DNA of 64,000 nt from assembly GCA_036395755.1 (NCBI GenBank), contig DASWCZ010000056.1, positions 12,074 through 76,073 on the forward strand. Reading direction: 5' to 3'. This DNA is from Thermoanaerobaculia bacterium. GTDB lineage: Bacteria > Acidobacteriota > Thermoanaerobaculia > UBA5066 > Gp7-AA6. Both the position numbers and the translations under genes were made by a program. This document shows positions 1 through 64,000 of this stretch, in pieces. The notes under the pieces were generated by a model, which was not told the DNA's origin, did not search any database, and saw nothing but the letters and a program-made list of their open reading frames with translations. How positions within the stretch are numbered: position 1 is the stretch's first letter; each line of letters opens with the position of its first letter.

Positions 1-1749
1 GACTTCAATCGATGGGACTCCGATGGCCACGCCCTCGCCCCGCGCGGCGAGTCGGGGGTCTGGGAGGGTTTCATTCCGGGCGTCGAGCCCGGCGCCGTGT
101 ACAAGTACCACGTCCGGTCGCGACACCGGGGCTACCGCGTGGACAAGACCGATCCTTTCGCTTTCTTCCGCGAGACGCCTCCGAACACCGGATCGATCGT
201 CTGGGATCTCTCTTACGGCTGGGGCGACTCGGCGTGGATGGAGCGCCGCACTCCGCACGCCTCACGCGACTCGGCGATGTCGGTCTACGAGATCCACCTC
301 GGCTCGTGGCTGCGACGCGGCGGCCGCCTTCCCTCTTACCGCGAAATCGCGCCGGAGCTCGCCTCCTATGCGCGCCGGCTCGGCTTCACTCACGTCGAGC
401 TCCTCCCCATCATGGAGCACCCGTTCTACGGATCGTGGGGATACCAGACGACCGGCTTCTTCGCTCCCACCAGCCGCTACGGGACGCCGCAGGACCTGAT
501 GTTCCTGATCGACCACCTGCACGAGGAGGGGATCGGTGTGATCCTCGACTGGGTGCCTTCGCATTTCCCGTCCGACGAGCACGGCCTCGTCTTCTTCGAC
601 GGGAGCCACGTGTACGAGCACGCCGATCCGCACAAGGCGTATCAGCCGGACTGGGGGAGCCTCGTCTTCAATTACGGCCGGGACGAGGTCCGGAGCTTCC
701 TGCTCTCCTCCGCGCTCTTCTGGCTGGAGCGCTACCACGCCGATGGTTTGCGCGTGGACGCGGTAGCTTCCATGCTGTACCTGGACTACTCCCGGAAAGA
801 GGGGGAGTGGGACCCGAACCGGTTCGGCGGCCGCGAGAATCTCGAAGCGATCGCCTTCCTTCGCCGCTTCAACGAGGAGGTCTATCGGGCGCAGCCCGGC
901 GCGGAAACGGTCGCCGAGGAGTCCACAGCGTGGCCGATGGTGACCCGGCCGACGTGGGTCGGAGGGCTCGGGTTCGGAATGAAGTGGGACATGGGTTGGA
1001 TGCACGACACTCTCGAATACATGAAGCTCGATCCGATACACCGCAAGTTCCACCACGACAAGCTGACGTTCCGCGGCCTGTACGCGTACTCCGAGAACTA
1101 CGTCCTGCCCCTGTCGCACGACGAGGTCGTGCACCTGAAAGGGTCGCTCCTGGCCAAGATGCCGGGCGACGACTGGCAGAGGCTCGCCAACCTCCGCCTG
1201 CTCTTCGCCTGGATGTGGGCGCAGCCTGGAAAGAAGCTGCTGTTCATGGGAGGCGAGATCGGGCAATGGCGCGAGTGGAACCACGACGCCGAGCTCGACT
1301 GGGCGCTCCTCGAGGATCCCTTGCACGCGGGCCTCCAGAGCTGGGTCCGGGATTTGAATCGGCTCTACGCAGAGGAGCCCGCCCTGCACGAGCGCGACTT
1401 CGAGCCCGCCGGTTTTTCGTGGATCGATTGCTCAGACTTCGAGCGCAGCGTCGTCGCGCTTCTGCGGTGCGGCCGCTCGCCGGAGGACGTCGTCGTCGCC
1501 GCGTTCAACTTCACGCCGGTGCCCCGTTACGGATATCGCGTCGGGCTGCCGACCGCGGGGTTCTGGCGCGAGCTCGCCAACAGCGACGCGGCCGAGTACG
1601 GAGGTAGCGGCGTCGGCAACCTGGGGGGCTGCCATGCTTCGGAGGAGCCGGCGCACGGGCGTCCGTACTCGGCGGAGATCACGCTGCCCCCGCTCGGAGC
1701 GGTGTTTTTCAAGCCGGCGAGGCGTCCCGCCGATGGAGAAGACGAATGA
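1..1749 (+). CDS. glgB: 1,4-alpha-glucan branching enzyme, C-terminal part (5' end lies outside the window)
   Basis: Frame 1 is open from base 1 ([37 protein letters not shown]) and continues into the 97..1749 ORF. GH13/GlgB signatures are present: [37 protein letters not shown]. Confidence 0.93.
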
Positions 1750-3218
1750 ACCGCTTCGTCTGCGTCCACGGTCACTTCTACCAGCCGCCGCGGGAGAACC
1801 CGTGGACGGACGATGTGGACGAAGAACTCTCCGCGCAGCCCTACCACGACTGGAACCAGCGGATCACGGCGGAGTGCTACCGACCGAACGGTTTCGGGCA
1901 GCCTTCGAACTACTCGCGCATGAGCTTCAACTTCGGACCGACCCTGCTCTCGTGGCTCGCCGCAAACTCCCCGGAAACGTACCGTTCCATTCTCGAGGCG
2001 GACCGCATGAGCCGCTCCCGCTTCTCGGGTCACGGTTCCGCAATCGCGCAGGCCTACAACCACGCGATCCTTCCGCTCGCAAGCCGCCGGGACAAGGTCA
2101 CGCAGGTCGCGTGGGGCATCCGCGACTTCGAGTTCCGGTTCGGTCGGCGGCCCGAGGGGATGTGGCTTCCGGAAACCGCCGTCGACGCGGACACGCTCGA
2201 AGTCCTCGCGGAGCAGGGGATCGCGTTCACGGTCCTCGCTCCGTCCCAGGCGGCGCGCGTGCGCGAGCCGGAAGGGGACTGGCAGGACGTCGACGCCCGC
2301 GGCATCGACCCCCGCGAGCCCTATCGGGTTCCCCTTCGATCCGGGCGCGCGATCTCCGTCTTTTTCTACGACGGCACGCTCGCGCACGCGGTGGCGTTCG
2401 GGGAGCTGCCGCGCGACGGAACGGAGCTCGCGCGCGCGCTGCTGTCCCGTTTCCGCGACGACTCGGATCGAGAGCTCGTCCACGTCGCGACGGACGGGGA
2501 GACCTACGGCCACCACTTCCGCGACGGCGACCGCGCGCTCTCCGACGCGCTCGATGCGATCGAGGCCTCCGGTTTTGCCATGCTGACGAATTACGGGGAG
2601 CACCTCGCGCGCTTTCCGCCCCGACGCGAAGCGCAGATCGTTCCGAACACCTCCTGGAGCTGCTCGCACGGGATCGCGCGCTGGATGGACGACTGCGGAT
2701 GCTCGGCGGGGCGCGCGGCAAGTCACCCGTGGCGTCGACCCCTGCGCGAGGCGCTCGACTGGCTGCGCGACACGCTCGCTCCGCTCTACGAGGCCGCCGC
2801 GTCCGGTGTCCTCCACGATCCCTGGGCGGCGCGCAACGACTCGATTGAGATCGTGCTCGATCCTTCGGACGAGAGCGTCCTTCGGTTCTTCGATCGCAAC
2901 GCGATCGGCCCGCTCTCCGCGGAAGACCGATCGACCGCTCTCGGCCTCCTGGAGCTCCAGCGCAACGCCCTCCTGATGTACACGAGCTGCGGCTGGTTCT
3001 TCGACGATCCGGCCGGTCTCGAGACGCGACAGGTCCTCCGCTACGCCGCGCGGGCGGTGGAGCTCGCCGAGGAACACCTCGGCGGTTCGCTCGAGCCGCT
3101 CTTCCTCCGTCTCCTCGAGCGAGTGCGGTCGAGCCTCCCCGAACGGCGGGACGCTTCGGAGCTCTACCGCACGCTACGCGCGCCTCTGCCTCCGGCCGCG
3201 GCCGTCGTGCCGAGCTGA
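1746..3218 (+). CDS. glycoside hydrolase family 57 protein (alpha-amylase/branching-enzyme-like, DUF3536-type)
   Basis: The N-terminus [20 protein letters not shown], plus LPETAVD and [10 protein letters not shown], are typical GH57 motifs. The start overlaps the glgB stop as ATGA (1746-1749). Confidence 0.85.
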
Positions 3219-3262
3219 CGGACGGATCCCTCCGGACCCATCTGCTATTCTCGGTCGAGTCG

Positions 3263-5392
3263 ATGGAAGTCTTCGGGCAGCACGACTCGGGCCCCGCCCT
3301 TCCTCCAAACCTCGCCCTCCTTCCCCGGCTTTCCCGGGACCTGCGGTGGACGTGGCGTCCGTCGATCCGGGCGCTCTTCTCCTCCCTCGATCCGGGTCTC
3401 TGGACGGCGGTCCGCGGCAACCCGGCGGCATTTCTTCGCCGCGTCTCGCCCGAGCGGCTCCAGACCGCGGCGGCCGACCCGGCCTTCCTGGCGAGGCTCT
3501 ACGGCCTCGCCTCGGAGCTGGCGTTCGAGGACAACGCGGAGCCGCTCCACCCGGGCGTCCGCGGACTCGTGTCTCGCCGAGATCGAATCGCCTATTTCTC
3601 GGCGGAGTTCGGCTTGACGGAAGTGCTCCCGATCTACGCGGGAGGTCTCGGGGTTCTCGCGGGCGACGTGCTGAAGTCGTCGAGCGACCTGAAGCTGCCG
3701 CTCGTCGGCGTCGGCCTCTTCTACCGCGAGGGGTATTTCCGGCAGCTCTTGGATGCGGACGGGTGGCAGCGGGAGGAGAACCCGCTTCTCGATCCGGCCG
3801 ACCTCCCTCTCGCCCTCCCGGTGACAGAGGACGGAAGTCCACCCACGACCGTACTCGAGCTCGGCGACCGGCCGGTGCAACTCCTGATCCGCGTGGCGCG
3901 CGTGGGACGCATCTCGCTCTTCCTGCTCGACGCCGACCTGCCCGAGAATCATCCCGATGACCGAATGGTCACCGCGCGGCTCTACGCCGGCGACCAGGAG
4001 ATGCGGATCCGGCAGGAAATCGTCCTCGGAATGGGGGGCTTGAAGGCTCTGAAGCGGCTTGGCCTCATTCCGTCCATCCGCCACATCAACGAAGGACACG
4101 CCGCGTTCGCCGTCCTGGAGAAGATCCGGGAGCTCGTCAGCGAAGAAGGCATGTCGCTGGCGGATGCCCGCGAGTCGGCGTCCGCCGGAAACGTCTTCAC
4201 GACACACACTCCGGTCCCCGCGGGCATCGACCGCTTCCCGCTGCCCTTGATCGAGAAATACCTGTCCGGAGTCGCCCGGGACTGCGGCATCACGATCGAG
4301 GAGCTCATGCGTCTGGGGCGCGAGGTTCCGGAGCGGGAGGGGGAGCCCTTTTCGATGGCGGTCCTGGCGCTCCGCCACTCCTCTCACGCGAACGCGGTCT
4401 CGCAGCTCCACGCCCGGGTGTCCCGCCGGCTGTGGATGGAACTTCTCCCCGAGCTCGCGGACGTCGACGTCCGCATCCAATCGATCACGAACGGCGTCCA
4501 TCGCGCGACCTGGACCGACCCGGAGATTGCTATGCTGCGGCTGCCCGACAATCCGGGGCCCGAGGCGCGGAGCGAGCTGTGGCGCACGCACGAGCGTCTG
4601 CGCGCGCGCCTCGTTTCGTTCTGCCGTGACCGTCTGGTCGCCTGGAAGCGCGAGCTCGGCCGCCCCGAAGAGGAAGTCGAAGCGGCGGGTCGCGTTCTCG
4701 ATCCGCAGGCGATGACCATCGGGTTCGCGCGACGCTTCGCTGCGTACAAGCGGGCGACGCTCGTCTTCAGCGATCCGGAGCGGCTGAGGCGCCTCCTCGA
4801 TTCGCGGCCGGTGCAGCTCGTCTTCGCTGGAAAGGCTCACCCCGCGGACGATCCCGCCAAAGAGCTCCTCCGCGACGTCGTGCGATGGTCGCAGAGCCCG
4901 GAGTTCCGGGACCGCGTCGTCTTCCTCCCCGAGTACGACATGGGGGTCGCTCGCGCGCTCGTCGCGGGCTGCGACGTCTGGTTGAACAACCCGATCCGGC
5001 CGCACGAGGCGTCGGGCACGTCCGGGATGAAAGTTGCGATGAACGGCGGATTGAACCTCTCGGTCTTGGACGGCTGGTGGGACGAGGCGCCTTACGAGGA
5101 GGCGGGTTTCGTCATCGGAGAGGCAACCGACGACTCGGTCCGCGAGGACGCCGCGACCGCGCTCTACGAGGTGCTCGAGGAGAAGGTCGTCCCCCTCTTC
5201 TTCGATCGCGACGAGAACGGAATCCCGTGGCGCTGGGTCGAGAAGATGGTCTTCTCCGCGAAGCGGATCGCAAGGCTCTTCTCCTCAGACCGCATGGTGA
5301 CCGAGTACCTGGAGCAGTGCTACCTGCCGGCGGCGGAGCGTCGCGTCGCGGCGAACGGAACGCGGGCGAGACAGCTCGTCGAGGGGGCCTAG
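3263..5392 (+). CDS. glgP: alpha-glucan phosphorylase (GT35, GlgP/MalP-like)
   Basis: 709-aa ORF with LRWTWRP...LDPGLW, IAYFSAEFGL, AGGLGVLAGD and the PLP-lysine region EASGTSGMKVAMNGGLNLSVLDGWW. Confidence 0.9.
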   Translation: MEVFGQHDSGPALPPNLALLPRLSRDLRWTWRPSIRALFSSLDPGLWTAVRGNPAAFLRRVSPERLQTAAADPAFLARLYGLASELAFEDNAEPLHPGVRGLVSRRDRIAYFSAEFGLTEVLPIYAGGLGVLAGDVLKSSSDLKLPLVGVGLFYREGYFRQLLDADGWQREENPLLDPADLPLALPVTEDGSPPTTVLELGDRPVQLLIRVARVGRISLFLLDADLPENHPDDRMVTARLYAGDQEMRIRQEIVLGMGGLKALKRLGLIPSIRHINEGHAAFAVLEKIRELVSEEGMSLADARESASAGNVFTTHTPVPAGIDRFPLPLIEKYLSGVARDCGITIEELMRLGREVPEREGEPFSMAVLALRHSSHANAVSQLHARVSRRLWMELLPELADVDVRIQSITNGVHRATWTDPEIAMLRLPDNPGPEARSELWRTHERLRARLVSFCRDRLVAWKRELGRPEEEVEAAGRVLDPQAMTIGFARRFAAYKRATLVFSDPERLRRLLDSRPVQLVFAGKAHPADDPAKELLRDVVRWSQSPEFRDRVVFLPEYDMGVARALVAGCDVWLNNPIRPHEASGTSGMKVAMNGGLNLSVLDGWWDEAPYEEAGFVIGEATDDSVREDAATALYEVLEEKVVPLFFDRDENGIPWRWVEKMVFSAKRIARLFSSDRMVTEYLEQCYLPAAERRVAANGTRARQLVEGA

Positions 5393-5394
5393 AC

Positions 5395-6831
5395 ATTCGT
5401 TCCGCCGGCCTCCTCCTTCATCCCACCTCGCTCCCCGGACCTTTCGGAGTCGGGGACCTCGGACCGGCCGCGGATCGTTTTCTCGACTGGGCCTCCTCGG
5501 CCGGCCAGACGATCTGGCAGGTTCTCCCGCTCGGACCGACCGGCTTCGGCTCTTCTCCCTACGGCGCCCTTTCGGCGTTCGCCGGGAACCCGCTCCTCCT
5601 CTCCCCGGAGCGGCTCGTCGAGGACGGGCTCGTCTCCGCTTCCGCGATCCGGGACGTTCCAGACTTTCCGGCGGAACGGGTGGAGTGGGACTCCGCGCGC
5701 GACTGGAAGGAGCGCTTGCTGCGCTGCGCCTGGAGCCGGACGGAGAAATCCGCCGTGCTTTCCGCCGACCTGGACCGATTCCGCAGCGCGCCGGAGCAGC
5801 GGCCCTGGCTTTCCGACTGGGCGCTCTTCGCGGCGCGCCGCGCCACGGGATCGATGAGCGGAGCGCGGGAGCTCGCGGACGAGATCGCTTACCAGGAGTT
5901 CCTGCAACTCCTCTTCTTCCGTCAGTGGGGGAGACTCCGGGACGAAGCGGCGCGGCGAGGGATCGCGCTCTTCGGAGACGTCCCGATCTACGTCTCCCGA
6001 GACGGCGTGGAGGTGTCAACGCATCCCGATCTCTTCGCGCTCGATGCGTCCGGCCTCGCGCTCGAGGTCGCCGGCGTTCCCCCCGACTTCTTCAGCCGGA
6101 CGGGACAGCTCTGGGGCTACCCGCTGTACCGCTGGGATCGGATGGAGCAGAACGGGTTCGCCTGGTGGATCGAGCGCCTTCGAGCGGCTTTCCGGCGGAC
6201 CGACGTCGTCCGGCTCGATCACTTCCGCGGTTTCGTCGCGTACTGGGCGGTCCCCGCGGCATCGGCGACGGCGGCGGAGGGAGAGTGGCGCCCGGGTCCG
6301 GGCCGGAGGCTCTTCGACGCGGTCGAGCGCGCGCTCGGCCGCCTGCCTCTCGTCGCGGAGGACCTCGGGACGATCACTCCCGACGTCCGCGCCCTTCTGG
6401 CGGAGCTCGGATTGCCCGGCATGAAAGTCCTGCAGTTCGCCTTCTTCGAGCCGAACAGCGCCTACCTCCCGCACAACCACGTCGCGAACTCGGTCGTCTA
6501 CACCGGCACCCACGACAACGACACCGCGCGGGGATGGTGGGGAAGCCTGAGCGGAGAGGAACGACAGCGGGTACACGACTACCTCGGAAGCGACGGTCAC
6601 GAGATCGAGTGGGACCTGATCCGCGCGGCCTACGGCTCGGTCGCCGAGCGCGCCATCGTGCCGATCCAGGACGTCTTCGGGCTCGGAAGCGAGGCGCGGA
6701 TGAACACGCCCGGGGAGGGCGTTGGGAACTGGAGCTGGCGGGCGCGGGCAGGGGACTTCCGGCCCGATCGCGCGGCGCGGCTCTCGCGGCTCGCGGTGTT
6801 GACGGGACGCTCGGGGAGCTCCAGAACGTAG
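5395..6831 (+). CDS. malQ: 4-alpha-glucanotransferase (amylomaltase); start codon uncertain
   Basis: The conserved MalQ N-terminus (R)SAGLLLHPTSLPGPFGVGDLG starts at 5398, immediately after the glgP stop (5390-5392). The codon at 5395 is ATT. The nearest in-frame canonical start is GTG at 5317, which would give a 76-nt overlap with glgP. The rest of the ORF (frame of 4885..6831) has MalQ motifs: YVSRDG, WGYPLYRW, RLDHFRGF, YTGTHDNDT. Confidence 0.85.
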   Translation: MRSAGLLLHPTSLPGPFGVGDLGPAADRFLDWASSAGQTIWQVLPLGPTGFGSSPYGALSAFAGNPLLLSPERLVEDGLVSASAIRDVPDFPAERVEWDSARDWKERLLRCAWSRTEKSAVLSADLDRFRSAPEQRPWLSDWALFAARRATGSMSGARELADEIAYQEFLQLLFFRQWGRLRDEAARRGIALFGDVPIYVSRDGVEVSTHPDLFALDASGLALEVAGVPPDFFSRTGQLWGYPLYRWDRMEQNGFAWWIERLRAAFRRTDVVRLDHFRGFVAYWAVPAASATAAEGEWRPGPGRRLFDAVERALGRLPLVAEDLGTITPDVRALLAELGLPGMKVLQFAFFEPNSAYLPHNHVANSVVYTGTHDNDTARGWWGSLSGEERQRVHDYLGSDGHEIEWDLIRAAYGSVAERAIVPIQDVFGLGSEARMNTPGEGVGNWSWRARAGDFRPDRAARLSRLAVLTGRSGSSRT

Positions 6832-6842
6832 AGAGGTGGGCA

Positions 6843-7079
6843 GTGACGAGAAAACGGGTCGTCCGGCAGCACGAGGTCGAAGCGGATTTCCGGGTGCCGC
6901 AGCTCGCGAAGGCCGGATCTTCGCTCACGCTGCGTCTCCACTACCGCGGCGAGAGAATCGGAGAGATCGAGATCGGACGAGGCTCTCTGTACTGGCGCGG
7001 CGGCGGACGTCACCGATCGAAGCGGATCCCCTGGTCCCGCTTCGCCGAAAAGATGGACGAACTGGCGTACGGTGCCTGA
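6843..7079 (+). CDS. small hypothetical protein (~78 aa)
   Basis: GTG at 6843 is preceded by GAGAGG. It occupies the tail frame of the 5685..7079 ORF (VTRKRVVRQHEVEADFRVPQLAKAGSSLTLRLHYRGERIGEIEIGRGSLYWRGGGRHRSKRIPWSRFAEKMDELAYGA). Third-position GC bias looks coding, and it fills an otherwise empty gap. No family recognised. Confidence 0.45.
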   Translation: MTRKRVVRQHEVEADFRVPQLAKAGSSLTLRLHYRGERIGEIEIGRGSLYWRGGGRHRSKRIPWSRFAEKMDELAYGA

Positions 7080-7110
7080 GAGAATGGGAGTCCGCCGTTA
7101 GATTCCTTCG

Positions 7111-7116
7111 AAGGAG
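7111..7116 (+). promoter_or_regulatory. Shine-Dalgarno AAGGAG for the outer-membrane protein gene
   Basis: AAGGAG lies 7 nt upstream of the ATG at 7124. Confidence 0.6.
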
Positions 7117-7123
7117 CAAGATC

Positions 7124-8464
7124 ATGCCCCTCCTCCGCCGGTTCGGTCTCTGCCTCGCCGTGATGGGCCTCTTTGCCGCGCGCGCTTCCGGTCAGGCGTT
7201 CAACCTTCGGGATCTCCTGACGGAGTTCCTGCGGGAAGGCATCACGCTCGCGCCGCCGGCCGCGCCGTTTCCGAGCCACGAGGCGCACTTCAGCGGCATA
7301 GATTCCGAGGAATTCCACGCCCTCGAGCATATGAGCGACGAGATCGGAAACCAACTCTCCAACTTTCCCCTGGCCTCCTCCGCGGGAGGCTTCACCTATC
7401 GGTTCGATCCCTCGGCGGGCGTCTTCACCCGCACTGCCGACAGCTTTGGTCCCGTTTACGCGGAGCGGGCCGAGTCGATCGGCGTAGGGAAGTTCAACCT
7501 CGGGCTGAGCTACAGCCATTTCACCTACGACCGGCTCCACAACTTGAGGCTACGCGATGGAGACCTGCGGCTCGTCTTTACGCACGAGGACATCAACCAC
7601 GACGGAAGCAACCTCCAGCCGTTCTTCGAAGGCGACGTCATCACGGGCCGCTTGTTCCTGAAGATCGGCACGGACGTGACGGCTTTCGTTCTGACCTACG
7701 GACTGACGGACCGGCTGGACTTCGGCCTCGCGGTGCCCATCGTGCGCGTTCGGCTGGAAGCGCGCACGGACCTGCAGATCGAGAGGCTCGCGACCGGTTC
7801 TGTCGCTCCCGACATCCATCGCTTCGCCAACGGCCGATCGACCGACACCGTCCGGCAGAGCGGAAGCGCGTCCGGGGTCGGCGACGTCATCGTACGCGGG
7901 AAGTATCAACTTCTGCGGGCCGATCGAGGGGGCCTCGCCCTGGCGGCGGACGTGCGCCTCCCGACGGGGGACGAACGGGAGCTACTCGGCTCGGGCTCGA
8001 CCCGCGTCAAGGGGTTCCTGATCGGCTCGTTGCGCTGGGGGACGTTCTCACCGCACGTCAATGCCGGTTACAACTGGAACTTGCGCACCGGAAGCGCGCC
8101 GAGGTTCGCCGACCAGATCGGGTACGCAGCGGGCTTCGACTGGGCGGCGCATTCTCGGCTGACCTTTGCCGCCGACGTGATCGGCAGCAGCTACCGAGAC
8201 GCAACGGTCCTCAAGGTGACGGACCAGACCTTCCAGGCGAACACGAACCCGAATCCCGCCCAGCCGCCGACCATTGCCACAGCGACCTATCCGATGCTGA
8301 CCATTCTGGAGGGACGGAACTACACGGCGCTGCTCGGATCCCTCGGGGCGAAGATCAACCCGTTTGGCAACTTCCTTCTGACGGTCAACGGTCTCTTCCC
8401 TCTGAAGCGGGAGAGCCTGCAGGACGACTTCGCGGCCCTGGTGGCAATCGACTACAGCTTCTAG
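7124..8464 (+). CDS. outer-membrane beta-barrel protein (transporter-like; family assignment tentative)
   Basis: ATG at 7124 gives the signal peptide MPLLRRFGLCLAVMGLFAARASGQA. The body shows alternating amphipathic strand patterns and ends with a C-terminal ...AIDYSF (terminal Phe). The upstream part of the 6836..8464 ORF is Arg-rich and was rejected. Confidence 0.75.
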   Translation: MPLLRRFGLCLAVMGLFAARASGQAFNLRDLLTEFLREGITLAPPAAPFPSHEAHFSGIDSEEFHALEHMSDEIGNQLSNFPLASSAGGFTYRFDPSAGVFTRTADSFGPVYAERAESIGVGKFNLGLSYSHFTYDRLHNLRLRDGDLRLVFTHEDINHDGSNLQPFFEGDVITGRLFLKIGTDVTAFVLTYGLTDRLDFGLAVPIVRVRLEARTDLQIERLATGSVAPDIHRFANGRSTDTVRQSGSASGVGDVIVRGKYQLLRADRGGLALAADVRLPTGDERELLGSGSTRVKGFLIGSLRWGTFSPHVNAGYNWNLRTGSAPRFADQIGYAAGFDWAAHSRLTFAADVIGSSYRDATVLKVTDQTFQANTNPNPAQPPTIATATYPMLTILEGRNYTALLGSLGAKINPFGNFLLTVNGLFPLKRESLQDDFAALVAIDYSF

Positions 8465-8469
8465 AAAAG

Positions 8470-8489
8470 GTCGGGCGCGAACGCCGGAC
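8470..8489. terminator. possible hairpin terminator between convergent genes
   Basis: gtcgggcg-cgaa-cgccggac forms an 8-bp stem with one mismatch. On the minus strand it is followed by CTTTTCT and lies 5 nt after the kinase stop. Confidence 0.4.
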
Positions 8490-8494
8490 AATCT

Positions 8495-10567
8495 CTAGCG
8501 CAGGCCGACGATCACCCAGGCGCCACCGATTTTCTCGAGCAGGATCCGGACGGGTCCGGAATGAGACTGCTCGCTGCCGACTCGAGGGATTGCCAACCGC
8601 CTCTCATGGCCGCTGACTTCGGCGCGCCTCCCTTCGGGCTCGACGTCGATCCTGTCGATCTCGAGTTGGAGAGTCTGTGAGCGAAGGCTCTCGAAAGCCT
8701 TCTGAATCCGAGGGCGGCCGAGCGAGGGGTAGACCCGGGCGTAGAGCGCGATGTCGAGCGTGTTCTGCGCCTGGACATAGAGTGCCACCGCTTCCCGGAC
8801 TCTGTCCTCTTCGGACCGGGCTCGCGCCGGAGATTCGAGTGGCTTTGCCGGAGGAGGCTTCGGCTCCGGGACCGCCGGGACGACGGAAGGAATCGGACGC
8901 GGCGGCTCGGAAGCGACGGTCGGCTCCTTCGCCGCGACCGGCGGCGGGAGGCTCGCGACGCGCTCGGCGGGACGTTGCGGCGCCGTGCGGGACCAGCTCT
9001 CCGCCTGCCGGAAGAGAGCGGCGGCGGAATCGAAGGATGCGGCTGCCGATTCGTAGCGCCCGTCGCCCAGTAGCCGCTGGCCCTCCTTTTCCTTCCTCCG
9101 AGCCGATTCGTAGACGGAGCCCGCGATCTCGGGGGCGCGAGCCCGCTCGGCGGCGCCCCGCGTGCTCTTCGCCAGGCCGCGCGCGTCCTCGGCGATGCGC
9201 CGCAACCGGCCGGTGTCCGGCTGAGAAGCGGGAGGCGCGGCGGTCGCTTCCAGCGTCGCCGCTTCGGTCGGCGGTGGCGGCGTCGGGACTTCGGCTGCGA
9301 CGGTCGGCGGAACGACCTGCGCGGCGGCCGCGGTCGGGAAAGGTCCGGAGGGGCGCGCGAGTTCGCCTCCCCGGGCACTCGAGGGTCGTCGCTGCACAGC
9401 GAGAATCACCGCGATCGCCGCCGCCGCCCCGGCGAGGACGATCGCGGCGACCGGCAGCGGAGAACGGCGGCGGGCGGTCTTTTCCGTCATCGGAGCGGCG
9501 ACCGTCTCCTCCCACTCTCCCGCCGGTCCAGTCTCGACGGGGCCGGGGGCGGTCGGCTGGGACCGGGGCGTCGGCGTGCCTTGCGCAACGAAGTACCGGT
9601 CGAGCCGGTCCTGAGCGCTCGGAGTGACGGCGTCGTGCGGAATCTCGCGCGATTCCCGGACTTTGGCGAGAATGCGCTGGGTCGCCTCCGGATCGGCGGA
9701 AAAGCCGAGTGCGTGCCGGATCGTAATGATCTCGCGATCGAACTCTTCGGCGCTCGAGAAGCGCCGCGCGCGCTCCTTCTCCATCGCTTTCAAAACCACG
9801 GCGCGAACCGGCTCCGGGACGCGGTTGGCCGGATCGGTCACCGAGAACGGAAGCGCCTCCTTGAAGAGGTGCGCGGCAAAGAGCTCGCGCGGCGATTCGC
9901 CGGGAAAGGGCAGCTGTCCTGTCAGGAGCTCGTACAGGCCGACGCCGAGCGAGTAGAGGTCGCTCCGGCCGTCCAAGGTCTCGCCTTCTGCCAGGCCGCC
10001 GAGCTGCTCGGGAGAAGAATATTTGAGCTTCCCGAGAAAGACGCCGGTGGACGTCAGATTGATGGTCTTGTCGAGCGGCTTCGCAATGCCGAGGTCGATC
10101 AGCTTCACCTGGGGACGGCCCTCGTCGTCGTGGGTCAACATCAGGTTGTCGGGCGCGATGTCGCGGTGGACCACGTTCTTCCGATGCAGGAATCCGAGCG
10201 CGGAGAGCGTCTGGTGCGCGATCTCGAGGGTCATCGGCACACCGGGCGGTCCCGATGCCCTCAGGAGCTCCGCCAAGTTCACGCCGTCGATGAACTCCAT
10301 GACGATGTACGCCATGCCGTCGGAGTCCAGAGCGAAATCCAGGATGGCCCCGATATTCGGATGTTTGAGACGGGTTGCAGTCTTCGCTTCCTGCGTGAAC
10401 CGGCGCTTCAGCTCCTCGTCGGCTCCGATCTGCGGACGCATGACCTTGACGACACGAACCTCGTCGAGAAGGCGGTGGCGGACCTTGTAGATGGTCCCCA
10501 TGCCACCTTCCTTGATCTTCGCGAGGATTTCGTACTTGCCTTCGATGAGGGTACCGGCGACCGGCAA
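8495..10567 (-). CDS. membrane Ser/Thr protein kinase with extracytoplasmic NTF2/SnoaL-like C-terminal domain
   Basis: Hanks kinase motifs are present: GGMGTIYKV, VVKVM, HRDIAPDNLM, DLGIAK, YSSPEQ. These are followed by one TM helix (PLPVAAIVLAGAAAAIAVILAV), a Pro/Ala-rich linker and a C-terminal ~120-aa NTF2-like region. Start set at TTG 10567 (MPVAGTLIEGKYEIL), 6 nt after GGAGGTGGG. The longer ORF to 10867 would overlap the divergent UbiA gene. Confidence 0.88.
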   Translation of the reverse strand: MPVAGTLIEGKYEILAKIKEGGMGTIYKVRHRLLDEVRVVKVMRPQIGADEELKRRFTQEAKTATRLKHPNIGAILDFALDSDGMAYIVMEFIDGVNLAELLRASGPPGVPMTLEIAHQTLSALGFLHRKNVVHRDIAPDNLMLTHDDEGRPQVKLIDLGIAKPLDKTINLTSTGVFLGKLKYSSPEQLGGLAEGETLDGRSDLYSLGVGLYELLTGQLPFPGESPRELFAAHLFKEALPFSVTDPANRVPEPVRAVVLKAMEKERARRFSSAEEFDREIITIRHALGFSADPEATQRILAKVRESREIPHDAVTPSAQDRLDRYFVAQGTPTPRSQPTAPGPVETGPAGEWEETVAAPMTEKTARRRSPLPVAAIVLAGAAAAIAVILAVQRRPSSARGGELARPSGPFPTAAAAQVVPPTVAAEVPTPPPPTEAATLEATAAPPASQPDTGRLRRIAEDARGLAKSTRGAAERARAPEIAGSVYESARRKEKEGQRLLGDGRYESAAASFDSAAALFRQAESWSRTAPQRPAERVASLPPPVAAKEPTVASEPPRPIPSVVPAVPEPKPPPAKPLESPARARSEEDRVREAVALYVQAQNTLDIALYARVYPSLGRPRIQKAFESLRSQTLQLEIDRIDVEPEGRRAEVSGHERRLAIPRVGSEQSHSGPVRILLEKIGGAWVIVGLR

Positions 10568-10573
10568 GGAGAT

Positions 10574-10582
10574 CCCACCTCC
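10574..10582 (-). promoter_or_regulatory. Shine-Dalgarno GGAGGTGGG for the kinase gene
   Basis: The reverse complement of 10574..10582 is GGAGGTGGG, with 6-nt spacing to the TTG at 10567. Confidence 0.6.
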
Positions 10583-10652
10583 CGGGGATCGTTGCGATTG
10601 TAACCGCGAGGACCGCGCGGAAACGTTCTCGGATCGCGCTCTGTCCTTTAGA

Positions 10653-11597
10653 ATGGTTCGGATGGCCGTGATGAGTCCGCGTGAGCGCTTTGCGGGCTCC
10701 GTTCTGCCCGCGACGCGGGAGCTTTCGGACCTCCTGATCTCGGCGCGGCCGGCGCAGTGGGTCAAGAATCTCGTCCTGCCCCTGCCGTTTCTGTTCGGGG
10801 GCGCGCTCGCGTCCGCGCGCGGGTGGAAGCTCGCCGCGGCCGGGTTCGTGGTCTTCTGCGCGGTCACGAGCGCGATCTACCTCTTCAACGACGTCATGGA
10901 TCGGGAGCGCGACCGCGCCCATCCGGTCAAGCGGCGACGTCCCTTGGCCGCCGGGTCCCTCGCCATCGCGTCCGCAATCGGTGTCGCGGCGTCGCTCGGC
11001 GCCGGAGGACTGGCGGCGGCGTTTCTGCTCGGAGAGCGGTTCGGTCTCTGGTGCGCGTTGTACGCCCTGCTGATGCTCGCGTACTCGCTCTGGCTGAAGC
11101 GGATTCCCTTTGTCGAGGCCTTGATCGTCGCGGCGGGCCTTCCTCTTCGTGCGCTCGCCGGCGCCGCCCTCGCGGGGTTGCCCGCGTCCGCCTTTCTCAT
11201 GGGCTGTGCGTACCTGCTCGCGCTCTTCCTCGTGATCGGAAAGAGGCAGTGGGAGTTGCAGCACGCCGGAAACGTCTCCTCCTCCGAGCACCGGCCGGTC
11301 CTCGCCTCGTATCGGCACGAAGGACTCGACTTCCTCTTCGTCGTCACGGCGCTCTCGACCGTCGCCGCGTATTCCGCGTACACGGTCGTTCCCACGACCC
11401 TCGCAATGCACGGCGGCCGATCCCTCGCCTCGACCGTACCCTTCGTCGTCCTCGGCGTCGCGCGGTACGTCCGGCTCGTCTATCGGAGGGGCGGGGGCGG
11501 AAGCCCCACCCGCGCTCTCTTGATCGACGACCCCTGGATCCTTCTGATCGTGATGGGCTGGGTCGCGGCGGCCGGCTGGGTCATCTATGCCCGCTGA
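10653..11597 (+). CDS. UbiA-family polyprenyl-phosphate phosphoribosyltransferase (decaprenyl-phosphate phosphoribosyltransferase-like)
   Basis: RPAQWVKNLVLPLPFLFGG and NDVMDRERDRAHPVKRRRPLAAG resemble the Rv3806c-type DPPR synthase motif. Polytopic membrane protein. ATG at 10653, with alternative ATGs at 10662 and 10671. Confidence 0.8.
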   Translation: MVRMAVMSPRERFAGSVLPATRELSDLLISARPAQWVKNLVLPLPFLFGGALASARGWKLAAAGFVVFCAVTSAIYLFNDVMDRERDRAHPVKRRRPLAAGSLAIASAIGVAASLGAGGLAAAFLLGERFGLWCALYALLMLAYSLWLKRIPFVEALIVAAGLPLRALAGAALAGLPASAFLMGCAYLLALFLVIGKRQWELQHAGNVSSSEHRPVLASYRHEGLDFLFVVTALSTVAAYSAYTVVPTTLAMHGGRSLASTVPFVVLGVARYVRLVYRRGGGGSPTRALLIDDPWILLIVMGWVAAAGWVIYAR

Positions 11598-12339
11598 CAA
11601 GGAGCCGCGACTCGGAGTCGGCTTCCTCGCATACAACGAGGAGGGCGCGATCGCCAAGACCGTGGCGGAGGCGGTCGCGTCGCTTTCGGCCGTCGAAGGT
11701 CTCGACTGGCGGATCCTGATCGTCAACGACGGAAGCCGGGACCGGACCGGCGAGATCGCGGAGTCCCTCGCCGCCGCGGACCCGCGGGTCTCGGTCGTGC
11801 ACCACGACGGAAACAAGGGATACGCGGTCGCCACGGAGACGGCGCTGCGCAACGCGCCGGGCGAAGTCGTGATGGTCGTGGACGGGGACGGACAGCACAC
11901 CATGGCCGACGCGCCGCGGTTTCTTGAGGCGATCCGGGAAGGCGCGGACGTCGTCTTCGGCTGGAAGAAGAAGCGCCACGACCCCTTTCCCCGGCTCGTC
12001 CTCTCGAAAGGCTTGAACACGCTCTCCCGCTGGATCCTCGGCTCTCCGCTCCATGACATCAATGGCGGCTGCCGCGCGTTCCGGAAGGACGTGGCCAGGC
12101 GGATCGAGATCCGGCATCGCATCAATTTCGTCGGCGACGAGATCTTCGCGCGGTGCCGGATCGCCGGATGGAAAGTCTCAGAGGTCGTCGTACGCCACTT
12201 CCCCCGGGAAGCGGGGCAGAGCATCCACCGCCCCTGGAAGATGCTCGGAACGATCTCCCGGGTCCTGCGCTACCTCTTCGAGCTCCGCGGAGAAATCCGC
12301 CGGGCCGACGCGATGAGACGTCTGGTCGGAGCGCGCTGA
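11587..12339 (+). CDS. GT2 glycosyltransferase (polyprenyl-phosphate sugar synthase/Dpm1-like)
   Basis: GVGFLAYNEE, VNDGSRDRT and VVDGDGQH are GT-A motifs. The start overlaps the UbiA gene end by 11 nt. Confidence 0.85.
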   Translation: MPADKEPRLGVGFLAYNEEGAIAKTVAEAVASLSAVEGLDWRILIVNDGSRDRTGEIAESLAAADPRVSVVHHDGNKGYAVATETALRNAPGEVVMVVDGDGQHTMADAPRFLEAIREGADVVFGWKKKRHDPFPRLVLSKGLNTLSRWILGSPLHDINGGCRAFRKDVARRIEIRHRINFVGDEIFARCRIAGWKVSEVVVRHFPREAGQSIHRPWKMLGTISRVLRYLFELRGEIRRADAMRRLVGAR

Positions 12340-12353
12340 GCGCGCCGACACGC

Positions 12354-13709
12354 ATGCCACGGATCGCGATCCTCGGGGGAGGCCCAACCGGCCTCGGCGC
12401 GGCGTACCGGCTTCGCGAGCGCGGCGTCGACGACTTCGAGGTCTTCGAGAGGGCCGGCCAGATCGGTGGGCTGGCCACCAGCTTCGAGGACGCGAAGGGT
12501 TACACGTGGGACGTGTCTGGCCACATCATTTTTTCGGGCTACCCGTACTTCAACGAGTTCCTCGAGAAGATGCTCGGCAAGGAGGGAATCCGGCGGATCG
12601 ATCGGGAGAGCTGGATCAAGTTCGAGGACCGTTACGTCCGCTATCCCTTCCAGAACCACCTGTCGTCGCTGCCCGAGCAGGCGATGCTCGAATGCCTGAT
12701 CGGCCTCGTCGAATCGCAGACGATCGACCGGGATCGCGCCTTCAAGAACTTCGAGGAATGGGTGTTCGCGAAGTTCGGCGCGGGGGTCTCGAAGCACTTC
12801 ATGATCCCTTACAACGAGAAGGTCTGGTCCACGCCGCTTTCGCAGATGGGGTTTTACTGGATCGCCGAAAGGGTGAGCGTCGTCGACTGGAAGAAGGCGC
12901 TCGAGACCGCGCTCCTTCCGAAGAACGTCGACTGGGGACCGAACGCGACCTTCGGCTATCCGGCCACGCGCGGGACGGTCGGGCTGTGGCTGGCTGTCCT
13001 GCCCTACCTGGGCGACCGCCTGCGCTGTCGCAAGCGAGCCGTCTGCGTGGACGAGGACGAGCGGGAAATCCGGTTCGCCGACGGCTCATCGGCGAGTTAC
13101 GAAAAACTTCTGACCACGCTGCCGCTCGAAGCCTTCGTCGCTCGACTCGCCCGCGCACCCGAGAGCGTGCGCGCGGCGTCGAAGAGGCTCCTCTTCAATC
13201 GGTTGTTCACGGTGGGGGTGGGACTGAAGCGGCCTTCGCCGTCGACGAAGAACTGGATCTACTTCCCGAACCCGAAGACGCCGTTCTACCGCATGACTTA
13301 CCTCTCGAACTATTCCCCCGACATCGTTCCGGGAGGGGACACGTCGCGACACTGCTCGCTGCTCACGGAGACGACCTACTCGCGGTTCCGGCCGCTGCCC
13401 GGCGGCGATTTCGCGAAATCCGTCGTGGACGGTCTCGTCGCCGAAGAGATCCTGCAGCCGGCAGACCTGCCGGCGATCGAGTCCGTGTACTTGATCCACG
13501 CCGCGCATGCCTATCCGATCCCGAGCGTGGACCGGGACGAGGCGCTCGGGACGATCCAGTCCTATCTCGAGTCGAAGGAGATCTACTCGCGCGGGCGCTT
13601 CGGATCCTGGAAGTACGAGATCGGAAACCAGGACCACTCGCTTATGCAGGGCAAGGAGGTCGTCGACCGCTGGCTGGATGGCTCGGAAGAGAAGGTATTC
13701 CGGAGCTAG
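12354..13709 (+). CDS. glf: FAD-dependent UDP-galactopyranose mutase, eukaryotic (GLF/UgmA)-type
   Basis: Rossmann motif IAILGGGPTGLGAAYRL. Blocks matching fungal/kinetoplastid UGM as I recall it: YTWDVSGHIIFS, YPFQNHLSSLP, WGPNATFGYPATRGTVGLW, WIYFPNPKTPFYRMTYLSNYSP, HAYPIPSVDRDEAL, YSRGRFGSWKYEIGNQDHSLMQG. The ATG at 12354 is the first Met after the GT2 stop. Confidence 0.8.
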   Translation: MPRIAILGGGPTGLGAAYRLRERGVDDFEVFERAGQIGGLATSFEDAKGYTWDVSGHIIFSGYPYFNEFLEKMLGKEGIRRIDRESWIKFEDRYVRYPFQNHLSSLPEQAMLECLIGLVESQTIDRDRAFKNFEEWVFAKFGAGVSKHFMIPYNEKVWSTPLSQMGFYWIAERVSVVDWKKALETALLPKNVDWGPNATFGYPATRGTVGLWLAVLPYLGDRLRCRKRAVCVDEDEREIRFADGSSASYEKLLTTLPLEAFVARLARAPESVRAASKRLLFNRLFTVGVGLKRPSPSTKNWIYFPNPKTPFYRMTYLSNYSPDIVPGGDTSRHCSLLTETTYSRFRPLPGGDFAKSVVDGLVAEEILQPADLPAIESVYLIHAAHAYPIPSVDRDEALGTIQSYLESKEIYSRGRFGSWKYEIGNQDHSLMQGKEVVDRWLDGSEEKVFRS

Positions 13710-13734
13710 CCGGCGGTTCTCCTCTGACGCGGCG

Positions 13735-15681
13735 GTGACGTTGAGACGGAACGGACTCCCGCCCGTCTGGGCGGTCGCGATCGCCCTCCTCGGCCTTTTC
13801 CTGATCGTGGTCGCGCACGTGCCCATGCAACGCCAGCAGATGCCGGCCTGGGCGGCGGCGGCGCTCGTATCCGGCGTGATGGTCTGGGTCGCGCTCGCGA
13901 TCCGTTTTCCCCCTGCGAAAGAGGACCTCGGGCCGCTCGCGCCGTCCGCCGGCGGTCCGCGAATCGTCCCGCTCGCGCTCTGCGCCGTTCTCGCGCCCCT
14001 CGCCTGGATCCACTCGGCCGGCGGGACCTACCGCACGGCCGGAGTGGCGGCGTGGATCGGCGCGGTCGCGTGCTGGCTGGCCGCCTGGCTCCCCGGGAGA
14101 GAGGCGCGCGCGGCGGTGGCGTCCCCGGCCCGATCGGGAGTTCCCGGGCGGGTCCGGGCCCTTGCGGCTCTCGCGGGCATCCTCGTCATCGGCGCGTGGT
14201 TCCTCTTCCACGGGCTCGCCGCGACGCCGGCCAACCCGACGAGCGACCACGCCGAGAAGCTTCTGGACGTCCTCGATCTCATCAACGGGGAGCGCCCGAT
14301 CTTTTTCGTCCGCAACACGGGGCGGGAGCCGTTCCAGTTCTACTGGACTTTCGCTCTGATCGAGATTTTCGGGTTACCGCTCAAATACCTGACTTTGAAG
14401 ATTGGCACCGCTGTCATCGGGCTGGCCGCGCTGCCCGCTCTGTATCTGCTCGGCTGCGAGATGGGCGGCGTGGCCCTGGGCCTCTCGGTGGCGGCCCTCG
14501 CGGCCTGGAGCAAGTGGCCCGTCTCGCTCGCCCGGCAGGGCCTGCGGTACCCGCTGGCAGTCCTACCGGCGGCCGTCGTTCTCTGGGCCCTCCTGCGCTA
14601 CGTCCGCCGGGGCGATCGGGCCTCGGTTCTCTGGGCGGGAGCCGTGATCGGGCTGGGTCTGCACGGATACATCTCCTTTCGGGCCGTGCCTCTCCTGGTC
14701 CCACTCGCGTTCGCGTTCGCTCTCGCCGACCGCCGGAGACGCGGGAGACGAATGGCCGTCGTGGGAGACGGTCTGCTGATCGCGGCGACCGCCGTTCTCG
14801 TTGCCCTGCCCCTCCTTCACTACACGGTGGAGCACCCGGAGCAGTTCTGGTATCGCGCCGCGACGCGAGTCGCGAGCCTCGAGAGACCGATCGGGCAGGA
14901 GCCGCTCGCGATCTTCGGACAGAACGTTCTCCACATGCTTCTCGCGTTCGATTGGCGCGGCGCCTCGACGTGGGTCGTGATCCGCCAGGGCGAGCCTTTC
15001 CTGGATGCGGCCACGGCTGGACTTCTGGTCGCCGGCGTCGTTCTTCTGGCGGCCCGCATTGCGCGGCGATCGTTGCGGTGGACGATCGTCGCTCTCGCGT
15101 TCTTCGTTCTGACGCTTTCCTCGACCCTCTCTCTCGCCTTTCCCGACGAGAACCCCAGCATCAACCGGAGCGGCACGGTGATTCCGGTCATTTTTCTCCT
15201 CGCCGCGCTCCCCGTCGTGGAGCTCCTCGCCCGCCCGCGGCGCCGGATCGCATCGCTCCTGGCCGGCGCCGGCATCGCGATCCTCTTCGTCTTGTCCGGG
15301 ATCCAGAACTACCGCGATTACTTCATCGGCTTCCACCGGAGCTACGAGCAGTCCGTGGATCACTCGATGGCGATGGCTCGCGTCCTCGACGACTACCGCA
15401 GGCAGGGCGTGCCTCTCCGACAGATGTACCTGCTCTACTCCGACTACTGGGTGGACGGACGCAACATCGCGTTCGAGCTCGGCGAGCCATCCTGGGCCTC
15501 CGGCCAGGTCTTCGACCCTGGCAAGCTGCCGCCGGACACCGGAGCGCGTCCTCTCATCTTCCTGCTCGCGCCGGGTAACCCGATCCTGGAGAAGCTCGAG
15601 AAGACCTATCCGACGGGGAAGGTTCGGACCGTCGTCCAGAACTTCGCCGACCGCAACTTCTACGTCTACTCCGTTCCCTGA
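13735..15681 (+). CDS. GT-C fold membrane glycosyltransferase (GT39/ArnT/PMT_2-like)
   Basis: 648-aa polytopic protein from GTG 13735 (VTLRRNGLPPVWAVAIALLGLFLIVVAH). It has many TM helices and a C-terminal soluble domain, with no similarity to transporters. The upstream part of the 13507 ORF overlaps the mutase gene. Confidence 0.7.
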   Translation: MTLRRNGLPPVWAVAIALLGLFLIVVAHVPMQRQQMPAWAAAALVSGVMVWVALAIRFPPAKEDLGPLAPSAGGPRIVPLALCAVLAPLAWIHSAGGTYRTAGVAAWIGAVACWLAAWLPGREARAAVASPARSGVPGRVRALAALAGILVIGAWFLFHGLAATPANPTSDHAEKLLDVLDLINGERPIFFVRNTGREPFQFYWTFALIEIFGLPLKYLTLKIGTAVIGLAALPALYLLGCEMGGVALGLSVAALAAWSKWPVSLARQGLRYPLAVLPAAVVLWALLRYVRRGDRASVLWAGAVIGLGLHGYISFRAVPLLVPLAFAFALADRRRRGRRMAVVGDGLLIAATAVLVALPLLHYTVEHPEQFWYRAATRVASLERPIGQEPLAIFGQNVLHMLLAFDWRGASTWVVIRQGEPFLDAATAGLLVAGVVLLAARIARRSLRWTIVALAFFVLTLSSTLSLAFPDENPSINRSGTVIPVIFLLAALPVVELLARPRRRIASLLAGAGIAILFVLSGIQNYRDYFIGFHRSYEQSVDHSMAMARVLDDYRRQGVPLRQMYLLYSDYWVDGRNIAFELGEPSWASGQVFDPGKLPPDTGARPLIFLLAPGNPILEKLEKTYPTGKVRTVVQNFADRNFYVYSVP

Positions 15682-16526
15682 CGGGCGGCAGAAGCGTTGC
15701 CATCCCGGGCAGCGAAGAGAAAGCCGATGTCGCGGTGAGCCGGGTTGGGGCGCGTTCGAACCCGGAAACCCCGTTCCTCGAGGAAGCGGACGAGGTCGTC
15801 GCGCCCGAAGCGTGTGACCCCCTCGTGGTACTCCATCGCGATGCGCCGGATGCGTTGCAACCCGACCTCGCTCGCCCCGAAGAGGATGTCGTACTCCGCG
15901 CCTTCACAGTCGATCTTGAGAAAATCGCATCGCTCGATTTTCGAGCGCTCGAAGACCTGGTCGAGGGTGATCGCTTCGACGGGAGCCGCGGACCCCTTCT
16001 CTCGCGACAGCGTGCGGGATCGCTCCGCGAGACCCGCCTTGGTCGCCATGTAGAGCCGGCCCGCGTCGGCCGCGACGGCCAGCGGAAACGTGCGTACGTT
16101 GGCGAGCCGGTTCAGCTCGAGGTTCGCGAGAAGGAGGGCGTAGGACTCGGCAAGCGGCTCGAACGCGTAGACGGTGGAATCGGGACATTCCCGCGCGGTC
16201 GAGATCGCGAAATCGCCCAGCCCGGCGCCCAGATCGACCACCGTCCACCCGTTCTCGACCGGCACGAACCCGCGCTCGTAATCCCGGTCCAGGCAGGTCT
16301 CCTTGATGATCCAGATGTCCATCCGGCCGCGCACGCGGAAGCGGCAGCCGGTCGAGAGCTCGATTCCGAACGGGCGGCGGCCGGGAAAACCCAGGAACGC
16401 CGAGAGAACCCGCAGAGGAGGGCGGATCTGTCGAAGGAGGGTCGGGATCGAGCCGACGTAGTAACGCCAGCGCGACAACGGACCGACTCTCGAAAACTCT
16501 CTCGCGTCCACGCTAGCGGAGCACAT
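15666..16526 (-). CDS. FkbM-family SAM-dependent methyltransferase
   Basis: VVDLGAGLGDFAIS, VYAFEP and DFLKIDCEGAEYDIL are typical FkbM motifs. The start overlaps the upstream gene end by 14 nt. Confidence 0.85.
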   Translation of the reverse strand: MCSASVDAREFSRVGPLSRWRYYVGSIPTLLRQIRPPLRVLSAFLGFPGRRPFGIELSTGCRFRVRGRMDIWIIKETCLDRDYERGFVPVENGWTVVDLGAGLGDFAISTARECPDSTVYAFEPLAESYALLLANLELNRLANVRTFPLAVAADAGRLYMATKAGLAERSRTLSREKGSAAPVEAITLDQVFERSKIERCDFLKIDCEGAEYDILFGASEVGLQRIRRIAMEYHEGVTRFGRDDLVRFLEERGFRVRTRPNPAHRDIGFLFAARDGNASAARQGTE

Positions 16527-19071
16527 CCGCGAGGTTCCAGAAGTAGAGGTGGTTCGTCTCGCGGTCCGACACCGCCACGCGGCCGAGCGGGTCCACCGTC
16601 ACGCCGGTCGGTCGTTTGAAGATGCCGTCCGGCCTCCAGGAGTGACGCAGGTTGCCCGCGGCGTCGTACTCGTTGACGCGTCCTTCCGTCGAGTCGGTCG
16701 CGAAAATCGATCCGGTGGGTCCGATCGCGAGGTAAGGCTCGGTGTAGAAGTCTTTCCACCCGAATACTGGGAACTCCCGCACGAACTTGCCTTCGGAGTC
16801 GAATACCTGGATCCGGTGATTGCCGGTGTCCGCGACGTAGACGTTGCCGGCGGCGTCGGCCGCGAGTCCGACCGGCTCGACGAACTGACCCGGACCGCTG
16901 CCGGGCGTGCCCCAATCCGAGACGCGCTTTCCTTCCTTGTCGAATCGGACCACGCGCTTGTTTCCGGTGTCGGCCACGTAGAGGAAGCCGCGCGAGAGAA
17001 GGACGGCGCGGGGTCCGAAGAATCCCCTCACGTCGTCGGTCCAGACCCCGAGCCACGAGCCGTCCGCCTTGAAGCGGGCGATCCGATGGTTCCAGGTGTC
17101 GGCGACGACCACCGTTCCGTCGGCGTCGACGGCGACGCCGCACGGCTCCTTCAACTGCCCGTCACCCGAACCCGAAGTCCCGATCGCCCGGATGAACTGG
17201 CCGTTCGGGTCGAACACCTGGATGCGGCCGTTCTTGGTGTCGGCGACGTACAGGTTGGCGCGGGAATCGGCAGCGAGCCCGCGCGGCTCGTTGAACTGCC
17301 CGTTACCGGACCCCGGCTCTCCGAAGACGCGCGCGGGCGCGACGACTGTCGCGGAGCCGCCCGCATAGTCGCGCGCCGAGGTGTTCTGCAGCGGAACGTT
17401 CAAAGGGGCGAGCGGCCCGGAGCTCGCGAGGTCCTTTCGCACGAAGAAGGTCGAATCCTGGGAGCCGATCGGGCTCCAGATCTCGTGGAAGAGCCACCAG
17501 CGGGCGAGATCGGTCAGCGTCGGCCGAGCGGGCCCGTTCGGGTCGAGCTTGTATTTCTCGGCGAACCACCACGCCCGGATCGGGACGCGTTTGGCGGTGT
17601 ACTGCGCTGCGAGCTGTTTCTCGAGCCCGCCCTGCGGGTCCCAGTCCGAGATGAGGATCGGCGTGGTCGCGTCGTCGATGCGCGTGACCCACTTCGTCGG
17701 CATGTCGCGGAAGTACCAGGTCAGCGGCCAGGAAGCCTCGCCGGCGACGGTGACGACCGCCTCTCCAGGCGCGACTTTCCGGCGCGCGACATCGACCTGC
17801 TCGAGCGCCCGCGTCAGATCGCGGGTCGTCTGCACGTATGCCAGGATCTCGGCGTGCTTCGGCTCGCGCTCCAGGTCATGCGCCCCGTAGCGAAAGCACG
17901 CCAGGAGCATGCCGCTCGCGTTCACGAGAGCGAGGACGAAGAGCACCGCCAGCGCGAGCCGGGGGCGCTTTTCCCGCCGGTCGCGCCAGAGCGACGCGAA
18001 TCCGACCGCTGCGAGGATGGTGATCGGGAGGAGAGCGTGCACGGTCAGCCAGGGGACCTTCTCGCGCGCCCAGGCATAGAGAAGAAGCGACCCGATCGCC
18101 CAGAAAAGCACGAAGCGCAGGAAGGGGGAGGCGCGCTTTCCCGAACGCCGGAAGGCGAAGCAGGCCGCGAAGACTATCGCGGTCTCGTAGTAGAGAAGTT
18201 GTGGAACGTAGTAGTACCAGGGTCCCGGAATGCGCGCGATGGAATGCTGGCCCATCCAGTACTTGATTGCCTTGGGTATCGCGAGCCAGTCCTTCGGATA
18301 CTTCCCGAACGCCGTGTACATCAGCGCCCAGATCGCCAGAAACACGAGCGCCGCCGTGGCGATCGGAAGGATGCGCGCGCGGACCCAGCCCGCGGTTGCG
18401 CGGATGGCCTCGGCGAGCGCGTCTTTCCGCCCCTTCGCCAGCGCGACGCGCTCGACGAGGGCCCAGGCGCCGTAGGCGACGAACAGCACGCCGGTCATGT
18501 AGGCGTTTTCCTTCGTCACGCCGGCGAGCGCGAAAGAAACTGCGGCGAGCGTGAGCCAGTGCGCCCGGTCGGTCTCCAGGAAACTCTGGAATGCCAGGAT
18601 CGTCCCGAGCGTGAACACGAGGGAGTACACGTCCTCCCGGATGAACCGCGAAAAGTACGTCAGGTGCGGCGAGATCAGGACGAGAGCCGCGTACGCCGCG
18701 GCCGCGCCGGTGCCGACCCAGCGGGCGAGCGGGATCGCTGCGGCAATCAGGAGTAGGCCGAAAATCGCCGGGAGGAGCCGGGCCGTCGTGTTCGACGCGC
18801 CCAGCAGCCGGTAGACGAGAGCATTCGCGTAGTAAAGGAACGGCCCGTGGTAGGCCGGGTCGTATCGCCAGTTGCCGTCCTTCATCAGCGTGTAGGACTG
18901 GTGCGCGTGAATCGATTCGTCGTGATGGAACGGCCGGTCGCCGAGAGACCAGAACCTCGTCGTCAGAGCCAGGAGCGCGATCAGGATCCCGGCGGCCGCG
19001 ACCGCCTGCCGTCGAGCTGGCGCGCGTTCCGGTCTCTCCTCGATCTTTTCGAGGGTCTGCGGCTCCGTCAC
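16513..19071 (-). CDS. TIGR03663-like GT-C membrane protein fused to a C-terminal NHL-repeat beta-propeller
   Basis: N-terminal ~540-aa polytopic region with RPFHHDESIHAHQSY...YDPAYHGPFLYY. C-terminal ~290 aa carry NHL repeats (LYVADTKNGRIQVFD, VVVADTWNHRIARF, LYVADTGNKRVVRFD, VYVADTGNHRIQVFD). GTG at 19071 overlaps the upstream stop as GTGA. Confidence 0.8.
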   Translation of the reverse strand: MTEPQTLEKIEERPERAPARRQAVAAAGILIALLALTTRFWSLGDRPFHHDESIHAHQSYTLMKDGNWRYDPAYHGPFLYYANALVYRLLGASNTTARLLPAIFGLLLIAAAIPLARWVGTGAAAAYAALVLISPHLTYFSRFIREDVYSLVFTLGTILAFQSFLETDRAHWLTLAAVSFALAGVTKENAYMTGVLFVAYGAWALVERVALAKGRKDALAEAIRATAGWVRARILPIATAALVFLAIWALMYTAFGKYPKDWLAIPKAIKYWMGQHSIARIPGPWYYYVPQLLYYETAIVFAACFAFRRSGKRASPFLRFVLFWAIGSLLLYAWAREKVPWLTVHALLPITILAAVGFASLWRDRREKRPRLALAVLFVLALVNASGMLLACFRYGAHDLEREPKHAEILAYVQTTRDLTRALEQVDVARRKVAPGEAVVTVAGEASWPLTWYFRDMPTKWVTRIDDATTPILISDWDPQGGLEKQLAAQYTAKRVPIRAWWFAEKYKLDPNGPARPTLTDLARWWLFHEIWSPIGSQDSTFFVRKDLASSGPLAPLNVPLQNTSARDYAGGSATVVAPARVFGEPGSGNGQFNEPRGLAADSRANLYVADTKNGRIQVFDPNGQFIRAIGTSGSGDGQLKEPCGVAVDADGTVVVADTWNHRIARFKADGSWLGVWTDDVRGFFGPRAVLLSRGFLYVADTGNKRVVRFDKEGKRVSDWGTPGSGPGQFVEPVGLAADAAGNVYVADTGNHRIQVFDSEGKFVREFPVFGWKDFYTEPYLAIGPTGSIFATDSTEGRVNEYDAAGNLRHSWRPDGIFKRPTGVTVDPLGRVAVSDRETNHLYFWNLADVLR

Positions 19072-20090
19072 GGCTTCTTGCTGCCGGGGAGAAGGATCTT
19101 CGACACCCCATTGCTGGCGGAGTTGACGACGTACACGATGCGCTGCTTGCCGTCCAGAGCGAGTCCCGTCGGGCGCGCGAACGGCTTGCCCGAATCGTCG
19201 GAGCTCCACGTGTTTCGAACGGTTCCTCCGCTCGCGAGCTCGAGGACGGTGTTCCCGTTGGGATTGGTCACGTAGATCTCTCCCGTCTCGCCGACCTCGA
19301 GGAACGGTTCGGCCGCCCCTTCCCAAGCGGCGACCGGCAGTGATTTCTGGAACCGGCCTTCTTTATCGAGAACTTCGATCCGCCGATTACCGATGTCCGC
19401 GACGTAGACCTGCCCGCTGGGTCCGACGCCGATGCCAACCGGGCTCGAGAACTCGCCGGGGCCGGCGCCGAGCTTGCCGATCGCCCGCTGTTCCCCGAGC
19501 GACCGGTTGAAGACCACCACTTTGTGGTTGCCCGTGTCCGTGATCCACACCTTTCCGTCGGGCGCCGCAGCGACTCCGCGCGGTCCGAAGAATCCGGCTG
19601 CGGTCGCCTTCCATTCCCCCTTCACCGTGTAGTACTGGATCCGTCCGTTCCAGGTGTCCGCGACGTAGAGATCTTCTCCGCGCGCCGCGACGCCGGCGGG
19701 CTGCCTCAGACTAAAGGTCCCGTTACCCGGATTTCCCCAGCCGCCGAGGTATCCGCCGTTGCCGTCGAAGACCCGGATGCGCGAGTTGCCGAAGTCTGCA
19801 ATCCACAGCCTTCCTTCTCCATCCAGGGTCGCGTCGCGCGGCTCGCTCATGCCCGCGAAAGGCGGTCGCTCCTGGACGGGCGCCGAGCGGATCGACGGCT
19901 CCGTTGGCTCGCCGGGGTGCTTCGCCGCCGCCGGAGCCGCGCCCTCCGGCTTTGCCGGCGCTTCCTTTCGCCGGCACGCGATCGGAACGACGAGGAAAAG
20001 TAGGGCGAGCGCGACGCCGACTCCGGGGTGGCGGAAGCGTTTCGCGGGGGAGGGCTCCGTCCGGACGTGCGACGAGGATGAATCGGTCAC
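19068..20090 (-). CDS. NHL-repeat beta-propeller lipoprotein
   Basis: GTG at 20090 overlaps the upstream stop as GTGA. Lipoprotein signal ...GVGVALALLFLVVPIAC, a Pro/Ala linker, then a 265-aa NHL domain paralogous to the C-terminus of the upstream giant protein. Confidence 0.85.
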   Translation of the reverse strand: MTDSSSSHVRTEPSPAKRFRHPGVGVALALLFLVVPIACRRKEAPAKPEGAAPAAAKHPGEPTEPSIRSAPVQERPPFAGMSEPRDATLDGEGRLWIADFGNSRIRVFDGNGGYLGGWGNPGNGTFSLRQPAGVAARGEDLYVADTWNGRIQYYTVKGEWKATAAGFFGPRGVAAAPDGKVWITDTGNHKVVVFNRSLGEQRAIGKLGAGPGEFSSPVGIGVGPSGQVYVADIGNRRIEVLDKEGRFQKSLPVAAWEGAAEPFLEVGETGEIYVTNPNGNTVLELASGGTVRNTWSSDDSGKPFARPTGLALDGKQRIVYVVNSASNGVSKILLPGSKKP

Positions 20091-20884
20091 GGCGCTTTCC
20101 TTTCCGCAAGATTCAGCCGGGAGACGGAGTTGTTGCCCGAATCGATGACATACAGAATATCTCGCCGACGATCGAGAGCGAGGCCGGTCGGCTTCGCGAA
20201 CTTGCGGCCCTGGTCGTCCGCGCTCCACGTGCGCTCGACCGAGCCCGAAGAGTCGAACGCGCGGACCGCGCCGGTGGCGGGGTCAGCGGCATAGATCGTT
20301 TCGTCGCGGCCGATTTCGATGTGCGGTTCGACCGGTCCTTGCCATCCGGGCACGTCGAAGGCGCGCTGGAACTGGCCCGACGCGTCCAGGATCACGACCC
20401 GGTGATTCCCGACGTCGGCGACGTACACCGAGCCCGACGGGCCGACGGCGATCCCGACGGGACTCGAGAACTCTCCCGGGCCCGATCCCTTCTTTCCGAC
20501 GACCTGCCGGTTCTGCAGGACGGCGTCGTAAGTCACGAGCTGATGGTTCCCGGTGTCGGTCACCCAGACCTTTCCCTCCGCGGAAATCGCGACGCCGCGC
20601 GGCCCGTAGAGGCCCGCCGCCGAACCTTTCGGCTCACCGGCGAGAGTGAAGGACTGGAGACGGCCGTTCCAGGTATCGGCGATGTACAGGTCCTCTCCCC
20701 GGATCGCCACGGCGCAGGGCTCCCGCAGTCCGAAGGTGCCGCTGCCGCGGCCGCCCCATCCGCCGAGGTATCCGCCTCCTCCGTCGAAGATCCGCAGCCG
20801 CGAGTTGCCGAAGTCCGCGATCCAGATCCTGCCCTTTCCGTCCACGTCGCCGTCCCGGGGCTCCCGCATGCCGGAGAAGGGGGG
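19068..20884 (-). repeat. tandem duplication of a 798-nt NHL-domain coding module (19068..19865 and 20087..20884)
   Basis: My gapless hand alignment of the two 265-aa translations finds 153 of 265 positions identical. Long identical runs include WIADFGNSR, GEDLY.ADTWNGR, GPGEFSSPVGI.VGPSG.VYVAD and PTGLALD. Confidence 0.85.
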
Positions 20885-23800
20885 GCGTCCCTGCTCCGCC
20901 GTCTCCGCGATCGCGGGCGCCTCCTCTTGCTCGACGACCTCCGCGGCGCCCGCTGCCACCGGGACGTTCTCCTTCGCGGGCACGATGACGTCTTGCGAGT
21001 CGCCCCCGATGACCCGGTAGATCTTGACCTCCGGGTTCTCGTAAGCGCGCTCGAAGAGGTCCGTCGCGCGGTCGAACTTGCGCAGGCCTTCCGCGGGATA
21101 AGTCTTGCGCTCGAGCCAGCCGACGTAGACGTAACCGACGTGATATCGCCGCAGCAGGTGCTCGATGGGCGCGGCTTCCCGGCTGGAATAGATCCGCTCG
21201 ACCGCCTCGCGCCTCTCGACGACCTCCGTTTCTGGGTTGCCGCGCTGCTTGACGTGGTGCTCCCATCCGAGCACGGTCGGAAGCCCCGTCAGCATCGAGA
21301 TGCGGCTGAAGTCCTGGTACGGATCGCCGTGGGCTTCCAGGAGCACGGGCGTCCCCCGGATCGTCCGTCGAAGCCAGAGGACCGCGCGGTATTCACCGGG
21401 CCTCGTCTCCTCGAGGTATCGGAGCCCGTCGAGTGTGGGGCCCGAATACGCCGCGAAGTGGTTGCTGACCGCGCCGCGCGCGGCCGTGACGGTCGTGAAG
21501 AGAGCCGCGATGGCGAGGAGGAAGAGAACGGCGCGCGGAGGAAAACGCCAGCGCCCGTAGACGCCGCGTCGGTCCTTCGGCCGGAAGACGAGCGCGGCGG
21601 CCGCGACCGCGAAGAGGAGCCAGGCCTCCAGGTAGAGCTTGAAGATCGTGTTCATCCGGTCGGAGATGTAGACCTTCTGCGTGAAGAGGATCAGAAAGAA
21701 GGCAGCGGCGACGAAGCCGCAGGCGAGTCGCTCGTCCGGATCGGTCGCGCGGTCGGCGGCCGCGGCGAAAAAGAGCAGGACGCCCGCGCAGGCGAAGACT
21801 TCCACCGAGAGAAATCCGAGCAGGGCGAGCAGGCCGCCGACGGCCGCCACGAGGATGAGGCGCATTCGTCTCTCGAGGCCCTGCTCCGCCATCCGGTCGG
21901 AGACGAAGCCGAGCAGCCACGCAAACGCGAGGAAGAAGAAGAGACCGAACACGGTCACGACGTCGACGCCTTTCGCGCCGGGCTCCTGTTCCCAGCCGAA
22001 CCCCGGGCTTCCACCCCCGTGCACCCAGAGAGGAGCGGCGGTCGCCCAGGCGGCCGCCACGGTCGTGAGCACGCCCGGCGCCATTCGCGCGAGGTGCGCC
22101 GGCGCGAATCGGCCGGCGGAGGCAGTCACCAGGAAGACGATTCCGCACAGGCCGGCGAGTAGCGGCGCGTCCCACGCGTTCGTCAGGGCCTGCGCCGCGG
22201 CGGCGAAGCCCAGGATCGCGCCCGATGCGATCCGCGAGATCGGCCTCGCGGGCGGGCTGGAGTTCACGCGGACGAAGTGGAGGGCGGCGGCGCCGACGAG
22301 CAGAAAGAGCGGCATCGCGAGGACGTGCGCGTGCAGGTCCGCGAAGACGAGGCTCCAGAACGGGTACTCGTTGATGGTGTCCTTGATGATGCGGGAGGTC
22401 GCCCAGAAATAGTTCCAGTCGAGGGCTCGATGATTGAGCAGCCACTCGCGCAGGCCCGAGAGATTCCCGAGGACCACGGCCAGCCCTGCGCCGGCGACGC
22501 CGGCTCGCACCGTTCCCGTCCAGTTGCGCAGGAGGGTGAAGGAGCCCTGCAGCATCAGCCCGCCGAGCAGCCCGAAGGCGAGATTGAACGTGAAGCGGGT
22601 AGAGAGCCCGGTTAAGAGCGTCAGGAAAGCGATCATCTGCTGCCCGAACGCGTAGTAGCCGAGCGGAGCGCCGGCGAACCAGGGATCGGAGGCGGGGAGA
22701 GTCCGGGTCCGCACGAGGATGTTCAGGATCGAGAAGTCCATCGGCTTCTCTCCCCAGTAGATCTCGGGGTTGAACGCGCGGATGCCGAGGAAGAGGAGGA
22801 ACCCGAGAGCAAACGCCGCCTCGCCCGCGACCACGAGGCGCCGGCGCTCGCGGAAGAAGTCGATAATCAACCGCCGCCGCGCGAAGAAGAGGAGCGCAGA
22901 GGGAAGCGCCGCGAGCGCCAGACACGTCCACGCCGCCCCGCGTCCGTTGGATAGGATCCGAAGCTGGACGAGCACGGCGAAAAGGAAAGTCGTTCCGACG
23001 ATTCCCAGGATTCTGGAGACACCGGCGCCGCGGTCCGCCAGGCGCGGGAAGAACGCGTGCGCGAGAGGAAACGCGACCGCTCCCACCAGAAGGATCCCCA
23101 GGTACCACAGGATTGCGGCGCCGAAGGATCCGATCGCGATCTCCCGGGTTCCCGATCCCACCAATGTCTTGTCGAAGTCCGCGCGGTGGGGAGGGTAGAT
23201 CGGCGACGTCACGGTCCGCTTCGACCGCGGCCACTTCTCCCAGTCTCCGAGCGTCGGCGGCGTCTGCGGCATCGAGGCGAGAAGGATCTGCGTCACCCGC
23301 CCGGGGGAGAACTGTTTGTTCTTGCGGAAGAGGACGACCCGCGGATGGTCGTAAACCGTGAACTGCTCCTCGGCGCGGTCGTCCGGGACCTTCAACGGCC
23401 CGAGCGTCGGGTAGGAATTGAAGTCGGCGGCGAGGTCGAAGCCCAGCCGTCCCTCGAAGAGCGCGCTGTAGTAGGCGCGCGACATCGGAAAAACTGCGGG
23501 GATCCGGGTCAGGTTCACGTAGACGCGGTTGCTGGTGACCGCAATCCAGTCCGATTCCTTCAGGACCTTGACGACGTCTTCCACCTTTCTCGGCGAGTCC
23601 GGATCGAAGAGGGTCAGCTGCGGTCCGTTGTAGGCGCCCATGTCGTATCCCGGCAGAGGAAGCGGCAGGGCATCGTCCCAGGACTCGTTCGCGAAGCGCG
23701 CTGGCGGCGGCACGTTCTCGTAGATCCACTTCGCCGCGGCCACGCGGGGATGCGGACGGCGGTAGATCGACGTGAAAGCAAGGCCCCAGAGAAACGTTCC

Positions 23801-25018
23801 GGCGACCGCGATCGCCGGAAGGAAACGCAGGACCCGGGCGCTCTGACGGCGCGCGCTTCGCGCGCGCGCGGCGAGGTCGCCGAGGAACAGCGTGGCGAGC
23901 ACCGCGAGCGCGGGGTACGCCGGGTAGAAATAGCGGATCGACTTGACGATCGAGAGGCCGTGGTAGAGCAGGAGAAACACGGCGTGCGCCACGAGCGGCA
24001 CGAGAGCCCGCCGCGCCCCCTTTCTCGCGACGAGAACGGCCCAGCCGAGCGCGGCGAGCGCCGGGAGCGCGAAGAACGGTCCGGCGCCCCAGAAAACCAT
24101 GTTTCCGATCGGGAAAAGGATCGTGCGTCCCGCCCATTGGAACGCGGGCGGGAATCCGGAGACGCTCGAGGAGAGCTCCGCCAGCCGCTTCATGTCCGCC
24201 AGGTAGCGCGGATCCAGCCGGAAGGAGAAGAATCCCGAGCCGGCGAACGCGTAAGGCAGGCCGAAACGCACCGCGACCGCCGCCGCCGCCAGGCAGAGGG
24301 CGAAGCGGCCCGCCATCCCGGCGATCCGGGGGCCGGGACTCCTCTCCTCTCGCGGCGTGTCGCGTCGAAAAGCGCCGATCAGGAGTCCCAGGCCGACCGG
24401 CACGAAGAGCGCGAGCGCGGTCACTTTGCAGGAGGCCGCGAAGCCGAGGGCGACACCGGTCAGGACGACTTCCAGGGGGCGGGAACGACCCTGCGCGAGG
24501 TGGACCGCGCCTAAGAGCGTCGCGGTAGAGAAGGCGGTCAGGAACGTGTCGACCGCCCAGAAGTGCGAGAGCTGAAGTCCGAGCGGACAGAATGCCAGAA
24601 GGGCCGCCGCCGCGAGCGCCAGCCGGCGATCTTTGGAGAACCGCCGGGCGAGAAGGTAGGCGAGCCACACCGAGGCTAAGTCCGCGAAGGCGGAGAGCAC
24701 CCGGCCGACGAGATAGGCGCCGCCGTAGCCGCTCTTTCCGAGGAGGCCGGCGACGGCTTTCGTCACGAAGATTGGCAGAGTTCCGTAGACGAACGAGTCG
24801 TGGCCGCGGTTGTAGGGGTTGAGCGATGACCGCGCCGAATCGAAGTACGCGGCCGGGCTCTTCGGGAACACGAGCTTCTCCTCGACCATCGAGATGAAGC
24901 GCTCGTCCGGGTGGAGATGGTGCCCCGCGTCCCAGTCGAGACCGGAGAGACGCAGGACGGCCCCAGCGGCGATCAGGACGAAAAAGAGCTGGCGGGCGCG
25001 GTGCCGGCTCAGGCGCAA
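20087..25018 (-). CDS. 1643-aa three-module envelope protein: GT-C (PMT_2/ArnT-like) + DUF2298 ('YYY', TIGR03662-like) + NHL beta-propeller
   Basis: TTG start at 25018 (MRLSRHRARQLFFVLIAAGAVLRL). First periplasmic loop has HPDERF. The central region has DTINEYPFWSLVFADLHAHVLAMPLFLL, typical of DUF2298. The last 265 aa are NHL repeats. Coding bias is continuous and there are no internal stops. Confidence 0.85.
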   Translation of the reverse strand: MRLSRHRARQLFFVLIAAGAVLRLSGLDWDAGHHLHPDERFISMVEEKLVFPKSPAAYFDSARSSLNPYNRGHDSFVYGTLPIFVTKAVAGLLGKSGYGGAYLVGRVLSAFADLASVWLAYLLARRFSKDRRLALAAAALLAFCPLGLQLSHFWAVDTFLTAFSTATLLGAVHLAQGRSRPLEVVLTGVALGFAASCKVTALALFVPVGLGLLIGAFRRDTPREERSPGPRIAGMAGRFALCLAAAAVAVRFGLPYAFAGSGFFSFRLDPRYLADMKRLAELSSSVSGFPPAFQWAGRTILFPIGNMVFWGAGPFFALPALAALGWAVLVARKGARRALVPLVAHAVFLLLYHGLSIVKSIRYFYPAYPALAVLATLFLGDLAARARSARRQSARVLRFLPAIAVAGTFLWGLAFTSIYRRPHPRVAAAKWIYENVPPPARFANESWDDALPLPLPGYDMGAYNGPQLTLFDPDSPRKVEDVVKVLKESDWIAVTSNRVYVNLTRIPAVFPMSRAYYSALFEGRLGFDLAADFNSYPTLGPLKVPDDRAEEQFTVYDHPRVVLFRKNKQFSPGRVTQILLASMPQTPPTLGDWEKWPRSKRTVTSPIYPPHRADFDKTLVGSGTREIAIGSFGAAILWYLGILLVGAVAFPLAHAFFPRLADRGAGVSRILGIVGTTFLFAVLVQLRILSNGRGAAWTCLALAALPSALLFFARRRLIIDFFRERRRLVVAGEAAFALGFLLFLGIRAFNPEIYWGEKPMDFSILNILVRTRTLPASDPWFAGAPLGYYAFGQQMIAFLTLLTGLSTRFTFNLAFGLLGGLMLQGSFTLLRNWTGTVRAGVAGAGLAVVLGNLSGLREWLLNHRALDWNYFWATSRIIKDTINEYPFWSLVFADLHAHVLAMPLFLLVGAAALHFVRVNSSPPARPISRIASGAILGFAAAAQALTNAWDAPLLAGLCGIVFLVTASAGRFAPAHLARMAPGVLTTVAAAWATAAPLWVHGGGSPGFGWEQEPGAKGVDVVTVFGLFFFLAFAWLLGFVSDRMAEQGLERRMRLILVAAVGGLLALLGFLSVEVFACAGVLLFFAAAADRATDPDERLACGFVAAAFFLILFTQKVYISDRMNTIFKLYLEAWLLFAVAAAALVFRPKDRRGVYGRWRFPPRAVLFLLAIAALFTTVTAARGAVSNHFAAYSGPTLDGLRYLEETRPGEYRAVLWLRRTIRGTPVLLEAHGDPYQDFSRISMLTGLPTVLGWEHHVKQRGNPETEVVERREAVERIYSSREAAPIEHLLRRYHVGYVYVGWLERKTYPAEGLRKFDRATDLFERAYENPEVKIYRVIGGDSQDVIVPAKENVPVAAGAAEVVEQEEAPAIAETAEQGRPPFSGMREPRDGDVDGKGRIWIADFGNSRLRIFDGGGGYLGGWGGRGSGTFGLREPCAVAIRGEDLYIADTWNGRLQSFTLAGEPKGSAAGLYGPRGVAISAEGKVWVTDTGNHQLVTYDAVLQNRQVVGKKGSGPGEFSSPVGIAVGPSGSVYVADVGNHRVVILDASGQFQRAFDVPGWQGPVEPHIEIGRDETIYAADPATGAVRAFDSSGSVERTWSADDQGRKFAKPTGLALDRRRDILYVIDSGNNSVSRLNLAERKAP

Positions 25019-25157
25019 ACTGTCCCTTCACTCCGGGAGCGGATGTCCGAACCTCCTCTTCTCGAACGGATTCCCGGAGGACGGGCGTCGCCATTCGACC
25101 GTCGAGAACGGGCCGATTCTACAGGAGCGATGCGCGCGCGCCTTCGCGCGGTGGCCC

Positions 25158-25991
25158 TCACGCCGGCTTGCGCGCCTTCACGGAGAGGATCACGGCGCTC
25201 CGGCCCTCCTCGCGCGGGCGATTCCAGGAGTCGATCGCATTCAGCAGCGAGCGTGCGACGTGGAGCGGCCTCCAGGAGCGGCCCGGGGCGTCCCCATAAC
25301 GGAATCGGTCCGCTTGAGGCAGCACTCCCGATTCGACCAGCCGCATGCCGAGTCCGTACACCAGATTATGAGCGAACGGAAAACAGTGGTGCACGAACTG
25401 CCGGGGGTCCTCGGCGACGAGATCGGCTCGCCTGACGAGATCGATCAGCTTTTCGCGCGTGTAGAGACGCACGTGGTTCGTCCAGATTCCTCCGAAGAAT
25501 CCGCTGCGGATCGGCGCAAGTCCGAGACGTTCCAGCGACCAGTTGATCGGATCCCATAGGAACGGGTAGTCGTGATTGGGGACCGTGATCGCGATCGTTC
25601 CGCCCGGCCGGACGACGCGCTTGACCTCGAGCAGTCCCGGAAGATCTTCGGGAAGGTGCTCCAGGACTTCCGACAGGATGACCTTGTCGAACGCCCCGTC
25701 CGCGTAGGGGAGGCGGGTGACGCTGCCGGCCGCGAGCGACACGCGGGAAGAGATCTCGGCTCGCGCGCGGCGGAGCCTCGGCAGATCGTTGTCGATGCCG
25801 GTCAACCGGCAGGGCGCGAGCTCGTCGATGACCTTCAGGAACCACCCGAGACCGCAGCCGCAGTCGAGAACGCGCTCGCCCGGCCGGGGCTGGAGGTACT
25901 CGAGCACGATCCGCAGGCGGTGTTTGGCCGCCATGTCCGCTTCGTTCGCGAGCATCCGCTGGAGCTTCGCGGCATCGTCGGGCGTGCTCAC
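25158..25991 (-). CDS. class I SAM-dependent methyltransferase
   Basis: VLDCGCGLGW (motif I), FDKVILSEVLEHL and RVVRPGGTIAITVP. GTG at 25991 overlaps the GT4 stop as GTGA. The rest of the 702-aa ORF is Arg/Pro-rich artefact. Confidence 0.85.
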   Translation of the reverse strand: MSTPDDAAKLQRMLANEADMAAKHRLRIVLEYLQPRPGERVLDCGCGLGWFLKVIDELAPCRLTGIDNDLPRLRRARAEISSRVSLAAGSVTRLPYADGAFDKVILSEVLEHLPEDLPGLLEVKRVVRPGGTIAITVPNHDYPFLWDPINWSLERLGLAPIRSGFFGGIWTNHVRLYTREKLIDLVRRADLVAEDPRQFVHHCFPFAHNLVYGLGMRLVESGVLPQADRFRYGDAPGRSWRPLHVARSLLNAIDSWNRPREEGRSAVILSVKARKPA

Positions 25992-27145
25992 CACCGCGGT
26001 CGGAAGGCCCGCGCCGGAGAAGGCGTCTCCAGGCGCTCCAGCACGCCCTCGTACTCCGACACGCACCGTTTCGGGTCGAACAGGTCTTCGATTGCCTGGC
26101 GCGGCCGCACGTATTTTTCCCTTTCGTCGAGCACGGCGAGGATGCCGGCCGCCAGGGCCGCCGGGTCGGCCGGCTCGACCGTCAGTCCCATGCCGGTCTC
26201 GCGGACCGGGACCCGCGCGCCGGGGATGTCCGTCGCCACGACGGGCGTTCCGCACATCATCGCCTCCGGCTGCACCAGCGCAAGGCAGTCGGTCCGGCTC
26301 GGCAGGACGAAGACGTCGAGCATCGAGTAGAAATTCGCGAGCTTCTGCGGGTCGGAGACCAGCCCGAGCATCGTTACATGGGGCCGCACCTTCTCCAGGA
26401 GCGCCGCGCACCGCGAGAAGAAATCCTCGTACCCCATCCGGGTCTCTCCCGCGTAGACGAAGTGCGCGTCGGGCGCCTTCGCGAGAACATCGGGAATCGC
26501 CTGCAGGAGGTAGTCGAACCCCTTTTCCTCGACCCAGCGGCCCGCGAACCCCACCAGGCGCCGACCCGAGAGGTTGAGCTCCGCCTTCCACCGCGAGGAG
26601 TCTTCGGAGCGAGGCACCGGAATCACCACCGGCGGCAGGATCGCGTCGGTCTTCTGAAGGTACGGCTGGAGGAAAGGGGAATGGCTCGCGTAGTCGGTGC
26701 TGTACGCAACGATCCGGGTCGCCTGGGAGAGCGCGCGACGCATCAGGAAGGTCACCGCGCGCTCGACCGCTTGGTTGAGTAGTCCCGCCGGCATCGTCAG
26801 GTCGCCGTGGTGTGTCAGGACGACCGGCTTCTTCAGGAGGCGCCCGAACAGTGTGACGAGAGGAGCTTCCAGAATCGGGGTGTGGACCTGCACGACGTCG
26901 GCCCGGCGCATCTCGCGCCACAACGCCGCCGGAAACGACGGCATCACCACGCCCCGGCTCACGCGGCCCATGACCGGGAGGCGGACGACGCGGACACTCT
27001 CGATCGTTTCCTCGAGAGCGAGCTTCGGATCGTGACGGGAGGTCAGGACCGTCACGGAGTGGCCTCCGGCCGCGAGCCCTTCCGCCAGACGCTTCGCGTA
27101 CGCGGTCAGGCCCGTCCAGTGGGGGTGGTAGTACGTCAGGATCAT
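25988..27145 (-). CDS. GT4 glycosyltransferase
   Basis: MILTYYHPHWTGLTAYAKRLAEGLAAGGHSVTVLT and the E-x7-E region PSRTDCLALVQPEAMMCGTPVVATD. ATG at 27145. Confidence 0.88.
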   Translation of the reverse strand: MILTYYHPHWTGLTAYAKRLAEGLAAGGHSVTVLTSRHDPKLALEETIESVRVVRLPVMGRVSRGVVMPSFPAALWREMRRADVVQVHTPILEAPLVTLFGRLLKKPVVLTHHGDLTMPAGLLNQAVERAVTFLMRRALSQATRIVAYSTDYASHSPFLQPYLQKTDAILPPVVIPVPRSEDSSRWKAELNLSGRRLVGFAGRWVEEKGFDYLLQAIPDVLAKAPDAHFVYAGETRMGYEDFFSRCAALLEKVRPHVTMLGLVSDPQKLANFYSMLDVFVLPSRTDCLALVQPEAMMCGTPVVATDIPGARVPVRETGMGLTVEPADPAALAAGILAVLDEREKYVRPRQAIEDLFDPKRCVSEYEGVLERLETPSPARAFRPRW

Positions 27146-27192
27146 CAAGATCCGGCGGCGGGACGTCGCATCCCGCAGCGGGGCGGCAGCGC

Positions 27193-29397
27193 TCACTTCT
27201 GCGGCCGGACGCGGTAGATCGCGGTCGCGCCGCCCCGGGCGGGCTCCAGGAACGGGAACGCCGCAACCCGCGGCGCCTCCGGATAAGCGCTGCGCTCGAG
27301 GTCTCCCACGATCACGTGAGTCACGTGATAACGGTCGAGGATTTGGTGCGCGGCCCGGGGGTCCGACGCCGAGTAGAACTTGCGCACCTCCTCCAATCGG
27401 GCCATCACCTCGGGGGCGTTCGACCGCCACAGCCCTTCGTGGTTCGCCCAGCCCATCACGGTGGGGATGCCAGTGTGGGAGGAGATCCGGGCGTACTCCG
27501 TGTACGGGTTCCCCGAGGCTTCCATCACGACCGACCTGCTCGGCGCGTTCTTTACGAGCCACTCGATCGCCTGGAGGTCCCCGGGGTTTCGCCGTCTGAG
27601 CGCCCGCCGCGCATCGAGGGAGAAGGCTCCGTCGCGCTGGCGCAGGCGGGAGACCGCGGCGGTCATCGGGTAGAGCAGAGCGGCGAACACCGCCAGAACG
27701 AGGACGAAAACGAGCGACCGCCGCGGCACCTTCGTGGCCCGCCACGCGCGGTCCACGAACACGACGGCGCCGATTCCCAGCAGAGGCCAGGCCTGGTGAT
27801 AGAACTTGAAGATCGTGTTCATACGGTGCAGCTGCTCGCCGTAGGAGTCCTTGAAGTAGACGACCTCGCATCCGGCGATCATCCCGAGCGCGAGAAGACA
27901 GAGAAAGGCGGCGAACAGGACGCCGCGGTCCGGCTCGCGCCGGAGGGAACGCCACGCGGCGCGGCCGGCGAGAAAAACGAGAAAAAGGATCGGGGCGAGC
28001 GCGGGGGCCTTCCTCGCGAACGCGAGACCGAGGGAAACGACCGCCGCTGCCGCGAGAAGAAAGTCGCGCCAACGCCGTCCTTCCTCGGTGTCTTCGGGAG
28101 CGGAAAGAAGAAGTCCCGTCGCCGCGACGGCGAACAGGATCCCCCAGACGCCCAGGAATTCGAGGATGCCGGACGTCGCGTGGGTCTTTCCGATTCCGTT
28201 GTAGGGCAGATGGTAGGAGGTCCGATAGGGCTGTGTCAGGAAGAGCGCGAGGAGGACCGCTCCGGCGCCGGTCAACGCACCCGACAGGGCCGTTCCGAGC
28301 CGCGGCAGCCCCTCGCCGCGCGTCGTGCGGGCCGCGCCGGCAAAGACGAGCAGCATCGCGATCGCCGGGGCGTTCCAGAGGTTCGCTCCGATTGCCGCCG
28401 CCGCGACGAGCGCAACGAGAAGGAACGGTGCCCATCGCGAGAGGAAAGACCCGGCGGCGGGTTTTGACTCTGGACCCTGATCTCTCGACTCCGGCAATCC
28501 GGCTTCGATCCATCGATCCGCAACCGCGAAAGTCGCCAGGAAGAAGGGGAAGGCGAGCAGGTGGGGGTGCAGGTCGGCGTGAAAGAACGTGAAGAACGGG
28601 AACTCGTTGATCGTGTCGCCCGAGCCGATGACGCGCGAGGCGTGGAAGTAGTCGAAATCCCTGGCGAACGGTGTCGCCCAGGCCTCGAACGCGCCGGCCA
28701 GATTTCCCGCGAAAACGCTCGCGAAGCCGGCCCCGATCGCCGCCGCAGTCCGTCCCCGGGAAAGGCGAAACCCGAGACACGCCGCCGCGGCGAAGGAGTA
28801 CCCGGCGAAGGTCGCGATCGCGAGGTTGTAGGCGACGAATGGAGTGACCCCGGCCGCTTTCGCGACCGTGGCCGCCAGCAGGTAGCCCCAGTAGTAGTAG
28901 TTGATCGTGTTCCCCGCCATCCACGGATCGGCGGGGGGCATGTCGGGCCATCGCGTGAGCGAGTTGAAGAACGCGAGATCCATGAACTTCTCGGCTCCGA
29001 GGATCTCGGGGACCGCGGCCCGGATCACGAGGAAGATCGCGGCCGGCGCCCAGAAGAAGAGCGCGCCCCGGTTTTCCTCCGGGCCCCAGAAGCGACCGGT
29101 CTCACGGCCGGCCCTGCGGCGGGAGAAGAAGGACGCGCCGGCGAGAGCCGCGACCGACAGAAGAATCGTGCCGCGCGAAAAGCCGAACGGGAGCACCAGA
29201 GACAGGGCCCACGCGAGCCAGCCGGCGAGGACGAGGCCGACCGGCCGCGAGAGGAGCGCGGCGTCGCGCCGGTTGGCGAAGAAGAGGCGAAGCGCCGGCA
29301 AGACCGCGAGACCGAGGATCTCGACGGCCAGGGCCCAGGCCAAGATGTTCCGCACTGAGAAGAGTTTATAGTCCAAGTCCGCGGTCGCAGGGGGCAC
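27193..29397 (-). CDS. DUF2298 ('YYY', TIGR03662-like) polytopic membrane protein
   Basis: 734 aa with DTINEFPFFTFFHADLHPHLLAFPFFLATF and a YYYWGY motif. It is paralogous to the central module of the 1643-aa protein. GTG start at 29397, with an alternative GTG at 29355. Confidence 0.82.
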   Translation of the reverse strand: MPPATADLDYKLFSVRNILAWALAVEILGLAVLPALRLFFANRRDAALLSRPVGLVLAGWLAWALSLVLPFGFSRGTILLSVAALAGASFFSRRRAGRETGRFWGPEENRGALFFWAPAAIFLVIRAAVPEILGAEKFMDLAFFNSLTRWPDMPPADPWMAGNTINYYYWGYLLAATVAKAAGVTPFVAYNLAIATFAGYSFAAAACLGFRLSRGRTAAAIGAGFASVFAGNLAGAFEAWATPFARDFDYFHASRVIGSGDTINEFPFFTFFHADLHPHLLAFPFFLATFAVADRWIEAGLPESRDQGPESKPAAGSFLSRWAPFLLVALVAAAAIGANLWNAPAIAMLLVFAGAARTTRGEGLPRLGTALSGALTGAGAVLLALFLTQPYRTSYHLPYNGIGKTHATSGILEFLGVWGILFAVAATGLLLSAPEDTEEGRRWRDFLLAAAAVVSLGLAFARKAPALAPILFLVFLAGRAAWRSLRREPDRGVLFAAFLCLLALGMIAGCEVVYFKDSYGEQLHRMNTIFKFYHQAWPLLGIGAVVFVDRAWRATKVPRRSLVFVLVLAVFAALLYPMTAAVSRLRQRDGAFSLDARRALRRRNPGDLQAIEWLVKNAPSRSVVMEASGNPYTEYARISSHTGIPTVMGWANHEGLWRSNAPEVMARLEEVRKFYSASDPRAAHQILDRYHVTHVIVGDLERSAYPEAPRVAAFPFLEPARGGATAIYRVRPQK

Positions 29398-29420
29398 CGC
29401 CTTTACAGCGGGACGGAAGC

Positions 29421-30119
29421 GTGGGCCTCACCGAATATCGCAAGAAGAGACGCTTCGACGTCACCGCGGAGCCCGCGGGTGGGAAGACGCCGCGCCGCGC
29501 GAAAGCGAAGAAGCTCTCGTACGTCATCCAGAAGCATCGCGCGACGGCGCTCCACTACGACTTCCGACTCGAGTGGAAAGGCGTGCTCCTGTCGTGGGCC
29601 GTGCCGAAAGGGCCGTCGCTCGATCCCTCGGTCAAACGGATGGCGATGCCGACCGAGGACCATCCGATCGAGTACGCGAAGTTCGAGGGGATCATCCCGG
29701 AGGGCCAGTACGGTGGCGGGACGGTGATGATCTGGGACAAGGGCACATGGACTCCGGAGGTCCCCGACGTCGACGCCGCTCTCAAGAAGGGGGATTTGAA
29801 GTTCACGCTCGACGGCCACAAGCTGCACGGTTCCTGGGTTCTCGTCCGGATCCGCGCGCGCGAAGGGGGCCGTCCGCCCTGGCTCCTGATCAAGCATCGG
29901 GACGAGTTCGCGAGCAAGAGGGACATCGCGGAGGAGGAGCCCCGCTCGGTCGTGTCGAAGAGGATCCTCGCGGAGATCGCCCGCGACGAAGGCGGAGACA
30001 TCGTGAAGGCGGCGAGCGGCGATCCACCTTCGCTGATCAAGAAGCTGCTGAAGCAGCCGGAGCTCCTCGCGCCGCCGAAGCGCGGCCGGCGCAAAGCCGT
30101 CTGGAACTCGAATCGGTGA
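29421..30119 (+). CDS. stand-alone LigD 3'-phosphoesterase (PE) domain protein
   Basis: YVIQKHRATALHYDFRLEW, WAVPKGPS and EGQYGGGTVMIWDKG are LigD-PE signatures. GTG start at 29421. Confidence 0.9.
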   Translation: MGLTEYRKKRRFDVTAEPAGGKTPRRAKAKKLSYVIQKHRATALHYDFRLEWKGVLLSWAVPKGPSLDPSVKRMAMPTEDHPIEYAKFEGIIPEGQYGGGTVMIWDKGTWTPEVPDVDAALKKGDLKFTLDGHKLHGSWVLVRIRAREGGRPPWLLIKHRDEFASKRDIAEEEPRSVVSKRILAEIARDEGGDIVKAASGDPPSLIKKLLKQPELLAPPKRGRRKAVWNSNR

Positions 30120-31069
30120 CCGCCGCGTCCGCCCGGAAGGCGCGCGCCGCCTCCGACAGGATCCCGTTCCGCGTGCGGCCGATGCTGGCGACGCTCTTCC
30201 CGGAGCCGTTCCACTATCCGGGCTGGGTCTACGAAGAGAAGTACGACGGCTACCGGATCCTCGCTTACAAGGAGGGGAACCGCGTCACGCTCCTCTCCCG
30301 CAATGCAAAGGACCGGACCGAGACGTTCTCCGAGATTGCGCGGGCGATCGCGACCCTGCCGGACCGGACGGTCCTTTTAGACGGCGAAGCCGTCGCCTTC
30401 GACCACAAGCTCGTGTCGCGATTCCAGCTCCTTCAGCAGGGCGAGGTGCCGACTCTCTACGCGGTCTTCGACTGCCTCTACCGCAAGGGGCGCGACCTTC
30501 GAAACGAGCCCCTCCCGGTTCGACGCGATGCGCTCGAAGAGGCGATCGGGGACACGGACCATCTGTTTCCGTCCCGCCGCCTGGAGTCGAACGGCCTGAC
30601 GGCATACGGGACGGCGAAAAGGAAGGGATGGGAAGGCGTCGTCGGCAAAGATTCCTCGGCTCCATACCTCGAGGGGCGCAGTACGAAGTGGCTCAAGGTG
30701 AAGATCAAGCAGGAGGAGGAGTTCGTGATCGGCGGCTACACGCCACCGGCCGGATCGCGTTCGCACTTCGGATCGCTGTTGCTCGGCGCCAATCAGGGAT
30801 CCGACCTCCGATACGTCGGCAAAGTCGGGACCGGTTTCCCGCAGAAGACGCTGGCGACGCTCCACAAGAAGTTCCAGCCGCTCGTCCGGAAGACCCCGCC
30901 GTTCATCGATCCGCCGCGCGAGAAGGGGGCGGTCTGGCTCGTCCCGAAGCTCGTCGCGCAGATCCAGTTTCAGGAGTGGACCCACGACTGGAAGCTGCGC
31001 CAGCCCGTCTTCCTGGGGCTGCGCGACGACAAGAGTCCCGACGAGGTCATCTTTCCGGAGCCAAAGTGA
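30116..31069 (+). CDS. ligD: ATP-dependent DNA ligase (LigD ligase domain, stand-alone)
   Basis: Adenylation motif EEKYDGYRILAY, plus LLDGEAVAF, EGVVGKD and WLKVK. GTG at 30116 overlaps the PE gene stop as GTGA. Confidence 0.9.
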   Translation: MTAASARKARAASDRIPFRVRPMLATLFPEPFHYPGWVYEEKYDGYRILAYKEGNRVTLLSRNAKDRTETFSEIARAIATLPDRTVLLDGEAVAFDHKLVSRFQLLQQGEVPTLYAVFDCLYRKGRDLRNEPLPVRRDALEEAIGDTDHLFPSRRLESNGLTAYGTAKRKGWEGVVGKDSSAPYLEGRSTKWLKVKIKQEEEFVIGGYTPPAGSRSHFGSLLLGANQGSDLRYVGKVGTGFPQKTLATLHKKFQPLVRKTPPFIDPPREKGAVWLVPKLVAQIQFQEWTHDWKLRQPVFLGLRDDKSPDEVIFPEPK

Positions 31070-31989
31070 CCGCGTCCCGCCGCAAGCGACTTCCGGGAGA
31101 TTCGGTCGCGTCCGAACGCCTTCCGATCTCCGTCTCCAATCCGGACAAGGTCTTCTGGCCGGACGAGGGATACACGAAGCTCGATCTCGTCCGCTTCTAC
31201 GACTTCGTCTTTCCGAAGCTGAAGCCGTGGATGAAAGACCGCTTGATCTCGTTGAAGCGCTGCCCGAACGGTCTTGCCGGAAAGTGTTTCTTTCAGAAAG
31301 AGAAGCCGGAGTCCATGCCTGCCGATACTCCGACGAAGCGGATCGTCCACGAGAACGGCATCCGCAACTACGTCGTCGGCGGGAAGAAGGAGACGCAGCT
31401 CGCGCTCGCGAACCTGGGCTGCATCGCGGTCCACGTCTGGGGCGCCCGCGCGCCGGCGCCGAGGCAGCCGGACTGGCTCTGTTTCGACCTCGACCCGGAC
31501 TCCGGGAAGTTCGCCGACGCCGCTCGAGCCGGCGTCAAGGTGAAGGCGGCGCTCGACGCGCTCGACCTCGTTTCGTTCGCCAAGACCTCTGGAAAGAAGG
31601 GACTCCACGTCTTCGTGCCAATCCGCCCCGGTCCGGACGCGGACGACGTCCGCGGGTTCGCCGAAGTGCTCGGGACGAAGCTCGCTTCCGCGTATCCCAA
31701 AGATTTGACGATGGAAGGCTCCATCGCGAAGCGCAAAGGGCGTGTCTACCTCGATCCGTTCCGCAACGGCTTCGCGCAGACGGTCGTCTCGCCGTTCTGC
31801 GTCCGCCGTTTCCCGCGGGCACCGGTCTCGACGCCGCTCGAATGGTCGGAGGTCAAGCCGACTCTCGATCCGGGAGAGTTCAACATCTCCAACTTCGACG
31901 AACGGCTGAAGAAGGCCGATCCCTGGGCCGATTTCTGGAAGAACCGGCAGGATCTGAAACCGGCGATCGCCGCTCTCAAGAGGCTGTAG
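31066..31989 (+). CDS. stand-alone LigD polymerase/primase domain protein
   Basis: NPDKVFWPDEGYTKLDL, LCFDLDPD and TSGKKGLHVFVP are AEP primase-polymerase motifs. GTG at 31066 overlaps the ligase stop as GTGA. Confidence 0.9.
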   Translation: MTASRRKRLPGDSVASERLPISVSNPDKVFWPDEGYTKLDLVRFYDFVFPKLKPWMKDRLISLKRCPNGLAGKCFFQKEKPESMPADTPTKRIVHENGIRNYVVGGKKETQLALANLGCIAVHVWGARAPAPRQPDWLCFDLDPDSGKFADAARAGVKVKAALDALDLVSFAKTSGKKGLHVFVPIRPGPDADDVRGFAEVLGTKLASAYPKDLTMEGSIAKRKGRVYLDPFRNGFAQTVVSPFCVRRFPRAPVSTPLEWSEVKPTLDPGEFNISNFDERLKKADPWADFWKNRQDLKPAIAALKRL

Positions 31990-32012
31990 AGGTCCGCTAG
32001 ACTTTCCGGCGC

Positions 32013-33179
32013 GTGAGGGCTCTCGAAAAACTGGTCGCGTTCCTCGGCCGCCACTTCGGCCCGCCGCGGCTCTTCCTCGCGGTCGCGGCGTGGGTACTCG
32101 CGCTCGGCGCCTGGGGCATGGTCGCGCGGACGTATCTTCCGGTCGAGCACTGGCTGCGCTGGGAGATCCCGCTCGAGCTCCGCGCGCCGCTCTACGCGAA
32201 GTTCGACTCCGGGTGGTACCTCGCGATCATCGAGTGGGGCTACGGGAGACCTCCTCCCGATGGCAGGCCCTCGAACCACGCGTTCTTTCCGCTCTATCCG
32301 ACGACGGCGAAGGTTCTTCGCGACACGTTCGCGATCGACGGGTTCCACGCCGGTCTCGTGGTGACGTACGCGTGCCTCTTCCTGGCGATGAGCCTGTTCT
32401 ACCGGGAGGGCGTGGAGAGGCTCGGGGAAGGTGACGCCTCCGCTTCCGTGGCTTTCCTTCTTCTTTTCCCCACGTCGTTCTTCCTCGCGGCCGTGTACGC
32501 CGAGTCGATGTTCCTGCTCTTCGCGCTCCTCGCCTTCCGGGACGCGCGGCGCGGGCCTGCCGCCAGATCCACTCTCTGGGGATTCCTTCTCGGGCTGACC
32601 CGCGCGTCGGCGCTCGCCGTGGCGCCGGCGCTGTTTCTCGCGGCGCTCGAGAATCGCTCGCCCGACGGTCGCCGGCCATGGGGCAGGGCGCTCGTGGCGG
32701 GCCTCGTACCCGCCGCGACGGTCTTCCTCTGGATCTTCGGGATCGGATGGGTATACGGCGAGCCCGGTCTCTTCTTCCGCTCGATGCAGGGGTGGCACCG
32801 CGGCACGAGCTCGCTCTCGGGCATCGCGGCGTGGGCCGTTTCCATGGGGGTGCGCTTCAAGCACATGGACTGGGAACGTGACCCGAGCTTCGCGCTCGAC
32901 TACGGCGCGGCGCTCCTCTTCTCTGCCGTCGGCGTCTACCAGCTCGTGAAGAGGCGGTGGGCCGACGCGGCGTGGACCGGGGCAGCGATCACGCTTCCCA
33001 TGACGACCGGCCTCTCCGGGGGGATGCCGCGGTTCCTGATGGTCGTCTATCCGGTCTATTTCGCGCTCGCCGAAGGATCGCGAGGCCGGCCGCGAGCTCG
33101 GCTCGTGTGGTGGGTCGTTTCGGGCGGATTGCTCCTCGCCGCCGCCGCGCGATTCGTCAACTGGCACTGGGTCGCGTGA
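32013..33179 (+). CDS. GT-C-like membrane mannosyltransferase family protein (PIG-V/GT76-like)
   Basis: Polytopic 388-aa protein with FDSGWYLAIIEWGY and AFFPLYP motifs in the first loop region. Confidence 0.7.
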   Translation: MRALEKLVAFLGRHFGPPRLFLAVAAWVLALGAWGMVARTYLPVEHWLRWEIPLELRAPLYAKFDSGWYLAIIEWGYGRPPPDGRPSNHAFFPLYPTTAKVLRDTFAIDGFHAGLVVTYACLFLAMSLFYREGVERLGEGDASASVAFLLLFPTSFFLAAVYAESMFLLFALLAFRDARRGPAARSTLWGFLLGLTRASALAVAPALFLAALENRSPDGRRPWGRALVAGLVPAATVFLWIFGIGWVYGEPGLFFRSMQGWHRGTSSLSGIAAWAVSMGVRFKHMDWERDPSFALDYGAALLFSAVGVYQLVKRRWADAAWTGAAITLPMTTGLSGGMPRFLMVVYPVYFALAEGSRGRPRARLVWWVVSGGLLLAAAARFVNWHWVA

Positions 33180-33973
33180 ACCCCGCCGAGTACGCGGCGA
33201 TGTTCGCGGTCGAGGACCGCCACTGGTGGTACGTCGGCGTGCGGCGGGAGATCGAACGAGCGCTCGAGACGGTTCGGGCGCCCGGGAATCGCCGCCCGCG
33301 CATCCTCGACGCGGGCTGCGGAACCGGAGGGCTGCTGGCGAACCTCATGACCCCGGCATGGAAGGTGGGTCTCGAGATCTCGTCCGAAGGAATCCGCCTC
33401 TCGCAGTCGCGGGGTCTCGCGGCCCTCGTCTCCGGAAGCGTTTCCGCGCTTCCTTTCGCGGACGGCTCTTTCGACGCGGTCGTGTCGATCGACGTCCTCT
33501 GCCACTCGCGTGTGGAGGAGCGGCAGGCGCTCGAGGAGGCGGCGCGAGTGCTCCGGCCCGGAGGGATCCTGCTCGCGCAGGTGCCGGCCTTCGACTTCCT
33601 CCGGGGCGAGCACGACGCAGCCGTCTGGACGAAGCGGCGGTACCGGCGCGCGGAGGTCTCCGACCTGGTCTCGAAAGCCGGGCTCGCTCCGCGGCGCTCC
33701 GGATACCGCAATGCGCTCCTCTTCCCGGCGGCCGCCGTTCTCCGGCTCTTCCGGCGGCGGCAAGTCTCCCGTGAGAGCGCGCGCTCCGACGTGCGGCCCG
33801 TTCCCCGGATCGTGAACGTTCTTCTCTCGGGAGTCCTCGCGATCGAGAGACGGTTCCGCGGGAGCTTTCCCTTCGGGCTCTCGGTCTTTTGCGTGGCCGA
33901 GAAGCCCCTCGTCGCGCGGGATACCATCCGCCGTCCGGCCGATCCGGCGGCCGCGGGGGGTGCAAAGGAATGA
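33176..33973 (+). CDS. class I SAM-dependent methyltransferase
   Basis: ILDAGCGTGG, FDAVVSIDVLCH and LRPGGILLAQVP. GTG at 33176 overlaps the upstream stop as GTGA. Confidence 0.85.
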   Translation: MNPAEYAAMFAVEDRHWWYVGVRREIERALETVRAPGNRRPRILDAGCGTGGLLANLMTPAWKVGLEISSEGIRLSQSRGLAALVSGSVSALPFADGSFDAVVSIDVLCHSRVEERQALEEAARVLRPGGILLAQVPAFDFLRGEHDAAVWTKRRYRRAEVSDLVSKAGLAPRRSGYRNALLFPAAAVLRLFRRRQVSRESARSDVRPVPRIVNVLLSGVLAIERRFRGSFPFGLSVFCVAEKPLVARDTIRRPADPAAAGGAKE

Positions 33974-35082
33974 TCCCGGTCTGGGAGCCGGTCCTCGACG
34001 GGAACGAGAAGCGGTACGTTCTCGACTGTCTCGAGACGAACTGGATCTCTTCGCTCGGCTCTTACATCACCCGTTTCGAGGAGAGCGTGGCGCGGTACTG
34101 CGGCGTGCCGTACGGCGTGGCCTGCTCGAGCTGTACGACCGCCCTCCACCTCGCGCTGGTCGCCCTCGGCATCGGGCCGGGCGACGAAGTGCTGATCCCC
34201 GACTTCACCCTGATCGTCTCGGCGAATACGGTCATCCAGGCGGGCGCCCGTCCCGTCCTCGTCGACGCAGATCCGAAGACGTGGTGCATCGATCCCTCGA
34301 AGCTCGAAGAGAAGATCGGTCCGCGCACCCGGGCGGTAATGCCGGTCCACATGTACGGGCATCCATGCGATATGCCGGCGATCCGGGAGATCGCGCGCCG
34401 CCACGATCTCCTCGTGATCGAGGACTGCGCGGAGGCGCACGGGGCCGAGATCGCGGGCAGGATGGTCGGCAGCTTCGGCGACGCGGCATGCTTTTCTTTC
34501 TACGGCAACAAGATCCTGACGACCGGAGAGGGGGGGATGGTCCTCTGTTCCGACGCGGCGCTCGCCGAGAAGATGCGTCTCCTCCGCAACCAGGCCTTCG
34601 CTCAACCGCGATTCGTCCACCGGGAGATCGGTTTCAACTACCGGATCACCAACGTCCAGGCGGCGATCGGGCTCGCGCAGACCGAGAAGGTCGAACAGAA
34701 GGTCGAGAGAAAGCGCGAGATCGCGCGCTGGTATGCGGAGGCATTCGCGAGAGTGGAAGATGTCAACCTGCCGTGGGAGGCGCCGGGCGCGAAGAACGTC
34801 TACTGGATGTACGGCGTCAAGCTCGGTGACTCGTTCCGGCACGGTCGCGACGGCGTCATGGCGGCGATGAAGGAGAAAGGGGTCGAGACGCGCGCCTTTT
34901 TCTGCCCCATGCACAGCCAGCCCGTCTTCGCCGGGAACGATCCGCGATTTCCCGAAACGTCCGGCGAGTACCCCGTGTCGGACGATCTCTGGAAGCGCGG
35001 GCTCTATCTGCCGTCGGGACTCGGCCTGACGCGTTCGCAGGTCGAGGAGGTCGCCGGCAAGCTCGCGGAGTGCCGAGATTGA
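33970..35082 (+). CDS. DegT/DnrJ/EryC1/StrS-family sugar aminotransferase
   Basis: MIPVWEPVLDGNEKRYVLDCLETNWIS, VIEDCAEAHGA and the PLP-lysine region FSFYGNKILTTGEGGMV. ATG at 33970 overlaps the upstream stop as ATGA. Confidence 0.9.
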   Translation: MIPVWEPVLDGNEKRYVLDCLETNWISSLGSYITRFEESVARYCGVPYGVACSSCTTALHLALVALGIGPGDEVLIPDFTLIVSANTVIQAGARPVLVDADPKTWCIDPSKLEEKIGPRTRAVMPVHMYGHPCDMPAIREIARRHDLLVIEDCAEAHGAEIAGRMVGSFGDAACFSFYGNKILTTGEGGMVLCSDAALAEKMRLLRNQAFAQPRFVHREIGFNYRITNVQAAIGLAQTEKVEQKVERKREIARWYAEAFARVEDVNLPWEAPGAKNVYWMYGVKLGDSFRHGRDGVMAAMKEKGVETRAFFCPMHSQPVFAGNDPRFPETSGEYPVSDDLWKRGLYLPSGLGLTRSQVEEVAGKLAECRD

Positions 35083-35813
35083 GCCGTGCCCAGGGCGCGC
35101 TCCCGGGCGATCCCCGGGTCTCGATCGTGCTCGCCACCTTCAACGAGAGGGAAAACATCCTCGAGACGATTCGCGGGATCTTCGAGCACCTCGGCGGTTC
35201 CACGGAGATCATCGTCGTGGACGACGATTCCCCCGACGGCACCTGGAAGCTCGCGCAGGATCTGAACGACCCCCGCGTCAAGGTCATCCGTCGCGTGGGG
35301 ACGCGCGGCCTGGCATCCGCGTTCAACCGCGGGATCCTCGAGAGCCGGGGCGCGATCGTCGGCTGGATGGACGCGGACATGTGCATGCCTCCCGCAATGC
35401 TGCCGGGAATGGTGAAGCTGCTCGATGAGTCCGACGTCGTCGTCGGGTCGCGATACGCGCCGGGCGGCAGGGATGACCGGGCCCGGCTGCGGGTCATATC
35501 GAGCCGCCTGATCAACCGCCTGGCCACGACCGTTCTCGGGTACGGGATCCGCGACTACGACAGCGGCTTCGTGGTCCTGCGGCGATCGGTCTTCGACAAG
35601 GTCTCCTTGATCCCCACCGGCTACGGTGCCTACTTCATGGAGTTCCTGTATACGTGCCGGCGCAAAGGGCTGACCGTGCGGGAAGTGCCCTACACCTTTC
35701 GTGATCGGCAGAAGGGAATCTCGAAGTCCGCGCCGAGCCTCTGGAGGTTTTTCCGTACGGGTCTCCAGTACGTGACGCGGATTTTCGTGGCCCGCGTCCG
35801 GAGTCACGACTGA
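35070..35813 (+). CDS. GT2 polyprenyl-phosphate glycosyltransferase (Dpm1/ArnC-like)
   Basis: VSIVLATFNERENI, VVDDDSPDGT and WMDADM. The start is either GTG 35070 or TTG 35079; the latter forms a TTGA overlap with the aminotransferase stop. Confidence 0.87.
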   Translation: MPRLSRAQGALPGDPRVSIVLATFNERENILETIRGIFEHLGGSTEIIVVDDDSPDGTWKLAQDLNDPRVKVIRRVGTRGLASAFNRGILESRGAIVGWMDADMCMPPAMLPGMVKLLDESDVVVGSRYAPGGRDDRARLRVISSRLINRLATTVLGYGIRDYDSGFVVLRRSVFDKVSLIPTGYGAYFMEFLYTCRRKGLTVREVPYTFRDRQKGISKSAPSLWRFFRTGLQYVTRIFVARVRSHD

Positions 35814-36187
35814 TGCCTCACGAGATCCTGCCCCCGCTCTTCGAGCGTCGCGACGATCGCGGCGTTTTCCGCGAAGTCCTGGCCGGCTTCCCGGCCGGGA
35901 CCGTCGTGTGCGGGCGGATGAAGGCCGGCGCGGTGATGGGGAACCACTATCACCGCCGGACCCGCGTCTTCTTCTATCTCCTCGCCGGGGAAGCCGACGT
36001 GCGGACCGTGGACGTCGAGAGCGGCGCGAAAGAGGGCTTCCCGCTCGGCGAGAACCGGGGCGTCTTCTTCGAGCCCGGGCAATCGCACGCGATCCGATTC
36101 GGAGTGGACTCCGAGTTCCTCATGCTCAAGTCGCTGCCCTACGATCCGGCAGATCCCGACACGATCGAATTCCCCGTGCCGGAGTGA
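35813..36187 (+). CDS. cupin-fold protein, FdtA/WxcM-like sugar 3,4-ketoisomerase candidate
   Basis: 124 aa with DDRGVFREV, GNHYHRRT and C-terminal LPYDPADPD. The pattern resembles the small cupins found with DegT aminotransferases. There is a 1-nt TGATG overlap with the GT2 gene. Confidence 0.6.
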   Translation: MPHEILPPLFERRDDRGVFREVLAGFPAGTVVCGRMKAGAVMGNHYHRRTRVFFYLLAGEADVRTVDVESGAKEGFPLGENRGVFFEPGQSHAIRFGVDSEFLMLKSLPYDPADPDTIEFPVPE

Positions 36188-36646
36188 TCACCGCGCGTTT
36201 CGGCGAATGTAGATCGTCTTCTCCACTCTCGCGTGGACGGTGCCGGCGGAGTCGACGAGATCCACGTTGTAGACACGATCGATCGAATTCTCCGTCTCGA
36301 GTGCTCGTCGGATCATCTCAATCTCCTCTTCCTCGATCATGAACCGCGCAAAGAGCGTTCCGCGTCCCGGTTTCCGGAACCGGATCGTCGCGGCTTTGTC
36401 CCAGACGGTGTATCCGGGTCCGAGAATCTTGATCAGCATGATCATGTAGTGTGGATCGACCGCGCCGTAGAGGCTCCCTCCGTAGATCGTCCCGACGTAG
36501 TTGCGCGTGCGCCAGTTGAGAGGGAGTTTCACGTGGACTTCCCGGAAGTCGCTGGAGATGTAAGTGACGCGGGCACCCGTGCCGCGGAAGGCGGGGAAGA
36601 AGTTGAAGCCCCACCTCATTCTCCGGGACGTAGGTGATTCAGGCAA
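36188..36646 (-). CDS. DUF4442 hotdog-fold protein (thioesterase-like)
   Basis: LNWRTRNYVGTIYGGSLYGAVDPHYMIMLIKILGPGYTVWDKAATIRFRKPGRGTLFARF matches the DUF4442 family. The more likely start is the internal ATG at 36619 (MRWGFNFF). Confidence 0.75.
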   Translation of the reverse strand: MPESPTSRRMRWGFNFFPAFRGTGARVTYISSDFREVHVKLPLNWRTRNYVGTIYGGSLYGAVDPHYMIMLIKILGPGYTVWDKAATIRFRKPGRGTLFARFMIEEEEIEMIRRALETENSIDRVYNVDLVDSAGTVHARVEKTIYIRRNAR

Positions 36647-36775
36647 AACCGGAGGCCTTCGTTTGAATTCTCTCGGCCGCCGGCCGCGCAGCGACCGCCA
36701 GCGGCCGACAGTTGCCCCACCTCATTCGCCGCGAAGCGGCACTTTCCGGCACGATCGAATGCTAGATTAGTCTCG

Positions 36776-37819
36776 ATGTACGAACCGGGCTACGTCGGGC
36801 TGCTCGCCTCCGGCGAGCTCGAAGAGCGCGTCGAAAAGCTCTACGCGCTGCTCTCCTCGTGCACCGTCTGCCCGCGCAACTGCGGCAACGACCGGCTCGC
36901 AAACGTCCTCGCCTCCTGCGCGTCGGGGCTCGATCCGGTCGTCTCCTCCTACACCGCGCACTTCGGCGAGGAGCCGGTCCTCTCGGGTACGCGGGGCGCG
37001 GGCAACGTCTTTTTCGGCAACTGCAACCTGCGGTGCGTCTACTGCCAGAACTGGCAGATCAGCCAGGATTGGAAGACGCAGCGGGGCAACGAAGTGCCGG
37101 TCGAGCGGCTCGCGGGGATGCTTCTCGAGTTGCAAAGTCGCGGCTGCCACAACATCGGTTTCGTCTCCCCGACTCACTACGCGCCGCAGATGGCGCAGGC
37201 GGTGCTGCTCGCCGCGCGCAGCGGACTGCATTTGCCGGTCGTCTACAACACGAACGCATACGACTCGGTCGAGGTCCTGCGTCTCCTCGACGGGATCGTC
37301 GACGTCTACCTGCCCGACTTCAAGTACGCCGACTCCGGCGCCGGTTGGACGTACTCGAAGGTGCCCGACTATCCCGAGCGCGCCCGCGAAGCGCTCGTCG
37401 AGATGTACCGGCAGAAAGGATCAGCTCTCGTCTACGGCGAGGACGGCCTCTTGAAGAGCGGACTGCTCGTCCGGATGCTCGTCCTGCCCAACGGCGTCGG
37501 AGGGATCTCAGATTCCCTCGCGTGGATCGCGGAGACGCTTTCTCCCCGCGTCGCGATCTCGCTCATGGCGCAGTACTACCCGATCCACCGGGCGTCGAAC
37601 GACGCGCGCTACTCCGCCCTCTCCCGCGAGATCACGGCGGGGGAGTGGGAGGAAGCGCTCGCCGCGCTCGAGGCGAACGGATTCTCGAACGGCTTCCAGC
37701 AGGAGCTTGAGACCGCGAACCGCTACTACCGCCCGGACTTCACGGACCGCGAGACGCCGTTCAAGGACCTCCGCGACTTCACTTCAGGGCCGATTCCAGT
37801 TTCGACAACCGCGCCTTGA
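36776..37819 (+). CDS. radical SAM protein (PflX/pyruvate-formate-lyase-activase-related family)
   Basis: CNLRCVYCQN radical SAM cluster motif, an N-terminal CTVCPRNC cysteine motif, and VYLPDFKY. Confidence 0.85.
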   Translation: MYEPGYVGLLASGELEERVEKLYALLSSCTVCPRNCGNDRLANVLASCASGLDPVVSSYTAHFGEEPVLSGTRGAGNVFFGNCNLRCVYCQNWQISQDWKTQRGNEVPVERLAGMLLELQSRGCHNIGFVSPTHYAPQMAQAVLLAARSGLHLPVVYNTNAYDSVEVLRLLDGIVDVYLPDFKYADSGAGWTYSKVPDYPERAREALVEMYRQKGSALVYGEDGLLKSGLLVRMLVLPNGVGGISDSLAWIAETLSPRVAISLMAQYYPIHRASNDARYSALSREITAGEWEEALAALEANGFSNGFQQELETANRYYRPDFTDRETPFKDLRDFTSGPIPVSTTAP

Positions 37820-39632
37820 GCTTCTCAATCTCACCGTCTTTTTCCTTCACTATCTCGTAGAGTCCCTGGATGGCCGCGAGGGCGACGCCCGACGAGTCGA
37901 GCGTGCTGATGGAACGCTCGTCGCTGCCCAGTCCGAACGCTGCGGAAAAGTCTTGCGCCATCGGTCCGAGGTGCTCGATGTCGCATCCCTCCGCCTTGTA
38001 GCTCCAGCGGGTGATCGGCAGCGAGACGAGCCGGAAGAGAACGTCCCGTTTATCGACCTGCTGAAAGTTCTCCTTCGAGTCGCGATCGGAGTTGTCCGCC
38101 CAGACCCCGCCGATCGTCAGGTGAGCGCCGGTCGAGGTCCTCAAGAAATCGGTCGCGATGTCGAAGCTCGGTGAGCTCGTCGTTCCGAACCACATTCCGC
38201 CCGACGCGCGGACGATGAACTGGTCGGCGCCGGTCGAGGCGACGTTGGCCGCCGTGCTGTCCCCCCAGACGAAGACGCCCGCGTAGTTCGTTTTGGCTTG
38301 TCTTCCCGCGGCGAAGCTGTAGTTTCCATTGGCGAAATTGCTGTCGCCGCCGGGAACGGTTGCGCTGATGCCCGAAGCCTCGTTGTTGGTGCCACCACCG
38401 ATCGCTGATCCGGACCCCCCAGCCATGTTGTTGGATCCGCCCGCCACCGTGTTCACAGATCCCCCAGCGGCCGTATTGTTCAAGCCACCGCCCACGAAGC
38501 CCCTGAATGCAGCGTGGTTGAGTGTGCCTCCCGCCACGACGGCATCGGTATCGGTCGTGGTGTTGGCACTCCCGCCACCGATGAACGAGTCGGCGCCATT
38601 TGCAGTATTGCTGAATCCGCCCGCGACGGTTGCGTAGGGATGGTCACTCGTGGTGCCGCTGGCGTCGCCTGCTCTGTTGTTCACCCCTCCGAGCACGGAA
38701 CCGTAGTCATCAGTGACCCGGTTCGTGGCGGATAACGTCCCACCTCCCGCGATCGTCGCTCCCAAAGCTCCGCTGGTCACGCTGTTCCCGGACCATCCAC
38801 CGATGACGTTGGGGCTCGTGGCGTTCGGCTCGAGCCGCAGCACGCGGGCGTCGCTTACCTTGAGCTCCAGAGCCTGGTTGTCGGTGGTGCCGAGGAAGTT
38901 CGTGCCTGCTATCGTGCCGCTGTTGCCGGTCAGAGACCACGCGGCCCCCGCGCCGGGCGCGGCGATCGTGAGCGTCTGGCCGGAAGGCGTGATCGTGACG
39001 TTCGTTCCGGGTGCCAGAGTCACCGCGCCGGAGAGGTCGTTCAAGGTGTTCACGACGAGCTGCGGCGCGTAGTAGCCGTTGGTGTCGATGATCAGATCCG
39101 TTGCCGAGACACCCGCGACCACGGTGATCCCGCCGCTGGCTCCCAGCGGCACCACCGCAGCATTGGCGACGGTTTGCCCCGCCACGTAGTTCAGCGTCGA
39201 GACCGTCGGCTGAACGCCTCCCTCCGGATAGATCACGATGTGGCCGGGACCCTGCGTGTTCGTTACCGTAACGTTCAAAGAGACCGCTTGAGCGGCACCC
39301 GAGATGCCGCACTGCCCGGTCAACGTGAAGCTTCTCGGAACGCCTGCCACGAGGGCCGGAGGTCCGTAAGTGCCGGTAAAGCCATTGCCGCGCGTATCGA
39401 CGATGCGGCAAGGATTGATTCCGGTGAAGGGAAGGGGAGGCGTCGGCACCGCCTCGATCGACTCGACGCCGATCGGTGCGTTATCCGAGTTGCCCTTCTC
39501 CGGCTTCTGGAACCTCGCCGGAGGGTTCCAGTACGGCGGCGCCGGCCAGCTGGCGATCTCCTGAGCAAAGGCGATCAGCGGGAAAGACACGACTGCGAAC
39601 GCGACGGAGAGGCGACGCGCGGAAATCATCAT
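37779..39632 (-). CDS. secreted tail-fibre-like protein with C-terminal peptidase S74 intramolecular-chaperone domain
   Basis: Signal peptide MMISARRLSVAFAVVSFPLIAFAQE, with AGGAGG 3 nt before the first ATG and 6 nt before the second. N-terminal domain INPCRIVDTRGNGF...IIDTNGYYAP. The central region has degenerate GG.NN.A.G head-type repeats. The C-terminus DRDSKENFQQVDKRDVL...WSYK...HLGPMAQDF...ALAAIQGLYEIVKEKDGEIEKLKARL is typical of S74 chaperone domains. Confidence 0.8.
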   Translation of the reverse strand: MMISARRLSVAFAVVSFPLIAFAQEIASWPAPPYWNPPARFQKPEKGNSDNAPIGVESIEAVPTPPLPFTGINPCRIVDTRGNGFTGTYGPPALVAGVPRSFTLTGQCGISGAAQAVSLNVTVTNTQGPGHIVIYPEGGVQPTVSTLNYVAGQTVANAAVVPLGASGGITVVAGVSATDLIIDTNGYYAPQLVVNTLNDLSGAVTLAPGTNVTITPSGQTLTIAAPGAGAAWSLTGNSGTIAGTNFLGTTDNQALELKVSDARVLRLEPNATSPNVIGGWSGNSVTSGALGATIAGGGTLSATNRVTDDYGSVLGGVNNRAGDASGTTSDHPYATVAGGFSNTANGADSFIGGGSANTTTDTDAVVAGGTLNHAAFRGFVGGGLNNTAAGGSVNTVAGGSNNMAGGSGSAIGGGTNNEASGISATVPGGDSNFANGNYSFAAGRQAKTNYAGVFVWGDSTAANVASTGADQFIVRASGGMWFGTTSSPSFDIATDFLRTSTGAHLTIGGVWADNSDRDSKENFQQVDKRDVLFRLVSLPITRWSYKAEGCDIEHLGPMAQDFSAAFGLGSDERSISTLDSSGVALAAIQGLYEIVKEKDGEIEKLKARLSKLESALK

Positions 39633-39659
39633 CTTCCTCCTTGGTGGAAGTGAGGTTCG

Positions 39660-39727
39660 GAGGCCGCCTGTATTCTGACTCCCCCGAAGGCTGTGCTGTC
39701 TCTTGGACAAAAGTCGCAGGCGGCCTC
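39660..39727. repeat. 11-bp perfect inverted repeat (gaggccgcctg / caggcggcctc) with a 46-nt spacer
   Basis: The arms at 39660..39670 and 39717..39727 are exact reverse complements. They lie between the DUF72 stop (39734) and the fibre-protein start (39632). Confidence 0.6.
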
Positions 39728-39733
39728 AGCAAC

Positions 39734-40639
39734 TCAGAAGAGAGTCTTTTGAGGCGCCTCCTCACTGCGCGTCGCGCCCGAAATCGACGGGTACGCCTCT
39801 CTCAAGCTCTCCGGAACCGCGCGCCTCTCGCCGATCAACATCTGCTGGAGTTGCAGCGCGTTCGCCACGGCCTGGCCGCGGAAGTGGTTGTTCATGACCG
39901 CGAACGCGTTCGCGTCGGCCCTCCGCGCCCGGCCCTCGCGGATCCGCTCCGCCCAGGGCTCGAGCTCTCTCTCGGAATAGAGGTAGTTGTAGCGCTCCTC
40001 GTTCGATGTGTTCGGTCCGAACCACTTCGCCGCGTTTCGACCATGGAAGCGGTAGTACGCGACGGGAGCGGTCACGTAGGAAGTCCCGGGTAGGTTTCCT
40101 TTCAGGCGCGGCTGATCGATGTTGACGAATGCGATACTCCTGTCTTCGAGGAATCGCAGCGTCTCCGGGGTGTTCCACGAGAAGTGGCGGAACTCGGCGG
40201 CCATCGGGAACGTTCCGAACCGCTCGAAGATCTTCTCGAGCACTTCGCGGTTCTCCGCAGTCCAATGGAAAGACATCGGCACCTGCACGAGCACGCATCC
40301 GAGCCGCCCGGCTTCCGCGAGCGCCCCCATTGCGCCCGCGACCGCTCGTTCGTCCTGCCCGGTGGCGTTGCGTTCGTGCGTGAACGCCCGGTACAGCTTC
40401 GCGGTGAAGAGAAACCGGGGGTTGTGCGCCACGCGCCGCGTCCAGTCGCGCGCCATGGACGGCGGAGGGATCCGGTAGAAGGTCGAGTTGATCTCGCTCG
40501 TGTCGAAGAGCGAAGCCATGAACTCGAGGCGGTCGAAGCCCCTTCCCGCCGGCGGATAGACGATCCCCTCCCAGTCCTTGTACATCCAGCCGGCCGTGCC
40601 GATCCGCACGAGTCCGGGTCCGCCTGCCTCCGTGCTCAC
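39734..40639 (-). CDS. DUF72 domain-containing protein (YecE-like)
   Basis: IGTAGWMYKDWEGIVYP, EINSTFYR and YYRFHGRN. GTG at 40639 overlaps the upstream stop as GTGA. Confidence 0.85.
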   Translation of the reverse strand: MSTEAGGPGLVRIGTAGWMYKDWEGIVYPPAGRGFDRLEFMASLFDTSEINSTFYRIPPPSMARDWTRRVAHNPRFLFTAKLYRAFTHERNATGQDERAVAGAMGALAEAGRLGCVLVQVPMSFHWTAENREVLEKIFERFGTFPMAAEFRHFSWNTPETLRFLEDRSIAFVNIDQPRLKGNLPGTSYVTAPVAYYRFHGRNAAKWFGPNTSNEERYNYLYSERELEPWAERIREGRARRADANAFAVMNNHFRGQAVANALQLQQMLIGERRAVPESLREAYPSISGATRSEEAPQKTLF

Positions 40640-41361
40640 TCGGCGCCGCAGGCGTTGACGAGAGCGGAGCTCTCGTCCTCCGCCACGGTGAACCCTCCCT
40701 CGGCGATCGCGCGGTCATTCTGCTGGAGCCTCAAGCGGTACTCGCCCGGTTTCGAAAAGAAGTCTCCGGTTTTCACCGTGATCCGGAACCGTTTCGAATC
40801 GATCCTTCCCGCCGGGACGAGCACGCGGGTCGCGCCGCCCGGCGCAATCGCGACCACCGAGACTTCCGCGGGCGGGGCGGAGGCGACGTCCCCCGCGAGG
40901 GTTACGCGGTGCACGACGGCCGTGAGCTGCCACCGCGCCCGGACCGGCTCGTCTCCCGGCACGAACGCCGTCACCCGGTTGCGAGCCGGAGACGATTCGA
41001 TGTTCTTCGGGACGCCGAACGGGACCCGCATCCAGAAGCGCGTGCCCACCGGTTTGCCGTCGAGCGTCGCCGGATAGAAGCTCCCGGCGCGCAGGGCCGC
41101 GTCCGACGCGAGGGCGAAGAGCATGAAGGTGGTTCCGACGATCCGAACGTCCCGGACCCTTCCCGATCGATCGACGAGCACCTCGTGGGTCGATTCCCCG
41201 CTCATCTGCGCTCTTCGGGCGGGAGGCGGGTACTCGGGCGCGCGGAGCATCTTCGGGCGCGCTGCCACGAAACCGGCGCAGGAAGCCTCGCGCGGGGCCG
41301 TTCGCGTCGAGCAGCCGGCCGCCGCCGCGACGAGAAGGAGTGCGACAGCCCGGCGCGCTAT
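40636..41361 (-). CDS. TonB C-terminal-domain lipoprotein with extra C-terminal beta-rich domain; start codon uncertain
   Basis: Lipobox [17 protein letters not shown], then a TonB_C-like segment (PEYPPPARRAQMSGESTHEVLVDRSGRVRDVRIV). The codon just before ARRAV is ATA (41361), which overlaps the upstream TAG as ATAG. The nearest canonical in-frame start is a GTG 33 codons upstream. Confidence 0.6.
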   Translation of the reverse strand: MARRAVALLLVAAAAGCSTRTAPREASCAGFVAARPKMLRAPEYPPPARRAQMSGESTHEVLVDRSGRVRDVRIVGTTFMLFALASDAALRAGSFYPATLDGKPVGTRFWMRVPFGVPKNIESSPARNRVTAFVPGDEPVRARWQLTAVVHRVTLAGDVASAPPAEVSVVAIAPGGATRVLVPAGRIDSKRFRITVKTGDFFSKPGEYRLRLQQNDRAIAEGGFTVAEDESSALVNACGAE

Positions 41362-42107
41362 TGCTTCCGCAGCGCCGCCGCGAAGTCGAAGCGCGAGGGA
41401 TCGCGGGCGAGCCAGAACTGCCCTCCACCCGCTTCGTGGCCGTCCGCGAGAAATCGCAAGGTCCACACGCCCTCCTCCCAGTCCGCGCCCACGGGCGCCA
41501 CCACCGATACGCGGGCGTCCGTGGCGTTGGCCGGTACGGCCACCGGGCTCTCGAAAACGATGTACGGTCGTCCGGTGGGCGACGTCGCTTCGACTCGCAC
41601 CGTCATCTTCCTCGCCTTCGATTGCGGCTCGACGTCCAGCACTGCCTCCGCTCGCAGCTTCGGATCGATGCCGCGGCGAATCGGGAAACCCTCCGGCGCC
41701 GTCTTCGTTCCGGAGGCGTCGGCGGGAAAGACGGGCAGATCTCCCAGGATCGGCTGGGGAATCGCTCCGCGCTTGCTGTTCTTCACCCGGAAGCGCACTC
41801 CGACGTTGGCGGCGATCTCGACGGGCTTGCCGTCGCGCGTCGCCGGCTTGAACCGCCACGCCGAGACGGCAGCCATCGCGGGGTCGATGAAACCGGGAAA
41901 GCTCGCCGCGAGCGGCCGGAGGTTCTGGATCAACCCCTGCTTGTCGATGCGGCCGACCAGGAGAACGTTTCCCTGCTGCTGGCTCTTGAGCAACGTCTCC
42001 GGATACACCGCCTCCTGGTATTTCTGGATCTCCGCTCCTCTCATCTGCGCGAATCCGGAGACTCCGCCGAGAAAGAGAGCTCCGAGAACAAGAGCCGACC
42101 GCTTCAA
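41358..42107 (-). CDS. secreted TonB C-terminal-domain protein with extra C-terminal domain
   Basis: TTG at 42107 overlaps the lipA stop as TTGA and gives the signal peptide [21 protein letters not shown]. The TonB_C-like segment is [32 protein letters not shown]...[17 protein letters not shown]. Confidence 0.7.
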
Positions 42108-43009
42108 GCCGGGACCGCCTCGAGCGCGCGGCGGGCATGGTACGAGGAGCGGACGAGCGGTCCGGCCTCGACCCGGAGGAAGCCCATCGCTTCTCCTTCG
42201 CGGCGAAGCGCCTCGAACTCGTCCGGCGTGTAGTACCGCTCGACGGGAAGCCGCCGCTCGTGCGGCTGAAGGTACTGGCCGATCGTCGCGATGTCGCACC
42301 CCGCGGACTTGAGGTCGGCGAGAGCCCGCACGAGCTCGTCTTTTGTCTCGCCGAGCCCGACCATCACTCCGGACTTCGTCCGCATTCCGCTCGCGCTCTC
42401 GCGACGAATCGCGTCGGCCCGCCGGAGCAGCTCGAGTGACCGCTCGTAGCGGGCCTGAGGTCGGACGCGCCGGTAGAGGCGCGCGACCGACTCGAGATTG
42501 TGATTGAGGATTTCCGGCGCCTCGTCGAGGACGATCCCGAGAGCGCTCCAGTTCCCGCAGAAGTCGGGGATCAACACCTCGATCGTGCATCCGGGGACCC
42601 GCCGGCGGATGGCGCGGATCGTCTCCGCGAAATGCGAGGCGCCGCCGTCGGAGAGATCGTCGCGGTTGACCGACGTCACCACTGCGTGGGAGAGGCCGAG
42701 CTCGCGAACCGCCTCGGCCACCCTTTCCGGCTCCTCGGCGTCGAGTGGGCCCGGCGCGCCTTTCCCAACGGCGCAGAAGCCGCAGGTCCGCGTGCAGACG
42801 TCTCCCATGAGCATGAACGTCGCCGTGCGCTCGCGTGCCCAGCACTCGTGGATGTTCGGACAGCGCGCCTCCTCGCAGACGGTCACGAGCGAAAGGCGCC
42901 GCATCATCGCGCGGACCTCCTCGTACTCGCCGGTCGTCGACAGCCGCACCTTCAACCAGGGCGGCCGCTCGAGACGCGAAGCGTGTGGAAGAACGGGCAG
43001 GCCGCTCAT
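42104..43009 (-). CDS. lipA: lipoyl synthase
   Basis: [13 protein letters not shown] and [10 protein letters not shown] cluster motifs. ATG at 43009 overlaps the lipB stop as ATGA. Confidence 0.95.
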
Positions 43010-43722
43010 CCGCCGACGGCCCCGGTCTCCCGCCCGAACACCTCCGCGAACCGCGAAACGAGCCGTGAGGCGACCTCGCGGACCTCGGCGTGGAAGCCCG
43101 CCACCCGCTCGATCGAGGTCACCCCGCCGTCGCTGATTCCGCAGGGCACGATCCCGCGGAAATAGGGGAGAGGCTCGTCGGTCACGTTCAACGCGAACCC
43201 GTGTGTCGTGATCCAGCGGGAGATGTGAACCCCGATCGCCGCGATCTTGTCGTTGCCGACCCAGACGGAGGAGACGCGCTCGCGGGCGGTCGATCGGCCC
43301 GCCGAAACGCCGAGGTCGGCGAGGGTCCGGAGGAGGACTTCCTCCAGGTCGCGGACGTAACGGCGGACGTCCCGACGATCCGGATCGAGGTTCAGGATCG
43401 GATAGCCGACGAGCTGACCCGGACCGTGGTAAGTGACCTTGCCGCCCCGGTCCGCAAGGACGAGGTCGATCTCGAGCTCCCGCCGCCTCTCCGGCGTGAA
43501 GAGCACGTCCGCGGCCGAAGCGTTCCGGCCGAGCGTGAAGACCGGCTCGTGTTCGAGGAGGAAGAGGGTCTCCGGTCCGCCCCTCGCCACGCGGGCGGCC
43601 GCCTCTCTCTGGAGCACGAGCGCGCGTTCGTAGCCGATCCGTCCGAGCCAGATCGCCTCGACGCGCCGCGGCCCGGCAGGGACCCGCTCCGGCATCGGGA
43701 CGGCGACCTTCATCGTGTCCAT
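43006..43722 (-). CDS. lipB: octanoyltransferase (lipoyl(octanoyl) transferase)
   Basis: [37 protein letters not shown] and IVPCGI. The start is ATG 43722 (MDTMKV) or ATG 43713, which forms ATGA with the upstream stop. The longer 330-aa ORF overlaps the upstream gene. Confidence 0.9.
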
Positions 43723-44990
43723 CGGGAAAGAAGTGTATCGCCCGCGCCGAAAACTCCGTACAGGAGGAGAACCGGATCCCAGTACGGGACGCGGAAGCGC
43801 CAGACGACGAGGATGACGACGTGCACGGCCATCGAGACCGCGAGGACCGCGAGGACGAACGCGCGGACTCCCGGCCGCGGCGCCGAAACGAATCCGACGA
43901 CGGCGAGCACGTACAGCACGAGAAAGTACGTTCCGGTCGCGGCGACGACGACCGGCGGCCAGAACCAGGGCGTCGGGTAGGGCCGCAGCCATTCCCACGC
44001 CTTCCGCAGCAGGAGCCGCGCCCAGCCGGCGGGGTCCGCTCGGCGCTCCGCGACGGCGCGCCCTATGAAAGCGCGGGCCCGTTCGAAAGGCGAATTGAGT
44101 CCGCGCGCGCGAAGCTCCTCGGTCTGTCGCTGCATGTCGCGGTGGAGTGCTTCGACCCAGCGAAGATATTCCGCGCGGCTCTCGACGTCGAAGAACCGAA
44201 CGGCCCAGTCGGAGTTCCCCTGGTAGAACGTGCTTCCGGCGGCGTCGTTGATCGGGACGATCTCTCCGAAGACGGCGGCGTTCCGCGCGATCCAGGGGGC
44301 GAGGGCGAGGGCGAACCCGAGGAGTCCCGCCGCCGCGAGATGAGCCCGCGCGCGAAACGGATACCGCCGGTCGAAGAGAGGCGCCGTGAGAAATGGGAAG
44401 AGCGCGAGCGCGGAGGCGCGGGTCAGCGCGGCGAGCGCGAGGACGGCGCCGGCGCCGAGTGCGAGCGTCGTCGACGGGCGGTCGGTTGCTGCCAGAAGGA
44501 GGAACGCGGCGGCGAGCAAAAGTGTCGTGAACAGCGGTTCGCTCTGGATGTCGGCGGAGTACCAGAGGAAGACCGGATGGAGCGCTCCCGCGACGCCCGT
44601 CGCGAGCGCGATTCCGCGCCGGCGGAAGATCCGCGCGGACAGAAGGGCGAGGAGGGGCGCGACGAACGATCCCACCGCGGCCGTGACGATCTTCGCGAGA
44701 GCGACGGCGTCCGGCCGGCCGAGGGTCGTGACGGCGAGAAAGAACGGGTAGCCCGGCGCGCGAAAGTAGAAAGGCTCCGAGGAAGTCGGATAGCGGCCGA
44801 GCCGCGCGATTTCGGTCGCCGCGGAGAGATAAGCGGTGGCGTCTCCGAAACGGACGGTCGAGAAGCCCACCGCGGCGACCGCCGCGAGGCGCGCGGCAAG
44901 CGCCAGAGCGAAGAGACCAAGAAGCGCCTTCCCGCCGAGCCGCGGCGGCGCCGAGGGGCCCGTCGAGAGCGGAGAGGCCCTATCCCAGAT
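43710..44990 (-). CDS. GT-C fold membrane glycosyltransferase (GT39/PMT_2-like); start codon uncertain
   Basis: Polytopic protein. The first canonical start is GTG 44870 ([14 protein letters not shown]). However, the frame is open upstream to 45017 and encodes a typical first TM helix, [21 protein letters not shown], directly before the FGD loop. The only candidate starts upstream are ATC 44990 and CTG 44906. Confidence 0.65.
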
Positions 44991-46497
44991 CGAACTCGGC
45001 CTTCTCGAGCGTCTTCTTCACCGCTCCTAAGAAACGGTCGGCGTCGGCGCCGTCGATCAGGCGGTGATCGAAGGAGAGTGCCAGGAATCCCACGGTCCGG
45101 ATCGCGAGCGCGTCGTTGCCGTTCTCGTCGTTGACGACGACCGGGCGCTTCTCGATCGTCCCGACTCCCAGGATCCCGACCTGCGGTTGCGGAATGATCG
45201 GCGTTCCGAAGAGCGAGCCGAACACGCCCGGATTCGTCACGGTAAACGTGCCGCCCTGGATCTCTTCCGGCTTCAGTCGCTTCGTTCGAGCGCGCTCGGC
45301 GAGGTCCTGCCCCGCGCGGGCGAGACCGAGAATCGACTTCTCGTCGGCGTGCTTGATGACCGGCACGATCAGGCCCCAGTCGAGCGCTACCGCCATCCCC
45401 AGGTGGATGTCCTTGTGGTAGACGATGTTGTCGCCGTCGATCGAAGCATTGACTTGAGGGAACTCCTTCAAGGCCTGGATCGCGGCGCGGAAGATGAACG
45501 GCAGATACGTGAGCTTCACGCCGTTCTTCTCCAGGAACGCATCCTTGTGCCGCTCCCGCAGCTTCGCGATGTTCGTGTAATCGACCTGGAAGACCGTCGT
45601 GACGTGCGCCGACGTGCGCTTCGACAGGATCATGTTCTCGGCGGTGATCTTCCGGATCTTCGTCATCGGGACCACTTCGTCACGGTCTGTGACCGCGAGC
45701 GCGGGGCGCGGCGCGGGCTCGGCCGCCGGCAGACGCGCAGGCTGGCCGACCTGGGCCGGTGGCGCGCTCGGAGCGGAAGCGACCGACGCGACAGATCCCG
45801 CCGCCGGCGCTCCCGCGACCTTGCGGTTCTCCAGGAACGAGAGGATGTCGTTCTTCGTCACCCGGTTGTAGATTCCCGTTCCCTCGACCTCGCGGATGTC
45901 GAGGCCCTGTTCCTGCGCGATCTTTCGGACGAGCGGGGAGGAGCGCTGGCGAATCCTTTCCTCGATCGACTCGATCCGCGCGCCGGGGGGCTCGGCCGCC
46001 ACGGCGGCCGCGGGCTGCGGAGAAGTCGGCAGGGCGGCCGCCGGAGGGGTCGTCGGCTGCGGTCGAGAGGGTTGGAGCTCGGGTTCGGGCTCCGGTTGCT
46101 GAGCGGCAGCCGCGGGGGGAACCGGAGGTGCAGCCGCCTGCGTGGAAGGAGGAGTACTCGCGGGCGCGGCAGGGGGGGCTGCGGGCGCGGCCGGCGCCGG
46201 CTCCGGGGGCGCAGCCTCGGCCGGCTTTTGCGCCGCGGCGCCGGGGGTAACGGCCTCTGCCGCTTGACCGATCGAGCCGACGACCGTGTTGATCGGGACG
46301 GTCTCGCCTTCGCCGACCTTGATCTCGACGAGCGTCCCGGCGACCGGGGACGGAATCTCCGCGTCGACCTTGTCGGTGGAGATCTCGAAGATCGGCTCGT
46401 CTCTCTTGACGGGATCGCCCACCTTCTTCAGCCACTTGGTGATGGTGCCCTCGGCGATCGACTCGCCCATCTGGGGCATGATGATGTCCGTCGCCAT
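44980..46497 (-). CDS. 2-oxoacid dehydrogenase E2 component (dihydrolipoamide acyltransferase)
   Basis: Lipoyl domain MATDIIMPQMGESIAEGTITKWL...EISTDKVDAEIPSP, a Pro/Ala linker, a subunit-binding domain SSPLVRKIAQEQGLDI, and the catalytic DHRLIDGADADRF. ATG at 46497 lies 6 nt after GGAGGA. Confidence 0.9.
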   Translation of the reverse strand: MATDIIMPQMGESIAEGTITKWLKKVGDPVKRDEPIFEISTDKVDAEIPSPVAGTLVEIKVGEGETVPINTVVGSIGQAAEAVTPGAAAQKPAEAAPPEPAPAAPAAPPAAPASTPPSTQAAAPPVPPAAAAQQPEPEPELQPSRPQPTTPPAAALPTSPQPAAAVAAEPPGARIESIEERIRQRSSPLVRKIAQEQGLDIREVEGTGIYNRVTKNDILSFLENRKVAGAPAAGSVASVASAPSAPPAQVGQPARLPAAEPAPRPALAVTDRDEVVPMTKIRKITAENMILSKRTSAHVTTVFQVDYTNIAKLRERHKDAFLEKNGVKLTYLPFIFRAAIQALKEFPQVNASIDGDNIVYHKDIHLGMAVALDWGLIVPVIKHADEKSILGLARAGQDLAERARTKRLKPEEIQGGTFTVTNPGVFGSLFGTPIIPQPQVGILGVGTIEKRPVVVNDENGNDALAIRTVGFLALSFDHRLIDGADADRFLGAVKKTLEKAEFDLG

Positions 46498-46503
46498 CCA
46501 AGC

Positions 46504-46509
46504 TCCTCC
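46504..46509 (-). promoter_or_regulatory. Shine-Dalgarno GGAGGA for the E2 gene
   Basis: The reverse complement of 46504..46509 is GGAGGA, with 6-nt spacing to the ATG at 46497. Confidence 0.6.
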
Positions 46510-46706
46510 GCGAACGAGAATAGCATCGAAGCGCGCGAAATCTGACCAGCAGAAGCCGTTCGCCGGTTGAACTCGAAAGGAAACCATGTCGCCGATTCTC
46601 ACCCAGGGCTCGCGGATCCCGGTTTCCCGCGAGGAACACGCGCGGTTGAAAGCCCTGCTGGGAGGGGAAGACGGGAAAGCGTAGCCGCCCTCTCGCGCCC
46701 CCTTCG

Positions 46707-49184
46707 ATCCACAAATTCGGCGGAGCCTCGCTTCGCGACGCGGGCGCGCTCACTCATGCGCTCTCGATCGTCGAGAACGGAGACCGCCCCGCGGTGGTCG
46801 TGGTTTCGGCCTTCGCCGGAGTTACGGACGCGCTGCTCGCGCTCGCCGGAGATCTCTCCCGAGGCAACGACTCGGCGGTCCGCAGGACTGCCGCGGGCCT
46901 TCAGAAGAGGTACGAGCGCTCGGTGCGCGCGGTCGTTGACGCGGGCGACGTGCGGCAGAGCCTCCTGTCGCAAGTCCGGCGCGCCTTCGGCGAGCTCGAG
47001 GCTCTCCCGAGCGCTCCCCGGATGCTCCGGGAGCTCTCGCCTCGCTCGATCGACCAGCTCCTCGCCGCCGGGGAAGACCTGGCGGCGCGGATCTTCTCGG
47101 CCGGGCTCGCCGCGCGGGGAGTGCGGTCCGAATACGTGAGCGCGCTCGAGGTGGTCGCGACGGACGGCCGGCCGGGCCAGGCGTCGCCCGACCTCGCGTC
47201 GACGGATCGCCGCGCCCGGGCGAGGCTGCGGCCTCTTCTTTCGAAGGGCGCGGTCCCGGTCGTGCCCGGCTTTCTCGGAGCGGACGTCGAAGGGCGCGTC
47301 GTGACGCTCGGCCGGGGCGGATCGGACCTGACGGCGACTCTTCTCGGCCGGTCGCTCGCGGCGCGGTGGGTCATTCTCTGGAAGGACGTCCGCGGCTTCC
47401 TGACGGCCGACCCCCGCGTCGTACCGGACGCTCGCGTGATCCCGCAGTTGAACGTCCGCGAAGCCGCAGAGCTCGCCTATTACGGCGCGAAGGTTCTCCA
47501 CCCGCGTGCCCTGATTCCCGCTGGCCGGGCGCGGATCTTCGTCCGCCCCTTCGATCGGCCCGATGAGCCGGGCACGGAAATTTCCGGGCGGCGTACACTC
47601 GAGAAATATCCGGTCAAGGCCCTCTCGGCGATCTCGGGACAGGCACTCGTGACGGTGACCGGCAATGGGATGCTCGGGGTTCCAGGGATCGCCGCCCGGA
47701 CGTTCGGCGCCCTCCATCGCGAGGGCATCTCGGTGTCGCTCATCTCCCAGGCCTCTTCCGAGCACTCGATCTGTGCCGGGATTCCGGAAGCCCAGGCCGA
47801 CGCCGCGCAGAAGAGTCTTCTCGAGGCGTTCCGTGAGGAGGTTTCGCGCCGGGAGGTGGACGGCGTTGAAGTCCTGAGAGGTCTCGCCACGATCTCCGTC
47901 GTCGGCCTGGGGATGGCCGGAACTCCGGGCATCGCGGCGCGGGTCTTCAACGCGCTCGCGCCGGCCGGCATCAACGTCGTCGCAATCGCGCAGGGCTCCT
48001 CGGAGCTGAACATCTCCTTCGTCGTCGAGGCGGCGCGGTCGGGAGAAGCGCAGCGGCACATCCATGACGCCTTTCAGCTCTCGAAGATCGGCGGAGGGGG
48101 CGCCTCCGCCTCCGAGCACACGGACGTCGTGCTGCTCGGCTTCGGCCAGGTCGGGCGGACGCTGGCCGGCCTGATCGTGCGTTCTTCCCGGCGCACGAAG
48201 TTGCGCCTGGTCGGGGCGATCGATCGCGGCGGCTACGTGTTCCGGCCCGCGGGTCTTTCCTCCCGGGACGTGATGGACCTTGCGGGCTTGAAAGCCGGTG
48301 CGCGCTCGGTCTCGGAGAAACCACGCGGAGTTGCCGCCGGCGCGCGCGAGGCGATCGCTGCGCTCGCGGAGCACGCTCTCTCCCGGCCGATCTTGGTCGA
48401 CGTGACCGCCGGGAAGACCGGTCCTGTGCTCGAGGAAGCGGTCGCGTCCGGCTTCGATCTGGTGCTCGCGAACAAACGGCCGCTCTCCGGCCCTCGCGCC
48501 GAAGCGGAGAAGATCGAGAACGCGATCCGGGAAGGCGGGCGGCGCCTGCGATTCGAGGCCACGGTCGGAGCCGGGCTTCCGATCCTCGACACATACCGCA
48601 AGCTCGTCGAGTCAGGAGACCGTGTCGTAAAGATCGAAGGATGTCTCTCCGGCACGCTCGGCTTCCTCCTGTCGGAGATCGAGGCCGGGCGCCCCTTCTC
48701 GCGGAGCCTGCGCGAGGCGATCGGCCGTGGCTACACCGAGCCCGATCCCCGCGACGACCTCTCCGGAGCCGACGTCGGAAGGAAGGCCGTCATCCTCGGC
48801 CGCCTGCTCGGGTTCCGGGGCGAGCCGGAGGAGGTCGCGGTGGAACCGCTCGTTCCCCCGGCTTTCCGCAAGGTGTCTCTCGCGCGTTTCCTCGAGCGGC
48901 TCCCCGAGCTCGATCCCGATTGGGCAGCGCGGCTCGCCCGCGCCCGATCGCGAGAACGACGATTGCGTTACGTCGCGACGGTCACGCGCCGGAAGATCCG
49001 GGTGGGATTGGTCGAGGTCAGCACTGGCAGTCCGTTCGTCGGGCTGCGAGGCACCGACAACCAGGTCGCGTTCACGACGCTGCGCTACCGCGCAAACCCG
49101 CTCGTGATCCAAGGACCGGGAGCCGGCCTCGCGGTCACCGCGGCGGGGATCCTGAACGACGTGCTCGAGCTGGCGGGCGGGTGA
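46707..49184 (+). CDS. thrA: bifunctional aspartokinase / homoserine dehydrogenase; start codon uncertain (non-canonical)
   Basis: The aspartokinase signature IHKFGGASLRDAG...VVVVSAFAGVTD begins at 46707 (ATC). This is 29 codons upstream of the first in-frame canonical start (GTG 46794), and an in-frame stop lies at 46647. Downstream are ACT-like regions and a homoserine dehydrogenase domain (VVLLGFGQVGR, ...GAGLPILDT...). Confidence 0.88.
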   Translation: MHKFGGASLRDAGALTHALSIVENGDRPAVVVVSAFAGVTDALLALAGDLSRGNDSAVRRTAAGLQKRYERSVRAVVDAGDVRQSLLSQVRRAFGELEALPSAPRMLRELSPRSIDQLLAAGEDLAARIFSAGLAARGVRSEYVSALEVVATDGRPGQASPDLASTDRRARARLRPLLSKGAVPVVPGFLGADVEGRVVTLGRGGSDLTATLLGRSLAARWVILWKDVRGFLTADPRVVPDARVIPQLNVREAAELAYYGAKVLHPRALIPAGRARIFVRPFDRPDEPGTEISGRRTLEKYPVKALSAISGQALVTVTGNGMLGVPGIAARTFGALHREGISVSLISQASSEHSICAGIPEAQADAAQKSLLEAFREEVSRREVDGVEVLRGLATISVVGLGMAGTPGIAARVFNALAPAGINVVAIAQGSSELNISFVVEAARSGEAQRHIHDAFQLSKIGGGGASASEHTDVVLLGFGQVGRTLAGLIVRSSRRTKLRLVGAIDRGGYVFRPAGLSSRDVMDLAGLKAGARSVSEKPRGVAAGAREAIAALAEHALSRPILVDVTAGKTGPVLEEAVASGFDLVLANKRPLSGPRAEAEKIENAIREGGRRLRFEATVGAGLPILDTYRKLVESGDRVVKIEGCLSGTLGFLLSEIEAGRPFSRSLREAIGRGYTEPDPRDDLSGADVGRKAVILGRLLGFRGEPEEVAVEPLVPPAFRKVSLARFLERLPELDPDWAARLARARSRERRLRYVATVTRRKIRVGLVEVSTGSPFVGLRGTDNQVAFTTLRYRANPLVIQGPGAGLAVTAAGILNDVLELAGG

Positions 49185-50113
49185 GAACCGTCCGCGCTTT
49201 CGCACCGGGCACCGTCGCGAACCTCGGGCCCGGCTTCGACGTCCTTGGCCTTGCCGTCATGGGCGCGGGGGACACGGTGACGGCCGAGCGCGCCGCGGAC
49301 GGAGAGATCCGCATCCGTTCCTCCGGCCATCCGGAGATTCCGGTCGACGCCGAGCGGAACACGGCGGGCATCGCCGCCGCTCGCGTTCGGGAAAGAGCGG
49401 GGAGGACGGCGATCGGCTTCACGCTCGTCGTCGAAAAGGGCCTTCCTCTCTCGGGCGGGCAGGGAGGCAGCGCGGCGTCGGCGGTCGCGGCCGCGGTAGC
49501 GGTCAACGAGCTGCTCGGTTCTCCTTTCGGCAAGGAGGAGCTTCTGTTGCCGTGCCTGGAAGCGGAGACGGCGGTCGCCGGGCGGCACGCGGACAACGTC
49601 GCCGCGGCGCTCTATGGAGGCGTCGTCCTGATCCGGTCCCTGGAGCCGCTCGACGTGGTCCGGCTGCCGTTCCCCGACGAGCTCCGGATCGTCCTCGCGC
49701 ACCCGCGGCAGAGCCTGCGGACCGAGGAAGCCCGAGCGTGCCTTCCCCGCTCGGTCGACCTCGGCGTCGCGGTGGCACAGGCCGCGGGCGTCGGCGCTCT
49801 CGTCGCGGCGCTCGCCACCCGAGACTGGGACCTCCTGCGGCGATCGGTGGAGGATCGGGTTGCCGAGCCTGCGCGGGCGCCGCTCCTTCCGGGATTCGCG
49901 GAGGCGAAGTCCGCGGCTCTGGCGGCCGGCGCACTCGGCTGCTCGATCTCGGGGAGCGGACCTTCGTCGTTCGCTTTCGCGCTCGACGACGACTCGGGCA
50001 GGCGGATCGGCGAAGCGATGATCGCCGGTTACCGGTCCCGCGGGATCGAGGCGAGCACGCGGACCGGCGCGATCGACGGGCGCGGCGCCCGCGTCGTCGG
50101 GAGCGGGGAATGA
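49181..50113 (+). CDS. thrB: homoserine kinase
   Basis: APGTVANLGPGFD and GLPLSGGQGGSAASAVAA (GHMP kinase motif). GTG at 49181 overlaps the thrA stop as GTGA. Confidence 0.9.
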   Translation: MRTVRAFAPGTVANLGPGFDVLGLAVMGAGDTVTAERAADGEIRIRSSGHPEIPVDAERNTAGIAAARVRERAGRTAIGFTLVVEKGLPLSGGQGGSAASAVAAAVAVNELLGSPFGKEELLLPCLEAETAVAGRHADNVAAALYGGVVLIRSLEPLDVVRLPFPDELRIVLAHPRQSLRTEEARACLPRSVDLGVAVAQAAGVGALVAALATRDWDLLRRSVEDRVAEPARAPLLPGFAEAKSAALAAGALGCSISGSGPSSFAFALDDDSGRRIGEAMIAGYRSRGIEASTRTGAIDGRGARVVGSGE

Positions 50114-51408
50114 GCGGATCGGCCGCCGGCCCCTCGAGCTGGCAGGTCTGCGCGCGCTGCGGCAAGGATCTTCCGCTTTCGTTCGCGAAGAGTCAGTGCC
50201 CCGCGTGCGCGGCACTCCTCGAGGCGCGGCACCGGCCGCCCGAGCGGCGCGGTCGCGGGCTTCGCGAGCTCTTCGCGGAGCGTCGCGGGTCTGGCGAGCC
50301 GCTCGATGCCTCCGGCGTGTGGAGGTTCCGCGAGCTCGTCCTGCCGGACGCCGGCGCGGACGTCGTCACGCATCCGGAAGGCAACACGCCGCTCCTCTCG
50401 CTCGCCCCGGTCTCTCGCTGGACCGGCATCGCGGACCTCGCCCTCAAGCACGAAGGGCACAACCCGACCGGTTCGTTCAAGGACCGCGGGATGACCGTCG
50501 GGGTGACCGTCGCGAAGCGCATCGGGGCGCGGGCGGCCGCATGCGCTTCGACAGGGAACACTTCGGCTTCGCTGGCGGCTTATGCGGCGCTCGCGGAGAT
50601 TCCGGCGCTCGTCTTCGTTCCGGCGGGCCAGGTGGCGGCAGGCAAGCTCGCCCAGACGCTGGCGTACGGCGCGAAGACGCTCCTGGTTCGCGGCGACTTC
50701 GACGCCTGCTTCGCGCTGGCCCGCGAGGCGAGCGAGAAGCTGAACGTGTACCTTCTGAACTCCGTCAACCCGTTCCGCCTCGAGGGACAGAAGACGATCG
50801 TCTTCGAAGCACTCGAGCAGCTGGACTGGGAACCGCCGGACTGGATCGCGCTCCCGGCGGGCAACCTCGGCAATACCTCGGCGTTCGGAAACGCCCTTCG
50901 CGACGCGCGCGACCTGGGCCTGATCTCGCGCGTCCCCCGGCTCGCCGCCGTCCAGGCCGCGGGCGCGAACCCCTTCGCCCGCGGCTTCCGGGAGGGATTC
51001 GCGCGACGGCATCGCATGAAGGCGGAGACCGCGGCGACCGCGATCCGGATCGGCGACCCGGCCTCGTACGAGCGGGCCGTCGGCGCGATCCGCTCGACCA
51101 ACGGCGTCGTCACCGACGTGACCGACGACCAGATCCTCGAGGCGAAGGCCGTGGTCGACGCCTCGGGAGCGGGTTGTGAGCCGGCGAGCGCGGCGAGCGT
51201 CGCCGGCGTGAAGAAGCTCGTCGAACAGGGGGTGATCCGGCCGGGGGAGCGCGTCGTGGCGATCCTGACCGGGCACATCCTGAAAGATCCGGGCCTCCTT
51301 CTCCGATACCACATGGAGACCGATCCGCCTCCGTCCCGCGCCAACCGGCCCGTCGAGATCGAGCCCGCCCTGTCCGCCGTCGAGGAGGTCCTCGGAGACC
51401 GTCTTTGA
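50110..51408 (+). CDS. thrC: threonine synthase
   Basis: N-terminal Cys4 ribbon CARCG...CPAC and PLP-lysine motif HNPTGSFKDRG. ATG at 50110 overlaps the thrB stop as ATGA. Confidence 0.92.
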   Translation: MSGSAAGPSSWQVCARCGKDLPLSFAKSQCPACAALLEARHRPPERRGRGLRELFAERRGSGEPLDASGVWRFRELVLPDAGADVVTHPEGNTPLLSLAPVSRWTGIADLALKHEGHNPTGSFKDRGMTVGVTVAKRIGARAAACASTGNTSASLAAYAALAEIPALVFVPAGQVAAGKLAQTLAYGAKTLLVRGDFDACFALAREASEKLNVYLLNSVNPFRLEGQKTIVFEALEQLDWEPPDWIALPAGNLGNTSAFGNALRDARDLGLISRVPRLAAVQAAGANPFARGFREGFARRHRMKAETAATAIRIGDPASYERAVGAIRSTNGVVTDVTDDQILEAKAVVDASGAGCEPASAASVAGVKKLVEQGVIRPGERVVAILTGHILKDPGLLLRYHMETDPPPSRANRPVEIEPALSAVEEVLGDRL

Positions 51409-53120
51409 ACCGGGCGCTCGGCCGGCTGCTCGCCCGCCTCGAGGCTTCGAAGACGAAGCGGCCCGACGCGGGCGAGGCCCTCTTACTCCTGCGATCGCTC
51501 GAGCCTCGCGTGTTTCCGGACGCGGAGAGCCTTATCCGGTTTCACGAAGGGGTTCTCTTCCTGCGGGCACACCCGCACGATCGCGCGACGGAGCGTCGAG
51601 CGCAACGGATCCTGTCGCGCTTCGCGGATCGGGTCGAGGCCCTGGCGCGCTCCAGCGCCGACCTCGGACCCTTCGACCGGCCGGAGGTCTCCGGCATCGC
51701 CGGCACGGAGATCTCGACCGACTACTCCTTCGACGTCGTGCGCTGGCTGGCGAATCGGTTTCCGCGACTCGTCCGCCTCGACTGGGAGAGCGATGGCAGG
51801 GAGGATCGCCTTCGCGCTCTCTTCCCGCGGTTTCTGCCGCTCTTAAAGGAGGAGGCGCTCGAAGACGCCAACGTCCCCTATCTCGACTGGATGCGCGCCG
51901 CGCAGCCGGATCCGAAACTCGACCTCGCGTGGCTGATCGCTCGGCTGGACGCTCTCGCGACGTCCGAAGAAGAGCGCGCCGAACGGTATGAGGCGCTGAA
52001 GCTCCGGATCGTCTGGAGCCTCGGAAATGGTCGGGTGAGCCGCTCTCGGATGCTCCGCCGCGCGCCGCGGACCTTCTTCCATTCCGAGCCGCTGATCGCC
52101 CGGAGGGACGTCTCCCTCACGGAGGCGCTCGCGCGACCGGCGCTTTCGATCCGACGGGTCTCGCGGCGCGAAGGAGCGAGAGTCGTCGATTTCGCGCGCG
52201 GAGCGACCGCGCTCCGCTACCGCGAATATTACGGCTTCACGTACGCGGATCCGGCGTCGGTTCGCGCCGCCCGAGTCGGAAGGGGAGTCGAGATCTTCTT
52301 CATGGGTCTCGAAAAGGGGCGCCGGCTGCCGTTGCGCGCCGGGTTCGCCGCAATCGTCGTGAAGAACGGGGTTCCGGTCGGTTACGTCGAGGGGCTCGCG
52401 TTCTTCGAGCGGATCGAGATCGGGTTCAACATCTACTACACGTTTCGCGAAGGGGAGTCCGCGTGGATCTTCGGGCGGGTGTTGAAGCTCGTCAACCAGG
52501 TCTTGGGCGTCGCGTCGTTCTCGATCGATCCGTACCAGCTCGGGCACGAGAATCCCGAGGCGATCGATTCGGGCGCGTTCTGGTTCTACCGCAAGCTCGG
52601 GTTCCGTCCGACGTCGTCCTCGATCGCGAGGAAGATCGAGTCCGAAGAAAGAAAGATCGCGGGAAAGCCCGCGTACCGCTCGCCGCGGCGAGCGCTCCAG
52701 CGCCTGGTCACGCGCAACCTGCTCTATGAAATCGATCCGGCGCGGGCGGGGGAGTGGGATCGCTTCCACGTCCGCAACCTGGGCCTCGCCGTAGAGCGGC
52801 GGATGCGGCTCCGGTATGGCGGCGATCCGGAGGAAGCCCGCCGGCGGGCGACCTCGCGCGTCGCACGGTTGCTCGGAGGCACGGTGTCGAAGCGCGGAGC
52901 CTTCCCGGACCTGGCACTCGTGCTCGACCTCATTGCCGACCTGCCCGCGTGGACTTCCGGCGAGCGCGAAGCGCTCGCGGAGATCGCCCGAGCCAAGACG
53001 GGCCGCGAGGAGATCCGTTATCTGCGGCTGCTTCAGCGCCACGAGAGACTGCGGCGAGCACTGATCCGACTGGGGAGCGCCGAATACCCGACCAGCGGTC
53101 GATCCGTCTTTCGGGGGTGA
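51405..53120 (+). CDS. hypothetical 571-aa protein with GNAT-like C-terminal half
   Basis: TTG at 51405 overlaps the thrC stop as TTGA. No family recognised for the N-terminal ~300 aa. Residues ~330-430 (AAIVVKNGVPVGYVEG...IYYTFREGESAWIF...SGAFWFYRKLGFRP) look like a GNAT fold, with the characteristic F.Y.KLGF tail. Confidence 0.6.
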   Translation: MNRALGRLLARLEASKTKRPDAGEALLLLRSLEPRVFPDAESLIRFHEGVLFLRAHPHDRATERRAQRILSRFADRVEALARSSADLGPFDRPEVSGIAGTEISTDYSFDVVRWLANRFPRLVRLDWESDGREDRLRALFPRFLPLLKEEALEDANVPYLDWMRAAQPDPKLDLAWLIARLDALATSEEERAERYEALKLRIVWSLGNGRVSRSRMLRRAPRTFFHSEPLIARRDVSLTEALARPALSIRRVSRREGARVVDFARGATALRYREYYGFTYADPASVRAARVGRGVEIFFMGLEKGRRLPLRAGFAAIVVKNGVPVGYVEGLAFFERIEIGFNIYYTFREGESAWIFGRVLKLVNQVLGVASFSIDPYQLGHENPEAIDSGAFWFYRKLGFRPTSSSIARKIESEERKIAGKPAYRSPRRALQRLVTRNLLYEIDPARAGEWDRFHVRNLGLAVERRMRLRYGGDPEEARRRATSRVARLLGGTVSKRGAFPDLALVLDLIADLPAWTSGEREALAEIARAKTGREEIRYLRLLQRHERLRRALIRLGSAEYPTSGRSVFRG

Positions 53121-53163
53121 GGCCCGCCATCGGAAGCGAGGCCGGAAAGCGGGAAACGCTAAG

Positions 53164-54141
53164 ATGAACTCGGTGACACCGGTCGTTTCCGTCCTGATCG
53201 CTTCGGATCGCGTTCAGGGCTCTCTTTCTGACTGCCTCTCTTCGCTCGAGAGGCAGGAGAGGGCCCCGTCTTTCGAGGTCGTCGTCGCGTCGTCTTCCCC
53301 TCCGGCAACGGACGGGCTTTCCTTTCCTTGCGAGTGGGTCCGCGTCGAGACCCGCAACCCGGCGACCCGCCGAAACCTCGCGGCGGCCCGGGCGCGCGGC
53401 AGCGTCCTCGCCTTCTTGGACGACGACGCGCAGGCGGAGCCCCGGTGGCTGGAGGCGGGGGCGCGCGCTCTCGAGATCGCGGACTTCGTCGGCGGGCCCG
53501 ACGTTGCGCCTTCCGAGGCGCCGTATCTCGAGCGGGTCTCCGACCTTCTCCTCGCCACGCGCCGGATCGGCAGCGGCGTCCCGGCGCACGAGCGCGGCGC
53601 CCCTGGCGGGCCCGTTCGCGCGTCGCACGACATCGCCCTGTGCAACCTGTTCGTCCGCCGGGACGCCTTCGACGCAGTCGGGGGACTCGACGAGTCGCTC
53701 GGCTACGTCGGCGAGGACACCGACCTCGTTCACCGCGCGCTCGCGCTCGGCCTGCGCGTCCGGCTCGATCCGGCCGTCCGCGTGCGGCACCGGCGGCGCG
53801 CCTTTCCGGCGGGGTACCTCGCGCAACGCTGGCGCTACCGCGTCAAAACCGGCCGGCTCTTCGTCGAACGGCCCGGTCTCCATTCCCGCCGACGAATCGC
53901 CGCGTTTCTTTCGGCGGGTTTCCTCGCCACGGCGGGAACCGCCTCTTTCGGCCTGCCGTTTCTCGCGCCGGCGGCGATTCTCTATGCCCTTGCCACGTGG
54001 GCGCTTTCGTTCCCCATTTGGCGCCACGACCTGGCGCTCTTCCCCGCGATCCCCTTCGCGTTTGCGCTCCACCACTTGACGTACTTCGCCGGGCTTCTGG
54101 CCGGTATCGCGCGGGGCCTGCTCGCGGTCGCAGGACGTTGA
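53164..54141 (+). CDS. GT2 glycosyltransferase with C-terminal membrane region
   Basis: VSVLIASDR, AFLDDDA and GEDTDL are GT-A motifs. The C-terminal ~90 aa are hydrophobic. Confidence 0.8.
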   Translation: MNSVTPVVSVLIASDRVQGSLSDCLSSLERQERAPSFEVVVASSSPPATDGLSFPCEWVRVETRNPATRRNLAAARARGSVLAFLDDDAQAEPRWLEAGARALEIADFVGGPDVAPSEAPYLERVSDLLLATRRIGSGVPAHERGAPGGPVRASHDIALCNLFVRRDAFDAVGGLDESLGYVGEDTDLVHRALALGLRVRLDPAVRVRHRRRAFPAGYLAQRWRYRVKTGRLFVERPGLHSRRRIAAFLSAGFLATAGTASFGLPFLAPAAILYALATWALSFPIWRHDLALFPAIPFAFALHHLTYFAGLLAGIARGLLAVAGR

Positions 54142-55223
54142 ACGAGCTCGCGCTCGCCGGGCAGTGGTTCCGGGGTCGAGCGACGCTGCCGCGGTACCTG
54201 ATCCTGGGGATGACAAACCTCTGCAACTCGAAGTGCGTGACCTGCTTCTACTGGGACCACTTAAACGTCAACCGCCACCTCGAGATGTCGCTCGAGGACT
54301 ACGGGCGCGCTCTCGAAGACCTGCCGTCGCTCTACAGCGTCGTTCTGACCGGGGGCGAGCCCACGTTGAACCGCGACCTGCCGGGGGTGACCCGGCTGCT
54401 CTATCGCCGCCACGACGCCTCGAACGTCACGATGCCGACGAACTCGCTCCTGCCGGAGCAGGTCGAGGCGATCGTCGCCCAGGCGCTCGAGTCCCGGAAG
54501 GACGAACGGCAGACGTACACGGTGGGACTGTCGCTCGATCACCTCGGGGAGCGCCACGACGAGATCCGGGGCGCGCCCGGGAACTTCCCCAAAGTCGCGG
54601 AGACCTACCGCCGGCTCGCGGCTCTGAAAAGGCGCCGGCGCGGCCTCCTCGTCAACGTGCAGACCGTGCTCGCCTCGTTCAACCGGGACGACCTGCCGGA
54701 GATCACGTCCTGGATCGAGGCGAACTTCCCCGAGATCGACTTCCATTCCTTCGAACTCCTTCGGCCGCCGTTTCCGGACTCTTCCATCCGACCCCTGACC
54801 GCGGAGGAGTACGCGCAGGCTCTCGCGACGCTGAAGCCGTACTGGGCGCGCTTCGATCGCTACCGGCCGATCCTCCGCAACCTGAAGGTGGCGGCGCGCG
54901 AGGCCGAGCTCGAAACGCTCGAGCAGGAACGCATGGTCTACAAGTGCTACGCCGGGACGGTCTCGGGAGTCCTGAATCCGGAGGGGACGGTCTCGCTCTG
55001 CGAGGTGCAGTGGGAGATCGGGAACATCCGCGACTTCGGCTGGTCGTTCCGCAAGGCGTGGTTCTCGGAGAAGGCGAACGAGCTCCGCCGCCGCGTGGCG
55101 CGGCGCGAGTGCTGGTGCACCCATTCGTGCTTCATGTCGTCGAGCCTGCCGTTTTCGGTCAAGGGATTGGCGAAGATGGCGACGACGGCGCTGCTACCGA
55201 CGCACCGAGCCGCCGAGACTTAG
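54138..55223 (+). CDS. radical SAM protein with C-terminal Cys-rich (SPASM/twitch-like) region
   Basis: MTNLCNSKCVTCFYW (CxxxCxxC), GGEPTL, and C-terminal cysteines CYAG...LCEV...CWCTHSC. TTG at 54138 overlaps the GT2 stop as TTGA. Confidence 0.8.
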   Translation: MNELALAGQWFRGRATLPRYLILGMTNLCNSKCVTCFYWDHLNVNRHLEMSLEDYGRALEDLPSLYSVVLTGGEPTLNRDLPGVTRLLYRRHDASNVTMPTNSLLPEQVEAIVAQALESRKDERQTYTVGLSLDHLGERHDEIRGAPGNFPKVAETYRRLAALKRRRRGLLVNVQTVLASFNRDDLPEITSWIEANFPEIDFHSFELLRPPFPDSSIRPLTAEEYAQALATLKPYWARFDRYRPILRNLKVAAREAELETLEQERMVYKCYAGTVSGVLNPEGTVSLCEVQWEIGNIRDFGWSFRKAWFSEKANELRRRVARRECWCTHSCFMSSSLPFSVKGLAKMATTALLPTHRAAET

Positions 55224-55290
55224 CGGAGCCACCATGGGATGCTGCGTAACGGCCGCTTGCTCTCTCCCGGCGCCGTCGAGGCGCCGATAA

Positions 55291-55318
55291 AAAGGGCCGG
55301 AATCTCTCCCGGCCCTTT
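55291..55318. terminator. bidirectional intrinsic terminator between convergent genes
   Basis: Perfect 10-bp stem aaagggccgg / ccggcccttt with an 8-nt loop. On the minus strand the stem is followed by TTTTTAT, so it would terminate the BON gene transcript. Confidence 0.75.
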
Positions 55319-55375
55319 CCTGGACGTGCCGGCTTTCGCCGGCGGTTTCGGAGAACCTCGCGGTCCTCCAGACCG

Positions 55376-56008
55376 TCAGTACCCCTTCTTCTCCGCTTTC
55401 TTCTCCGCCTTTTCGCTCATAGTGAGCTTGCTCTGGACGTCCTTGACGCCCGAGGTCTCCTTCGCGAGCTTGATGGCCTGGTCGATCTCGGCCTGGCTCT
55501 TCATGTGCTCGCTCGTCAGATAGACCACGCCGTTGCGGGTATCGACGTCGATCTTCAGGCCGCCGACGGTCGGATCGGCCAGCAGTTTCGCCTTGACCGC
55601 CGCGGTGATCGCGGCGTCATCCATCACCTGGCCCATCGGACGGTTGGGCTCCGGGTTGGGGGCGTTGCCGCCGACCAGTGCGCCCTCGCCACCCGCGGGT
55701 GGATTCCCAGCGGGCGGGTTCGCGGCTGCCGCGGTCTTCAGCGTGATGTTGTCCACGACGTCGGCGACTCCTTCCGTGCCGCGCGCCAGCGCGACCGCCT
55801 GATCCTTGGCGGCCTGGCTGTCTACGTTGCCCGAAAGCGTGACGACCTTGTCCTTGGTGTCGACGTCGATCTGATAGGCCTTCACGGTGTCATCCGCCGC
55901 GAGCTTCGACTTGACCTTGCCCGTGATTCCCGCGTCGGTTTGCGCGCATGCCACAGCAAACGCCGCCGCCGCGAGAATCGCCAGAAGGGTAGAGATCCGT
56001 TTCGTCAT
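55376..56008 (-). CDS. BON-domain lipoprotein (OsmY-like, two BON domains)
   Basis: Lipoprotein signal MTKRISTLLAILAAAAFAVACAQ. There are two repeats of the BON pattern (IDVDTKDKVVTLSGNV...; IDVDTRNGVVYLTSEH...) separated by a Pro/Asn/Gly linker. Confidence 0.88.
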   Translation of the reverse strand: MTKRISTLLAILAAAAFAVACAQTDAGITGKVKSKLAADDTVKAYQIDVDTKDKVVTLSGNVDSQAAKDQAVALARGTEGVADVVDNITLKTAAAANPPAGNPPAGGEGALVGGNAPNPEPNRPMGQVMDDAAITAAVKAKLLADPTVGGLKIDVDTRNGVVYLTSEHMKSQAEIDQAIKLAKETSGVKDVQSKLTMSEKAEKKAEKKGY

Positions 56009-56142
56009 GAATTTCCTCCTTGCATGAGGCCAAATGGCCGCGTGAAGGTGAACTGCATCTTTCGTGCCGGTGGACGGCCAGTCGAAGGGGGTTGGAAATC
56101 ATTCAAACGATTGGGCTATTCTGCTCTCTGGATGAGCAACGG

Positions 56143-57842
<1,700 letters not shown>

Positions 57843-57843
<1 letters not shown>

Positions 57844-59060
57844 TGAGCAGCAGAGAAACTCCGTTCGCCCCGATCGAGCAGGCGGTCGAGGAGCTCAAAG
57901 CCGGGCGGTTCGTTGTCGTCGTGGACGACGAGGACCGGGAGAACGAGGGGGATCTCGTCCTCGCGGCGGAGAAAGTCACCCCCGAGGCCATCAACTTCAT
58001 GGCGCGCGAGGGCCGGGGCCTCATCTGCCTCGCGCTCACGGAGGAGCGCTGCGATGCGCTCGAGCTGCCTCCCATGGTCGGGGAGAACACGTCCAACTTC
58101 GGAACGGCGTTCACGGTCTCGATCGAGGCGCGGGGACAGGTCACGACCGGCATTTCCGCGGCCGATCGGGCCGCCACCGTGAAGACGGCCATCGACCCGG
58201 CGACCCGCCCCTCCGACCTCGCGCGGCCGGGACACATGTTTCCGCTGAGAGCGCAGGCGGGCGGGGTGTTGAAGCGCGCCGGGCAGACCGAAGCGTCGGT
58301 CGATCTCGCGCGGATCGCGGGCCTCGACCCCTCCGCTGTGATCTGCGAGGTGATGAACGAGGACGGGACCATGGCACGGGTGCCGGACCTCGCGAAGTTC
58401 TGCGAGAAGCACGGCCTCGTCCTGGTCACGGTCGCGGACCTGATCCGCCACCGTATGAAGACCGAGCGTCTCGTGCAGCGGATCGCCGCGCCGCACCTGC
58501 CGACGCGGTTCGGCGACTTCCGCCTCGCCGCGTATCGGAGCGACGTGACGCACGAGGAGCACATCGCGCTCGTTCACGGGGAAATCCTCGAGGACGAGCC
58601 GGTTCTGGTGCGGGTGCACTCGCAATGCCTGACGGGCGACGTCTTCGGATCGACGCGCTGCGACTGCGGCGCGCAACTCTCGCTCGCGATGGAGAAAATC
58701 ATCGAGGCGGGGAAAGGCGTCTTCCTGTACCTCTTGCAGGAGGGTCGTGGGATCGGTCTCATCAACAAGTTGAAGGCCTACGAGCTGCAGGACGAGGGAC
58801 ACGACACCGTCTCGGCCAACGAGAAGCTCGGGTTTCCTCCGGACATCCGCAACTACGGCGTCGGGTGCCAGATCCTGCGCGACCTCGGCGTCCGAAAGAT
58901 GCGGCTCATGACGAACAATCCATCCAAGTACGTGGCGATCGGCGGCTACGGTCTCGAGATCGTCGAGCGGGTCCCGCTCGAGGTGCGTCCGACAGCCGGA
59001 TCGCGGCGCTACCTCGAGGCGAAGAAGAACAAGATGGGGCACCTCCTGAAAATGGTTTAG
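57843..59060 (+). CDS. ribBA: bifunctional 3,4-dihydroxy-2-butanone-4-phosphate synthase / GTP cyclohydrolase II
   Basis: [12 protein letters not shown] (RibB) and [18 protein letters not shown] (RibA zinc site). There is a 1-nt TGATG overlap with the mutase gene. Confidence 0.95.
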
Positions 59061-59130
59061 CAGCCTCGCCCCCGGCCGCTTCCCCTCCCATAGCTGATAG
59101 TTTCCATCCTCGCATCCGAGAGGAGGAAGC

Positions 59131-59970
59131 ATGTCCAAGCTCTTCGAGGTCGTCCCGCCCTTCCAGCCGGGGCGCCGGTTTTTCCGTCTGATCGTCGTTG
59201 CCGTCGTCCTGATCGCTCTTCTCGCTGGGAACCCGATCAAAGTCATTCCGGCCGGCCACGTGGGCGTGAAGGATTTCTTCGGTAGCGTCTCGCCGAACGT
59301 GCTGCCGCCCGGCGTGCGGTTCGTGTTTCCGTTCACGCGGGTCGTCAAGATGTCGATCCAGACCCAGGAGGTCAAGGAGACGGCCGAGGTGCCGTCGAAG
59401 GAAGGGCTGACCATGGAGCTCGAGGGCTCGCTCCTCTTCCGTCTCGATCCCGACAAGGCTGCCGAGATTTACCGCAAGGTCGGCCAGGACTACCAGGAAA
59501 TCGCAGTCCATCCCCAGATTCGCTCGGCGATCCGGGAGGTCACCGCCTCCTACGAGGCGAAAGTCCTGTACTCGGCGGAGCGCGAGCGGATCGCCAAGGA
59601 GACCCTGGAGCTCTTCCGCAAGCTGGCCGGCGACAGAGGGATCATCGCCGAGGCCGTCCTGTTGAGGAAGATTGGCCTGCCCCCCATCGTCGCGAACGCG
59701 ATCCAGGAAAAGCTGCGGCGCGAGCAGGAGGCCGAGCAGATGAAGTTCGTGCTCCAGAAGGAGCAGCAGGAGGCGGAGCGCAAGCGGATCGAGGCGCAGG
59801 GAATCGCGGACTTCCAGCGGATCGTCGCCGCGGGGATCAGTCCGGCCTTGCTCGAGTGGAAAGGCATCGAAGCGACCGAGAAGCTCGCGATGAGCCAGAA
59901 CTCGAAGGTCGTCGTGATCGGCAGCGGCAAGAACGGTCTGCCGCTGATCTTGGGCGGCGAAGGGAAGTGA
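59131..59970 (+). CDS. SPFH/band-7 (prohibitin-family) membrane protein
   Basis: N-terminal TM helix, then a VIPAGHVGVKDFFG...LEGSLLFRL...IRSAIREV pattern and a coiled-coil QEKLRREQEAEQ. GAGGAGGAAGC lies upstream of the ATG. Confidence 0.88.
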   Translation: MSKLFEVVPPFQPGRRFFRLIVVAVVLIALLAGNPIKVIPAGHVGVKDFFGSVSPNVLPPGVRFVFPFTRVVKMSIQTQEVKETAEVPSKEGLTMELEGSLLFRLDPDKAAEIYRKVGQDYQEIAVHPQIRSAIREVTASYEAKVLYSAERERIAKETLELFRKLAGDRGIIAEAVLLRKIGLPPIVANAIQEKLRREQEAEQMKFVLQKEQQEAERKRIEAQGIADFQRIVAAGISPALLEWKGIEATEKLAMSQNSKVVVIGSGKNGLPLILGGEGK

Positions 59971-59988
59971 CCGCGCGAAGCGCGGTCA
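59968..59988 (+). terminator. 9-bp stem / 3-nt loop hairpin overlapping the SPFH stop codon (weak terminator candidate)
   Basis: tgaccgcgc-gaa-gcgcggtca is perfectly paired, but no U-tract follows. Confidence 0.3.
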
Positions 59989-60031
59989 TCCCGAGCGAAG
60001 CGAGGGATCCCTCGAACCTGCGGTTCTCGGG

Positions 60032-60643
60032 ATGACGGCAAGCTGCCTCGAGCCGGTCGTCCTGGAAGGCGAGTACGTCCGGCTCGAGCCGCTCTCTTTT
60101 TCCCACCTCAACGCCCTCTCGGAGGTCGCGCTCGACCCGGAGCTCTGGCGCTGGACGAGCGAGCGCGCGGACTCGGCGGAAGAGCTGCGCGCTTATGTCG
60201 AGAGGGCGCTCGAGGGACAGCGATCCGGCTCGGCACTGCCGTTCGCGACGATCGCCCGTTCGATCGGGAAGCCGATCGGCAGCACGCGCTTCGCCAACGT
60301 GGATCTCCCGAACGGACGCCTCGAGATCGGGTGGACCTGGCTCGGGCGCGACTGGCAACGCACGGCGGCGAACACCGAGGCGAAGTACCTCATGATGAAA
60401 CACGCTTTCGAGACGCTCGGCGTCCGGCGCGTAGAGTTCAAGACCGACGCATTGAACGAGCGCTCCCGCGCGGCCATCCGGCGGATCGGTGCCCGGGAGG
60501 AAGGGATCCTGCGCAAACACGGGGTGACCATGAGCGGCCGCGTGCGCGACACGGTCTATTACAGCGTCATCGACGACGAATGGCCGGTCGTCCGCCGGCG
60601 TCTCGAGGAACGGTTGGCGATCGGTCCCCGTACCATTTCTTGA
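60032..60643 (+). CDS. GNAT-family N-acetyltransferase (RimJ/RimL-like)
   Basis: LEPLSFSHL...IGWTWLGRDWQRTAANTEAKYLMMKHAFETLGVRRVEFKTDALNERSRAAIRRIGAREEGILRKH. Confidence 0.88.
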   Translation: MTASCLEPVVLEGEYVRLEPLSFSHLNALSEVALDPELWRWTSERADSAEELRAYVERALEGQRSGSALPFATIARSIGKPIGSTRFANVDLPNGRLEIGWTWLGRDWQRTAANTEAKYLMMKHAFETLGVRRVEFKTDALNERSRAAIRRIGAREEGILRKHGVTMSGRVRDTVYYSVIDDEWPVVRRRLEERLAIGPRTIS

Positions 60644-61313
60644 GAGTCTCCGGCGATACGCCGGCGAAGTAACCGGCGATCACCCTCCAGTTTCGGAGAA
60701 CCTGCCGTGCTCGACCGTGCTCGATGTACCGGCGGGGCGACGTGACCGTCTTCTCCGGTCGGACGACGAAGCGTCCCGCCCTTCTCAGGCGTACGACGAG
60801 ATCGAGGTCGTCACAGATCGGCAGGTCGCGGAAGCCGCCGACCCTCTCGTAGATTTCGCGGCGGCAGAAAATTCCCTGGTCGCCGAAGGGGAGCTTTGCG
60901 AGGCGGGACCGGCGGTTCGCCCACCACGCGATCCAGCGCATCACGAGACCGGCCCGGTCGTAAGCGAGCGAGAAGGCCCCCGCGTTCGCGCCCTCCGCCA
61001 CGGTTCGAGCGATCAGAGCGAGTGCGTCCTCCGGAGGCCGCGAGTCGGCGTGCAGGAAGAAGAGGATCTCGCCGCGCGCCTGTCCGGCGGCCCGGGCGAG
61101 GGCAGCGCCGCGGACGCCCGGCAGCGACAGAACCCGCGCGCCGTTCTCGCGAAGCGCTTCCCCGGTCTCTTTCGGGGCACCAGTGTCGGCGACGAGGAGC
61201 TCCGCGTCCGCCGAACGGGAGAATCGGGAGAAGAAAGCCGCGACCTCCGGACTTTCGTTCTGGATCGGGACGATGACGGAGATCACGGTTCGCGGCGGGC
61301 TCGATGCTAGCAT
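60567..61313 (-). CDS. GT2 glycosyltransferase (TIGR04283-like)
   Basis: ISVIVPIQNES, FLHADS and LPFGDQGIFCRREIYERVGGF. ATG at 61313 (MLASSPP). The 3' end overlaps the convergent GNAT gene by 77 nt. Confidence 0.78.
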   Translation of the reverse strand: MLASSPPRTVISVIVPIQNESPEVAAFFSRFSRSADAELLVADTGAPKETGEALRENGARVLSLPGVRGAALARAAGQARGEILFFLHADSRPPEDALALIARTVAEGANAGAFSLAYDRAGLVMRWIAWWANRRSRLAKLPFGDQGIFCRREIYERVGGFRDLPICDDLDLVVRLRRAGRFVVRPEKTVTSPRRYIEHGRARQVLRNWRVIAGYFAGVSPETLKKWYGDRSPTVPRDAGGRPAIRRR

Positions 61314-61320
61314 CGCGACG

Positions 61321-61911
61321 GTGAAGCTCCCGATGCCCGCGGCCGTTCTCGCCGGTGGCGCCTCGAAGCGGATGGGCCGGCCCAAAGGGGCGCTTCCATG
61401 GGGCGCCTCGACCCTCCTCGAGTTTCAGACCACGCGCCTCTCGACGCTCTTCTCCGAAGTTTTCGTCGTCGTGAAGGAGAAGCCGGCGTTCCCCGTCGGC
61501 CCGGCGCGCGTCCTTCTGGACGGCTCTCCGGAGTTCGCCGCGATCCACGGACTTCTGCGGGCGCTCGAGGAGGCCTCGGATCGGATCTTTATCCTGGCGG
61601 TGGATCTGCCGGGACTGACCCACGACCTCGTGCGCGAGATCGCGGACCGCGGGCTCGCGACGGTGGCGCCCGCGCTCATTCCCGAGGCGGGTGGGCGGTT
61701 GCAACCGCTCGCCGCGGTCTGGCGGCGTTCCGCGGCCCGTTTCGCGAAGGGCCGCATCGGCCGGGACATGCTTTCTCTGGGCGCGCTCGCCGACGAGGTG
61801 GCCGCGGAGATCTTCCCGGAGAAGGAATGGCGCCATCTCGACCCGAGCGGCGTCGCCTTCGCGAACCTGAACACATTCGCCGACTTTGCCGCGCACCGGG
61901 AGCGCGCCTGA
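61321..61911 (+). CDS. mobA: molybdenum cofactor guanylyltransferase
   Basis: AAVLAGGASKRMGRPKG and ILAVDLP. The start is GTG 61321 or ATG 61333. Confidence 0.85.
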   Translation: MKLPMPAAVLAGGASKRMGRPKGALPWGASTLLEFQTTRLSTLFSEVFVVVKEKPAFPVGPARVLLDGSPEFAAIHGLLRALEEASDRIFILAVDLPGLTHDLVREIADRGLATVAPALIPEAGGRLQPLAAVWRRSAARFAKGRIGRDMLSLGALADEVAAEIFPEKEWRHLDPSGVAFANLNTFADFAAHRERA

Positions 61912-62390
61912 AGGGCAAAAAACCGCTTCACGTTGACGCGCGCGGGCGGGCGCGGATGGTCGACGTCGGCGGAAAGGCCAGGACGCGGCGGCGCGCGATC
62001 GCGCGCGGGCGGGTGCGGATGGGGAGAGAGGCGTTCGAAGCGCTCGCGACCGGCCGGCTATCGAAGGGGGACGCCCTCGCCGTGGCCAGGCTCGCCGGAA
62101 TCCTTGCGGCGAAGAAGACGCCCGAGCTCGTTCCGCTGGCGCATCCGATCGGCCTCGAATCGGTCGGCGTCGAGTGCGAGCTCGACGCCCGGGCGCACGA
62201 AGTGGTCGTGACGGCGGAGGTCTCGGCGTCCGCCCGAACAGGGGTCGAGATGGAAGCGCTCACGGCCGTCGCCGGATCGTGCCTTGCGCTCTACGACATG
62301 GCGAAGTCGCTCGACCGCGGAATCGAGATTCGCGAGATCGTGCTGCTGGAAAAGACCGGCGGCCGGTCCGGTCCCTACCGGCGCGGCTGA
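61908..62390 (+). CDS. moaC: cyclic pyranopterin monophosphate synthase; start codon uncertain
   Basis: MVDVGGK...GDALAVARLAGILAAKKTPELVPLAHP...TGVEMEALTAVAGSCLALYDM. The conserved N-terminal PLHVD...G.A.MVDV segment lies upstream of the ATG at 61956. A CTG at 61908 overlaps the mobA stop as CTGA. Confidence 0.85.
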   Translation: MKGKKPLHVDARGRARMVDVGGKARTRRRAIARGRVRMGREAFEALATGRLSKGDALAVARLAGILAAKKTPELVPLAHPIGLESVGVECELDARAHEVVVTAEVSASARTGVEMEALTAVAGSCLALYDMAKSLDRGIEIREIVLLEKTGGRSGPYRRG

Positions 62391-62731
62391 GTCGCCGGCG
62401 AGGATTCCGCGGTCACGTTTCTCTCGGGAGGCGGATAGAGGTACGTGCGGCTCGGCGGGGAAACGGTCGCGCTCCTCGTCGGCGGCGGAATCTGCGCGGT
62501 CGGGGCTGCCCTGTTTGCGGGCGCGGTCGGCGTGAGGGCGGCAGCCGCCGGCGAAGTCTGCCGCCCGGGCGCCCTCTCCGCCTCGCGCGATAAGGCTCTC
62601 CCGATCGAAGAAGAACGCACCAGGCCGAGAATCGCGAACGCGAGGACGGCGACGAAGATCGCGACGGCCGCGTAATACGCCCGGACGGGACGGCGAGGCT
62701 CCGGATCGATCATCACTCGCCGGGAATGCAA
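62375..62731 (-). CDS. hypothetical single-pass membrane protein
   Basis: The ORF has a clear TM helix (YYAAVAIFVAVLAFAILGLV) and a Pro/Ala/Thr-rich tail. Third-position GC bias looks coding, and it fills an otherwise ~400-nt gap. No family recognised. Confidence 0.4.
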   Translation of the reverse strand: MHSRRVMIDPEPRRPVRAYYAAVAIFVAVLAFAILGLVRSSSIGRALSREAERAPGRQTSPAAAALTPTAPANRAAPTAQIPPPTRSATVSPPSRTYLYPPPERNVTAESSPATQPRR

Positions 62732-62806
62732 ACGGGCGACCAGAAAAACGGTTCGACGTTCAACGTTCGAGGTCCGGGGAAGCCGCGGCTATAGTAGCCA
62801 GAGAGC

Positions 62807-63334
62807 ATGGGATCACCAATCCGGGTCGCGATCGTCACCGTCTCCGACGGCGTCGCCGCCGGAGAGAGGGATGATCGAGGGGGACCGGCGTGCGAGCAGG
62901 CTTTGCGCGACTCGGCGGTCGAGCACGTCGTCGTCTCGCGCGAGGCGATTCCAGACGAGCGCGACCGGATCGCCGAGACCGTGCGGGTCCGCGCGGATGA
63001 AGGCGGGACGGACCTGATCGTCCTGACCGGAGGAACCGGTGTCTCCCCGCGGGATCGGACGCCCGAGGCGGTCCGAAGCGTCCTCGACATCGAAGCGCCG
63101 GGCCTCGCGGAAAAGATGCGCGCCGACACGGGAAGGGATTTCGCCGCGGCCTACCTCTCGCGCCAGGTCGCCGGGGTGCGTGGGCGCACTCTCGTCCTGG
63201 CGTTGCCCGGATCGCCGAAGGGTGCCGCCGACTGTCTTCACGCGGTGGCGCCGCTCCTGCCGCACGCCCTCGGCCTCGTCCGCGGCGAGCGGCCGGAGCA
63301 TCCCCGGCCCGGCGCCGGAACCGGACGCCCTTGA
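62807..63334 (+). CDS. mog: MogA/MoaB-family molybdopterin adenylyltransferase
   Basis: VAIVTVSDG, LIVLTGGTGVSPRDRTPEA and LPGSPKG. Confidence 0.88.
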   Translation: MGSPIRVAIVTVSDGVAAGERDDRGGPACEQALRDSAVEHVVVSREAIPDERDRIAETVRVRADEGGTDLIVLTGGTGVSPRDRTPEAVRSVLDIEAPGLAEKMRADTGRDFAAAYLSRQVAGVRGRTLVLALPGSPKGAADCLHAVAPLLPHALGLVRGERPEHPRPGAGTGRP

Positions 63335-64000
63335 CAGACCGCGATCCCGGGACGGTCCTCGGCATCGATGCGCTGCTTTCCGATCCGGAAGCGATCGCCG
63401 GAAAGCGGCTCGGCCTGGTCACCAACCCTTCCGGCCTGACGTCGGACGGAACGCCCTCCTGGAAGGCGCTCTCCGATCTTCCGGAAGCGCGGCTCGCGCG
63501 GCTCTTCGGCCCGGAGCACGGCGTGGATGGGGGGGCCGTCTACATGGAGGGCGTCTCGTCCTCAACTCATCGCGAGACGGGGCTTCCGGTCGTCTCGCTC
63601 TACGGGTCGACGCTCGCGAGCCTGAAGCCCAGAAGGGAGGATCTCGCCGACCTCGACACGCTCGTCTTCGACGTGCCCGACGTCGGAAGCCGGTACTACA
63701 CCTTCCACTGGACGATGCTGCTCGCGATGGAGGCGTGCGCCGAGCTCGGGAAGCGGTTCGTCGTCTGCGACCGGCCGAACCCGATCGGAGGAGCGGTCGA
63801 AGGCGCGCCGCAGGATCCGGAATTCCTCTCTTTCGTCGGCCTGCACCCGATCGCGGTCAAGCACGGCATGACTTCGGGGGAGCTCGCGCGGCTTCTCGCC
63901 TCCGAGCGCGGGCTCGATCTCGATCTGGTCGTGTGCCCGATGCGCGGCTGGGGGCGCGACACCGCGTACGCGGAGACCGGCTTGCCGTGGATCCCGCCGT
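63331..64000 (+). CDS. DUF1343 domain protein (YzbB/NamZ-like exo-muramidase family), 3' end outside the window
   Basis: TTG at 63331 overlaps the mog stop as TTGA. The frame stays open to the window end: MTDRDPGTVLGIDALL...KRLGLVTNPSGLT...LFGPEHG...FDVPDVGSRYYTF...RPNPIGG. Confidence 0.8.
   Translation, partial: MTDRDPGTVLGIDALLSDPEAIAGKRLGLVTNPSGLTSDGTPSWKALSDLPEARLARLFGPEHGVDGGAVYMEGVSSSTHRETGLPVVSLYGSTLASLKPRREDLADLDTLVFDVPDVGSRYYTFHWTMLLAMEACAELGKRFVVCDRPNPIGGAVEGAPQDPEFLSFVGLHPIAVKHGMTSGELARLLASERGLDLDLVVCPMRGWGRDTAYAETGLPWIPP

What the first reader, a model, noticed from the sequence alone, without database searches (positions are those of the whole stretch)
10653..29397. Very large lipid-carrier / GT-C glycosylation supercluster with no recognisable acceptor, flippase or polymerase
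In under 19 kb I read these genes:
- a UbiA-type polyprenyl-phosphate phosphoribosyltransferase;
- a Dpm1-like GT2;
- a eukaryotic-type UDP-galactopyranose mutase;
- a GT4;
- two methyltransferases (FkbM-type and class I);
- four large polytopic GT-C-like proteins (13735..15681, 16513..19071, 20087..25018, 27193..29397).

A second block at 32013..36187 adds a fifth GT-C-like protein and another Dpm1-like GT2.

I see none of the usual polysaccharide machinery: no Wzx/Wzy/Wzz, ABC exporter, WbaP/WecA-type initiating transferase or O-antigen ligase. The composition instead suggests repeated transfer of single sugars from polyprenyl-phosphate donors on the periplasmic face, as in ArnT, PMT or mycobacterial Emb/Aft enzymes, onto an unknown acceptor. 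The density of GT-C paralogues and their fusion to NHL propellers is not a described system as far as I know.
Basis: partly seen in the sequence, partly recalled or inferred. Interest (0 to 1): 0.82.

Follow-up and report, generated by a model that had tools for sequence, protein, structure and literature searches.

The report
Conserved multi-GT-C envelope glycosylation gene cluster
An uncultured Acidobacteria (Thermoanaerobaculia) genome carries a real, conserved 19-kb cluster that appears to make lipid-linked sugars and attach them outside the cytoplasmic membrane using five GT-C-type transferase modules; its target is unknown, its parts are of known kinds, and its central protein family (DUF2298) has never been studied.

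Summary
Window 10653-29397 holds two convergent, translationally coupled operons.

- **Plus strand:** a UbiA-type enzyme closest to M. tuberculosis polyprenyl-phosphate phosphoribosyltransferase, a Dpm1/ArnC-like GT2, a eukaryotic-type UDP-galactopyranose mutase and an ArnT-like GT-C.

AlphaFold models place the two unclassified membrane proteins in the GT-C fold. DUF2298 is closest to DPY19/STT3/AglB, and the 13735 protein to ArnT. Both keep conserved acidic motifs in the first outside loop of the GT-C module.

About 19 Thermoanaerobaculia genomes keep the whole arrangement. A core of GT-C, GT4, methyltransferase, an SDR epimerase and DUF2298 is shared with Chloroflexota.

No Wzx/Wzy/ABC exporter or initiating transferase lies in the 64 kb. 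"No flippase" is unsafe, because archaeal Agl23 (TIGR03663) flips lipid-linked glycans in vitro. "Undescribed" is overstated, since the TIGR03662/03663 pairing (recalled from TIGRFAMs text, not re-read) and three-component pentofuranose systems are already described.

Verdict: a new variant of a known kind, with the acceptor unknown. Interest 0.55.

The parts
8495..10867 (-). Ser/Thr protein kinase (790-aa ORF; the kinase domain is residues 112-374, and the C-terminal 400 aa match no family). It is a divergent upstream neighbour and a possible regulator.
   Evidence: Pkinase E=7e-40. It is syntenic upstream of UbiA in L007, L008, L009, L019, L029 and L045. The C-terminal half has no Pfam hit.
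10653..11597 (+). UbiA-family polyprenyl-phosphate phosphoribosyltransferase-like enzyme (314 aa, about 8 TM helices). Its inferred product is polyprenyl-P-ribofuranose-5-P made from PRPP.
   Evidence: PF01040. NF008977, NF008978 and NF008976 score 182, 175 and 135 bits, all below their equivalog cutoffs, while other UbiA subfamilies score 49 bits or less. PDB 8j8j Rv3806c matches at E=4e-31 over the full length, against 8e-4 for a 4-hydroxybenzoate prenyltransferase.
11587..12339 (+). Soluble Dpm1/ArnC/GtrB-like GT2 (250 aa, no TM helix). Its inferred activity is polyprenyl-phosphate hexose synthase.
   Evidence: PF00535. The best NCBIfam hit is the haloarchaeal dolichyl-phosphate hexose transferase. 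The best PDB hits are Dol-P-Man synthase 5mlz (2e-17), ArnC and GtrB.
12354..13709 (+). Eukaryotic-type UDP-galactopyranose mutase (451 aa), which would make UDP-galactofuranose.
   Evidence: PDB 4dsg (T. cruzi UGM) E=7e-93, aligning residues 2-443; Aspergillus UGM 3ute E=4e-88.
13735..15681 (+). GT-C glycosyltransferase (648 aa). It has four extra N-terminal helices, then a GT-C module with an invariant D171-H-A-E174-K-L-L-D178 motif in its first outside loop, and a small C-terminal alpha/beta domain.
   Evidence: It has no family hit of its own. Its homologues carry PF13231 and are named GT39. The AF2 model has pLDDT 93.3 and pTM 0.93. The top Foldseek hits are ArnT 5f15 (E=5e-8), then STT3, AglB, PglB, AftA, Pmt4, ALG9 and Emb.
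15666..16526 (-). FkbM-family SAM methyltransferase (286 aa), the last gene of the minus-strand operon.
   Evidence: PF05050 E=3e-20 and TIGR01444 at 108.9 bits (cutoff 37.7). It is conserved in relatives.
16513..19071 (-). TIGR03663 (Agl23-like, PMT_2-type GT-C) membrane domain fused to a C-terminal NHL beta-propeller (852 aa). A DE motif (HHDES, residues 49-53) and an HGP motif (residues 75-77) follow TM1.
   Evidence: TIGR03663 at 340.7 bits (cutoff 126.25). PMT_2 at 41.1 bits, PMT at 32.6 bits and NHL at 4.6e-40. The motifs were read.
19068..20090 (-). NHL beta-propeller protein with an N-terminal signal or anchor helix (340 aa). It is a tandem duplicate of the propeller in the next gene.
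   Evidence: NHL 1.8e-34. It is 55% identical to window 20090-20980. The N-terminal hydrophobic segment spans residues 21-39. Its GTGA start overlaps the upstream stop codon.
20087..25018 (-). 1643-aa fusion protein. It has an N-terminal PMT-like GT-C module (DE motif HPDERF, residues 36-41), a second GT-C module of the DUF2298/TIGR03662 type (residues 632-1336, which keeps EKPMD and DLHAH), and a C-terminal NHL propeller (about residues 1450-1640).
   Evidence: PF02366 at 48.3 bits, PF10060 at 265 bits and NHL at 4.7e-31. TIGR03662 at 457.7 bits (cutoff 300.25). The motifs were read.
25158..25991 (-). Class I SAM methyltransferase (277 aa).
   Evidence: Methyltransf_11, _25 and _31. It is conserved next to the GT4 in Acidobacteriota and Chloroflexota loci.
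25988..27145 (-). GT4 (GT-B, cytoplasmic) glycosyltransferase (385 aa).
   Evidence: The source annotation gives Glyco_transf_4 and Glycos_transf_1. NCBIfam gives only low-scoring GT4 hits. The best PDB hits are SPS 6kih (1.5e-13), PimA 4n9w/2gej (about 7e-13) and PimB'. It is 36-56% identical in about 35 Chloroflexota loci.
27193..29397 (-). Stand-alone DUF2298/TIGR03662 'YYY' protein (734 aa). It has a GT-C fold closest to DPY19, STT3 and AglB, with an AglB-like C-terminal globular domain. Family-wide conserved residues are E136, D140, D157, W159, Y167, G171, E265, D275, H277, H279, E511, D517, W650, H653 and E654.
   Evidence: PF10060 at 306 bits and TIGR03662 at 474 bits. The AF2 model has pLDDT 86.8 and pTM 0.91. 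The Foldseek top 10 are all GT-C enzymes at probability 1.0, and 3vu0 matches the C-terminal domain. Conservation was measured over 116 diverse members.
32013..36187 (+). Second, probably separate Arn-like module beyond three LigD genes. It holds a 388-aa membrane protein (borderline PIG-V/GT-C hit), a class I methyltransferase (33176-33973), a DegT/LegC-like aminotransferase (33970-35082), a Dpm1/ArnC-like GT2 (35070-35813) and a WbuC-like cupin (35813-36187).
   Evidence: It is present in the 78% relative L004 but not at this position in the 60% relative L003.

Best explanation
The locus encodes an extracytoplasmic glycosylation system that runs on polyprenyl-phosphate-linked monosaccharides.

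**Cytoplasmic face (inferred from family membership)**
- The UbiA-like enzyme couples PRPP to polyprenyl phosphate, giving polyprenyl-P-ribofuranose-5-P.
- The mutase makes UDP-galactofuranose.
- The Dpm1/ArnC-like GT2 loads a hexose, possibly galactofuranose, onto polyprenyl phosphate.
- The GT4 and the two methyltransferases build or trim a primer glycan. In sister genomes a CDP-tyvelose-2-epimerase-like SDR also takes part.

**Membrane crossing (inferred)**
- The lipid-linked sugars cross the membrane, plausibly with the help of the Agl23-like TIGR03663 protein.

**Periplasmic face (inferred)**
- Five GT-C modules transfer the sugars onto an envelope acceptor: one ArnT-like, one Agl23/PMT_2-like, one PMT-like and two DUF2298.
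- The NHL propellers (in Chloroflexota, TPR arrays instead) hold the acceptor.
- My best guess for the acceptor is one or more envelope proteins (about 0.35). This would be an archaeal Agl-like pathway in which DUF2298 acts as an STT3/DPY19-like transferase. A GT4-primed glycolipid or wall glycan, as in mycobacterial LM/LAM/arabinan assembly, is nearly as likely (about 0.3).

**Shown versus inferred**
- Shown here: gene content, family and fold assignments, conserved motifs, operon structure and synteny.
- Inferred: every enzymatic step, the identity of the sugars, the flipping step and the acceptor.

The confidence of 0.6 applies to the general mechanism (polyprenyl-phosphate-sugar donors used by GT-C enzymes outside the cytoplasm), not to the choice of acceptor.
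For: - **Donor-making enzymes.** UbiA sits closest to the DPPR synthases. The GT2 is closest to Dol-P-Man synthase, ArnC and GtrB. The mutase matches eukaryotic UGM over its full length.
- **GT-C modules.**
  - PMT and PMT_2 hits above threshold, with DE motifs after TM1, in two proteins.
  - TIGR03663 and TIGR03662 above their cutoffs.
  - High-confidence AF2 models whose best PDB neighbours are exclusively GT-C enzymes.
  - Invariant acidic residues on the first outside helix of the GT-C module: D171/E174/D178 in the 13735 family, and E136 (100%) and D140 (91%) across 116 diverse DUF2298 proteins.
- **Location of the propellers.** The NHL-only paralogue has an N-terminal signal or anchor helix, which puts these propellers outside the cytoplasm.
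- **Operon structure.** Overlapping stop and start codons point to co-translated operons.
- **Synteny.**
  - The whole arrangement is kept in about 19 Acidobacteriota species-level genomes, at 45-76% identity for the 13735 protein.
  - The core of GT-C, GT4, methyltransferase, SDR epimerase, DUF2298 and a PMT-like protein recurs in Chloroflexota, including cultured Kallotenue and Herpetosiphon. A UbiA homologue lies within 10 kb in 8 loci: 7 Chloroflexota and 1 Actinomycetes MAG.
- **Precedents.**
  - Three-component PPPRS + flippase + GT-C systems (PMC11127046).
  - Agl23 flipping in vitro (PMC11182771).
  - Known from the literature rather than tested here: the mycobacterial UbiA/Glf/GT2/AftB locus and the Haloferax Agl pathway.
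Against: - No biochemical or genetic data exist for any protein of this locus or for any DUF2298 protein (literature searches).
- The UbiA and GT2 scores are below the NCBIfam equivalog cutoffs, so their substrates are not established.
- The cluster has no candidate phosphoribose 5-phosphatase, no DprE1/E2, and no MATE, SMR or GtrA flippase (Pfam scans).
- The SDR epimerase kept in sister genomes and in Chloroflexota is missing from this window.
- The TM-scores of DUF2298 to solved GT-C enzymes are modest (0.33-0.41).
- DUF2298 shows no sequence-level link to any solved structure or to the 13735 family.
- Operon A (GT2 + UGM) was not found in the Chloroflexota loci. The two halves may therefore be separable modules rather than one pathway.
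- The acceptor is unknown.
Confidence: 0.6

Rival explanations
1. The cluster is a mycobacterial-style lipoglycan or wall-polysaccharide assembly line. The PimA-like GT4 primes a membrane glycolipid, or a lipid-linked primer, in the cytoplasm. After flipping, the GT-C enzymes polymerise furanose- and hexose-containing chains from polyprenyl-P donors, as PimE, MptA/B, Emb and Aft do. The methyltransferases add O-methyl caps, and the NHL propellers act as carbohydrate-binding modules.
For: - The enzyme types match the mycobacterial AG/LAM set: Rv3806c-like UbiA, a UGM, a Ppm1/Dpm1-like GT2, a GT4 with PimA and PimB' among its best PDB hits, and multiple GT-C enzymes with AftA and Emb among their structural neighbours.
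- The core is shared with Chloroflexota. From memory, unverified here, their walls carry pentose- and O-methyl-sugar-rich polysaccharides.
- Extracytoplasmic polymerisation would explain the lack of Wzx/Wzy/ABC genes.
Against: - No Arabinose_trans, AftA or GT87 family hit.
- No DprE1/E2 or PAP2 phosphatase.
- The GT4 similarity to PimA is weak (E about 1e-13) and generic for GT4.
- NHL and TPR domains are classically protein-binding.
- DUF2298's nearest folds are protein glycosyltransferases.
Confidence: 0.3
2. This is not one system but neighbouring independent modules. Operon A (UbiA-GT2-UGM-GT-C) is a Gtr/Arn-like side-chain modification unit. It decorates an O-antigen, EPS or lipid A made elsewhere in the genome. 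Operon B (DUF2298, GT4, methyltransferase, PMT-like and Agl23-like genes) serves a different, unrelated target.
For: - Operon A's GT2 and UGM were absent from all Chloroflexota loci that carry the operon-B-type core.
- The two operons are convergent rather than co-transcribed.
- A third Arn-like module (32013-36187) lies nearby and comes and goes between relatives.
- Three-component modifiers are typically add-ons to glycans made elsewhere (PMC11127046).
Against: - In about 19 Acidobacteriota genomes spanning 45-76% identity the two operons stay adjacent.
- The 13735-type GT-C, the last gene of operon A, is the very gene that travels with GT4, the methyltransferase and DUF2298 in Chloroflexota.
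- UbiA homologues also recur next to that core in 8 loci outside the Acidobacteriota.
Confidence: 0.2
3. The TIGR03663 and/or DUF2298 proteins are not transferases. They are translocators or recyclers of lipid-linked sugars or of free polyprenyl phosphate. Only the ArnT-like and PMT-like modules are catalytic.
For: Purified Haloarcula Agl23 (TIGR03663) translocates M5GN2-PP-Dol in proteoliposomes and rescues yeast rft1 deletion (PMC11182771). NCBI names the family as flippase-associated.
Against: - Both families keep the hallmarks of catalytic GT-C enzymes: the DE and HGP motifs, and an invariant set of acidic and His residues plus a conserved C-terminal domain motif in DUF2298.
- Such conservation of extracytoplasmic acidic residues is not expected of a scramblase.
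- The fold neighbours are all enzymes.
Confidence: 0.12

Closest known systems
Three-component extracytoplasmic pentofuranose glycosylation systems (Citrobacter youngae O1/O2: PPPRS ORF15, MATE flippase ORF14, GT136 GT-C ORF12, and optionally the SDR epimerase ORF13; Kelly et al. 2024, PMC11127046)
   Same: - A UbiA-type polyprenyl-phosphate phosphoribosyltransferase lies in an operon ending with an ArnT-like GT-C.
- That GT-C carries a D-x-x-E motif after its first GT-C helix (D171/E174 here; D31/E34 in ORF12).
- An SDR epimerase is present in some genomes and absent in others.
   Different: - The UbiA here has no fused or adjacent phosphoribose phosphatase.
- There is no MATE or SMR flippase.
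- There are five GT-C modules instead of one.
- There is an additional hexose branch (GT2 + UGM).
- NHL propellers take the place of a CBM.
- No O-antigen cluster lies alongside.
- GT136 membership was not tested.
Mycobacterial arabinogalactan/LAM machinery (Rv3806c UbiA, Glf, GT2, AftB locus; PimA/PimB' GT4; Ppm1; PimE, Emb and Aft GT-C enzymes)
   Same: It uses the same set of enzyme classes. The logic is also the same: cytoplasmic priming by GT-B enzymes, then periplasmic extension by many GT-C enzymes from polyprenyl-P-sugars. The UbiA's best solved relative is Rv3806c.
   Different: - No DprE1/E2 and no Rv3807c-type phosphatase.
- No Emb, Aft or GT87 family hits.
- The UGM is of the eukaryotic type rather than the bacterial Glf type.
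- The GT2 is a short Dpm1-like enzyme, not GlfT2.
- The host is a diderm acidobacterium.
Archaeal Agl protein-glycosylation pathways (Haloferax/Haloarcula: AglJ/AglD/Agl22 Dol-P-hexose GT2s, AglP methyltransferase, Agl23, AglS, AglB oligosaccharyltransferase)
   Same: - The GT2's top NCBIfam hits are the haloarchaeal Dol-P-hexose transferase and AglJ.
- A bona fide TIGR03663/Agl23 family member is present.
- Methyltransferases sit in the cluster.
- DUF2298 is closest in fold to AglB/STT3, including the C-terminal globular domain.
   Different: - No STT3/AglB family protein is present and no WWDYG motif. DUF2298 has G-W-x-x-H-E-x-x-W-R instead.
- The host is bacterial.
- NHL fusions are present.
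- A phosphoribosyl branch is present.
TIGR03662 (Chlor_Arch_YYY / DUF2298) and TIGR03663 gene pair, as I recall it from the TIGRFAMs descriptions
   Same: Both families are present above their cutoffs and adjacent to each other. The multi-module fusion form is also present; as I recall, the TIGRFAMs text describes a class with an extra N-terminal region, repeated YYY domains and repeat-protein tails.
   Different: - This lineage carries NHL propellers instead of TPRs.
- It has one PMT-like and one YYY module rather than two YYY modules.
- It adds a donor-synthesis operon (UbiA-GT2-UGM).
- The recalled TIGRFAMs text assigns no function.

Membership tests
GT-C fold glycosyltransferase superfamily (tested for the four large membrane proteins) | A polytopic membrane domain whose predicted or solved structure superposes on known GT-C enzymes | tested here: met
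   - **13735-15681:** Foldseek top hits are ArnT, STT3, AglB, PglB, AftA, Pmt4, ALG9 and Emb at probability 1.0.
- **27193-29397:** the top 10 hits are DPY19, AglB and STT3 at probability 1.0, with modest TM-scores of 0.33-0.41.
- **16513-19071 and the N-terminus of 20087-25018:** PMT and PMT_2 Pfam hits above the gathering scores. No models were made for these two.
GT-C fold glycosyltransferase superfamily | A conserved acidic residue or motif in the first extracytoplasmic loop of the GT-C module | tested here: met
   - HHDES (residues 49-53) in the Agl23-like protein, and HPDERF (residues 36-41) in the 1643-aa protein.
- Invariant D171, E174 and D178 in the 13735 family.
- E136 (100%) and D140 (91%) across 116 DUF2298 proteins.

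The position relative to the helices was taken from the AF2 secondary structure. No 3D superposition on the catalytic residues was done.
TIGR03663 / Agl23 family | HMM score above the curated cutoff, plus the family's DE and HGP motifs near the N-terminus | tested here: met
   340.7 bits against a cutoff of 126.25, aligned over residues 26-457. The DE motif is at residues 50-51 and HGP at residues 75-77.
TIGR03663 / Agl23 family | Translocation of lipid-linked glycans | not testable with these tools
   This has been shown only for Haloarcula Agl23, in vitro and in yeast (PMC11182771).
TIGR03662 / DUF2298 (YYY domain) | HMM score above the curated cutoff, plus the YYYxG motif | tested here: met
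   - **27193-29397:** 474 bits (cutoff 300.25), with N166-Y-Y-Y-W-G171 invariant.
- **20087-25018:** 457.7 bits, but the motif is degenerate (GYYAFG).
Three-component pentofuranose system (PMC11127046) | Polyprenyl phosphoribose synthase of the UbiA/DPPRS type | tested here: inconclusive
   The nearest subfamily is clearly DPPRS. All three equivalog models score below their cutoffs, for example 182 bits against 234. Activity was not tested.
Three-component pentofuranose system (PMC11127046) | A phosphoribose 5-phosphatase (fused PRP/HAD domain or a separate enzyme) and a dedicated MATE or SMR flippase | tested here: not met
   The UbiA protein is 314 aa with only a UbiA domain. No HAD, PAP2, MATE, SMR or GtrA domain was found in any ORF scanned in the 64-kb window.
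Three-component pentofuranose system (PMC11127046) | A GT-C enzyme of CAZy family GT136 | not tested
   No GT136 sequence was on hand. The only shared points are an ArnT-like nearest structure and a D-x-x-E motif.
Oligosaccharyltransferase STT3/AglB/PglB (GT66) | STT3 family sequence signature and a WWDYG motif in the C-terminal domain | tested here: not met
   None of the window's proteins has a PF02516 hit. No PDB sequence match was found for DUF2298, either as a single sequence or as a profile. The conserved C-terminal motif is G649-W-x-x-H653-E654-x-x-W-R658, not WWDYG. Only the fold is similar.
Eukaryotic-type UDP-galactopyranose mutase | Full-length similarity to structurally characterised eukaryotic UGMs rather than to bacterial Glf | tested here: met
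   E=7e-93 to T. cruzi UGM and about 1e-88 to Aspergillus UGM over some 440 residues. No bacterial Glf appeared among the hits, and there was no PF03275 hit.
Mycobacterial arabinan pathway | DprE1/DprE2 epimerase pair and Emb/Aft-family arabinosyltransferases | tested here: not met
   No FAD_binding_4/ALO, DprE2-type SDR or Arabinose_trans hits were found in the window.
Wzx/Wzy-, ABC- or synthase-dependent polysaccharide pathways | Presence of Wzx/Wzy/Wzz, ABC exporter components, an initiating phosphoglycosyltransferase or an O-antigen ligase | tested here: not met
   None was found in any Pfam or NCBIfam scan of the window. None appeared in the annotated flanks of relatives either. The rest of the 168-kb contig and of the genome was not examined.

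The most novel reading that the evidence does not exclude
DUF2298/TIGR03662 is a previously unrecognised class of protein glycosyltransferase. It is STT3/DPY19-like in fold but unrelated in sequence, with its own catalytic signature (E136/D140, D275-x-H277-x-H279, G-W-x-x-H-E). With Agl23-like and PMT-like partners it forms an archaeal-type protein-glycosylation pathway that is widespread in Chloroflexota, Thermoanaerobaculia and, according to my recollection of the TIGRFAMs text, Archaea. In this lineage the pathway draws on lipid-linked ribofuranose and galactofuranose donors, and it uses NHL propellers to select its protein substrates.
Probability: 0.25. Interest if true: 0.8.

Novelty: new variant of a known kind. 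Interest (0 to 1): 0.55.

Why it matters
If the reading is right, the locus gives a first functional context for DUF2298. That family has about 6,450 sequence clusters at 50% identity and I found essentially no literature on it.

The reading also extends the recently defined polyprenyl-phosphoribose/GT-C glycosylation logic from O-antigen side chains and mycobacterial walls to Acidobacteriota and Chloroflexota. The envelope glycans of both phyla are, to my knowledge, almost unexplored.

It offers concrete, testable candidates:
- a possible lipid-linked galactofuranose donor;
- a non-STT3 enzyme with an OST-like fold;
- a bacterial Agl23 homologue, which bears on the open question of whether that family flips or transfers.

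Cultured carriers (Kallotenue, Herpetosiphon) make experiments feasible.

Tried and rejected
- **Profile-profile comparison** of the DUF2298 alignment against the 13735-family alignment gave no similarity. The shared "AEK" loop motif I noticed by eye is therefore not evidence of homology.
- **Sequence and profile searches of DUF2298 and the 13735 family against PDB chains** gave no meaningful hits. Only fold comparison links them to GT-C enzymes.
- **Frameshifts.** I first suspected frameshifts or a pseudogene in LigD and at the 1643-aa/NHL junction. Both are explained by separate genes with overlapping stop and start codons, which match the source gene calls.
- **PF14667 "Polysacc_synt_C" hit at 35813-36187.** I considered this a possible flippase fragment. 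I rejected that because the protein has no TM helix and also matches WbuC- and CapF-type cupins.
- **Literature.** Searches for DUF2298, TIGR03662 and "YYY domain" found nothing functional. The original Agl22/Agl23 paper is not held. A search for the composition of Herpetosiphon wall polysaccharide found nothing usable, so that lead rests on memory only.
- **Composition.** The GC profile shows no sign of recent horizontal acquisition: GC is 0.64-0.71 throughout.
- I left the third homologue search unused, because the top hits of the first two were all close relatives and a third would have added little.

Full report
**1. What is in the sequence**

The window is 64-71% G+C throughout. I picked real frames by codon-position GC and refined starts from overlapping stop and start codons. 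The resulting models match the gene calls of the source assembly, an ENA metagenome contig of 168 kb. Named homologues come from Thermoanaerobaculia, a class of Acidobacteriota.

Between 10653 and 29397 there are two convergent operons.

Plus strand:
- UbiA (10653-11597)
- GT2 (11587-12339)
- FAD enzyme (12354-13709)
- 648-aa membrane protein (13735-15681)

Minus strand, read in the direction of transcription:
- DUF2298 protein (29397-27193)
- GT4 (27145-25988)
- class I methyltransferase (25991-25158)
- 1643-aa protein (25018-20087)
- NHL-only protein (20090-19068)
- 852-aa protein (19071-16513)
- FkbM methyltransferase (16526-15666)

Most junctions are 4-bp GTGA or ATGA overlaps, which suggests translational coupling. 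It missed the NHL-only gene, and the 1643-aa protein contains two GT-C modules.

**2. Identities**

- **UbiA.** It scores 182, 175 and 135 bits on the three NCBIfam decaprenyl-phosphate phosphoribosyltransferase models, against 49 bits or less on other UbiA subfamilies. All three scores are below the equivalog cutoffs. Its best solved relative is M. tuberculosis Rv3806c (E=4e-31, full length), while an ordinary prenyltransferase scores 8e-4.
- **GT2.** A 250-aa soluble enzyme, closest to Pyrococcus Dol-P-Man synthase, ArnC and GtrB.
- **FAD enzyme.** An unambiguous eukaryotic-type UDP-galactopyranose mutase (E=7e-93 to the T. cruzi enzyme).
- **GT4.** Generic; SPS, PimA and PimB' are its best solved relatives.
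- **852-aa protein.** A TIGR03663 member (340.7 bits, cutoff 126) with PMT_2 and PMT hits, DE and HGP motifs after TM1, and a C-terminal NHL propeller.
- **1643-aa protein.** A PMT-like module with an HPDERF motif, a TIGR03662/DUF2298 module (457.7 bits) and an NHL propeller.
- **734-aa protein.** A stand-alone TIGR03662/DUF2298 protein (474 bits).
- **NHL-only protein.** It has an N-terminal hydrophobic anchor and is 55% identical to the propeller of the 1643-aa protein. This places these propellers outside the cytoplasm.

**3. Are the two unclassified membrane proteins GT-C?**

The 13735 protein has no family hit of its own. Its homologues carry PF13231 and are named GT39. Its AlphaFold model (pLDDT 93.3, pTM 0.93) matches ArnT best (E=5e-8), followed by STT3, AglB, PglB, AftA, Pmt4, ALG9 and Emb, all at probability 1.0. 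After four extra N-terminal helices, the first outside loop of the GT-C module carries an invariant D171-H-A-E174-K-L-L-D178. This is reminiscent of the D31-x-x-E34 catalytic pair of the GT136 ribofuranosyltransferase (PMC11127046).

DUF2298 has no sequence relative among solved structures. Its model (pLDDT 86.8, pTM 0.91) has ten significant PDB neighbours, and all are GT-C enzymes: the C-mannosyltransferase DPY19, archaeal AglB, and human and yeast STT3. TM-scores are modest (0.33-0.41). Its C-terminal globular domain separately matches the C-terminal domain of a short AglB.

Across 116 diverse family members (26-55% identity to the query) a set of acidic and histidine residues is nearly invariant:
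- E136 (100%), D140, D157, E265
- D275-x-H277-x-H279
- E511 and D517
- a C-terminal G-W-x-x-H-E-x-x-W-R motif

E136 and D140 sit on the first outside helix after the helix equivalent to GT-C TM1.

**4. Is the neighbourhood conserved?**

Yes.
- Relatives at 78% and 60% identity keep LigD | DUF2298-GT4-MT-(SDR epimerase)-PMT/DUF2298/NHL-NHL-Agl23-like/NHL.
- A relative at only 45% identity keeps kinase | UbiA-GT2-UGM-(extra membrane protein)-GT-C, facing FkbM-NHL-Agl23-like/NHL-PMT/DUF2298/NHL-MT.
- A scan of one genome per species found 469 loci encoding a relative of the 13735 protein; the 79 best loci were kept. In about 19 Acidobacteriota loci with enough flank, UbiA, GT2, UGM, the GT-C, the Agl23-like protein and the 1643-aa protein all lie within 10 kb.
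- In Chloroflexota, including cultured Kallotenue and Herpetosiphon, the same GT-C travels with the GT4 (36-56% identity, about 35 loci). It is often joined by the methyltransferase, a CDP-tyvelose-2-epimerase-like SDR (about 50% identity across phyla), DUF2298 and a PMT-like protein. In 8 loci (7 Chloroflexota and 1 Actinomycetes MAG) a UbiA homologue is also present.
- NHL domains, the GT2 and the UGM were found only in the Acidobacteriota loci.

The locus is therefore an old core shared across phyla, plus a lineage-specific donor operon and NHL decorations.

**5. What is absent**

No Wzx, Wzy, Wzz, ABC exporter, phosphoglycosyltransferase, O-antigen ligase, PAP2/HAD phosphatase, DprE1/E2 or MATE/SMR/GtrA flippase was found in any scanned ORF of the 64 kb. 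The flanks are as follows:
- upstream: glycogen metabolism, an outer-membrane protein and a kinase;
- downstream: three LigD genes, an Arn-like module, lipoate and 2-oxoacid dehydrogenase genes, and threonine biosynthesis.

The SDR epimerase kept by sister genomes is missing here. A 139-bp gap (25019-25157) lies in its place, and no copy exists elsewhere in the window. In Citrobacter, loss of an SDR epimerase switches the side-chain pentofuranose from xylose to ribose (PMC11127046). A comparable sugar switch is a reasonable but untested guess.

**6. Mechanism**

The best-supported explanation is extracytoplasmic glycosylation from polyprenyl-phosphate-monosaccharide donors.
- One donor would be a pentofuranose made from PRPP by the UbiA enzyme.
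- Another would be a hexose, possibly galactofuranose, made by the UGM and the GT2.
- The GT4 and the methyltransferases would do cytoplasmic priming or trimming.
- The Agl23-like protein may flip the lipid-linked sugars.
- Five GT-C modules would carry out the transfers, with the NHL propellers engaging the acceptor.

All enzymatic steps are inferred from family and fold.

The acceptor is open. I lean slightly towards proteins, for four reasons:
- the nearest characterised relatives of four of the five modules (PMT, Agl23/PMT_2, and STT3/AglB/DPY19 for the two DUF2298 modules) belong to protein-glycosylating families or pathways;
- NHL and TPR are protein-binding repeats;
- the GT2's best NCBIfam hit is an archaeal Dol-P-hexose enzyme of protein-glycosylation pathways;
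- the methyltransferase + GT4 + GT2 + Agl23 composition mirrors haloarchaeal Agl pathways.

A mycobacterial-style lipoglycan or wall polymer is nearly as likely: every enzyme class of the AG/LAM pathway is represented, and PimA is among the GT4's best hits. The alternative that the two operons serve different glycans is weakened by their conserved adjacency. It is also weakened because the last gene of operon A is the one that co-travels with the operon-B-type core in Chloroflexota.

**7. Comparison with what is known, and novelty**

- TIGR03663 now has an experimentally supported member, Agl23, which flips a lipid-linked glycan in vitro (PMC11182771).
- PPPRS + flippase + GT-C systems were defined in 2024, with mention of elaborate versions that have several GT-Cs (PMC11127046).

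Three things appear to be new:
- this combination of genes;
- the STT3/DPY19-like fold assignment and catalytic-signature candidates for DUF2298, which is absent from the literature I could search;
- the NHL-fused forms.

I rate the locus a new variant of a known kind.

Noticed in passing
window 25019-25157; compare L004:14154-15221 and L003:14134-15195: Sister genomes, and many Chloroflexota loci, carry a CDP-tyvelose-2-epimerase-like SDR (best PDB hits 9rl0, 1e-86, and 1orr, 8e-77) between the methyltransferase and the large fusion gene. This window has only a 139-bp gap at that position and no copy anywhere in the 64 kb. This may mean a different sugar epimer in this lineage.
   Followed up: partly
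window 29421-31989 (+): LigD is encoded as three separate, translationally coupled genes with GTGA overlaps: phosphoesterase (29421-30119), ATP-dependent ligase (30116-31069) and primase-polymerase (31066-31989). The start of the first gene lies only 23 bp from the divergent start of the DUF2298 gene. The split is conserved in relatives. In L003 the Prim-Pol gene call (651 aa) also carries a radical SAM hit.
   Followed up: partly
window 32013-36187 (+): This is an Arn-like module. It holds a 388-aa membrane protein with a borderline PIG-V (GT-C) hit, a class I methyltransferase, a LegC/PseC-like DegT aminotransferase, an ArnC/AglJ-like GT2 and a WbuC-type cupin. It is probably a separate lipid-linked amino-sugar modification unit. 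It is present in the 78% relative but not at this position in the 60% relative.
   Followed up: partly
window 12354-13709 (+): The UDP-galactopyranose mutase is of the eukaryotic type. It matches the trypanosome and Aspergillus enzymes over its full length at E about 1e-90, rather than the bacterial Glf type. How widespread this type is in bacteria was not examined.
   Followed up: no
window 43710-44870 (-), next to lipB/lipA (42104-43998): A further 386-aa membrane protein gives a sub-threshold PMT_2 hit (23.1 bits, cutoff 26.1). In relative L003 the equivalent region has two PMT_2 proteins and a methyltransferase, next to lipB, lipA and a TonB_C protein.
   Followed up: no
window 51405-55249 (+): An MftF-like GT2 with two C-terminal TM helices (53164-54141) is flanked by two ORFs of 571 and 361 aa that match no Pfam or NCBIfam family.
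   Followed up: no
window 37779-39710 (-): A 643-aa protein carries a C-terminal Peptidase_S74 (endosialidase intramolecular chaperone) domain. This domain is typical of phage tail fibres, yet the context shows no other phage genes. The ORF is not well supported by codon-position GC.
   Followed up: no
window 6836-10867: An outer-membrane Phenol_MetA_deg-family protein (6836-8464) and a Ser/Thr kinase with an unassigned 400-aa C-terminal half (8495-10867, minus strand) are syntenic with the UbiA operon in several relatives (L007, L008, L045). They may belong functionally to the system, for regulation or export.
   Followed up: partly
L007:7945-10008: Some relatives insert an additional 687-aa membrane protein with no family hit between the UGM and the 13735-type GT-C. 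It is absent from this window, and weak homologues (37-44% identity) occur in a few other loci.
   Followed up: no
window 1-6831 (+): A glycogen/alpha-glucan metabolism gene run: an alpha-amylase-family enzyme, GH57 with DUF3536, a glucan phosphorylase and a GH77 4-alpha-glucanotransferase. This is ordinary, and it bounds the cluster upstream.
   Followed up: no

What the first reader, a model, noticed from the sequence alone, without database searches (positions are those of the whole stretch)
16513..20884. Three consecutive genes each end in an NHL beta-propeller; two copies are a recent tandem duplicate
Three adjacent genes carry a C-terminal NHL propeller: the 1643-aa protein, the 340-aa lipoprotein and the 852-aa TIGR03663-like protein. 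The first two propellers align without gaps over 265 aa, with 153 identical positions by my hand count. Each occupies exactly 798 nt including the stop codon (19068..19865 and 20087..20884). The third propeller (roughly 16513..17400) is more diverged.

The three genes are joined by GTGA start/stop overlaps at 20087-20090 and 19068-19071, so they are probably made in fixed ratios. One propeller exists both free (lipid-anchored) and fused to two different GT-C-like membrane enzymes. This suggests it acts as the periplasmic substrate-recognition or scaffold module of the system.
Basis: seen in the sequence. Interest (0 to 1): 0.75.

Follow-up and report, generated by a model that had tools for sequence, protein, structure and literature searches.

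The report
Three NHL propellers on envelope glycosylation enzymes
Three adjacent genes of an uncultured Acidobacteriota (Thermoanaerobaculia) bacterium each end in a six-bladed NHL propeller, most likely a periplasmic binding module of a lipid-linked-sugar glycosylation machine; two of them are an old, not a recent, tandem duplicate.

Summary
Three translationally overlapping minus-strand genes (1643, 340 and 852 aa) each end in an NHL propeller. Propellers A (20087-20884) and B (19068-19865) align without gaps at 153/265 identical residues. Propeller C is 37-41% identical to both.

"Recent" is wrong. Synonymous sites between A and B are saturated (dS about 1.4). The free copy B already exists in at least five related metagenome loci, and window B groups with its counterpart in L002 (98% bootstrap).

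The 852-aa protein is a TIGR03663/Agl23-family member. Its modelled membrane part has a GT-C fold (ArnT, ALG9/12, STT3, Pmt4), followed by an ArnT-like periplasmic domain and then a canonical six-bladed propeller. The 1643-aa protein combines a PMT-like module, a Chlor_Arch_YYY/DUF2298 module and a propeller.

The locus is conserved in Thermoanaerobaculia. It also carries a stand-alone YYY protein, GT4, methyltransferases, a polyprenyl-phosphate-hexose-synthase-like GT2, a UbiA prenyltransferase resembling decaprenyl-phosphate phosphoribosyltransferase, and an FAD oxidoreductase.

My best reading is that the propellers are non-catalytic periplasmic acceptor-binding or scaffold modules. B would be a membrane-tethered stand-alone copy; whether it is lipid-anchored is uncertain. 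This function is inferred, not shown. Interest is modest: the fusion is common in public data, machine-annotated there, and I found no paper describing it.

The parts
20087..25018 (-). 1643-aa membrane protein made of a PMT-like GT-C module, a Chlor_Arch_YYY/DUF2298 module and NHL propeller A
   Evidence: Pfam PMT at residues 101-214, DUF2298 at 680-1136 and NHL; NCBIfam TIGR03662 at residues 632-1336, 457.7 bits against a 300 cutoff. Orthologues of 1618-1646 aa occur in L029-L032.
20087..20884 (-). NHL propeller A (265 aa plus stop), six sequence repeats
   Evidence: Ungapped 153/265 identity to B; six blade repeats. A Lys/Arg-rich loop precedes the last TM helix, so the tail is predicted periplasmic.
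20087..20090 (-). GTGA overlap: stop codon of the 1643-aa gene and GTG start of the 340-aa gene
19068..20090 (-). 340-aa stand-alone NHL protein (B): N-terminal hydrophobic anchor or signal (residues about 19-39, Cys39), a Pro/Ala-rich linker, then the propeller
   Evidence: The same gene call appears on public contig L001. dN/dS is about 0.23 against the L002 orthologue.
19068..19865 (-). NHL propeller B (265 aa plus stop)
   Evidence: Blades 1, 2 and 4 are 66-76% identical to A; blade 5 is only 37% identical.
19068..19071 (-). GTGA overlap: stop codon of the 340-aa gene and GTG start of the 852-aa gene
16513..19071 (-). 852-aa TIGR03663/Agl23-family protein: GT-C-fold membrane domain (residues 1-395), periplasmic alpha/beta domain (about 396-575), NHL propeller C
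   Evidence: TIGR03663 at 340.7 bits. AF2 models have pLDDT 84. Foldseek matches GT-C enzymes for residues 1-575 and NHL domains for the C-terminus. HHDE (49-52) and YHGP (74-77) are invariant in 52 homologues.
16513..17346 (-). NHL propeller C, six four-stranded blades; the N-terminal strand appears to complete the last blade
   Evidence: DSSP strands 581-846 in the model. TM-score 0.84-0.91 to TRIM2, Thin and Brat NHL domains. A GWKDFYTEP loop is invariant in 52 homologues.
15666..16526 (-). FkbM-family methyltransferase; its start overlaps the end of the 852-aa gene by 14 nt
   Evidence: Conserved after the Agl23-NHL gene in L002 and L007.
25158..25991 (-). SAM-dependent methyltransferase (about 277 aa) upstream of the 1643-aa gene
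   Evidence: Orthologues of 266-275 aa in L029-L031.
25988..27142 (-). GT4 glycosyltransferase (about 384 aa)
27193..29397 (-). Stand-alone Chlor_Arch_YYY/DUF2298 membrane protein (734 aa, no propeller); first gene of the operon
   Evidence: TIGR03662 at 474 bits; Pfam DUF2298; conserved in all long loci.
10491..11597 (+). UbiA-family prenyltransferase; best match is decaprenyl-phosphate phosphoribosyltransferase, below the cutoff
   Evidence: Conserved next to the locus in L007 and L030-L033.
11587..12339 (+). GT2 resembling polyprenyl-phosphate sugar synthases (Dol-P-hexose transferase, ArnC, PgfS)
12153..13709 (+). FAD/NAD(P)-binding oxidoreductase with an amine-oxidase fold (PRK07208-like). 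The true start is probably near 12354, because orthologues are 451 aa.
13507..15681 (+). Conserved 724-aa protein with no family match, convergent with the operon

Best explanation
Proposed mechanism

The three propellers are periplasmic, six-bladed, non-catalytic NHL beta-propellers. They serve as ligand-binding or scaffold modules of a conserved Thermoanaerobaculia envelope-glycosylation machine that uses polyprenyl-phosphate-linked sugars.

Proposed working order:
1. On the cytoplasmic face, a GT2 (Agl22/ArnC-like) and a UbiA-type phosphoribosyltransferase-like enzyme load sugars onto polyprenyl phosphate. A GT4 and methyltransferases elaborate the glycan.
2. The lipid-linked sugars are flipped and used on the periplasmic face. 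The enzymes here are the Agl23-like GT-C protein (852 aa) and the PMT-like + YYY protein (1643 aa).
3. Each of these two proteins carries its own propeller directly behind its periplasmic domain. The propeller holds the acceptor (a glycan chain or an envelope protein), or a partner subunit, next to the active site.

Origin of B

B is a stand-alone, membrane-tethered copy. It arose by tandem duplication of the linker and propeller end of the 1643-aa gene, at the NTGA gene junction. It has been kept under purifying selection ever since. A and B have diverged most in blade 5, which suggests altered specificity.

Shown versus inferred
- Shown: domain identities, GT-C fold, six blades, age and phylogeny of the duplication, locus conservation, junction overlaps.
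- Inferred: periplasmic location (positive-inside rule, ArnT analogy, B's N-terminal anchor), a non-catalytic binding role, and the nature of donor and acceptor.
For: Propeller identity
- NHL is the top Pfam hit for all three proteins.
- The nearest solved relatives are non-enzymatic NHL domains (TRIM, Thin, Brat, PknD sensor), by sequence and by fold, with TM-score 0.84-0.91.
- The columns invariant across 14 A, B and C propellers belong to the repeated D-x-x-N-x-R, E-P-x-G and G-P-R blade motif. None is His, Cys, Ser or Tyr.

Membrane modules
- Residues 1-575 of the 852-aa protein match GT-C enzymes that all use polyprenyl-phosphate-linked donors: ArnT at E = 3e-11 over 585 columns, then ALG12, ALG9, STT3/PglB/AglB, Pmt4, AftD, EmbB and AftB.
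- An invariant HHDE follows TM1, where PMT-type GT-C enzymes carry their DE motif.

Topology
- RDRREKRPR precedes the last TM helix of the 852-aa protein. A loop with five Lys/Arg precedes the last TM helix of the 1643-aa protein.
- B has an N-terminal hydrophobic anchor.

Conservation
- The Agl23-like + NHL fusion is present in all complete proteins among the 120 best homologue clusters, down to about 54% identity. This holds even when only the membrane part is the query.
- The locus order is conserved across loci: YYY, GT4, MTase, big-NHL, (free NHL), Agl23-NHL on one strand, with UbiA, GT2 and FAD convergent.
- In L033 the propeller sits on other membrane modules (PMT-NHL of 892 aa, DUF2298-NHL of 1096 aa). 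A PMT_2 paralogue there carries PA14, a known carbohydrate-binding domain, instead. This looks like a swappable periplasmic module.

Selection
- dN/dS is 0.12-0.25 for all three propellers.

Known relative
- H. hispanica Agl23 is a putative hexose-P-dolichol flippase, and the purified protein translocates a lipid-linked oligosaccharide (PMC11182771).
Against: - No ligand, acceptor or donor is known, and nothing here was tested biochemically.
- NHL-clan propellers include enzymes (PAL, Vgb lyase, SGL lactonases). Pfam SGL also scores above its own cutoff on all three proteins.
- Agl23 is described as a flippase rather than a transferase, so the membrane modules may not be glycosyltransferases.
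- The YYY module has no demonstrable fold relative.
- A and B evolve about three times faster than C (dN 0.26-0.28 against 0.09). This could reflect relaxed constraint rather than new specificity.
- Relatives lacking B (L004-L008, L031) show that B is dispensable for the core machine.
Confidence: 0.55

Rival explanations
1. The propellers are mainly assembly scaffolds. They bind each other or the propeller-less membrane proteins of the locus (the 734-aa YYY protein, the 724-aa unknown protein), holding the enzymes in one complex of fixed stoichiometry. They would not recognise the substrate.
For: The stop/start overlaps suggest coupled synthesis. Eukaryotic NHL domains often mediate protein-protein contacts (established knowledge). 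The free copy B could bridge to partners that lack a propeller.
Against: Genomes without B keep the same propeller-less partners. A and B diverge fast, whereas interface residues in an obligate complex are usually conserved. There is no co-variation or complex prediction to support it.
Confidence: 0.2
2. The propellers are enzymes that process the glycan or its lipid carrier in the periplasm. Candidate activities are those of PAL, Vgb or SGL/lactonase-type six-bladed propellers: a lyase, lactonase or phosphodiesterase.
For: Secondary Pfam hits to SGL are above cutoff, at 58.7, 40.6 and 32.6 bits. Hits to Vgb_lyase, Arylesterase and Phytase-like are below cutoff. PAL (3fvz) appears among the fold matches at E = 9e-15.
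Against: NHL proper scores far higher. The best structural relatives are non-catalytic. No His, Cys, Ser or Tyr is invariant across the A, B and C propellers. Vgb_lyase scores stay below its 50-bit cutoff.
Confidence: 0.15
3. The propellers are periplasmic sensor domains, like the NHL domain of the kinase PknD. They would report envelope or ligand state to regulate the attached membrane enzymes.
For: The PknD sensor domain is among the sequence and fold relatives. A Ser/Thr kinase gene flanks the locus in the window and in L030/L031.
Against: The flanking kinase carries no detected NHL domain. The propellers are fused to biosynthetic membrane modules, not to signalling modules.
Confidence: 0.05

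Closest known systems
Agl22/Agl23 of Haloarcula hispanica (Dol-P-hexose synthase plus putative hexose-P-dolichol flippase; NCBIfam TIGR03663)
   Same: The 852-aa protein passes the TIGR03663 model (340.7 bits). It keeps the family's N-terminal DE and HGP motifs. A GT2 whose best NCBIfam match is the haloarchaeal dolichyl-phosphate hexose transferase lies in the locus.
   Different: This is a bacterial (Acidobacteriota) locus. It carries an extra C-terminal NHL propeller. The GT2 match (78 bits) is far below the equivalog cutoff (375). Flippase or transferase activity is untested here.
GT-C glycosyltransferases with appended periplasmic or lumenal modules: ArnT, PMT1/2/4 (MIR domain), TMTC1-4 (TPR), AftD/EmbA-C (carbohydrate-binding modules)
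   Same: GT-C fold with an acidic motif after TM1 and a C-terminal extracytoplasmic domain. A repeat or binding module is attached on the non-cytoplasmic side. That these modules help position the acceptor in the named enzymes is established knowledge.
   Different: The appended module here is an NHL beta-propeller. I found no paper describing this on a GT-C enzyme. A stand-alone copy is encoded between the two enzymes.
TIGR03662 Chlor_Arch_YYY / Pfam DUF2298 membrane proteins
   Same: Both the 1643-aa and the 734-aa proteins pass the model (457.7 and 474 bits). They are co-located with a TIGR03663 member. From my memory of the TIGRFAMs family description, that pairing is typical; I did not check it here.
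   Different: Here one copy is fused to a PMT-like module in front and an NHL propeller behind. The function of the family is unknown.
Canonical six-bladed NHL propellers (TRIM2/3/71, Thin, Brat; extracellular sensor domain of M. tuberculosis PknD)
   Same: Sequence E-values reach 1e-36. TM-score is 0.84-0.91 at rmsd 2.4-3 A. There are six four-stranded blades.
   Different: The context differs: periplasmic and attached to lipid-linked-sugar enzymes, rather than cytosolic RNA/protein binding or a kinase sensor.
Mycobacterial decaprenyl-phosphoryl-arabinose pathway (UbiA Rv3806c, DprE1/E2) feeding GT-C arabinosyltransferases
   Same: The UbiA-family gene's best matches are decaprenyl-phosphate phosphoribosyltransferase models. 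It sits beside an FAD oxidoreductase, and in relatives an SDR, next to GT-C enzymes. AftD, EmbB and AftB are among the fold hits.
   Different: Scores are below the equivalog cutoffs. The FAD enzyme has an amine-oxidase fold, not the DprE1 type. The window lacks the SDR. This is only a lead.

Membership tests
NHL repeat beta-propeller (Pfam PF01436) | Several NHL repeat matches above the Pfam gathering score | tested here: met
   134.9, 116.5 and 105.7 bits against a 20-bit cutoff for the 852-, 340- and 1643-aa proteins.
NHL repeat beta-propeller (Pfam PF01436) | Six four-stranded blades forming a closed propeller | tested here: met
   Shown for C by the AF2 model (pLDDT above 90 across most of the propeller, 24 strands) and by TM-score 0.84-0.91 to solved NHL domains. 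For A and B it is inferred from six sequence repeats and 37-41% identity to C; they were not modelled.
TIGR03663 / Agl23 family | Full-length HMM score above the curated cutoff | tested here: met
   340.7 bits against 126.25, residues 26-457.
TIGR03663 / Agl23 family | Conserved N-terminal DE dipeptide and HGP tripeptide (family description, recalled from memory) | tested here: met
   H49, H50, D51, E52 and Y74, H75, G76, P77 are invariant in 52 homologues.
TIGR03663 / Agl23 family | Translocation of lipid-linked sugars | not testable with these tools
   Activity is shown only for H. hispanica Agl23 (PMC11182771).
GT-C fold glycosyltransferases | Multi-span GT-C membrane fold with a C-terminal extracytoplasmic domain | tested here: met
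   Shown for the 852-aa protein. The top 40 Foldseek hits are all GT-C enzymes: ArnT at E = 3e-11 with TMq 0.56-0.58, then ALG12, ALG9, STT3/PglB/AglB, Pmt4, AftD, EmbB, AftB and PimE. For the 1643-aa protein there is only the Pfam PMT hit on residues 101-214.
GT-C fold glycosyltransferases | Acidic catalytic motif in the first extracytoplasmic loop | tested here: met
   DRPFHHDE directly follows TM1 in the 852-aa protein. HPDE follows TM1 in the 1643-aa protein. Catalytic use is not shown.
GT-C fold glycosyltransferases | Transfer from a polyprenyl-phosphate-linked donor | not testable with these tools
   Only the context speaks for it: a polyprenyl-phosphate sugar-synthase-like GT2 and a UbiA enzyme in the locus.
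TIGR03662 Chlor_Arch_YYY / DUF2298 | HMM score above the curated cutoff | tested here: met
   457.7 bits (1643-aa protein) and 474 bits (734-aa protein) against 300.25.
GT-C fold, asked of the YYY/DUF2298 module | Detectable homology to a GT-C profile or to a solved GT-C structure | tested here: inconclusive
   hhalign against the Agl23-like profile gives probability 0.2%. There is no PDB sequence match at E <= 10.
Bacterial lipoprotein (340-aa protein) | Lipobox [LVI][ASTVI][GAS]C at the end of a signal peptide | tested here: inconclusive
   The window has V-P-I-A-C, with Pro at -3, which fails the PROSITE-type rule. L002 (LIAGC) and L003 (GGAAC) fit. L029 and L030 have no Cys. A dedicated predictor was not available.
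Recent tandem gene duplicate | Low synonymous divergence, or restriction to a single genome | tested here: not met
   dS is about 1.4 and four-fold sites are at the composition expectation. B orthologues occur in L002, L003, L029, L030 and L032.

The most novel reading that the evidence does not exclude
The free propeller gene was born by a tandem duplication that spanned the overlapping stop/start junction. The new ORF inherited the start codon, the polar head and the first transmembrane helix of the downstream Agl23-like gene, and fused them to the linker and propeller of the upstream gene. The result would be a membrane-tethered, trans-acting acceptor-capture module. In some lineages its anchor later evolved into a lipoprotein signal. 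If so, this locus would be a natural example of a GT-C enzyme's recognition domain becoming a separate, diffusible subunit with its own specificity.
Probability: 0.25. Interest if true: 0.45.

Novelty: new variant of a known kind. Interest (0 to 1): 0.3.

Why it matters
GT-C enzymes and Agl23/YYY proteins build cell-envelope glycans from lipid-linked sugars. How they pick their acceptors is often set by appended extracytoplasmic modules such as MIR, TPR or carbohydrate-binding domains.

An NHL propeller in that position, conserved across a whole class of uncultured Acidobacteriota, would add a new type of recognition module. One lineage also encodes it as a separate tethered protein. That soluble protein is a practical handle: it could be expressed alone to fish for the unknown acceptor of an uncharacterised envelope pathway.

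The locus also gives the poorly understood TIGR03662/TIGR03663 gene pair a bacterial genomic context: GT2, UbiA, an FAD oxidoreductase, GT4 and methyltransferases.

The finding remains a domain-architecture observation with no functional data. The fusion is already abundant and machine-annotated in public databases. Its importance is therefore moderate.

Tried and rejected
1. Two homologue searches with the 340-aa protein timed out.

2. The exhaustive representative search with the 340-aa protein was swamped by giant multi-propeller proteins: 92,896 hits. Only a few single-stretch relatives were useful (P0128, P0169, P0188, P0270).

3. 'Recent duplicate' is rejected.

4. Gene conversion between A and B is rejected. 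Within-genome identity (58% in the window, 57% in L002) is no higher than cross-genome A/B identity (56-59%).

5. The hypothesis that B's N-terminus derives from the N-terminus and TM1 of the 852-aa gene has only weak support.
- A segment-preserving shuffle gives a summed p of about 0.01 over four related, non-independent genomes; the polar head alone gives p = 0.06.
- The nucleotide alignment of the two junctions is uninformative.
- L003 B has a short, typical lipoprotein signal unlike the Agl23 N-terminus.
- I keep this only as the novel case.

6. One versus two origins of B cannot be decided. The NJ tree does not join the window/L002 B clade with the L029/L030 B clade, and deep A/B nodes have 44-63% support.

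7. YYY as a GT-C relative: the hhalign result is negative and there is no PDB sequence hit.

8. Sequence searches of the Agl23-like membrane part against PDB found nothing. Only the fold search worked.

9. Searching with the membrane part alone, to find relatives carrying other C-terminal modules, returned only NHL-bearing orthologues.

10. My hydropathy script gave overlapping segments. I used it only for the charged loops before the last TM helices.

11. Literature searches for DUF2298, TIGR03662/3 and NHL + GT-C returned nothing relevant.

Full report
**1. What is in the sequence**

The window is about 67% G+C. The region holds three minus-strand genes:
- 20087-25018, 1643 aa
- 19068-20090, 340 aa
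- 16513-19071, 852 aa

A public metagenome contig that encodes the same 852-aa protein carries independent gene calls giving the same 340-aa and 852-aa products and the same overlaps.

GTG starts overlap the preceding TGA stops at 20087-20090 and 19068-19071. The next gene, an FkbM methyltransferase (15666-16526), overlaps the 852-aa gene by 14 nt.

Propeller A (20087-20884) and propeller B (19068-19865) are each 798 nt with the stop. Propeller C is 37-41% identical to both, with a few short indels.

Pfam NHL is the best hit on all three proteins, at 105.7-134.9 bits against a 20-bit cutoff. By sequence, the closest solved structures are the TRIM, Thin and Brat NHL domains and the PknD sensor domain.

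**2. The duplication is not recent**

Between A and B, identity by codon position is 180, 199 and 127 of 266.
- Nei-Gojobori estimates are pS 0.63, dS about 1.4 and dN 0.35.
- Among four-fold degenerate sites in identical residues, 38/94 match. Base composition alone predicts 35%.

Synonymous sites are therefore saturated.

Related loci come from Acidobacteriota/Thermoanaerobaculia metagenome-assembled genomes.

A free NHL gene sits after the large gene and upstream of the Agl23-like gene in the window, L002, L029, L030 and L032. In L032 a PMT_2 gene lies between the free NHL gene and the Agl23-like gene. The short contig L003 has two tandem NHL segments after the end of a large gene. L004-L008 and L031 have no free NHL gene.

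In an NJ tree:
- All A and B propellers form one clade, and all C propellers form another (100% bootstrap).
- Window B groups with L002 B (98%).
- L029 B groups with L030 B (99.5%).
- The deeper A/B branching is unresolved (44-63%), so one or two duplication events are both possible.

Within-genome A/B identity is no higher than between genomes, so there is no concerted evolution.

Between the window and L002, dN is 0.28 for A, 0.26 for B and 0.09 for C. dN/dS is 0.12-0.25. Amino-acid identity is 61% for A, 64% for B and 86% for C, against 76-81% for the membrane parts. All three propellers are therefore under purifying selection, but A and B evolve about three times faster than C. Blade 5 is the most diverged blade between A and B: 37% identity, against 66-76% in blades 1, 2 and 4.

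**3. What the three proteins are**

*The 852-aa protein.* It passes NCBIfam TIGR03663, 'flippase activity-associated protein Agl23', at 340.7 bits against a 126 cutoff.

An AlphaFold2 model built on 52 homologues has pLDDT 84. It shows a helical membrane domain (residues 1-395), an alpha/beta domain (about 396-575) and a propeller of 24 strands.
- The propeller matches solved six-bladed NHL domains at TM-score 0.84-0.91.
- Modelled alone, residues 1-575 (pTM 0.85) match only GT-C enzymes: ArnT (E = 3e-11 over 585 columns), ALG12, ALG9, STT3/PglB/AglB, Pmt4, AftD, EmbB, AftB and PimE.

HHDE directly follows TM1, and YHGP follows further on. Both are invariant in all 52 homologues.

A strongly basic loop (RDRREKRPR) precedes the last TM helix. 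As in ArnT, the domain after that helix should be periplasmic, so the propeller should be periplasmic too. This is an inference.

*The 1643-aa protein.* It combines three modules:
- a PMT-like N-terminal module (Pfam PMT 48 bits; HPDE after TM1)
- a Chlor_Arch_YYY/DUF2298 module (TIGR03662, 457.7 bits against a 300 cutoff)
- propeller A

A basic loop again precedes the last TM helix.

I could not show that the YYY module is GT-C-like. hhalign against the Agl23-like profile gives probability 0.2%, and there is no PDB sequence relative.

*The 340-aa protein.* It has an N-terminal hydrophobic segment, a Pro/Ala-rich linker and propeller B.
- The window sequence VVPIAC has Pro at -3 and so is not a canonical lipobox.
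- The Cys followed by RR is conserved in the window, L002, L003, P0128 and P0199.
- L029 and L030 have a hydrophobic anchor without Cys. L032 has an atypical AFC.

The conserved property is membrane tethering on the outer face. Lipidation is plausible in the window's subclade but unproven.

**4. The locus**

The three genes are the core of a conserved cluster.

On the minus strand, upstream of the 1643-aa gene:
- a stand-alone YYY protein (27193-29397)
- a GT4 (25988-27142)
- a SAM methyltransferase (25158-25991)

Convergent on the plus strand:
- a UbiA-family enzyme whose best NCBIfam matches are decaprenyl-phosphate phosphoribosyltransferase models (181 bits, below the cutoffs)
- a GT2 whose best matches are Dol-P-hexose transferase, PgfS and ArnC
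- an FAD oxidoreductase of the PRK07208 type
- a 724-aa protein with no family match

The same gene set, flanked by LigD and a Ser/Thr kinase, recurs in L005-L008 and L029-L033.

The Agl23-like + NHL fusion is present in all complete proteins among the best 120 homologue clusters (54-93% identity). This holds even when only the membrane part is the query. NCBI names these proteins Agl23.

In L033 the propeller is attached to other modules: a PMT-NHL protein of 892 aa and a DUF2298-NHL protein of 1096 aa. A PMT_2 paralogue there carries a PA14 domain instead. This is what a swappable periplasmic recognition module would look like.

**5. How it most likely works**

From the literature: H. hispanica Agl23 is a putative hexose-P-dolichol flippase, and the purified protein translocates a lipid-linked oligosaccharide in liposomes (PMC11182771).

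By analogy, and given the GT-C fold, I propose the following.
1. The GT2 and UbiA enzymes load sugars on polyprenyl phosphate in the cytoplasm.
2. The Agl23-like and PMT-like/YYY proteins flip and/or transfer these sugars on the periplasmic side.
3. The propellers hold the acceptor, or a partner, near the active site. MIR, TPR and carbohydrate-binding modules do this for PMT, TMTC and AftD/Emb (established knowledge).

Two observations favour a binding role over a catalytic one.
- The invariant columns across A, B and C belong to the repeated blade motif, and none is His, Cys, Ser or Tyr.
- The nearest structures are non-enzymatic.

Rivals are a pure assembly scaffold, an enzymatic propeller (Pfam SGL hits are above cutoff) and a PknD-like sensor.

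**6. Origin of the free copy**

In genomes without B, the large gene's TGA overlaps the start of the Agl23-like gene (TTGA in L005-L008). In most genomes with B, both junctions carry an NTGA overlap.

This fits a tandem duplication that included the junction. It would give B the start, and perhaps the polar head and TM1, of the downstream gene.

Support is weak:
- The segment-preserving shuffle gives a summed p of about 0.01 over four non-independent genomes.
- L003 B has a short, ordinary lipoprotein signal.

I rate this at about 0.25.

**7. Novelty and verdict**

I found no paper on NHL propellers attached to GT-C, Agl23 or YYY proteins, and none on DUF2298 function. The architecture is nevertheless abundant and machine-annotated in public data.

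It is a new variant of a known theme: a GT-C enzyme with an appended extracytoplasmic module.

The tandem paralogues, coupled genes and GT-C context stand. 'Recent' is wrong, 'lipoprotein' is uncertain, and the function is untested.
- Interest is about 0.3.

Noticed in passing
window 29421-30119 (+) and 30628-31989 (+): LigD 3'-phosphoesterase and LigD primase-polymerase genes (non-homologous end joining) lie directly beside the glycosylation locus. LigD_N is adjacent in L008 and L031 too, and a Ku gene lies near the locus in L033.
   Followed up: partly
window 8495-10867 (-): A 790-aa Ser/Thr protein kinase flanks the UbiA end of the locus. Its roughly 400-aa C-terminal half has no family match. 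The kinase adjacency is conserved in L030 and L031.
   Followed up: no
window 10491-13709 (+): A three-gene module: a UbiA enzyme (best hit decaprenyl-phosphate phosphoribosyltransferase, below cutoff), a polyprenyl-phosphate sugar-synthase-like GT2, and an amine-oxidase-fold FAD enzyme. It is conserved next to the GT-C genes, and relatives add an SDR epimerase. This may be an analogue of the lipid-linked pentose donor pathway that feeds mycobacterial arabinosyltransferases.
   Followed up: partly
window 13507-15681 (+); L029 12568-16520, L031 12471-14516: Conserved proteins of 640-724 aa in the locus have no Pfam or NCBIfam hit. The window copy is 43-64% identical to those in relatives.
   Followed up: no
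window 25158-27266 (-): The mechanical 702-aa ORF is not one gene. The GT4 is encoded in another frame (25988-27142). Only the last roughly 277 codons (25158-25991) are the methyltransferase, as in relatives.
   Followed up: yes
window 16513-17346 versus 19068-19865 and 20087-20884; L002: Between the window and L002, propellers A and B have about three times the non-synonymous divergence of propeller C (dN 0.26-0.28 against 0.09). A is also less conserved than its own membrane domains (61% against 76-77% identity).
   Followed up: partly
L033 1-8004: A relative has a different layout: a PMT-like + NHL protein (892 aa) on the opposite strand, a DUF2298 + NHL protein (1096 aa) lacking the PMT-like module, and a PMT_2 + PA14 protein. 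The 1643-aa protein of the window is therefore either a fusion, or the L033 pair is a fission.
   Followed up: partly
L032 5301-7940: Here the free NHL gene (315 aa) is separated from the large gene by a 12-nt gap instead of an overlap. It is followed by an extra PMT_2 membrane protein (555 aa) with no propeller, which precedes the Agl23-NHL gene.
   Followed up: no
window 16513-19071 (-), residues 771-779 of the 852-aa protein: An aromatic-rich loop, GWKDFYTEP, between blades 4 and 5 of propeller C is invariant in all 52 homologues aligned. A and B keep only W...EP at this position. It is a candidate ligand-contact site.
   Followed up: no

What the first reader, a model, noticed from the sequence alone, without database searches (positions are those of the whole stretch)
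16513..29397. Co-occurrence of TIGR03662-like ('YYY'/DUF2298) and TIGR03663-like proteins in one operon
From memory of the family descriptions, TIGR03663 proteins occur sporadically and almost always in genomes, often neighbourhoods, that also encode TIGR03662 (Chlor_Arch_YYY) proteins. These are mainly in Archaea and Chloroflexi, and their function is unknown.

Here two YYY-type modules (27193..29397 and the centre of 20087..25018) and one TIGR03663-like protein (16513..19071) sit in one minus-strand operon. A GT4, two methyltransferases and NHL propellers are in the same operon. That gives an unusually rich context for this uncharacterised pair, in what appears to be a diderm bacterium.
Basis: partly seen in the sequence, partly recalled or inferred. 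Interest (0 to 1): 0.62.

Follow-up and report, generated by a model that had tools for sequence, protein, structure and literature searches.

The report
Paired membrane glycosyltransferase operon in Acidobacteriota
This conserved operon of an uncultured Acidobacteriota bacterium encodes two matched pairs of large membrane sugar-transferase-like modules that most likely decorate an unknown target outside the inner membrane; the gene pairing was already on record, so this is a new example, not a new kind of system.

Summary
Both YYY modules pass the TIGR03662 cut-off of 300 bits (474 and 458 bits). The third protein passes the TIGR03663 cut-off of 126 bits (340 bits). All three lie in one tightly packed minus-strand gene chain with a GT4, two methyltransferases and three NHL propellers. 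The genome is an Acidobacteriota MAG of class Thermoanaerobaculia.

The partnership is real but one-way. In 151 genomes of the class, 71 have both families, 2 have one and 78 have neither. In 301 genomes of the phylum, all 20 YYY genomes carry TIGR03663, nearly always next to the YYY gene. However, 34 genomes have TIGR03663 without YYY.

The statement 'function unknown' is out of date for TIGR03663, which is now named after Haloarcula Agl23, a protein with published flippase activity. YYY remains unstudied. Its AlphaFold model (pLDDT 90) is a GT-C fold, with its conserved acidic and histidine residues facing the periplasm.

The operon holds two pairs of a PMT_2-type module with a YYY module. 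One pair is split into two genes and one is fused in the 1643-aa protein. This fusion recurs widely in public proteins.

Most likely this is a periplasmic glycosylation machine that uses polyprenyl-phosphate sugars. Its target is unknown. I class it as a new member of a known kind, of moderate interest.

The parts
27193..29397 (-). YYY1: stand-alone TIGR03662/DUF2298 protein of 734 aa (a database gene call gives 720 aa). It has a GT-C fold with about 16 membrane helices and a periplasmic C-terminal globular domain.
   Evidence: TIGR03662 474 bits and PF10060 306 bits. AF2 model: pLDDT 89.7, pTM 0.93. The 13 Foldseek hits with E-values below 0.01 all have probability 1.00 and are all GT-C enzymes (DPY19, AglB, AftA, STT3, AftD, ArnT). 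The C-terminal domain matches the AglB C-terminal domain 3vu0. Invariant E136, K137, M139, D140, E265, D275, H277, H279, D517, N527, K531, E626 and H653 in 55 sequences.
25988..27145 (-). GT4 (GT-B fold) cytoplasmic glycosyltransferase.
   Evidence: PF13692 107 bits, PF00534 105 bits, PF13579 76 bits. Present after YYY1 in 47 of 53 related loci. ATG at 27145, 47 nt after the YYY1 stop.
25158..25994 (-). Class I SAM-dependent methyltransferase (Methyltransf_11 type).
   Evidence: PF08241 67 bits. Its GTG start overlaps or abuts the GT4 stop. A homologue is present in only 20 of 53 related loci, so it is a variable accessory.
20087..25018 (-). 1643-aa fusion of three parts: a PMT/PMT_2-type GT-C module with a DE motif (aa 1-631), a YYY/TIGR03662 module (aa 632-1336) and an NHL beta-propeller (about aa 1450-1640).
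   Evidence: TIGR03662 458 bits, PMT 48 bits, NHL 106 bits. The N module has invariant H34-L-H-P-D38-E39-R40 in 23 sequences. Its best NCBIfam hit is TIGR03663, but weak at 25 bits. The fused YYY is only 30-32% identical to YYY1. The fusion is present in 46-49 of 53 loci.
19068..20090 (-). Free NHL beta-propeller protein with a lipoprotein-like signal sequence (...LLFLVVPIAC). It is a duplicate of the fusion's NHL domain.
   Evidence: NHL 113 bits. Sequence and signal peptide read. GTGA overlap with the fusion stop. The extra 1 kb between the fusion and the TIGR03663 gene is seen only in the window's own genus (G000, G068).
16513..19071 (-). TIGR03663 (Agl23-like) protein of 852 aa: an ArnT/PMT_2-like GT-C membrane domain, an alpha/beta linker domain and a C-terminal NHL propeller.
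   Evidence: TIGR03663 340 bits, PMT_2 41 bits, NHL 134 bits. AF2 model: pLDDT 68.7, pTM 0.72. Foldseek: ArnT 5f15 with E 9e-10 and TM 0.51, then ALG9/12, STT3/PglB, Pmt4, AftD and Emb. Invariant R39, R46, D51-E52 and H75-G76-P77 in 18 sequences.
15666..16526 (-). FkbM-family methyltransferase, the last gene of the chain.
   Evidence: TIGR01444 109 bits against a cut-off of 37.7; PF05050 73 bits. It overlaps the TIGR03663 gene's end by 14 nt. Found in only 6 of 53 loci within reach.
10653..13709 (+). Likely donor-supply module, convergent with the operon. It holds a UbiA enzyme of the decaprenyl-phosphate phosphoribosyltransferase type, a GT2 of the polyprenyl-phosphate hexose synthase type, and a eukaryote-type UDP-galactopyranose mutase.
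   Evidence: UbiA: NF008977 182 bits, below its cut-off of 234. GT2: best hit is haloarchaeal dolichyl-phosphate hexose transferase NF041391, 78 bits, far below its cut-off. Mutase: E 7e-93 to PDB 4dsg and 1e-88 to 3uka over the full length. Its orthologues lie 1-9 kb from the TIGR03663 gene in family f1, and 40%-identical homologues lie 1.2 kb away in family f16. The mutase is absent from family f2, so it is not part of the universal core.

Best explanation
The stretch is a conserved envelope-glycosylation operon of Thermoanaerobaculia. Its core is two matched pairs of GT-C-fold membrane modules. Each pair joins a PMT_2/ArnT-like module, which carries a D-E motif just after its first membrane helix, with a YYY/DUF2298 module.

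One pair is split into two genes: the stand-alone YYY1 and the TIGR03663/Agl23-like protein. The other pair is fused in the 1643-aa protein.

Proposed mechanism:
1. Sugars are loaded onto polyprenyl phosphate at the cytoplasmic face by GT2 and UbiA-type enzymes encoded nearby. A UDP-galactopyranose mutase would supply galactofuranose. The GT4 and the methyltransferases would build or modify a primer.
2. The lipid-linked sugar reaches the periplasmic face. The PMT_2-type partner either flips or presents it, as published for Agl23, or catalyses a transfer of its own.
3. The YYY module transfers the sugar to an acceptor held by the periplasmic NHL propellers.

Shown here: family membership, GT-C folds, periplasm-facing conserved residues, conserved gene order, one-way co-occurrence and recurrent fusion. 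Inferred: the donor, the acceptor, catalysis, physical pairing, and which module does what.
For: Membership above curated cut-offs.

Folds:
- The YYY1 model is of high confidence. All 13 hits with E-values below 0.01 are polyprenyl-phosphate-sugar-dependent GT-C enzymes.
- The TIGR03663 membrane domain is closest to ArnT.

Topology: this combines the model's helices with positive-inside counting on the sequence. It places every invariant acidic or histidine residue of YYY1 in a periplasmic loop or the C-terminal domain, and D51-E52 of the TIGR03663 protein in the first periplasmic loop.

Pairing:
- All 20 YYY genomes in a 301-genome phylum sample have TIGR03663. The two genes are adjacent or within 4 kb in all 9 YYY genomes from five families outside the class.
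- In families f2, f8, f11 and f16 of the class, the TIGR03663 gene directly follows the stand-alone YYY gene, with 45-310 nt between the domain matches.
- About a third of the best 150 YYY representatives carry the YYY domain after an N-terminal part of about 600 aa. All 7 sampled have the architecture PMT_2 + DUF2298.

Gene order YYY1-GT4-fusion-TIGR03663 is kept in about 47 of 53 related loci.

All three NHL domains come after a final outward-going helix or a signal peptide.

Donor-supply genes are nearby and linked in two families.

Agl23 precedent: PMC11182771.
Against: - No biochemical datum exists for any YYY protein. The literature search found only two papers that mention DUF2298, both in passing.
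- TM-scores to solved GT-C structures are modest: 0.34-0.51 for YYY1 and about 0.5 for the TIGR03663 domain. That second model is only of medium confidence.
- No sequence-profile link to any solved structure or to Pfam STT3.
- The direct profile comparison of the fusion's N module with TIGR03663 is weak (E 0.055). 'Matched pairs' therefore rests on shared PMT_2 membership and motif, not on orthology.
- Within the class, presence is all-or-none by family. The striking 2x2 table (Fisher p 4e-41) therefore reflects few evolutionary events.
- The donor-supply genes are not universal: the mutase is absent from family f2.
- A Pseudobutyrivibrio plasmid carries a DUF2298 gene with no TIGR03663 on the plasmid. 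Its chromosome was not searched.
- No acceptor, polymerase or ligase is recognisable.
- Co-transcription is untested.
Confidence: 0.6

Rival explanations
1. Both module types are true transferases that act as an obligate heterodimer, as in Pmt1-Pmt2 or EmbA-EmbB. The TIGR03663-type partner has no flippase role here. The flipping activity reported for Agl23 would be a side activity of a lipid-sugar-binding GT-C fold.
For: The TIGR03663 protein and the fusion's N module keep the D-E pair after the first helix. From my knowledge of PMT enzymes, this pair is needed for catalysis (invariant). The fold is closest to the transferase ArnT. Recurrent covalent fusion of PMT_2 and YYY modules fits a fixed 1:1 complex. 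Each partner carries its own NHL propeller.
Against: Purified Agl23 translocated a lipid-linked oligosaccharide in liposomes and rescued yeast rft1 deletion (PMC11182771). 34 of 54 Acidobacteriota genomes have TIGR03663 without YYY, so it does not need YYY. No complex model could be computed.
Confidence: 0.25
2. YYY modules are not glycosyltransferases. They would use the GT-C scaffold for another job, such as handling or recycling the lipid carrier, ligating or polymerising a preformed glycan, or acting as a non-catalytic scaffold like PIG-U.
For: There is no experimental activity for the family. There is no sequence-level link to any characterised GT-C family. Three extra N-terminal helices precede the GT-C core. 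From my own knowledge, GT-C-fold proteins without transferase activity exist.
Against: Strict conservation of a cluster of periplasm-facing acidic and histidine residues (E136, D140, E265, D275, H277, H279, D517) is typical of metal-dependent GT-C active sites. All significant structural neighbours are active transferases.
Confidence: 0.1
3. The genes are merely neighbours kept together by descent in one clade, with no shared pathway.
For: Presence or absence within the class follows family boundaries. The unrelated LigD genes next door are almost as well conserved in position, 43 of 53 loci, so synteny alone is weak evidence.
Against: Adjacency recurs in five further Acidobacteriota families outside the class. 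It also recurs as gene fusions in many unrelated representatives. The scan's own notes report the pair in other phyla (unchecked). Start/stop overlaps link the genes.
Confidence: 0.05

Closest known systems
Agl22/Agl23 of Haloarcula hispanica (Lu et al. 2020, Mol Microbiol 114:762, cited in PMC11182771; Chen et al. 2024, PMC11182771)
   Same: The 16513..19071 protein is a full-length TIGR03663 member at 340 bits and keeps the family's invariant DE, HGP and Arg residues. A GT2 whose best match is the haloarchaeal dolichyl-phosphate hexose transferase model lies 4 kb away. The system would likewise use a polyprenyl-phosphate monosaccharide outside the cytoplasmic membrane.
   Different: The host is a bacterium with an outer membrane, so the carrier would be a bacterial polyprenol (inferred). 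The protein carries a C-terminal NHL propeller. It is locked into an operon with two YYY modules. Whether it flips, transfers or does both is untested. The GT2 match is far below its cut-off (78 against 375 bits).
GT-C(A) glycosyltransferases with solved structures: ArnT, PMT1/2/4, DPY19, AglB/STT3/PglB, AftA/AftD/Emb
   Same: Both partners share the predicted fold. Both have an acidic motif in the first periplasmic loop, a periplasmic C-terminal domain and an expected lipid-phosphate-sugar donor. Several of these enzymes also work as homo- or heterodimers (Pmt1-Pmt2, EmbA-EmbB).
   Different: YYY has no detectable sequence relationship to them. It has about 16 helices, three of them ahead of the GT-C core. 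It lacks a WWDYG motif, MIR domains and a carbohydrate-binding module. NHL propellers take the place of those accessory domains.
Three-component periplasmic glycosylation systems (GtrA/GtrB/GtrC type; ArnC/ArnE-F/ArnT)
   Same: The logic is the same: a GT2 loads a sugar on polyprenyl phosphate, a membrane protein brings it across, and a GT-C enzyme transfers it to a periplasmic acceptor.
   Different: No small GtrA or ArnE/F-type flippase was seen in the operon. The candidate flippase is itself a GT-C fold protein. There are four GT-C modules rather than one, plus a GT4 and methyltransferases. The acceptor is unknown.

Membership tests
TIGR03662 (Chlor_Arch_YYY) / Pfam PF10060 DUF2298 | Score at or above the curated cut-off (300.25 bits; Pfam gathering score 27.8), covering the whole model | tested here: met
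   YYY1 scores 474.0 bits over model positions 4-726 of 727. The fusion scores 457.7 bits over positions 2-726. PF10060 scores are 306 and 265 bits.
TIGR03662 (Chlor_Arch_YYY) / Pfam PF10060 DUF2298 | The name-giving YYY tripeptide | tested here: met
   YYY1 has INYYYWGY, with Y167 and Y168 nearly invariant. The fused module has GYYAFG, so two of the three Tyr.
TIGR03663 (Agl23 family) | Score at or above the curated cut-off of 126.25 bits | tested here: met
   340.4 bits over model positions 2-430 of 435. It is the only match above the cut-off in the genome. The fusion's N module scores only 22-25 bits and is not a member.
TIGR03663 (Agl23 family) | Invariant N-terminal DE dipeptide, HGP tripeptide and two Arg (family description, recalled from memory) | tested here: met
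   R39, R46, D51-E52 and H75-G76-P77 are invariant in 18 orthologues.
TIGR03663 (Agl23 family) | Flippase activity on lipid-linked sugars, as shown for Haloarcula Agl23 | not testable with these tools
   It needs a proteoliposome assay or genetics. The only basis here is homology (PMC11182771).
TIGR03662-TIGR03663 partnership (as in the TIGRFAMs descriptions) | Co-occurrence in the genome and in the neighbourhood | tested here: met
   Class: 71 genomes with both, 2 with one, 78 with neither; 53 of 72 within 10 kb on the same strand. Phylum: 20 of 20 YYY genomes have TIGR03663, but 34 of 54 TIGR03663 genomes lack YYY. The link is real but one-way.
GT-C fold glycosyltransferase superfamily | Polytopic GT-C fold with conserved acidic residues in periplasm-facing loops | tested here: met
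   Foldseek probability 1.00 to DPY19, AglB, AftA, STT3, AftD and ArnT for YYY1, and to ArnT, ALG9/12, PglB and Pmt4 for the TIGR03663 domain. Conserved E136/D140 and D51/E52 sit in outward loops. TM-scores are only 0.34-0.54.
GT-C fold glycosyltransferase superfamily | Glycosyl transfer from a polyprenyl-phosphate-linked donor | not testable with these tools
STT3/AglB/PglB oligosaccharyltransferases | Pfam STT3 match and a WWDYG motif in the C-terminal domain | tested here: not met
   There is no Pfam hit other than DUF2298 even at E <= 10, and no PDB sequence hit. The C-terminal domain has GWANHEG, not WWDYG. Only a structural resemblance exists, including to the AglB C-terminal domain.
Protein O-mannosyltransferases (PMT, GT39) | PMT/PMT_2 domain together with luminal MIR domains | tested here: not met
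   The PMT/PMT_2 N-terminal region matches above the gathering score in the TIGR03663 protein and in the fusion's N module. No MIR domain is found, and NHL propellers are present instead.

The most novel reading that the evidence does not exclude
YYY/DUF2298 modules are a large, unstudied class of extracytoplasmic glycosyltransferase that works only when coupled 1:1 to an Agl23/PMT_2-type GT-C module. That partner would be the long-sought translocator of polyprenyl-phosphate monosaccharides, handing the flipped donor directly to its consuming transferase. The natural fusions and the one-way genomic dependency would be the footprint of this flip-and-transfer channel.
Probability: 0.2. Interest if true: 0.75.

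Novelty: new member of a known kind. Interest (0 to 1): 0.42.

Why it matters
YYY/DUF2298 is a very large family: 9164 clusters at 50% identity, 4661 of them at E <= 1e-30. No member has been studied. How polyprenyl- or dolichyl-phosphate monosaccharides cross the membrane is still an open question; a 2026 paper still calls the Dol-P-Man translocator unidentified (PMC12992685).

Three results make a concrete hypothesis testable, namely that flipping and transfer are coupled in a two-module GT-C unit:
- YYY always travels with an Agl23-type or PMT_2-type module, either adjacent or fused.
- The reverse is not true.
- Both partners have GT-C folds with outward-facing catalytic-type residues.

For Acidobacteriota, the operon points to an undescribed surface glycan, possibly one containing galactofuranose. 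The specific co-occurrence was already recorded in the family descriptions, and this scan has met it in many genomes. The window adds a well-conserved bacterial example, not a new principle.

Tried and rejected
- Sequence searches of the PDB found no membrane-domain relatives. I tried YYY1 alone, the TIGR03663 protein alone (only its NHL domain matched), the YYY profile, the TIGR03663 profile and the fusion N-module profile. The last gave only marginal hits: PIG-M at E 0.13 and Pmt2 at E 0.2.
- A Pfam scan at E <= 10 of YYY1 and of its C-terminal domain, looking for STT3-type domains, found nothing beyond DUF2298.
- Profile-profile comparison of the fusion's N module with TIGR03663 was weak (E 0.055). 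I therefore do not call the N module a TIGR03663 member.
- The one scan of genome contigs returned only Acidobacteriota loci. The 'of' option of the genome search accepts only G handles. No survey of Archaea, Chloroflexota or other phyla could be made. The only outside evidence is the control genomes, where Haloferax volcanii and Methanosarcina acetivorans match both families above the cut-offs and 12 others match neither.
- The plasmid search gave one bacterial hit, Pseudobutyrivibrio pNP95, with DUF2298 in a polysaccharide cluster and no TIGR03663 on the plasmid. It also gave one partial haloarchaeal hit. Neither is informative about the partnership, because the chromosomes were not searched.
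- The AglS paper (PMC3510580) is not held. I could not check whether Haloferax AglS belongs to either family.
- YYY1 has a T-I-N-E motif (T262-E265). It resembles the TIXE motif that I recall from loop EL5 of STT3/AglB. I treat this as an untested lead only.
- The promoter and terminator scan gave nothing usable in this high-GC DNA.


Full report
**What is there**

The window is 67% GC. It lies on contig 56 of a 3.25-Mb MAG that is 97.6% complete. Reading frames were chosen by third-position GC content. The result is one minus-strand gene chain:
- YYY1, 29397..27193
- GT4, 27145..25988
- class I methyltransferase, 25994..25158
- a 1643-aa fusion protein, 25018..20087
- a free NHL propeller protein, 20090..19068
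- a TIGR03663 protein with an NHL propeller, 19071..16513
- an FkbM methyltransferase, 16526..15666

The junctions are tight. There are GTGA overlaps at GT4/methyltransferase, fusion/NHL protein and NHL protein/TIGR03663 protein. TIGR03663/FkbM overlap by 14 nt, and YYY1/GT4 are 47 nt apart. A single 139-nt gap lies before the fusion gene. The chain ends tail to tail with a plus-strand gene, and it starts 24-65 nt from a divergent LigD gene.

**Check of the observation**

All three HMM claims hold. YYY1 scores 474 bits and the fusion 458 bits (aa 632-1336) against the TIGR03662 cut-off of 300. The 16513..19071 protein scores 340 bits against the TIGR03663 cut-off of 126. The genome has no other match above either cut-off. 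The GT4, both methyltransferases and three NHL propellers are confirmed. The free NHL protein has a lipoprotein-like signal sequence and is a close copy of the fusion's propeller.

The organism belongs to Acidobacteriota, class Thermoanaerobaculia. This follows from the names attached to homologues and from all 80 related loci. 'Diderm' is therefore reasonable.

**The partnership, surveyed**

In 151 genomes of the class, TIGR03662 is found in 72 and TIGR03663 in 72. Both occur in 71, one alone in 2, and neither in 78. Presence is all-or-none by taxonomic family: f1, f2, f8, f11 and f16 have the pair and the other families lack it. The very small Fisher p-value therefore counts few evolutionary events.

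Position is more telling. TIGR03663 lies on the same strand within 10 kb of a YYY domain in 53 of 72 genomes, and within 500 nt in 34. Most of these genomes carry two YYY matches: one inside an open frame of about 700 aa and one inside a frame of 1600-2000 aa. In f2, f8, f11 and f16 the TIGR03663 gene directly follows the stand-alone YYY gene. In the window's own family it follows the fusion gene.

In a 301-genome sample of the phylum, 20 genomes have YYY and all 20 have TIGR03663. In the 9 YYY genomes outside the class, from five further families, the two genes are adjacent or within 4 kb. However, 34 genomes have TIGR03663 without YYY. So the link is real and one-way: YYY comes with TIGR03663, and not the reverse.

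I could not extend the survey to other phyla. The control genomes agree with the link. Haloferax volcanii and Methanosarcina acetivorans match both families above the cut-offs, and the 12 other controls match neither above them.

**Conserved core**

A tblastn comparison of the window's proteins with 53 related loci of at least 19 kb shows the order YYY1-GT4-fusion-TIGR03663(+NHL) in about 47 loci. The class I methyltransferase is found in 20 loci and FkbM in 6, so both are variable. The free NHL protein appears only in the window's own genus. LigD is also syntenic, in 43 of 53 loci. This is a reminder that synteny alone is weak evidence within one clade.

**What the proteins are**

YYY1 gave a confident AlphaFold model (pLDDT 89.7, pTM 0.93). 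The 13 Foldseek hits with E-values below 0.01 all have probability 1.00, and all are GT-C enzymes: DPY19 (E 7e-8), AglB, AftA (target TM-score 0.51), STT3, AftD and ArnT. The C-terminal globular domain separately matches the C-terminal domain of an AglB. Sequence methods see none of this.

I combined the model's helices with the positions of Arg/Lys-rich loops. This gives about 16 membrane helices, with both the N- and C-terminus outside the cytoplasm. Every invariant acidic or histidine residue found in the 55-sequence alignment lies in a periplasmic loop, at a periplasmic helix end, or in the C-terminal domain. These residues are E136, D140, E265, D275, H277, H279, D517, E626 and H653. That pattern is typical of a GT-C active site. 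The two YYY modules of the window are only 30-32% identical, so they are old paralogues.

The membrane domain of the TIGR03663 protein gave a medium-confidence model (pLDDT 68.7, pTM 0.72). Its best match is ArnT (E 9e-10, TM 0.51). ALG9/ALG12, STT3/PglB, Pmt4, AftD and Emb follow. It keeps R39, R46, D51-E52 and H75-G76-P77 invariant. The DE pair sits in the first outward loop, as in PMT-type enzymes.

The fusion's N-terminal 630 residues match Pfam PMT and PMT_2 (49 and 47 bits). They have an invariant H-L-H-P-D-E-R in the same place. Their best NCBIfam hit is TIGR03663, but at only 25 bits, and the profile-profile comparison is weak. This N module is a PMT_2-type module of the same general kind, not a family member.

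**Two pairs, one split and one fused**

The operon thus contains two sets of a PMT_2-type DE module with a YYY module. One is a single polypeptide. The other is two genes, which in most other families are immediate neighbours.

The fusion is not a local oddity. A search with the YYY profile against 1.84 billion representative proteins found 9164 clusters (4661 at E <= 1e-30). About a third of the best 150 have the YYY domain after an N-terminal part of about 600 aa. All seven that I sampled are PMT_2 + DUF2298.

Recurrent fusion, adjacency and one-way dependency are the classic signs of two parts that act together.

**Known biology that bears on it**

NCBIfam now names TIGR03663 after Agl23 of Haloarcula hispanica. 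[quoted passage not shown] 2020, as cited and summarised in PMC11182771). Purified Agl23 translocated a lipid-linked oligosaccharide in liposomes and rescued yeast rft1 deletion (PMC11182771).

No paper on YYY/DUF2298 function was found. The translocator of dolichyl-phosphate mannose is still described as unidentified (PMC12992685).

**Donor supply**

A plus-strand gene set lies convergent with the operon. It encodes:
- a UbiA enzyme whose best match is decaprenyl-phosphate phosphoribosyltransferase (182 bits, below the cut-offs);
- a GT2 whose best match is the haloarchaeal dolichyl-phosphate hexose transferase model (78 bits, far below the cut-off);
- a flavoenzyme that is clearly a eukaryote-type UDP-galactopyranose mutase (E 7e-93 to 4dsg).

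Orthologues of the mutase lie 1-9 kb from the TIGR03663 gene throughout family f1. 40%-identical homologues lie 1.2 kb from it in family f16. Family f2 has none. This module is a plausible lineage-specific donor supply and hints at galactofuranose. It is not part of the universal core.

**Most likely mechanism (confidence about 0.6)**

The operon is a periplasmic glycosylation system fed by polyprenyl-phosphate sugars. Within each pair, the PMT_2/Agl23-type module brings or presents the lipid-linked sugar at the outer face, or adds a first sugar. The YYY module then transfers sugar to an acceptor bound by the NHL propellers. The GT4 and the methyltransferases act on the cytoplasmic side.

Folds, topology, conservation, co-occurrence and fusion are shown here. 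The donor, the acceptor, catalysis and physical pairing are inferred.

The main rival (0.25) is that both modules are transferases in a Pmt1-Pmt2-like heterodimer with no flippase role. The conserved DE motif and the ArnT-like fold favour it. The published Agl23 assay and the many YYY-less TIGR03663 genomes argue against it. Less likely readings are that YYY is a non-catalytic or otherwise-purposed GT-C scaffold (0.1), or that the genes are neighbours only by descent (0.05).

**Comparison and novelty**

The proteins are bona fide members of TIGR03662/DUF2298 and TIGR03663. They are not STT3/AglB or PMT family members: the WWDYG motif, the STT3 domain and MIR domains are all absent.

The co-occurrence itself is written into the family descriptions. 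This scan's own unchecked notes report the pair in at least 36 genomes of several phyla, including a 'one split, one fused' arrangement and travelling NHL propellers. I reached the split/fused reading before seeing those notes.

I therefore class the finding as a new member of a known kind. The work here adds four things:
- the one-way dependency;
- the breadth of the PMT_2+YYY fusion;
- a confident GT-C model for YYY with an outward-facing conserved site;
- the link to a galactofuranose and polyprenyl-phosphate donor module in two families.

**Limits**

No cross-phylum survey was possible. Complex prediction and structural superposition could not be run. The TIGR03663 model is of medium confidence only. 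All functional statements rest on homology and context.

Noticed in passing
window 12354..13709 (+): A 451-aa flavoenzyme is a full-length match to eukaryote-type UDP-galactopyranose mutases (Trypanosoma cruzi 4dsg at E 7e-93, Aspergillus fumigatus 3uka at E 1e-88). Pfam and NCBIfam see only a generic amine-oxidase or 'hypothetical' family. Orthologues sit 1-9 kb from the TIGR03663 gene across family f1, and 40%-identical homologues sit 1.2 kb away in family f16.
   Followed up: partly
window 10653..12339 (+): Two genes lie directly upstream of the mutase. One is a UbiA enzyme nearest to decaprenyl-phosphate phosphoribosyltransferase (182 bits, under the cut-offs). The other is a GT2 nearest to the haloarchaeal dolichyl-phosphate hexose transferase model (78 bits). 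Together they look like a second route to polyprenyl-phosphate-linked sugars.
   Followed up: partly
window 13507..15681 (+): A polytopic membrane protein of about 650-724 aa has no significant match in Pfam or NCBIfam. It has a D-H-A-E-K stretch in a loop that looks like a GT-C first-loop motif. It ends tail to tail with the FkbM gene, overlapping it by 16 nt.
   Followed up: no
window 19068..20090 (-): The free NHL propeller protein carries a lipoprotein-like signal (…LLFLVVPIAC). It is a near copy of the fusion's C-terminal propeller. The extra gene is seen only in the window's own genus (G000, G068), so it is a recent duplication.
   Followed up: partly
window 29421..31989 (+): Three separate LigD-type genes lie divergent from YYY1, with only about 24-65 nt between the starts. 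The polymerase domain is confirmed by Pfam. The neighbourhood LigD-YYY1 is kept in 43 of 53 related loci.
   Followed up: partly
window 32013..36187 (+): This is a second sugar-modification module: a PIG-V-like GT-C protein, a class I methyltransferase, a DegT aminotransferase (406 bits), a GT2 of the polyprenyl-phosphate sugar synthase type, and a small cupin. It is found beside the LigD genes in 6-11 of 53 related loci.
   Followed up: partly
window 37779..39725 (-): A 648-aa protein has a C-terminal Peptidase_S74 domain (endosialidase chaperone, 33 bits) with no phage genes noticed around it.
   Followed up: no
L089 (Pseudobutyrivibrio xylanivorans plasmid pNP95, NZ_CP043029.1) 8926..11181: A DUF2298 protein of a Gram-positive rumen bacterium sits on a plasmid in a polysaccharide cluster. 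The cluster includes an O-antigen ligase family protein, GT2s, a DegT aminotransferase and a sugar epimerase/dehydratase. No TIGR03663 match occurs anywhere on the plasmid.
   Followed up: partly
window 28603..28614 (YYY1 residues 262-265): The nearly invariant T-I-N-E in a flexible periplasmic loop of YYY1 resembles the TIXE motif that I recall from loop EL5 of STT3/AglB. Together with the AglB-like C-terminal domain, this hints at a distant tie to oligosaccharyltransferases.
   Followed up: no
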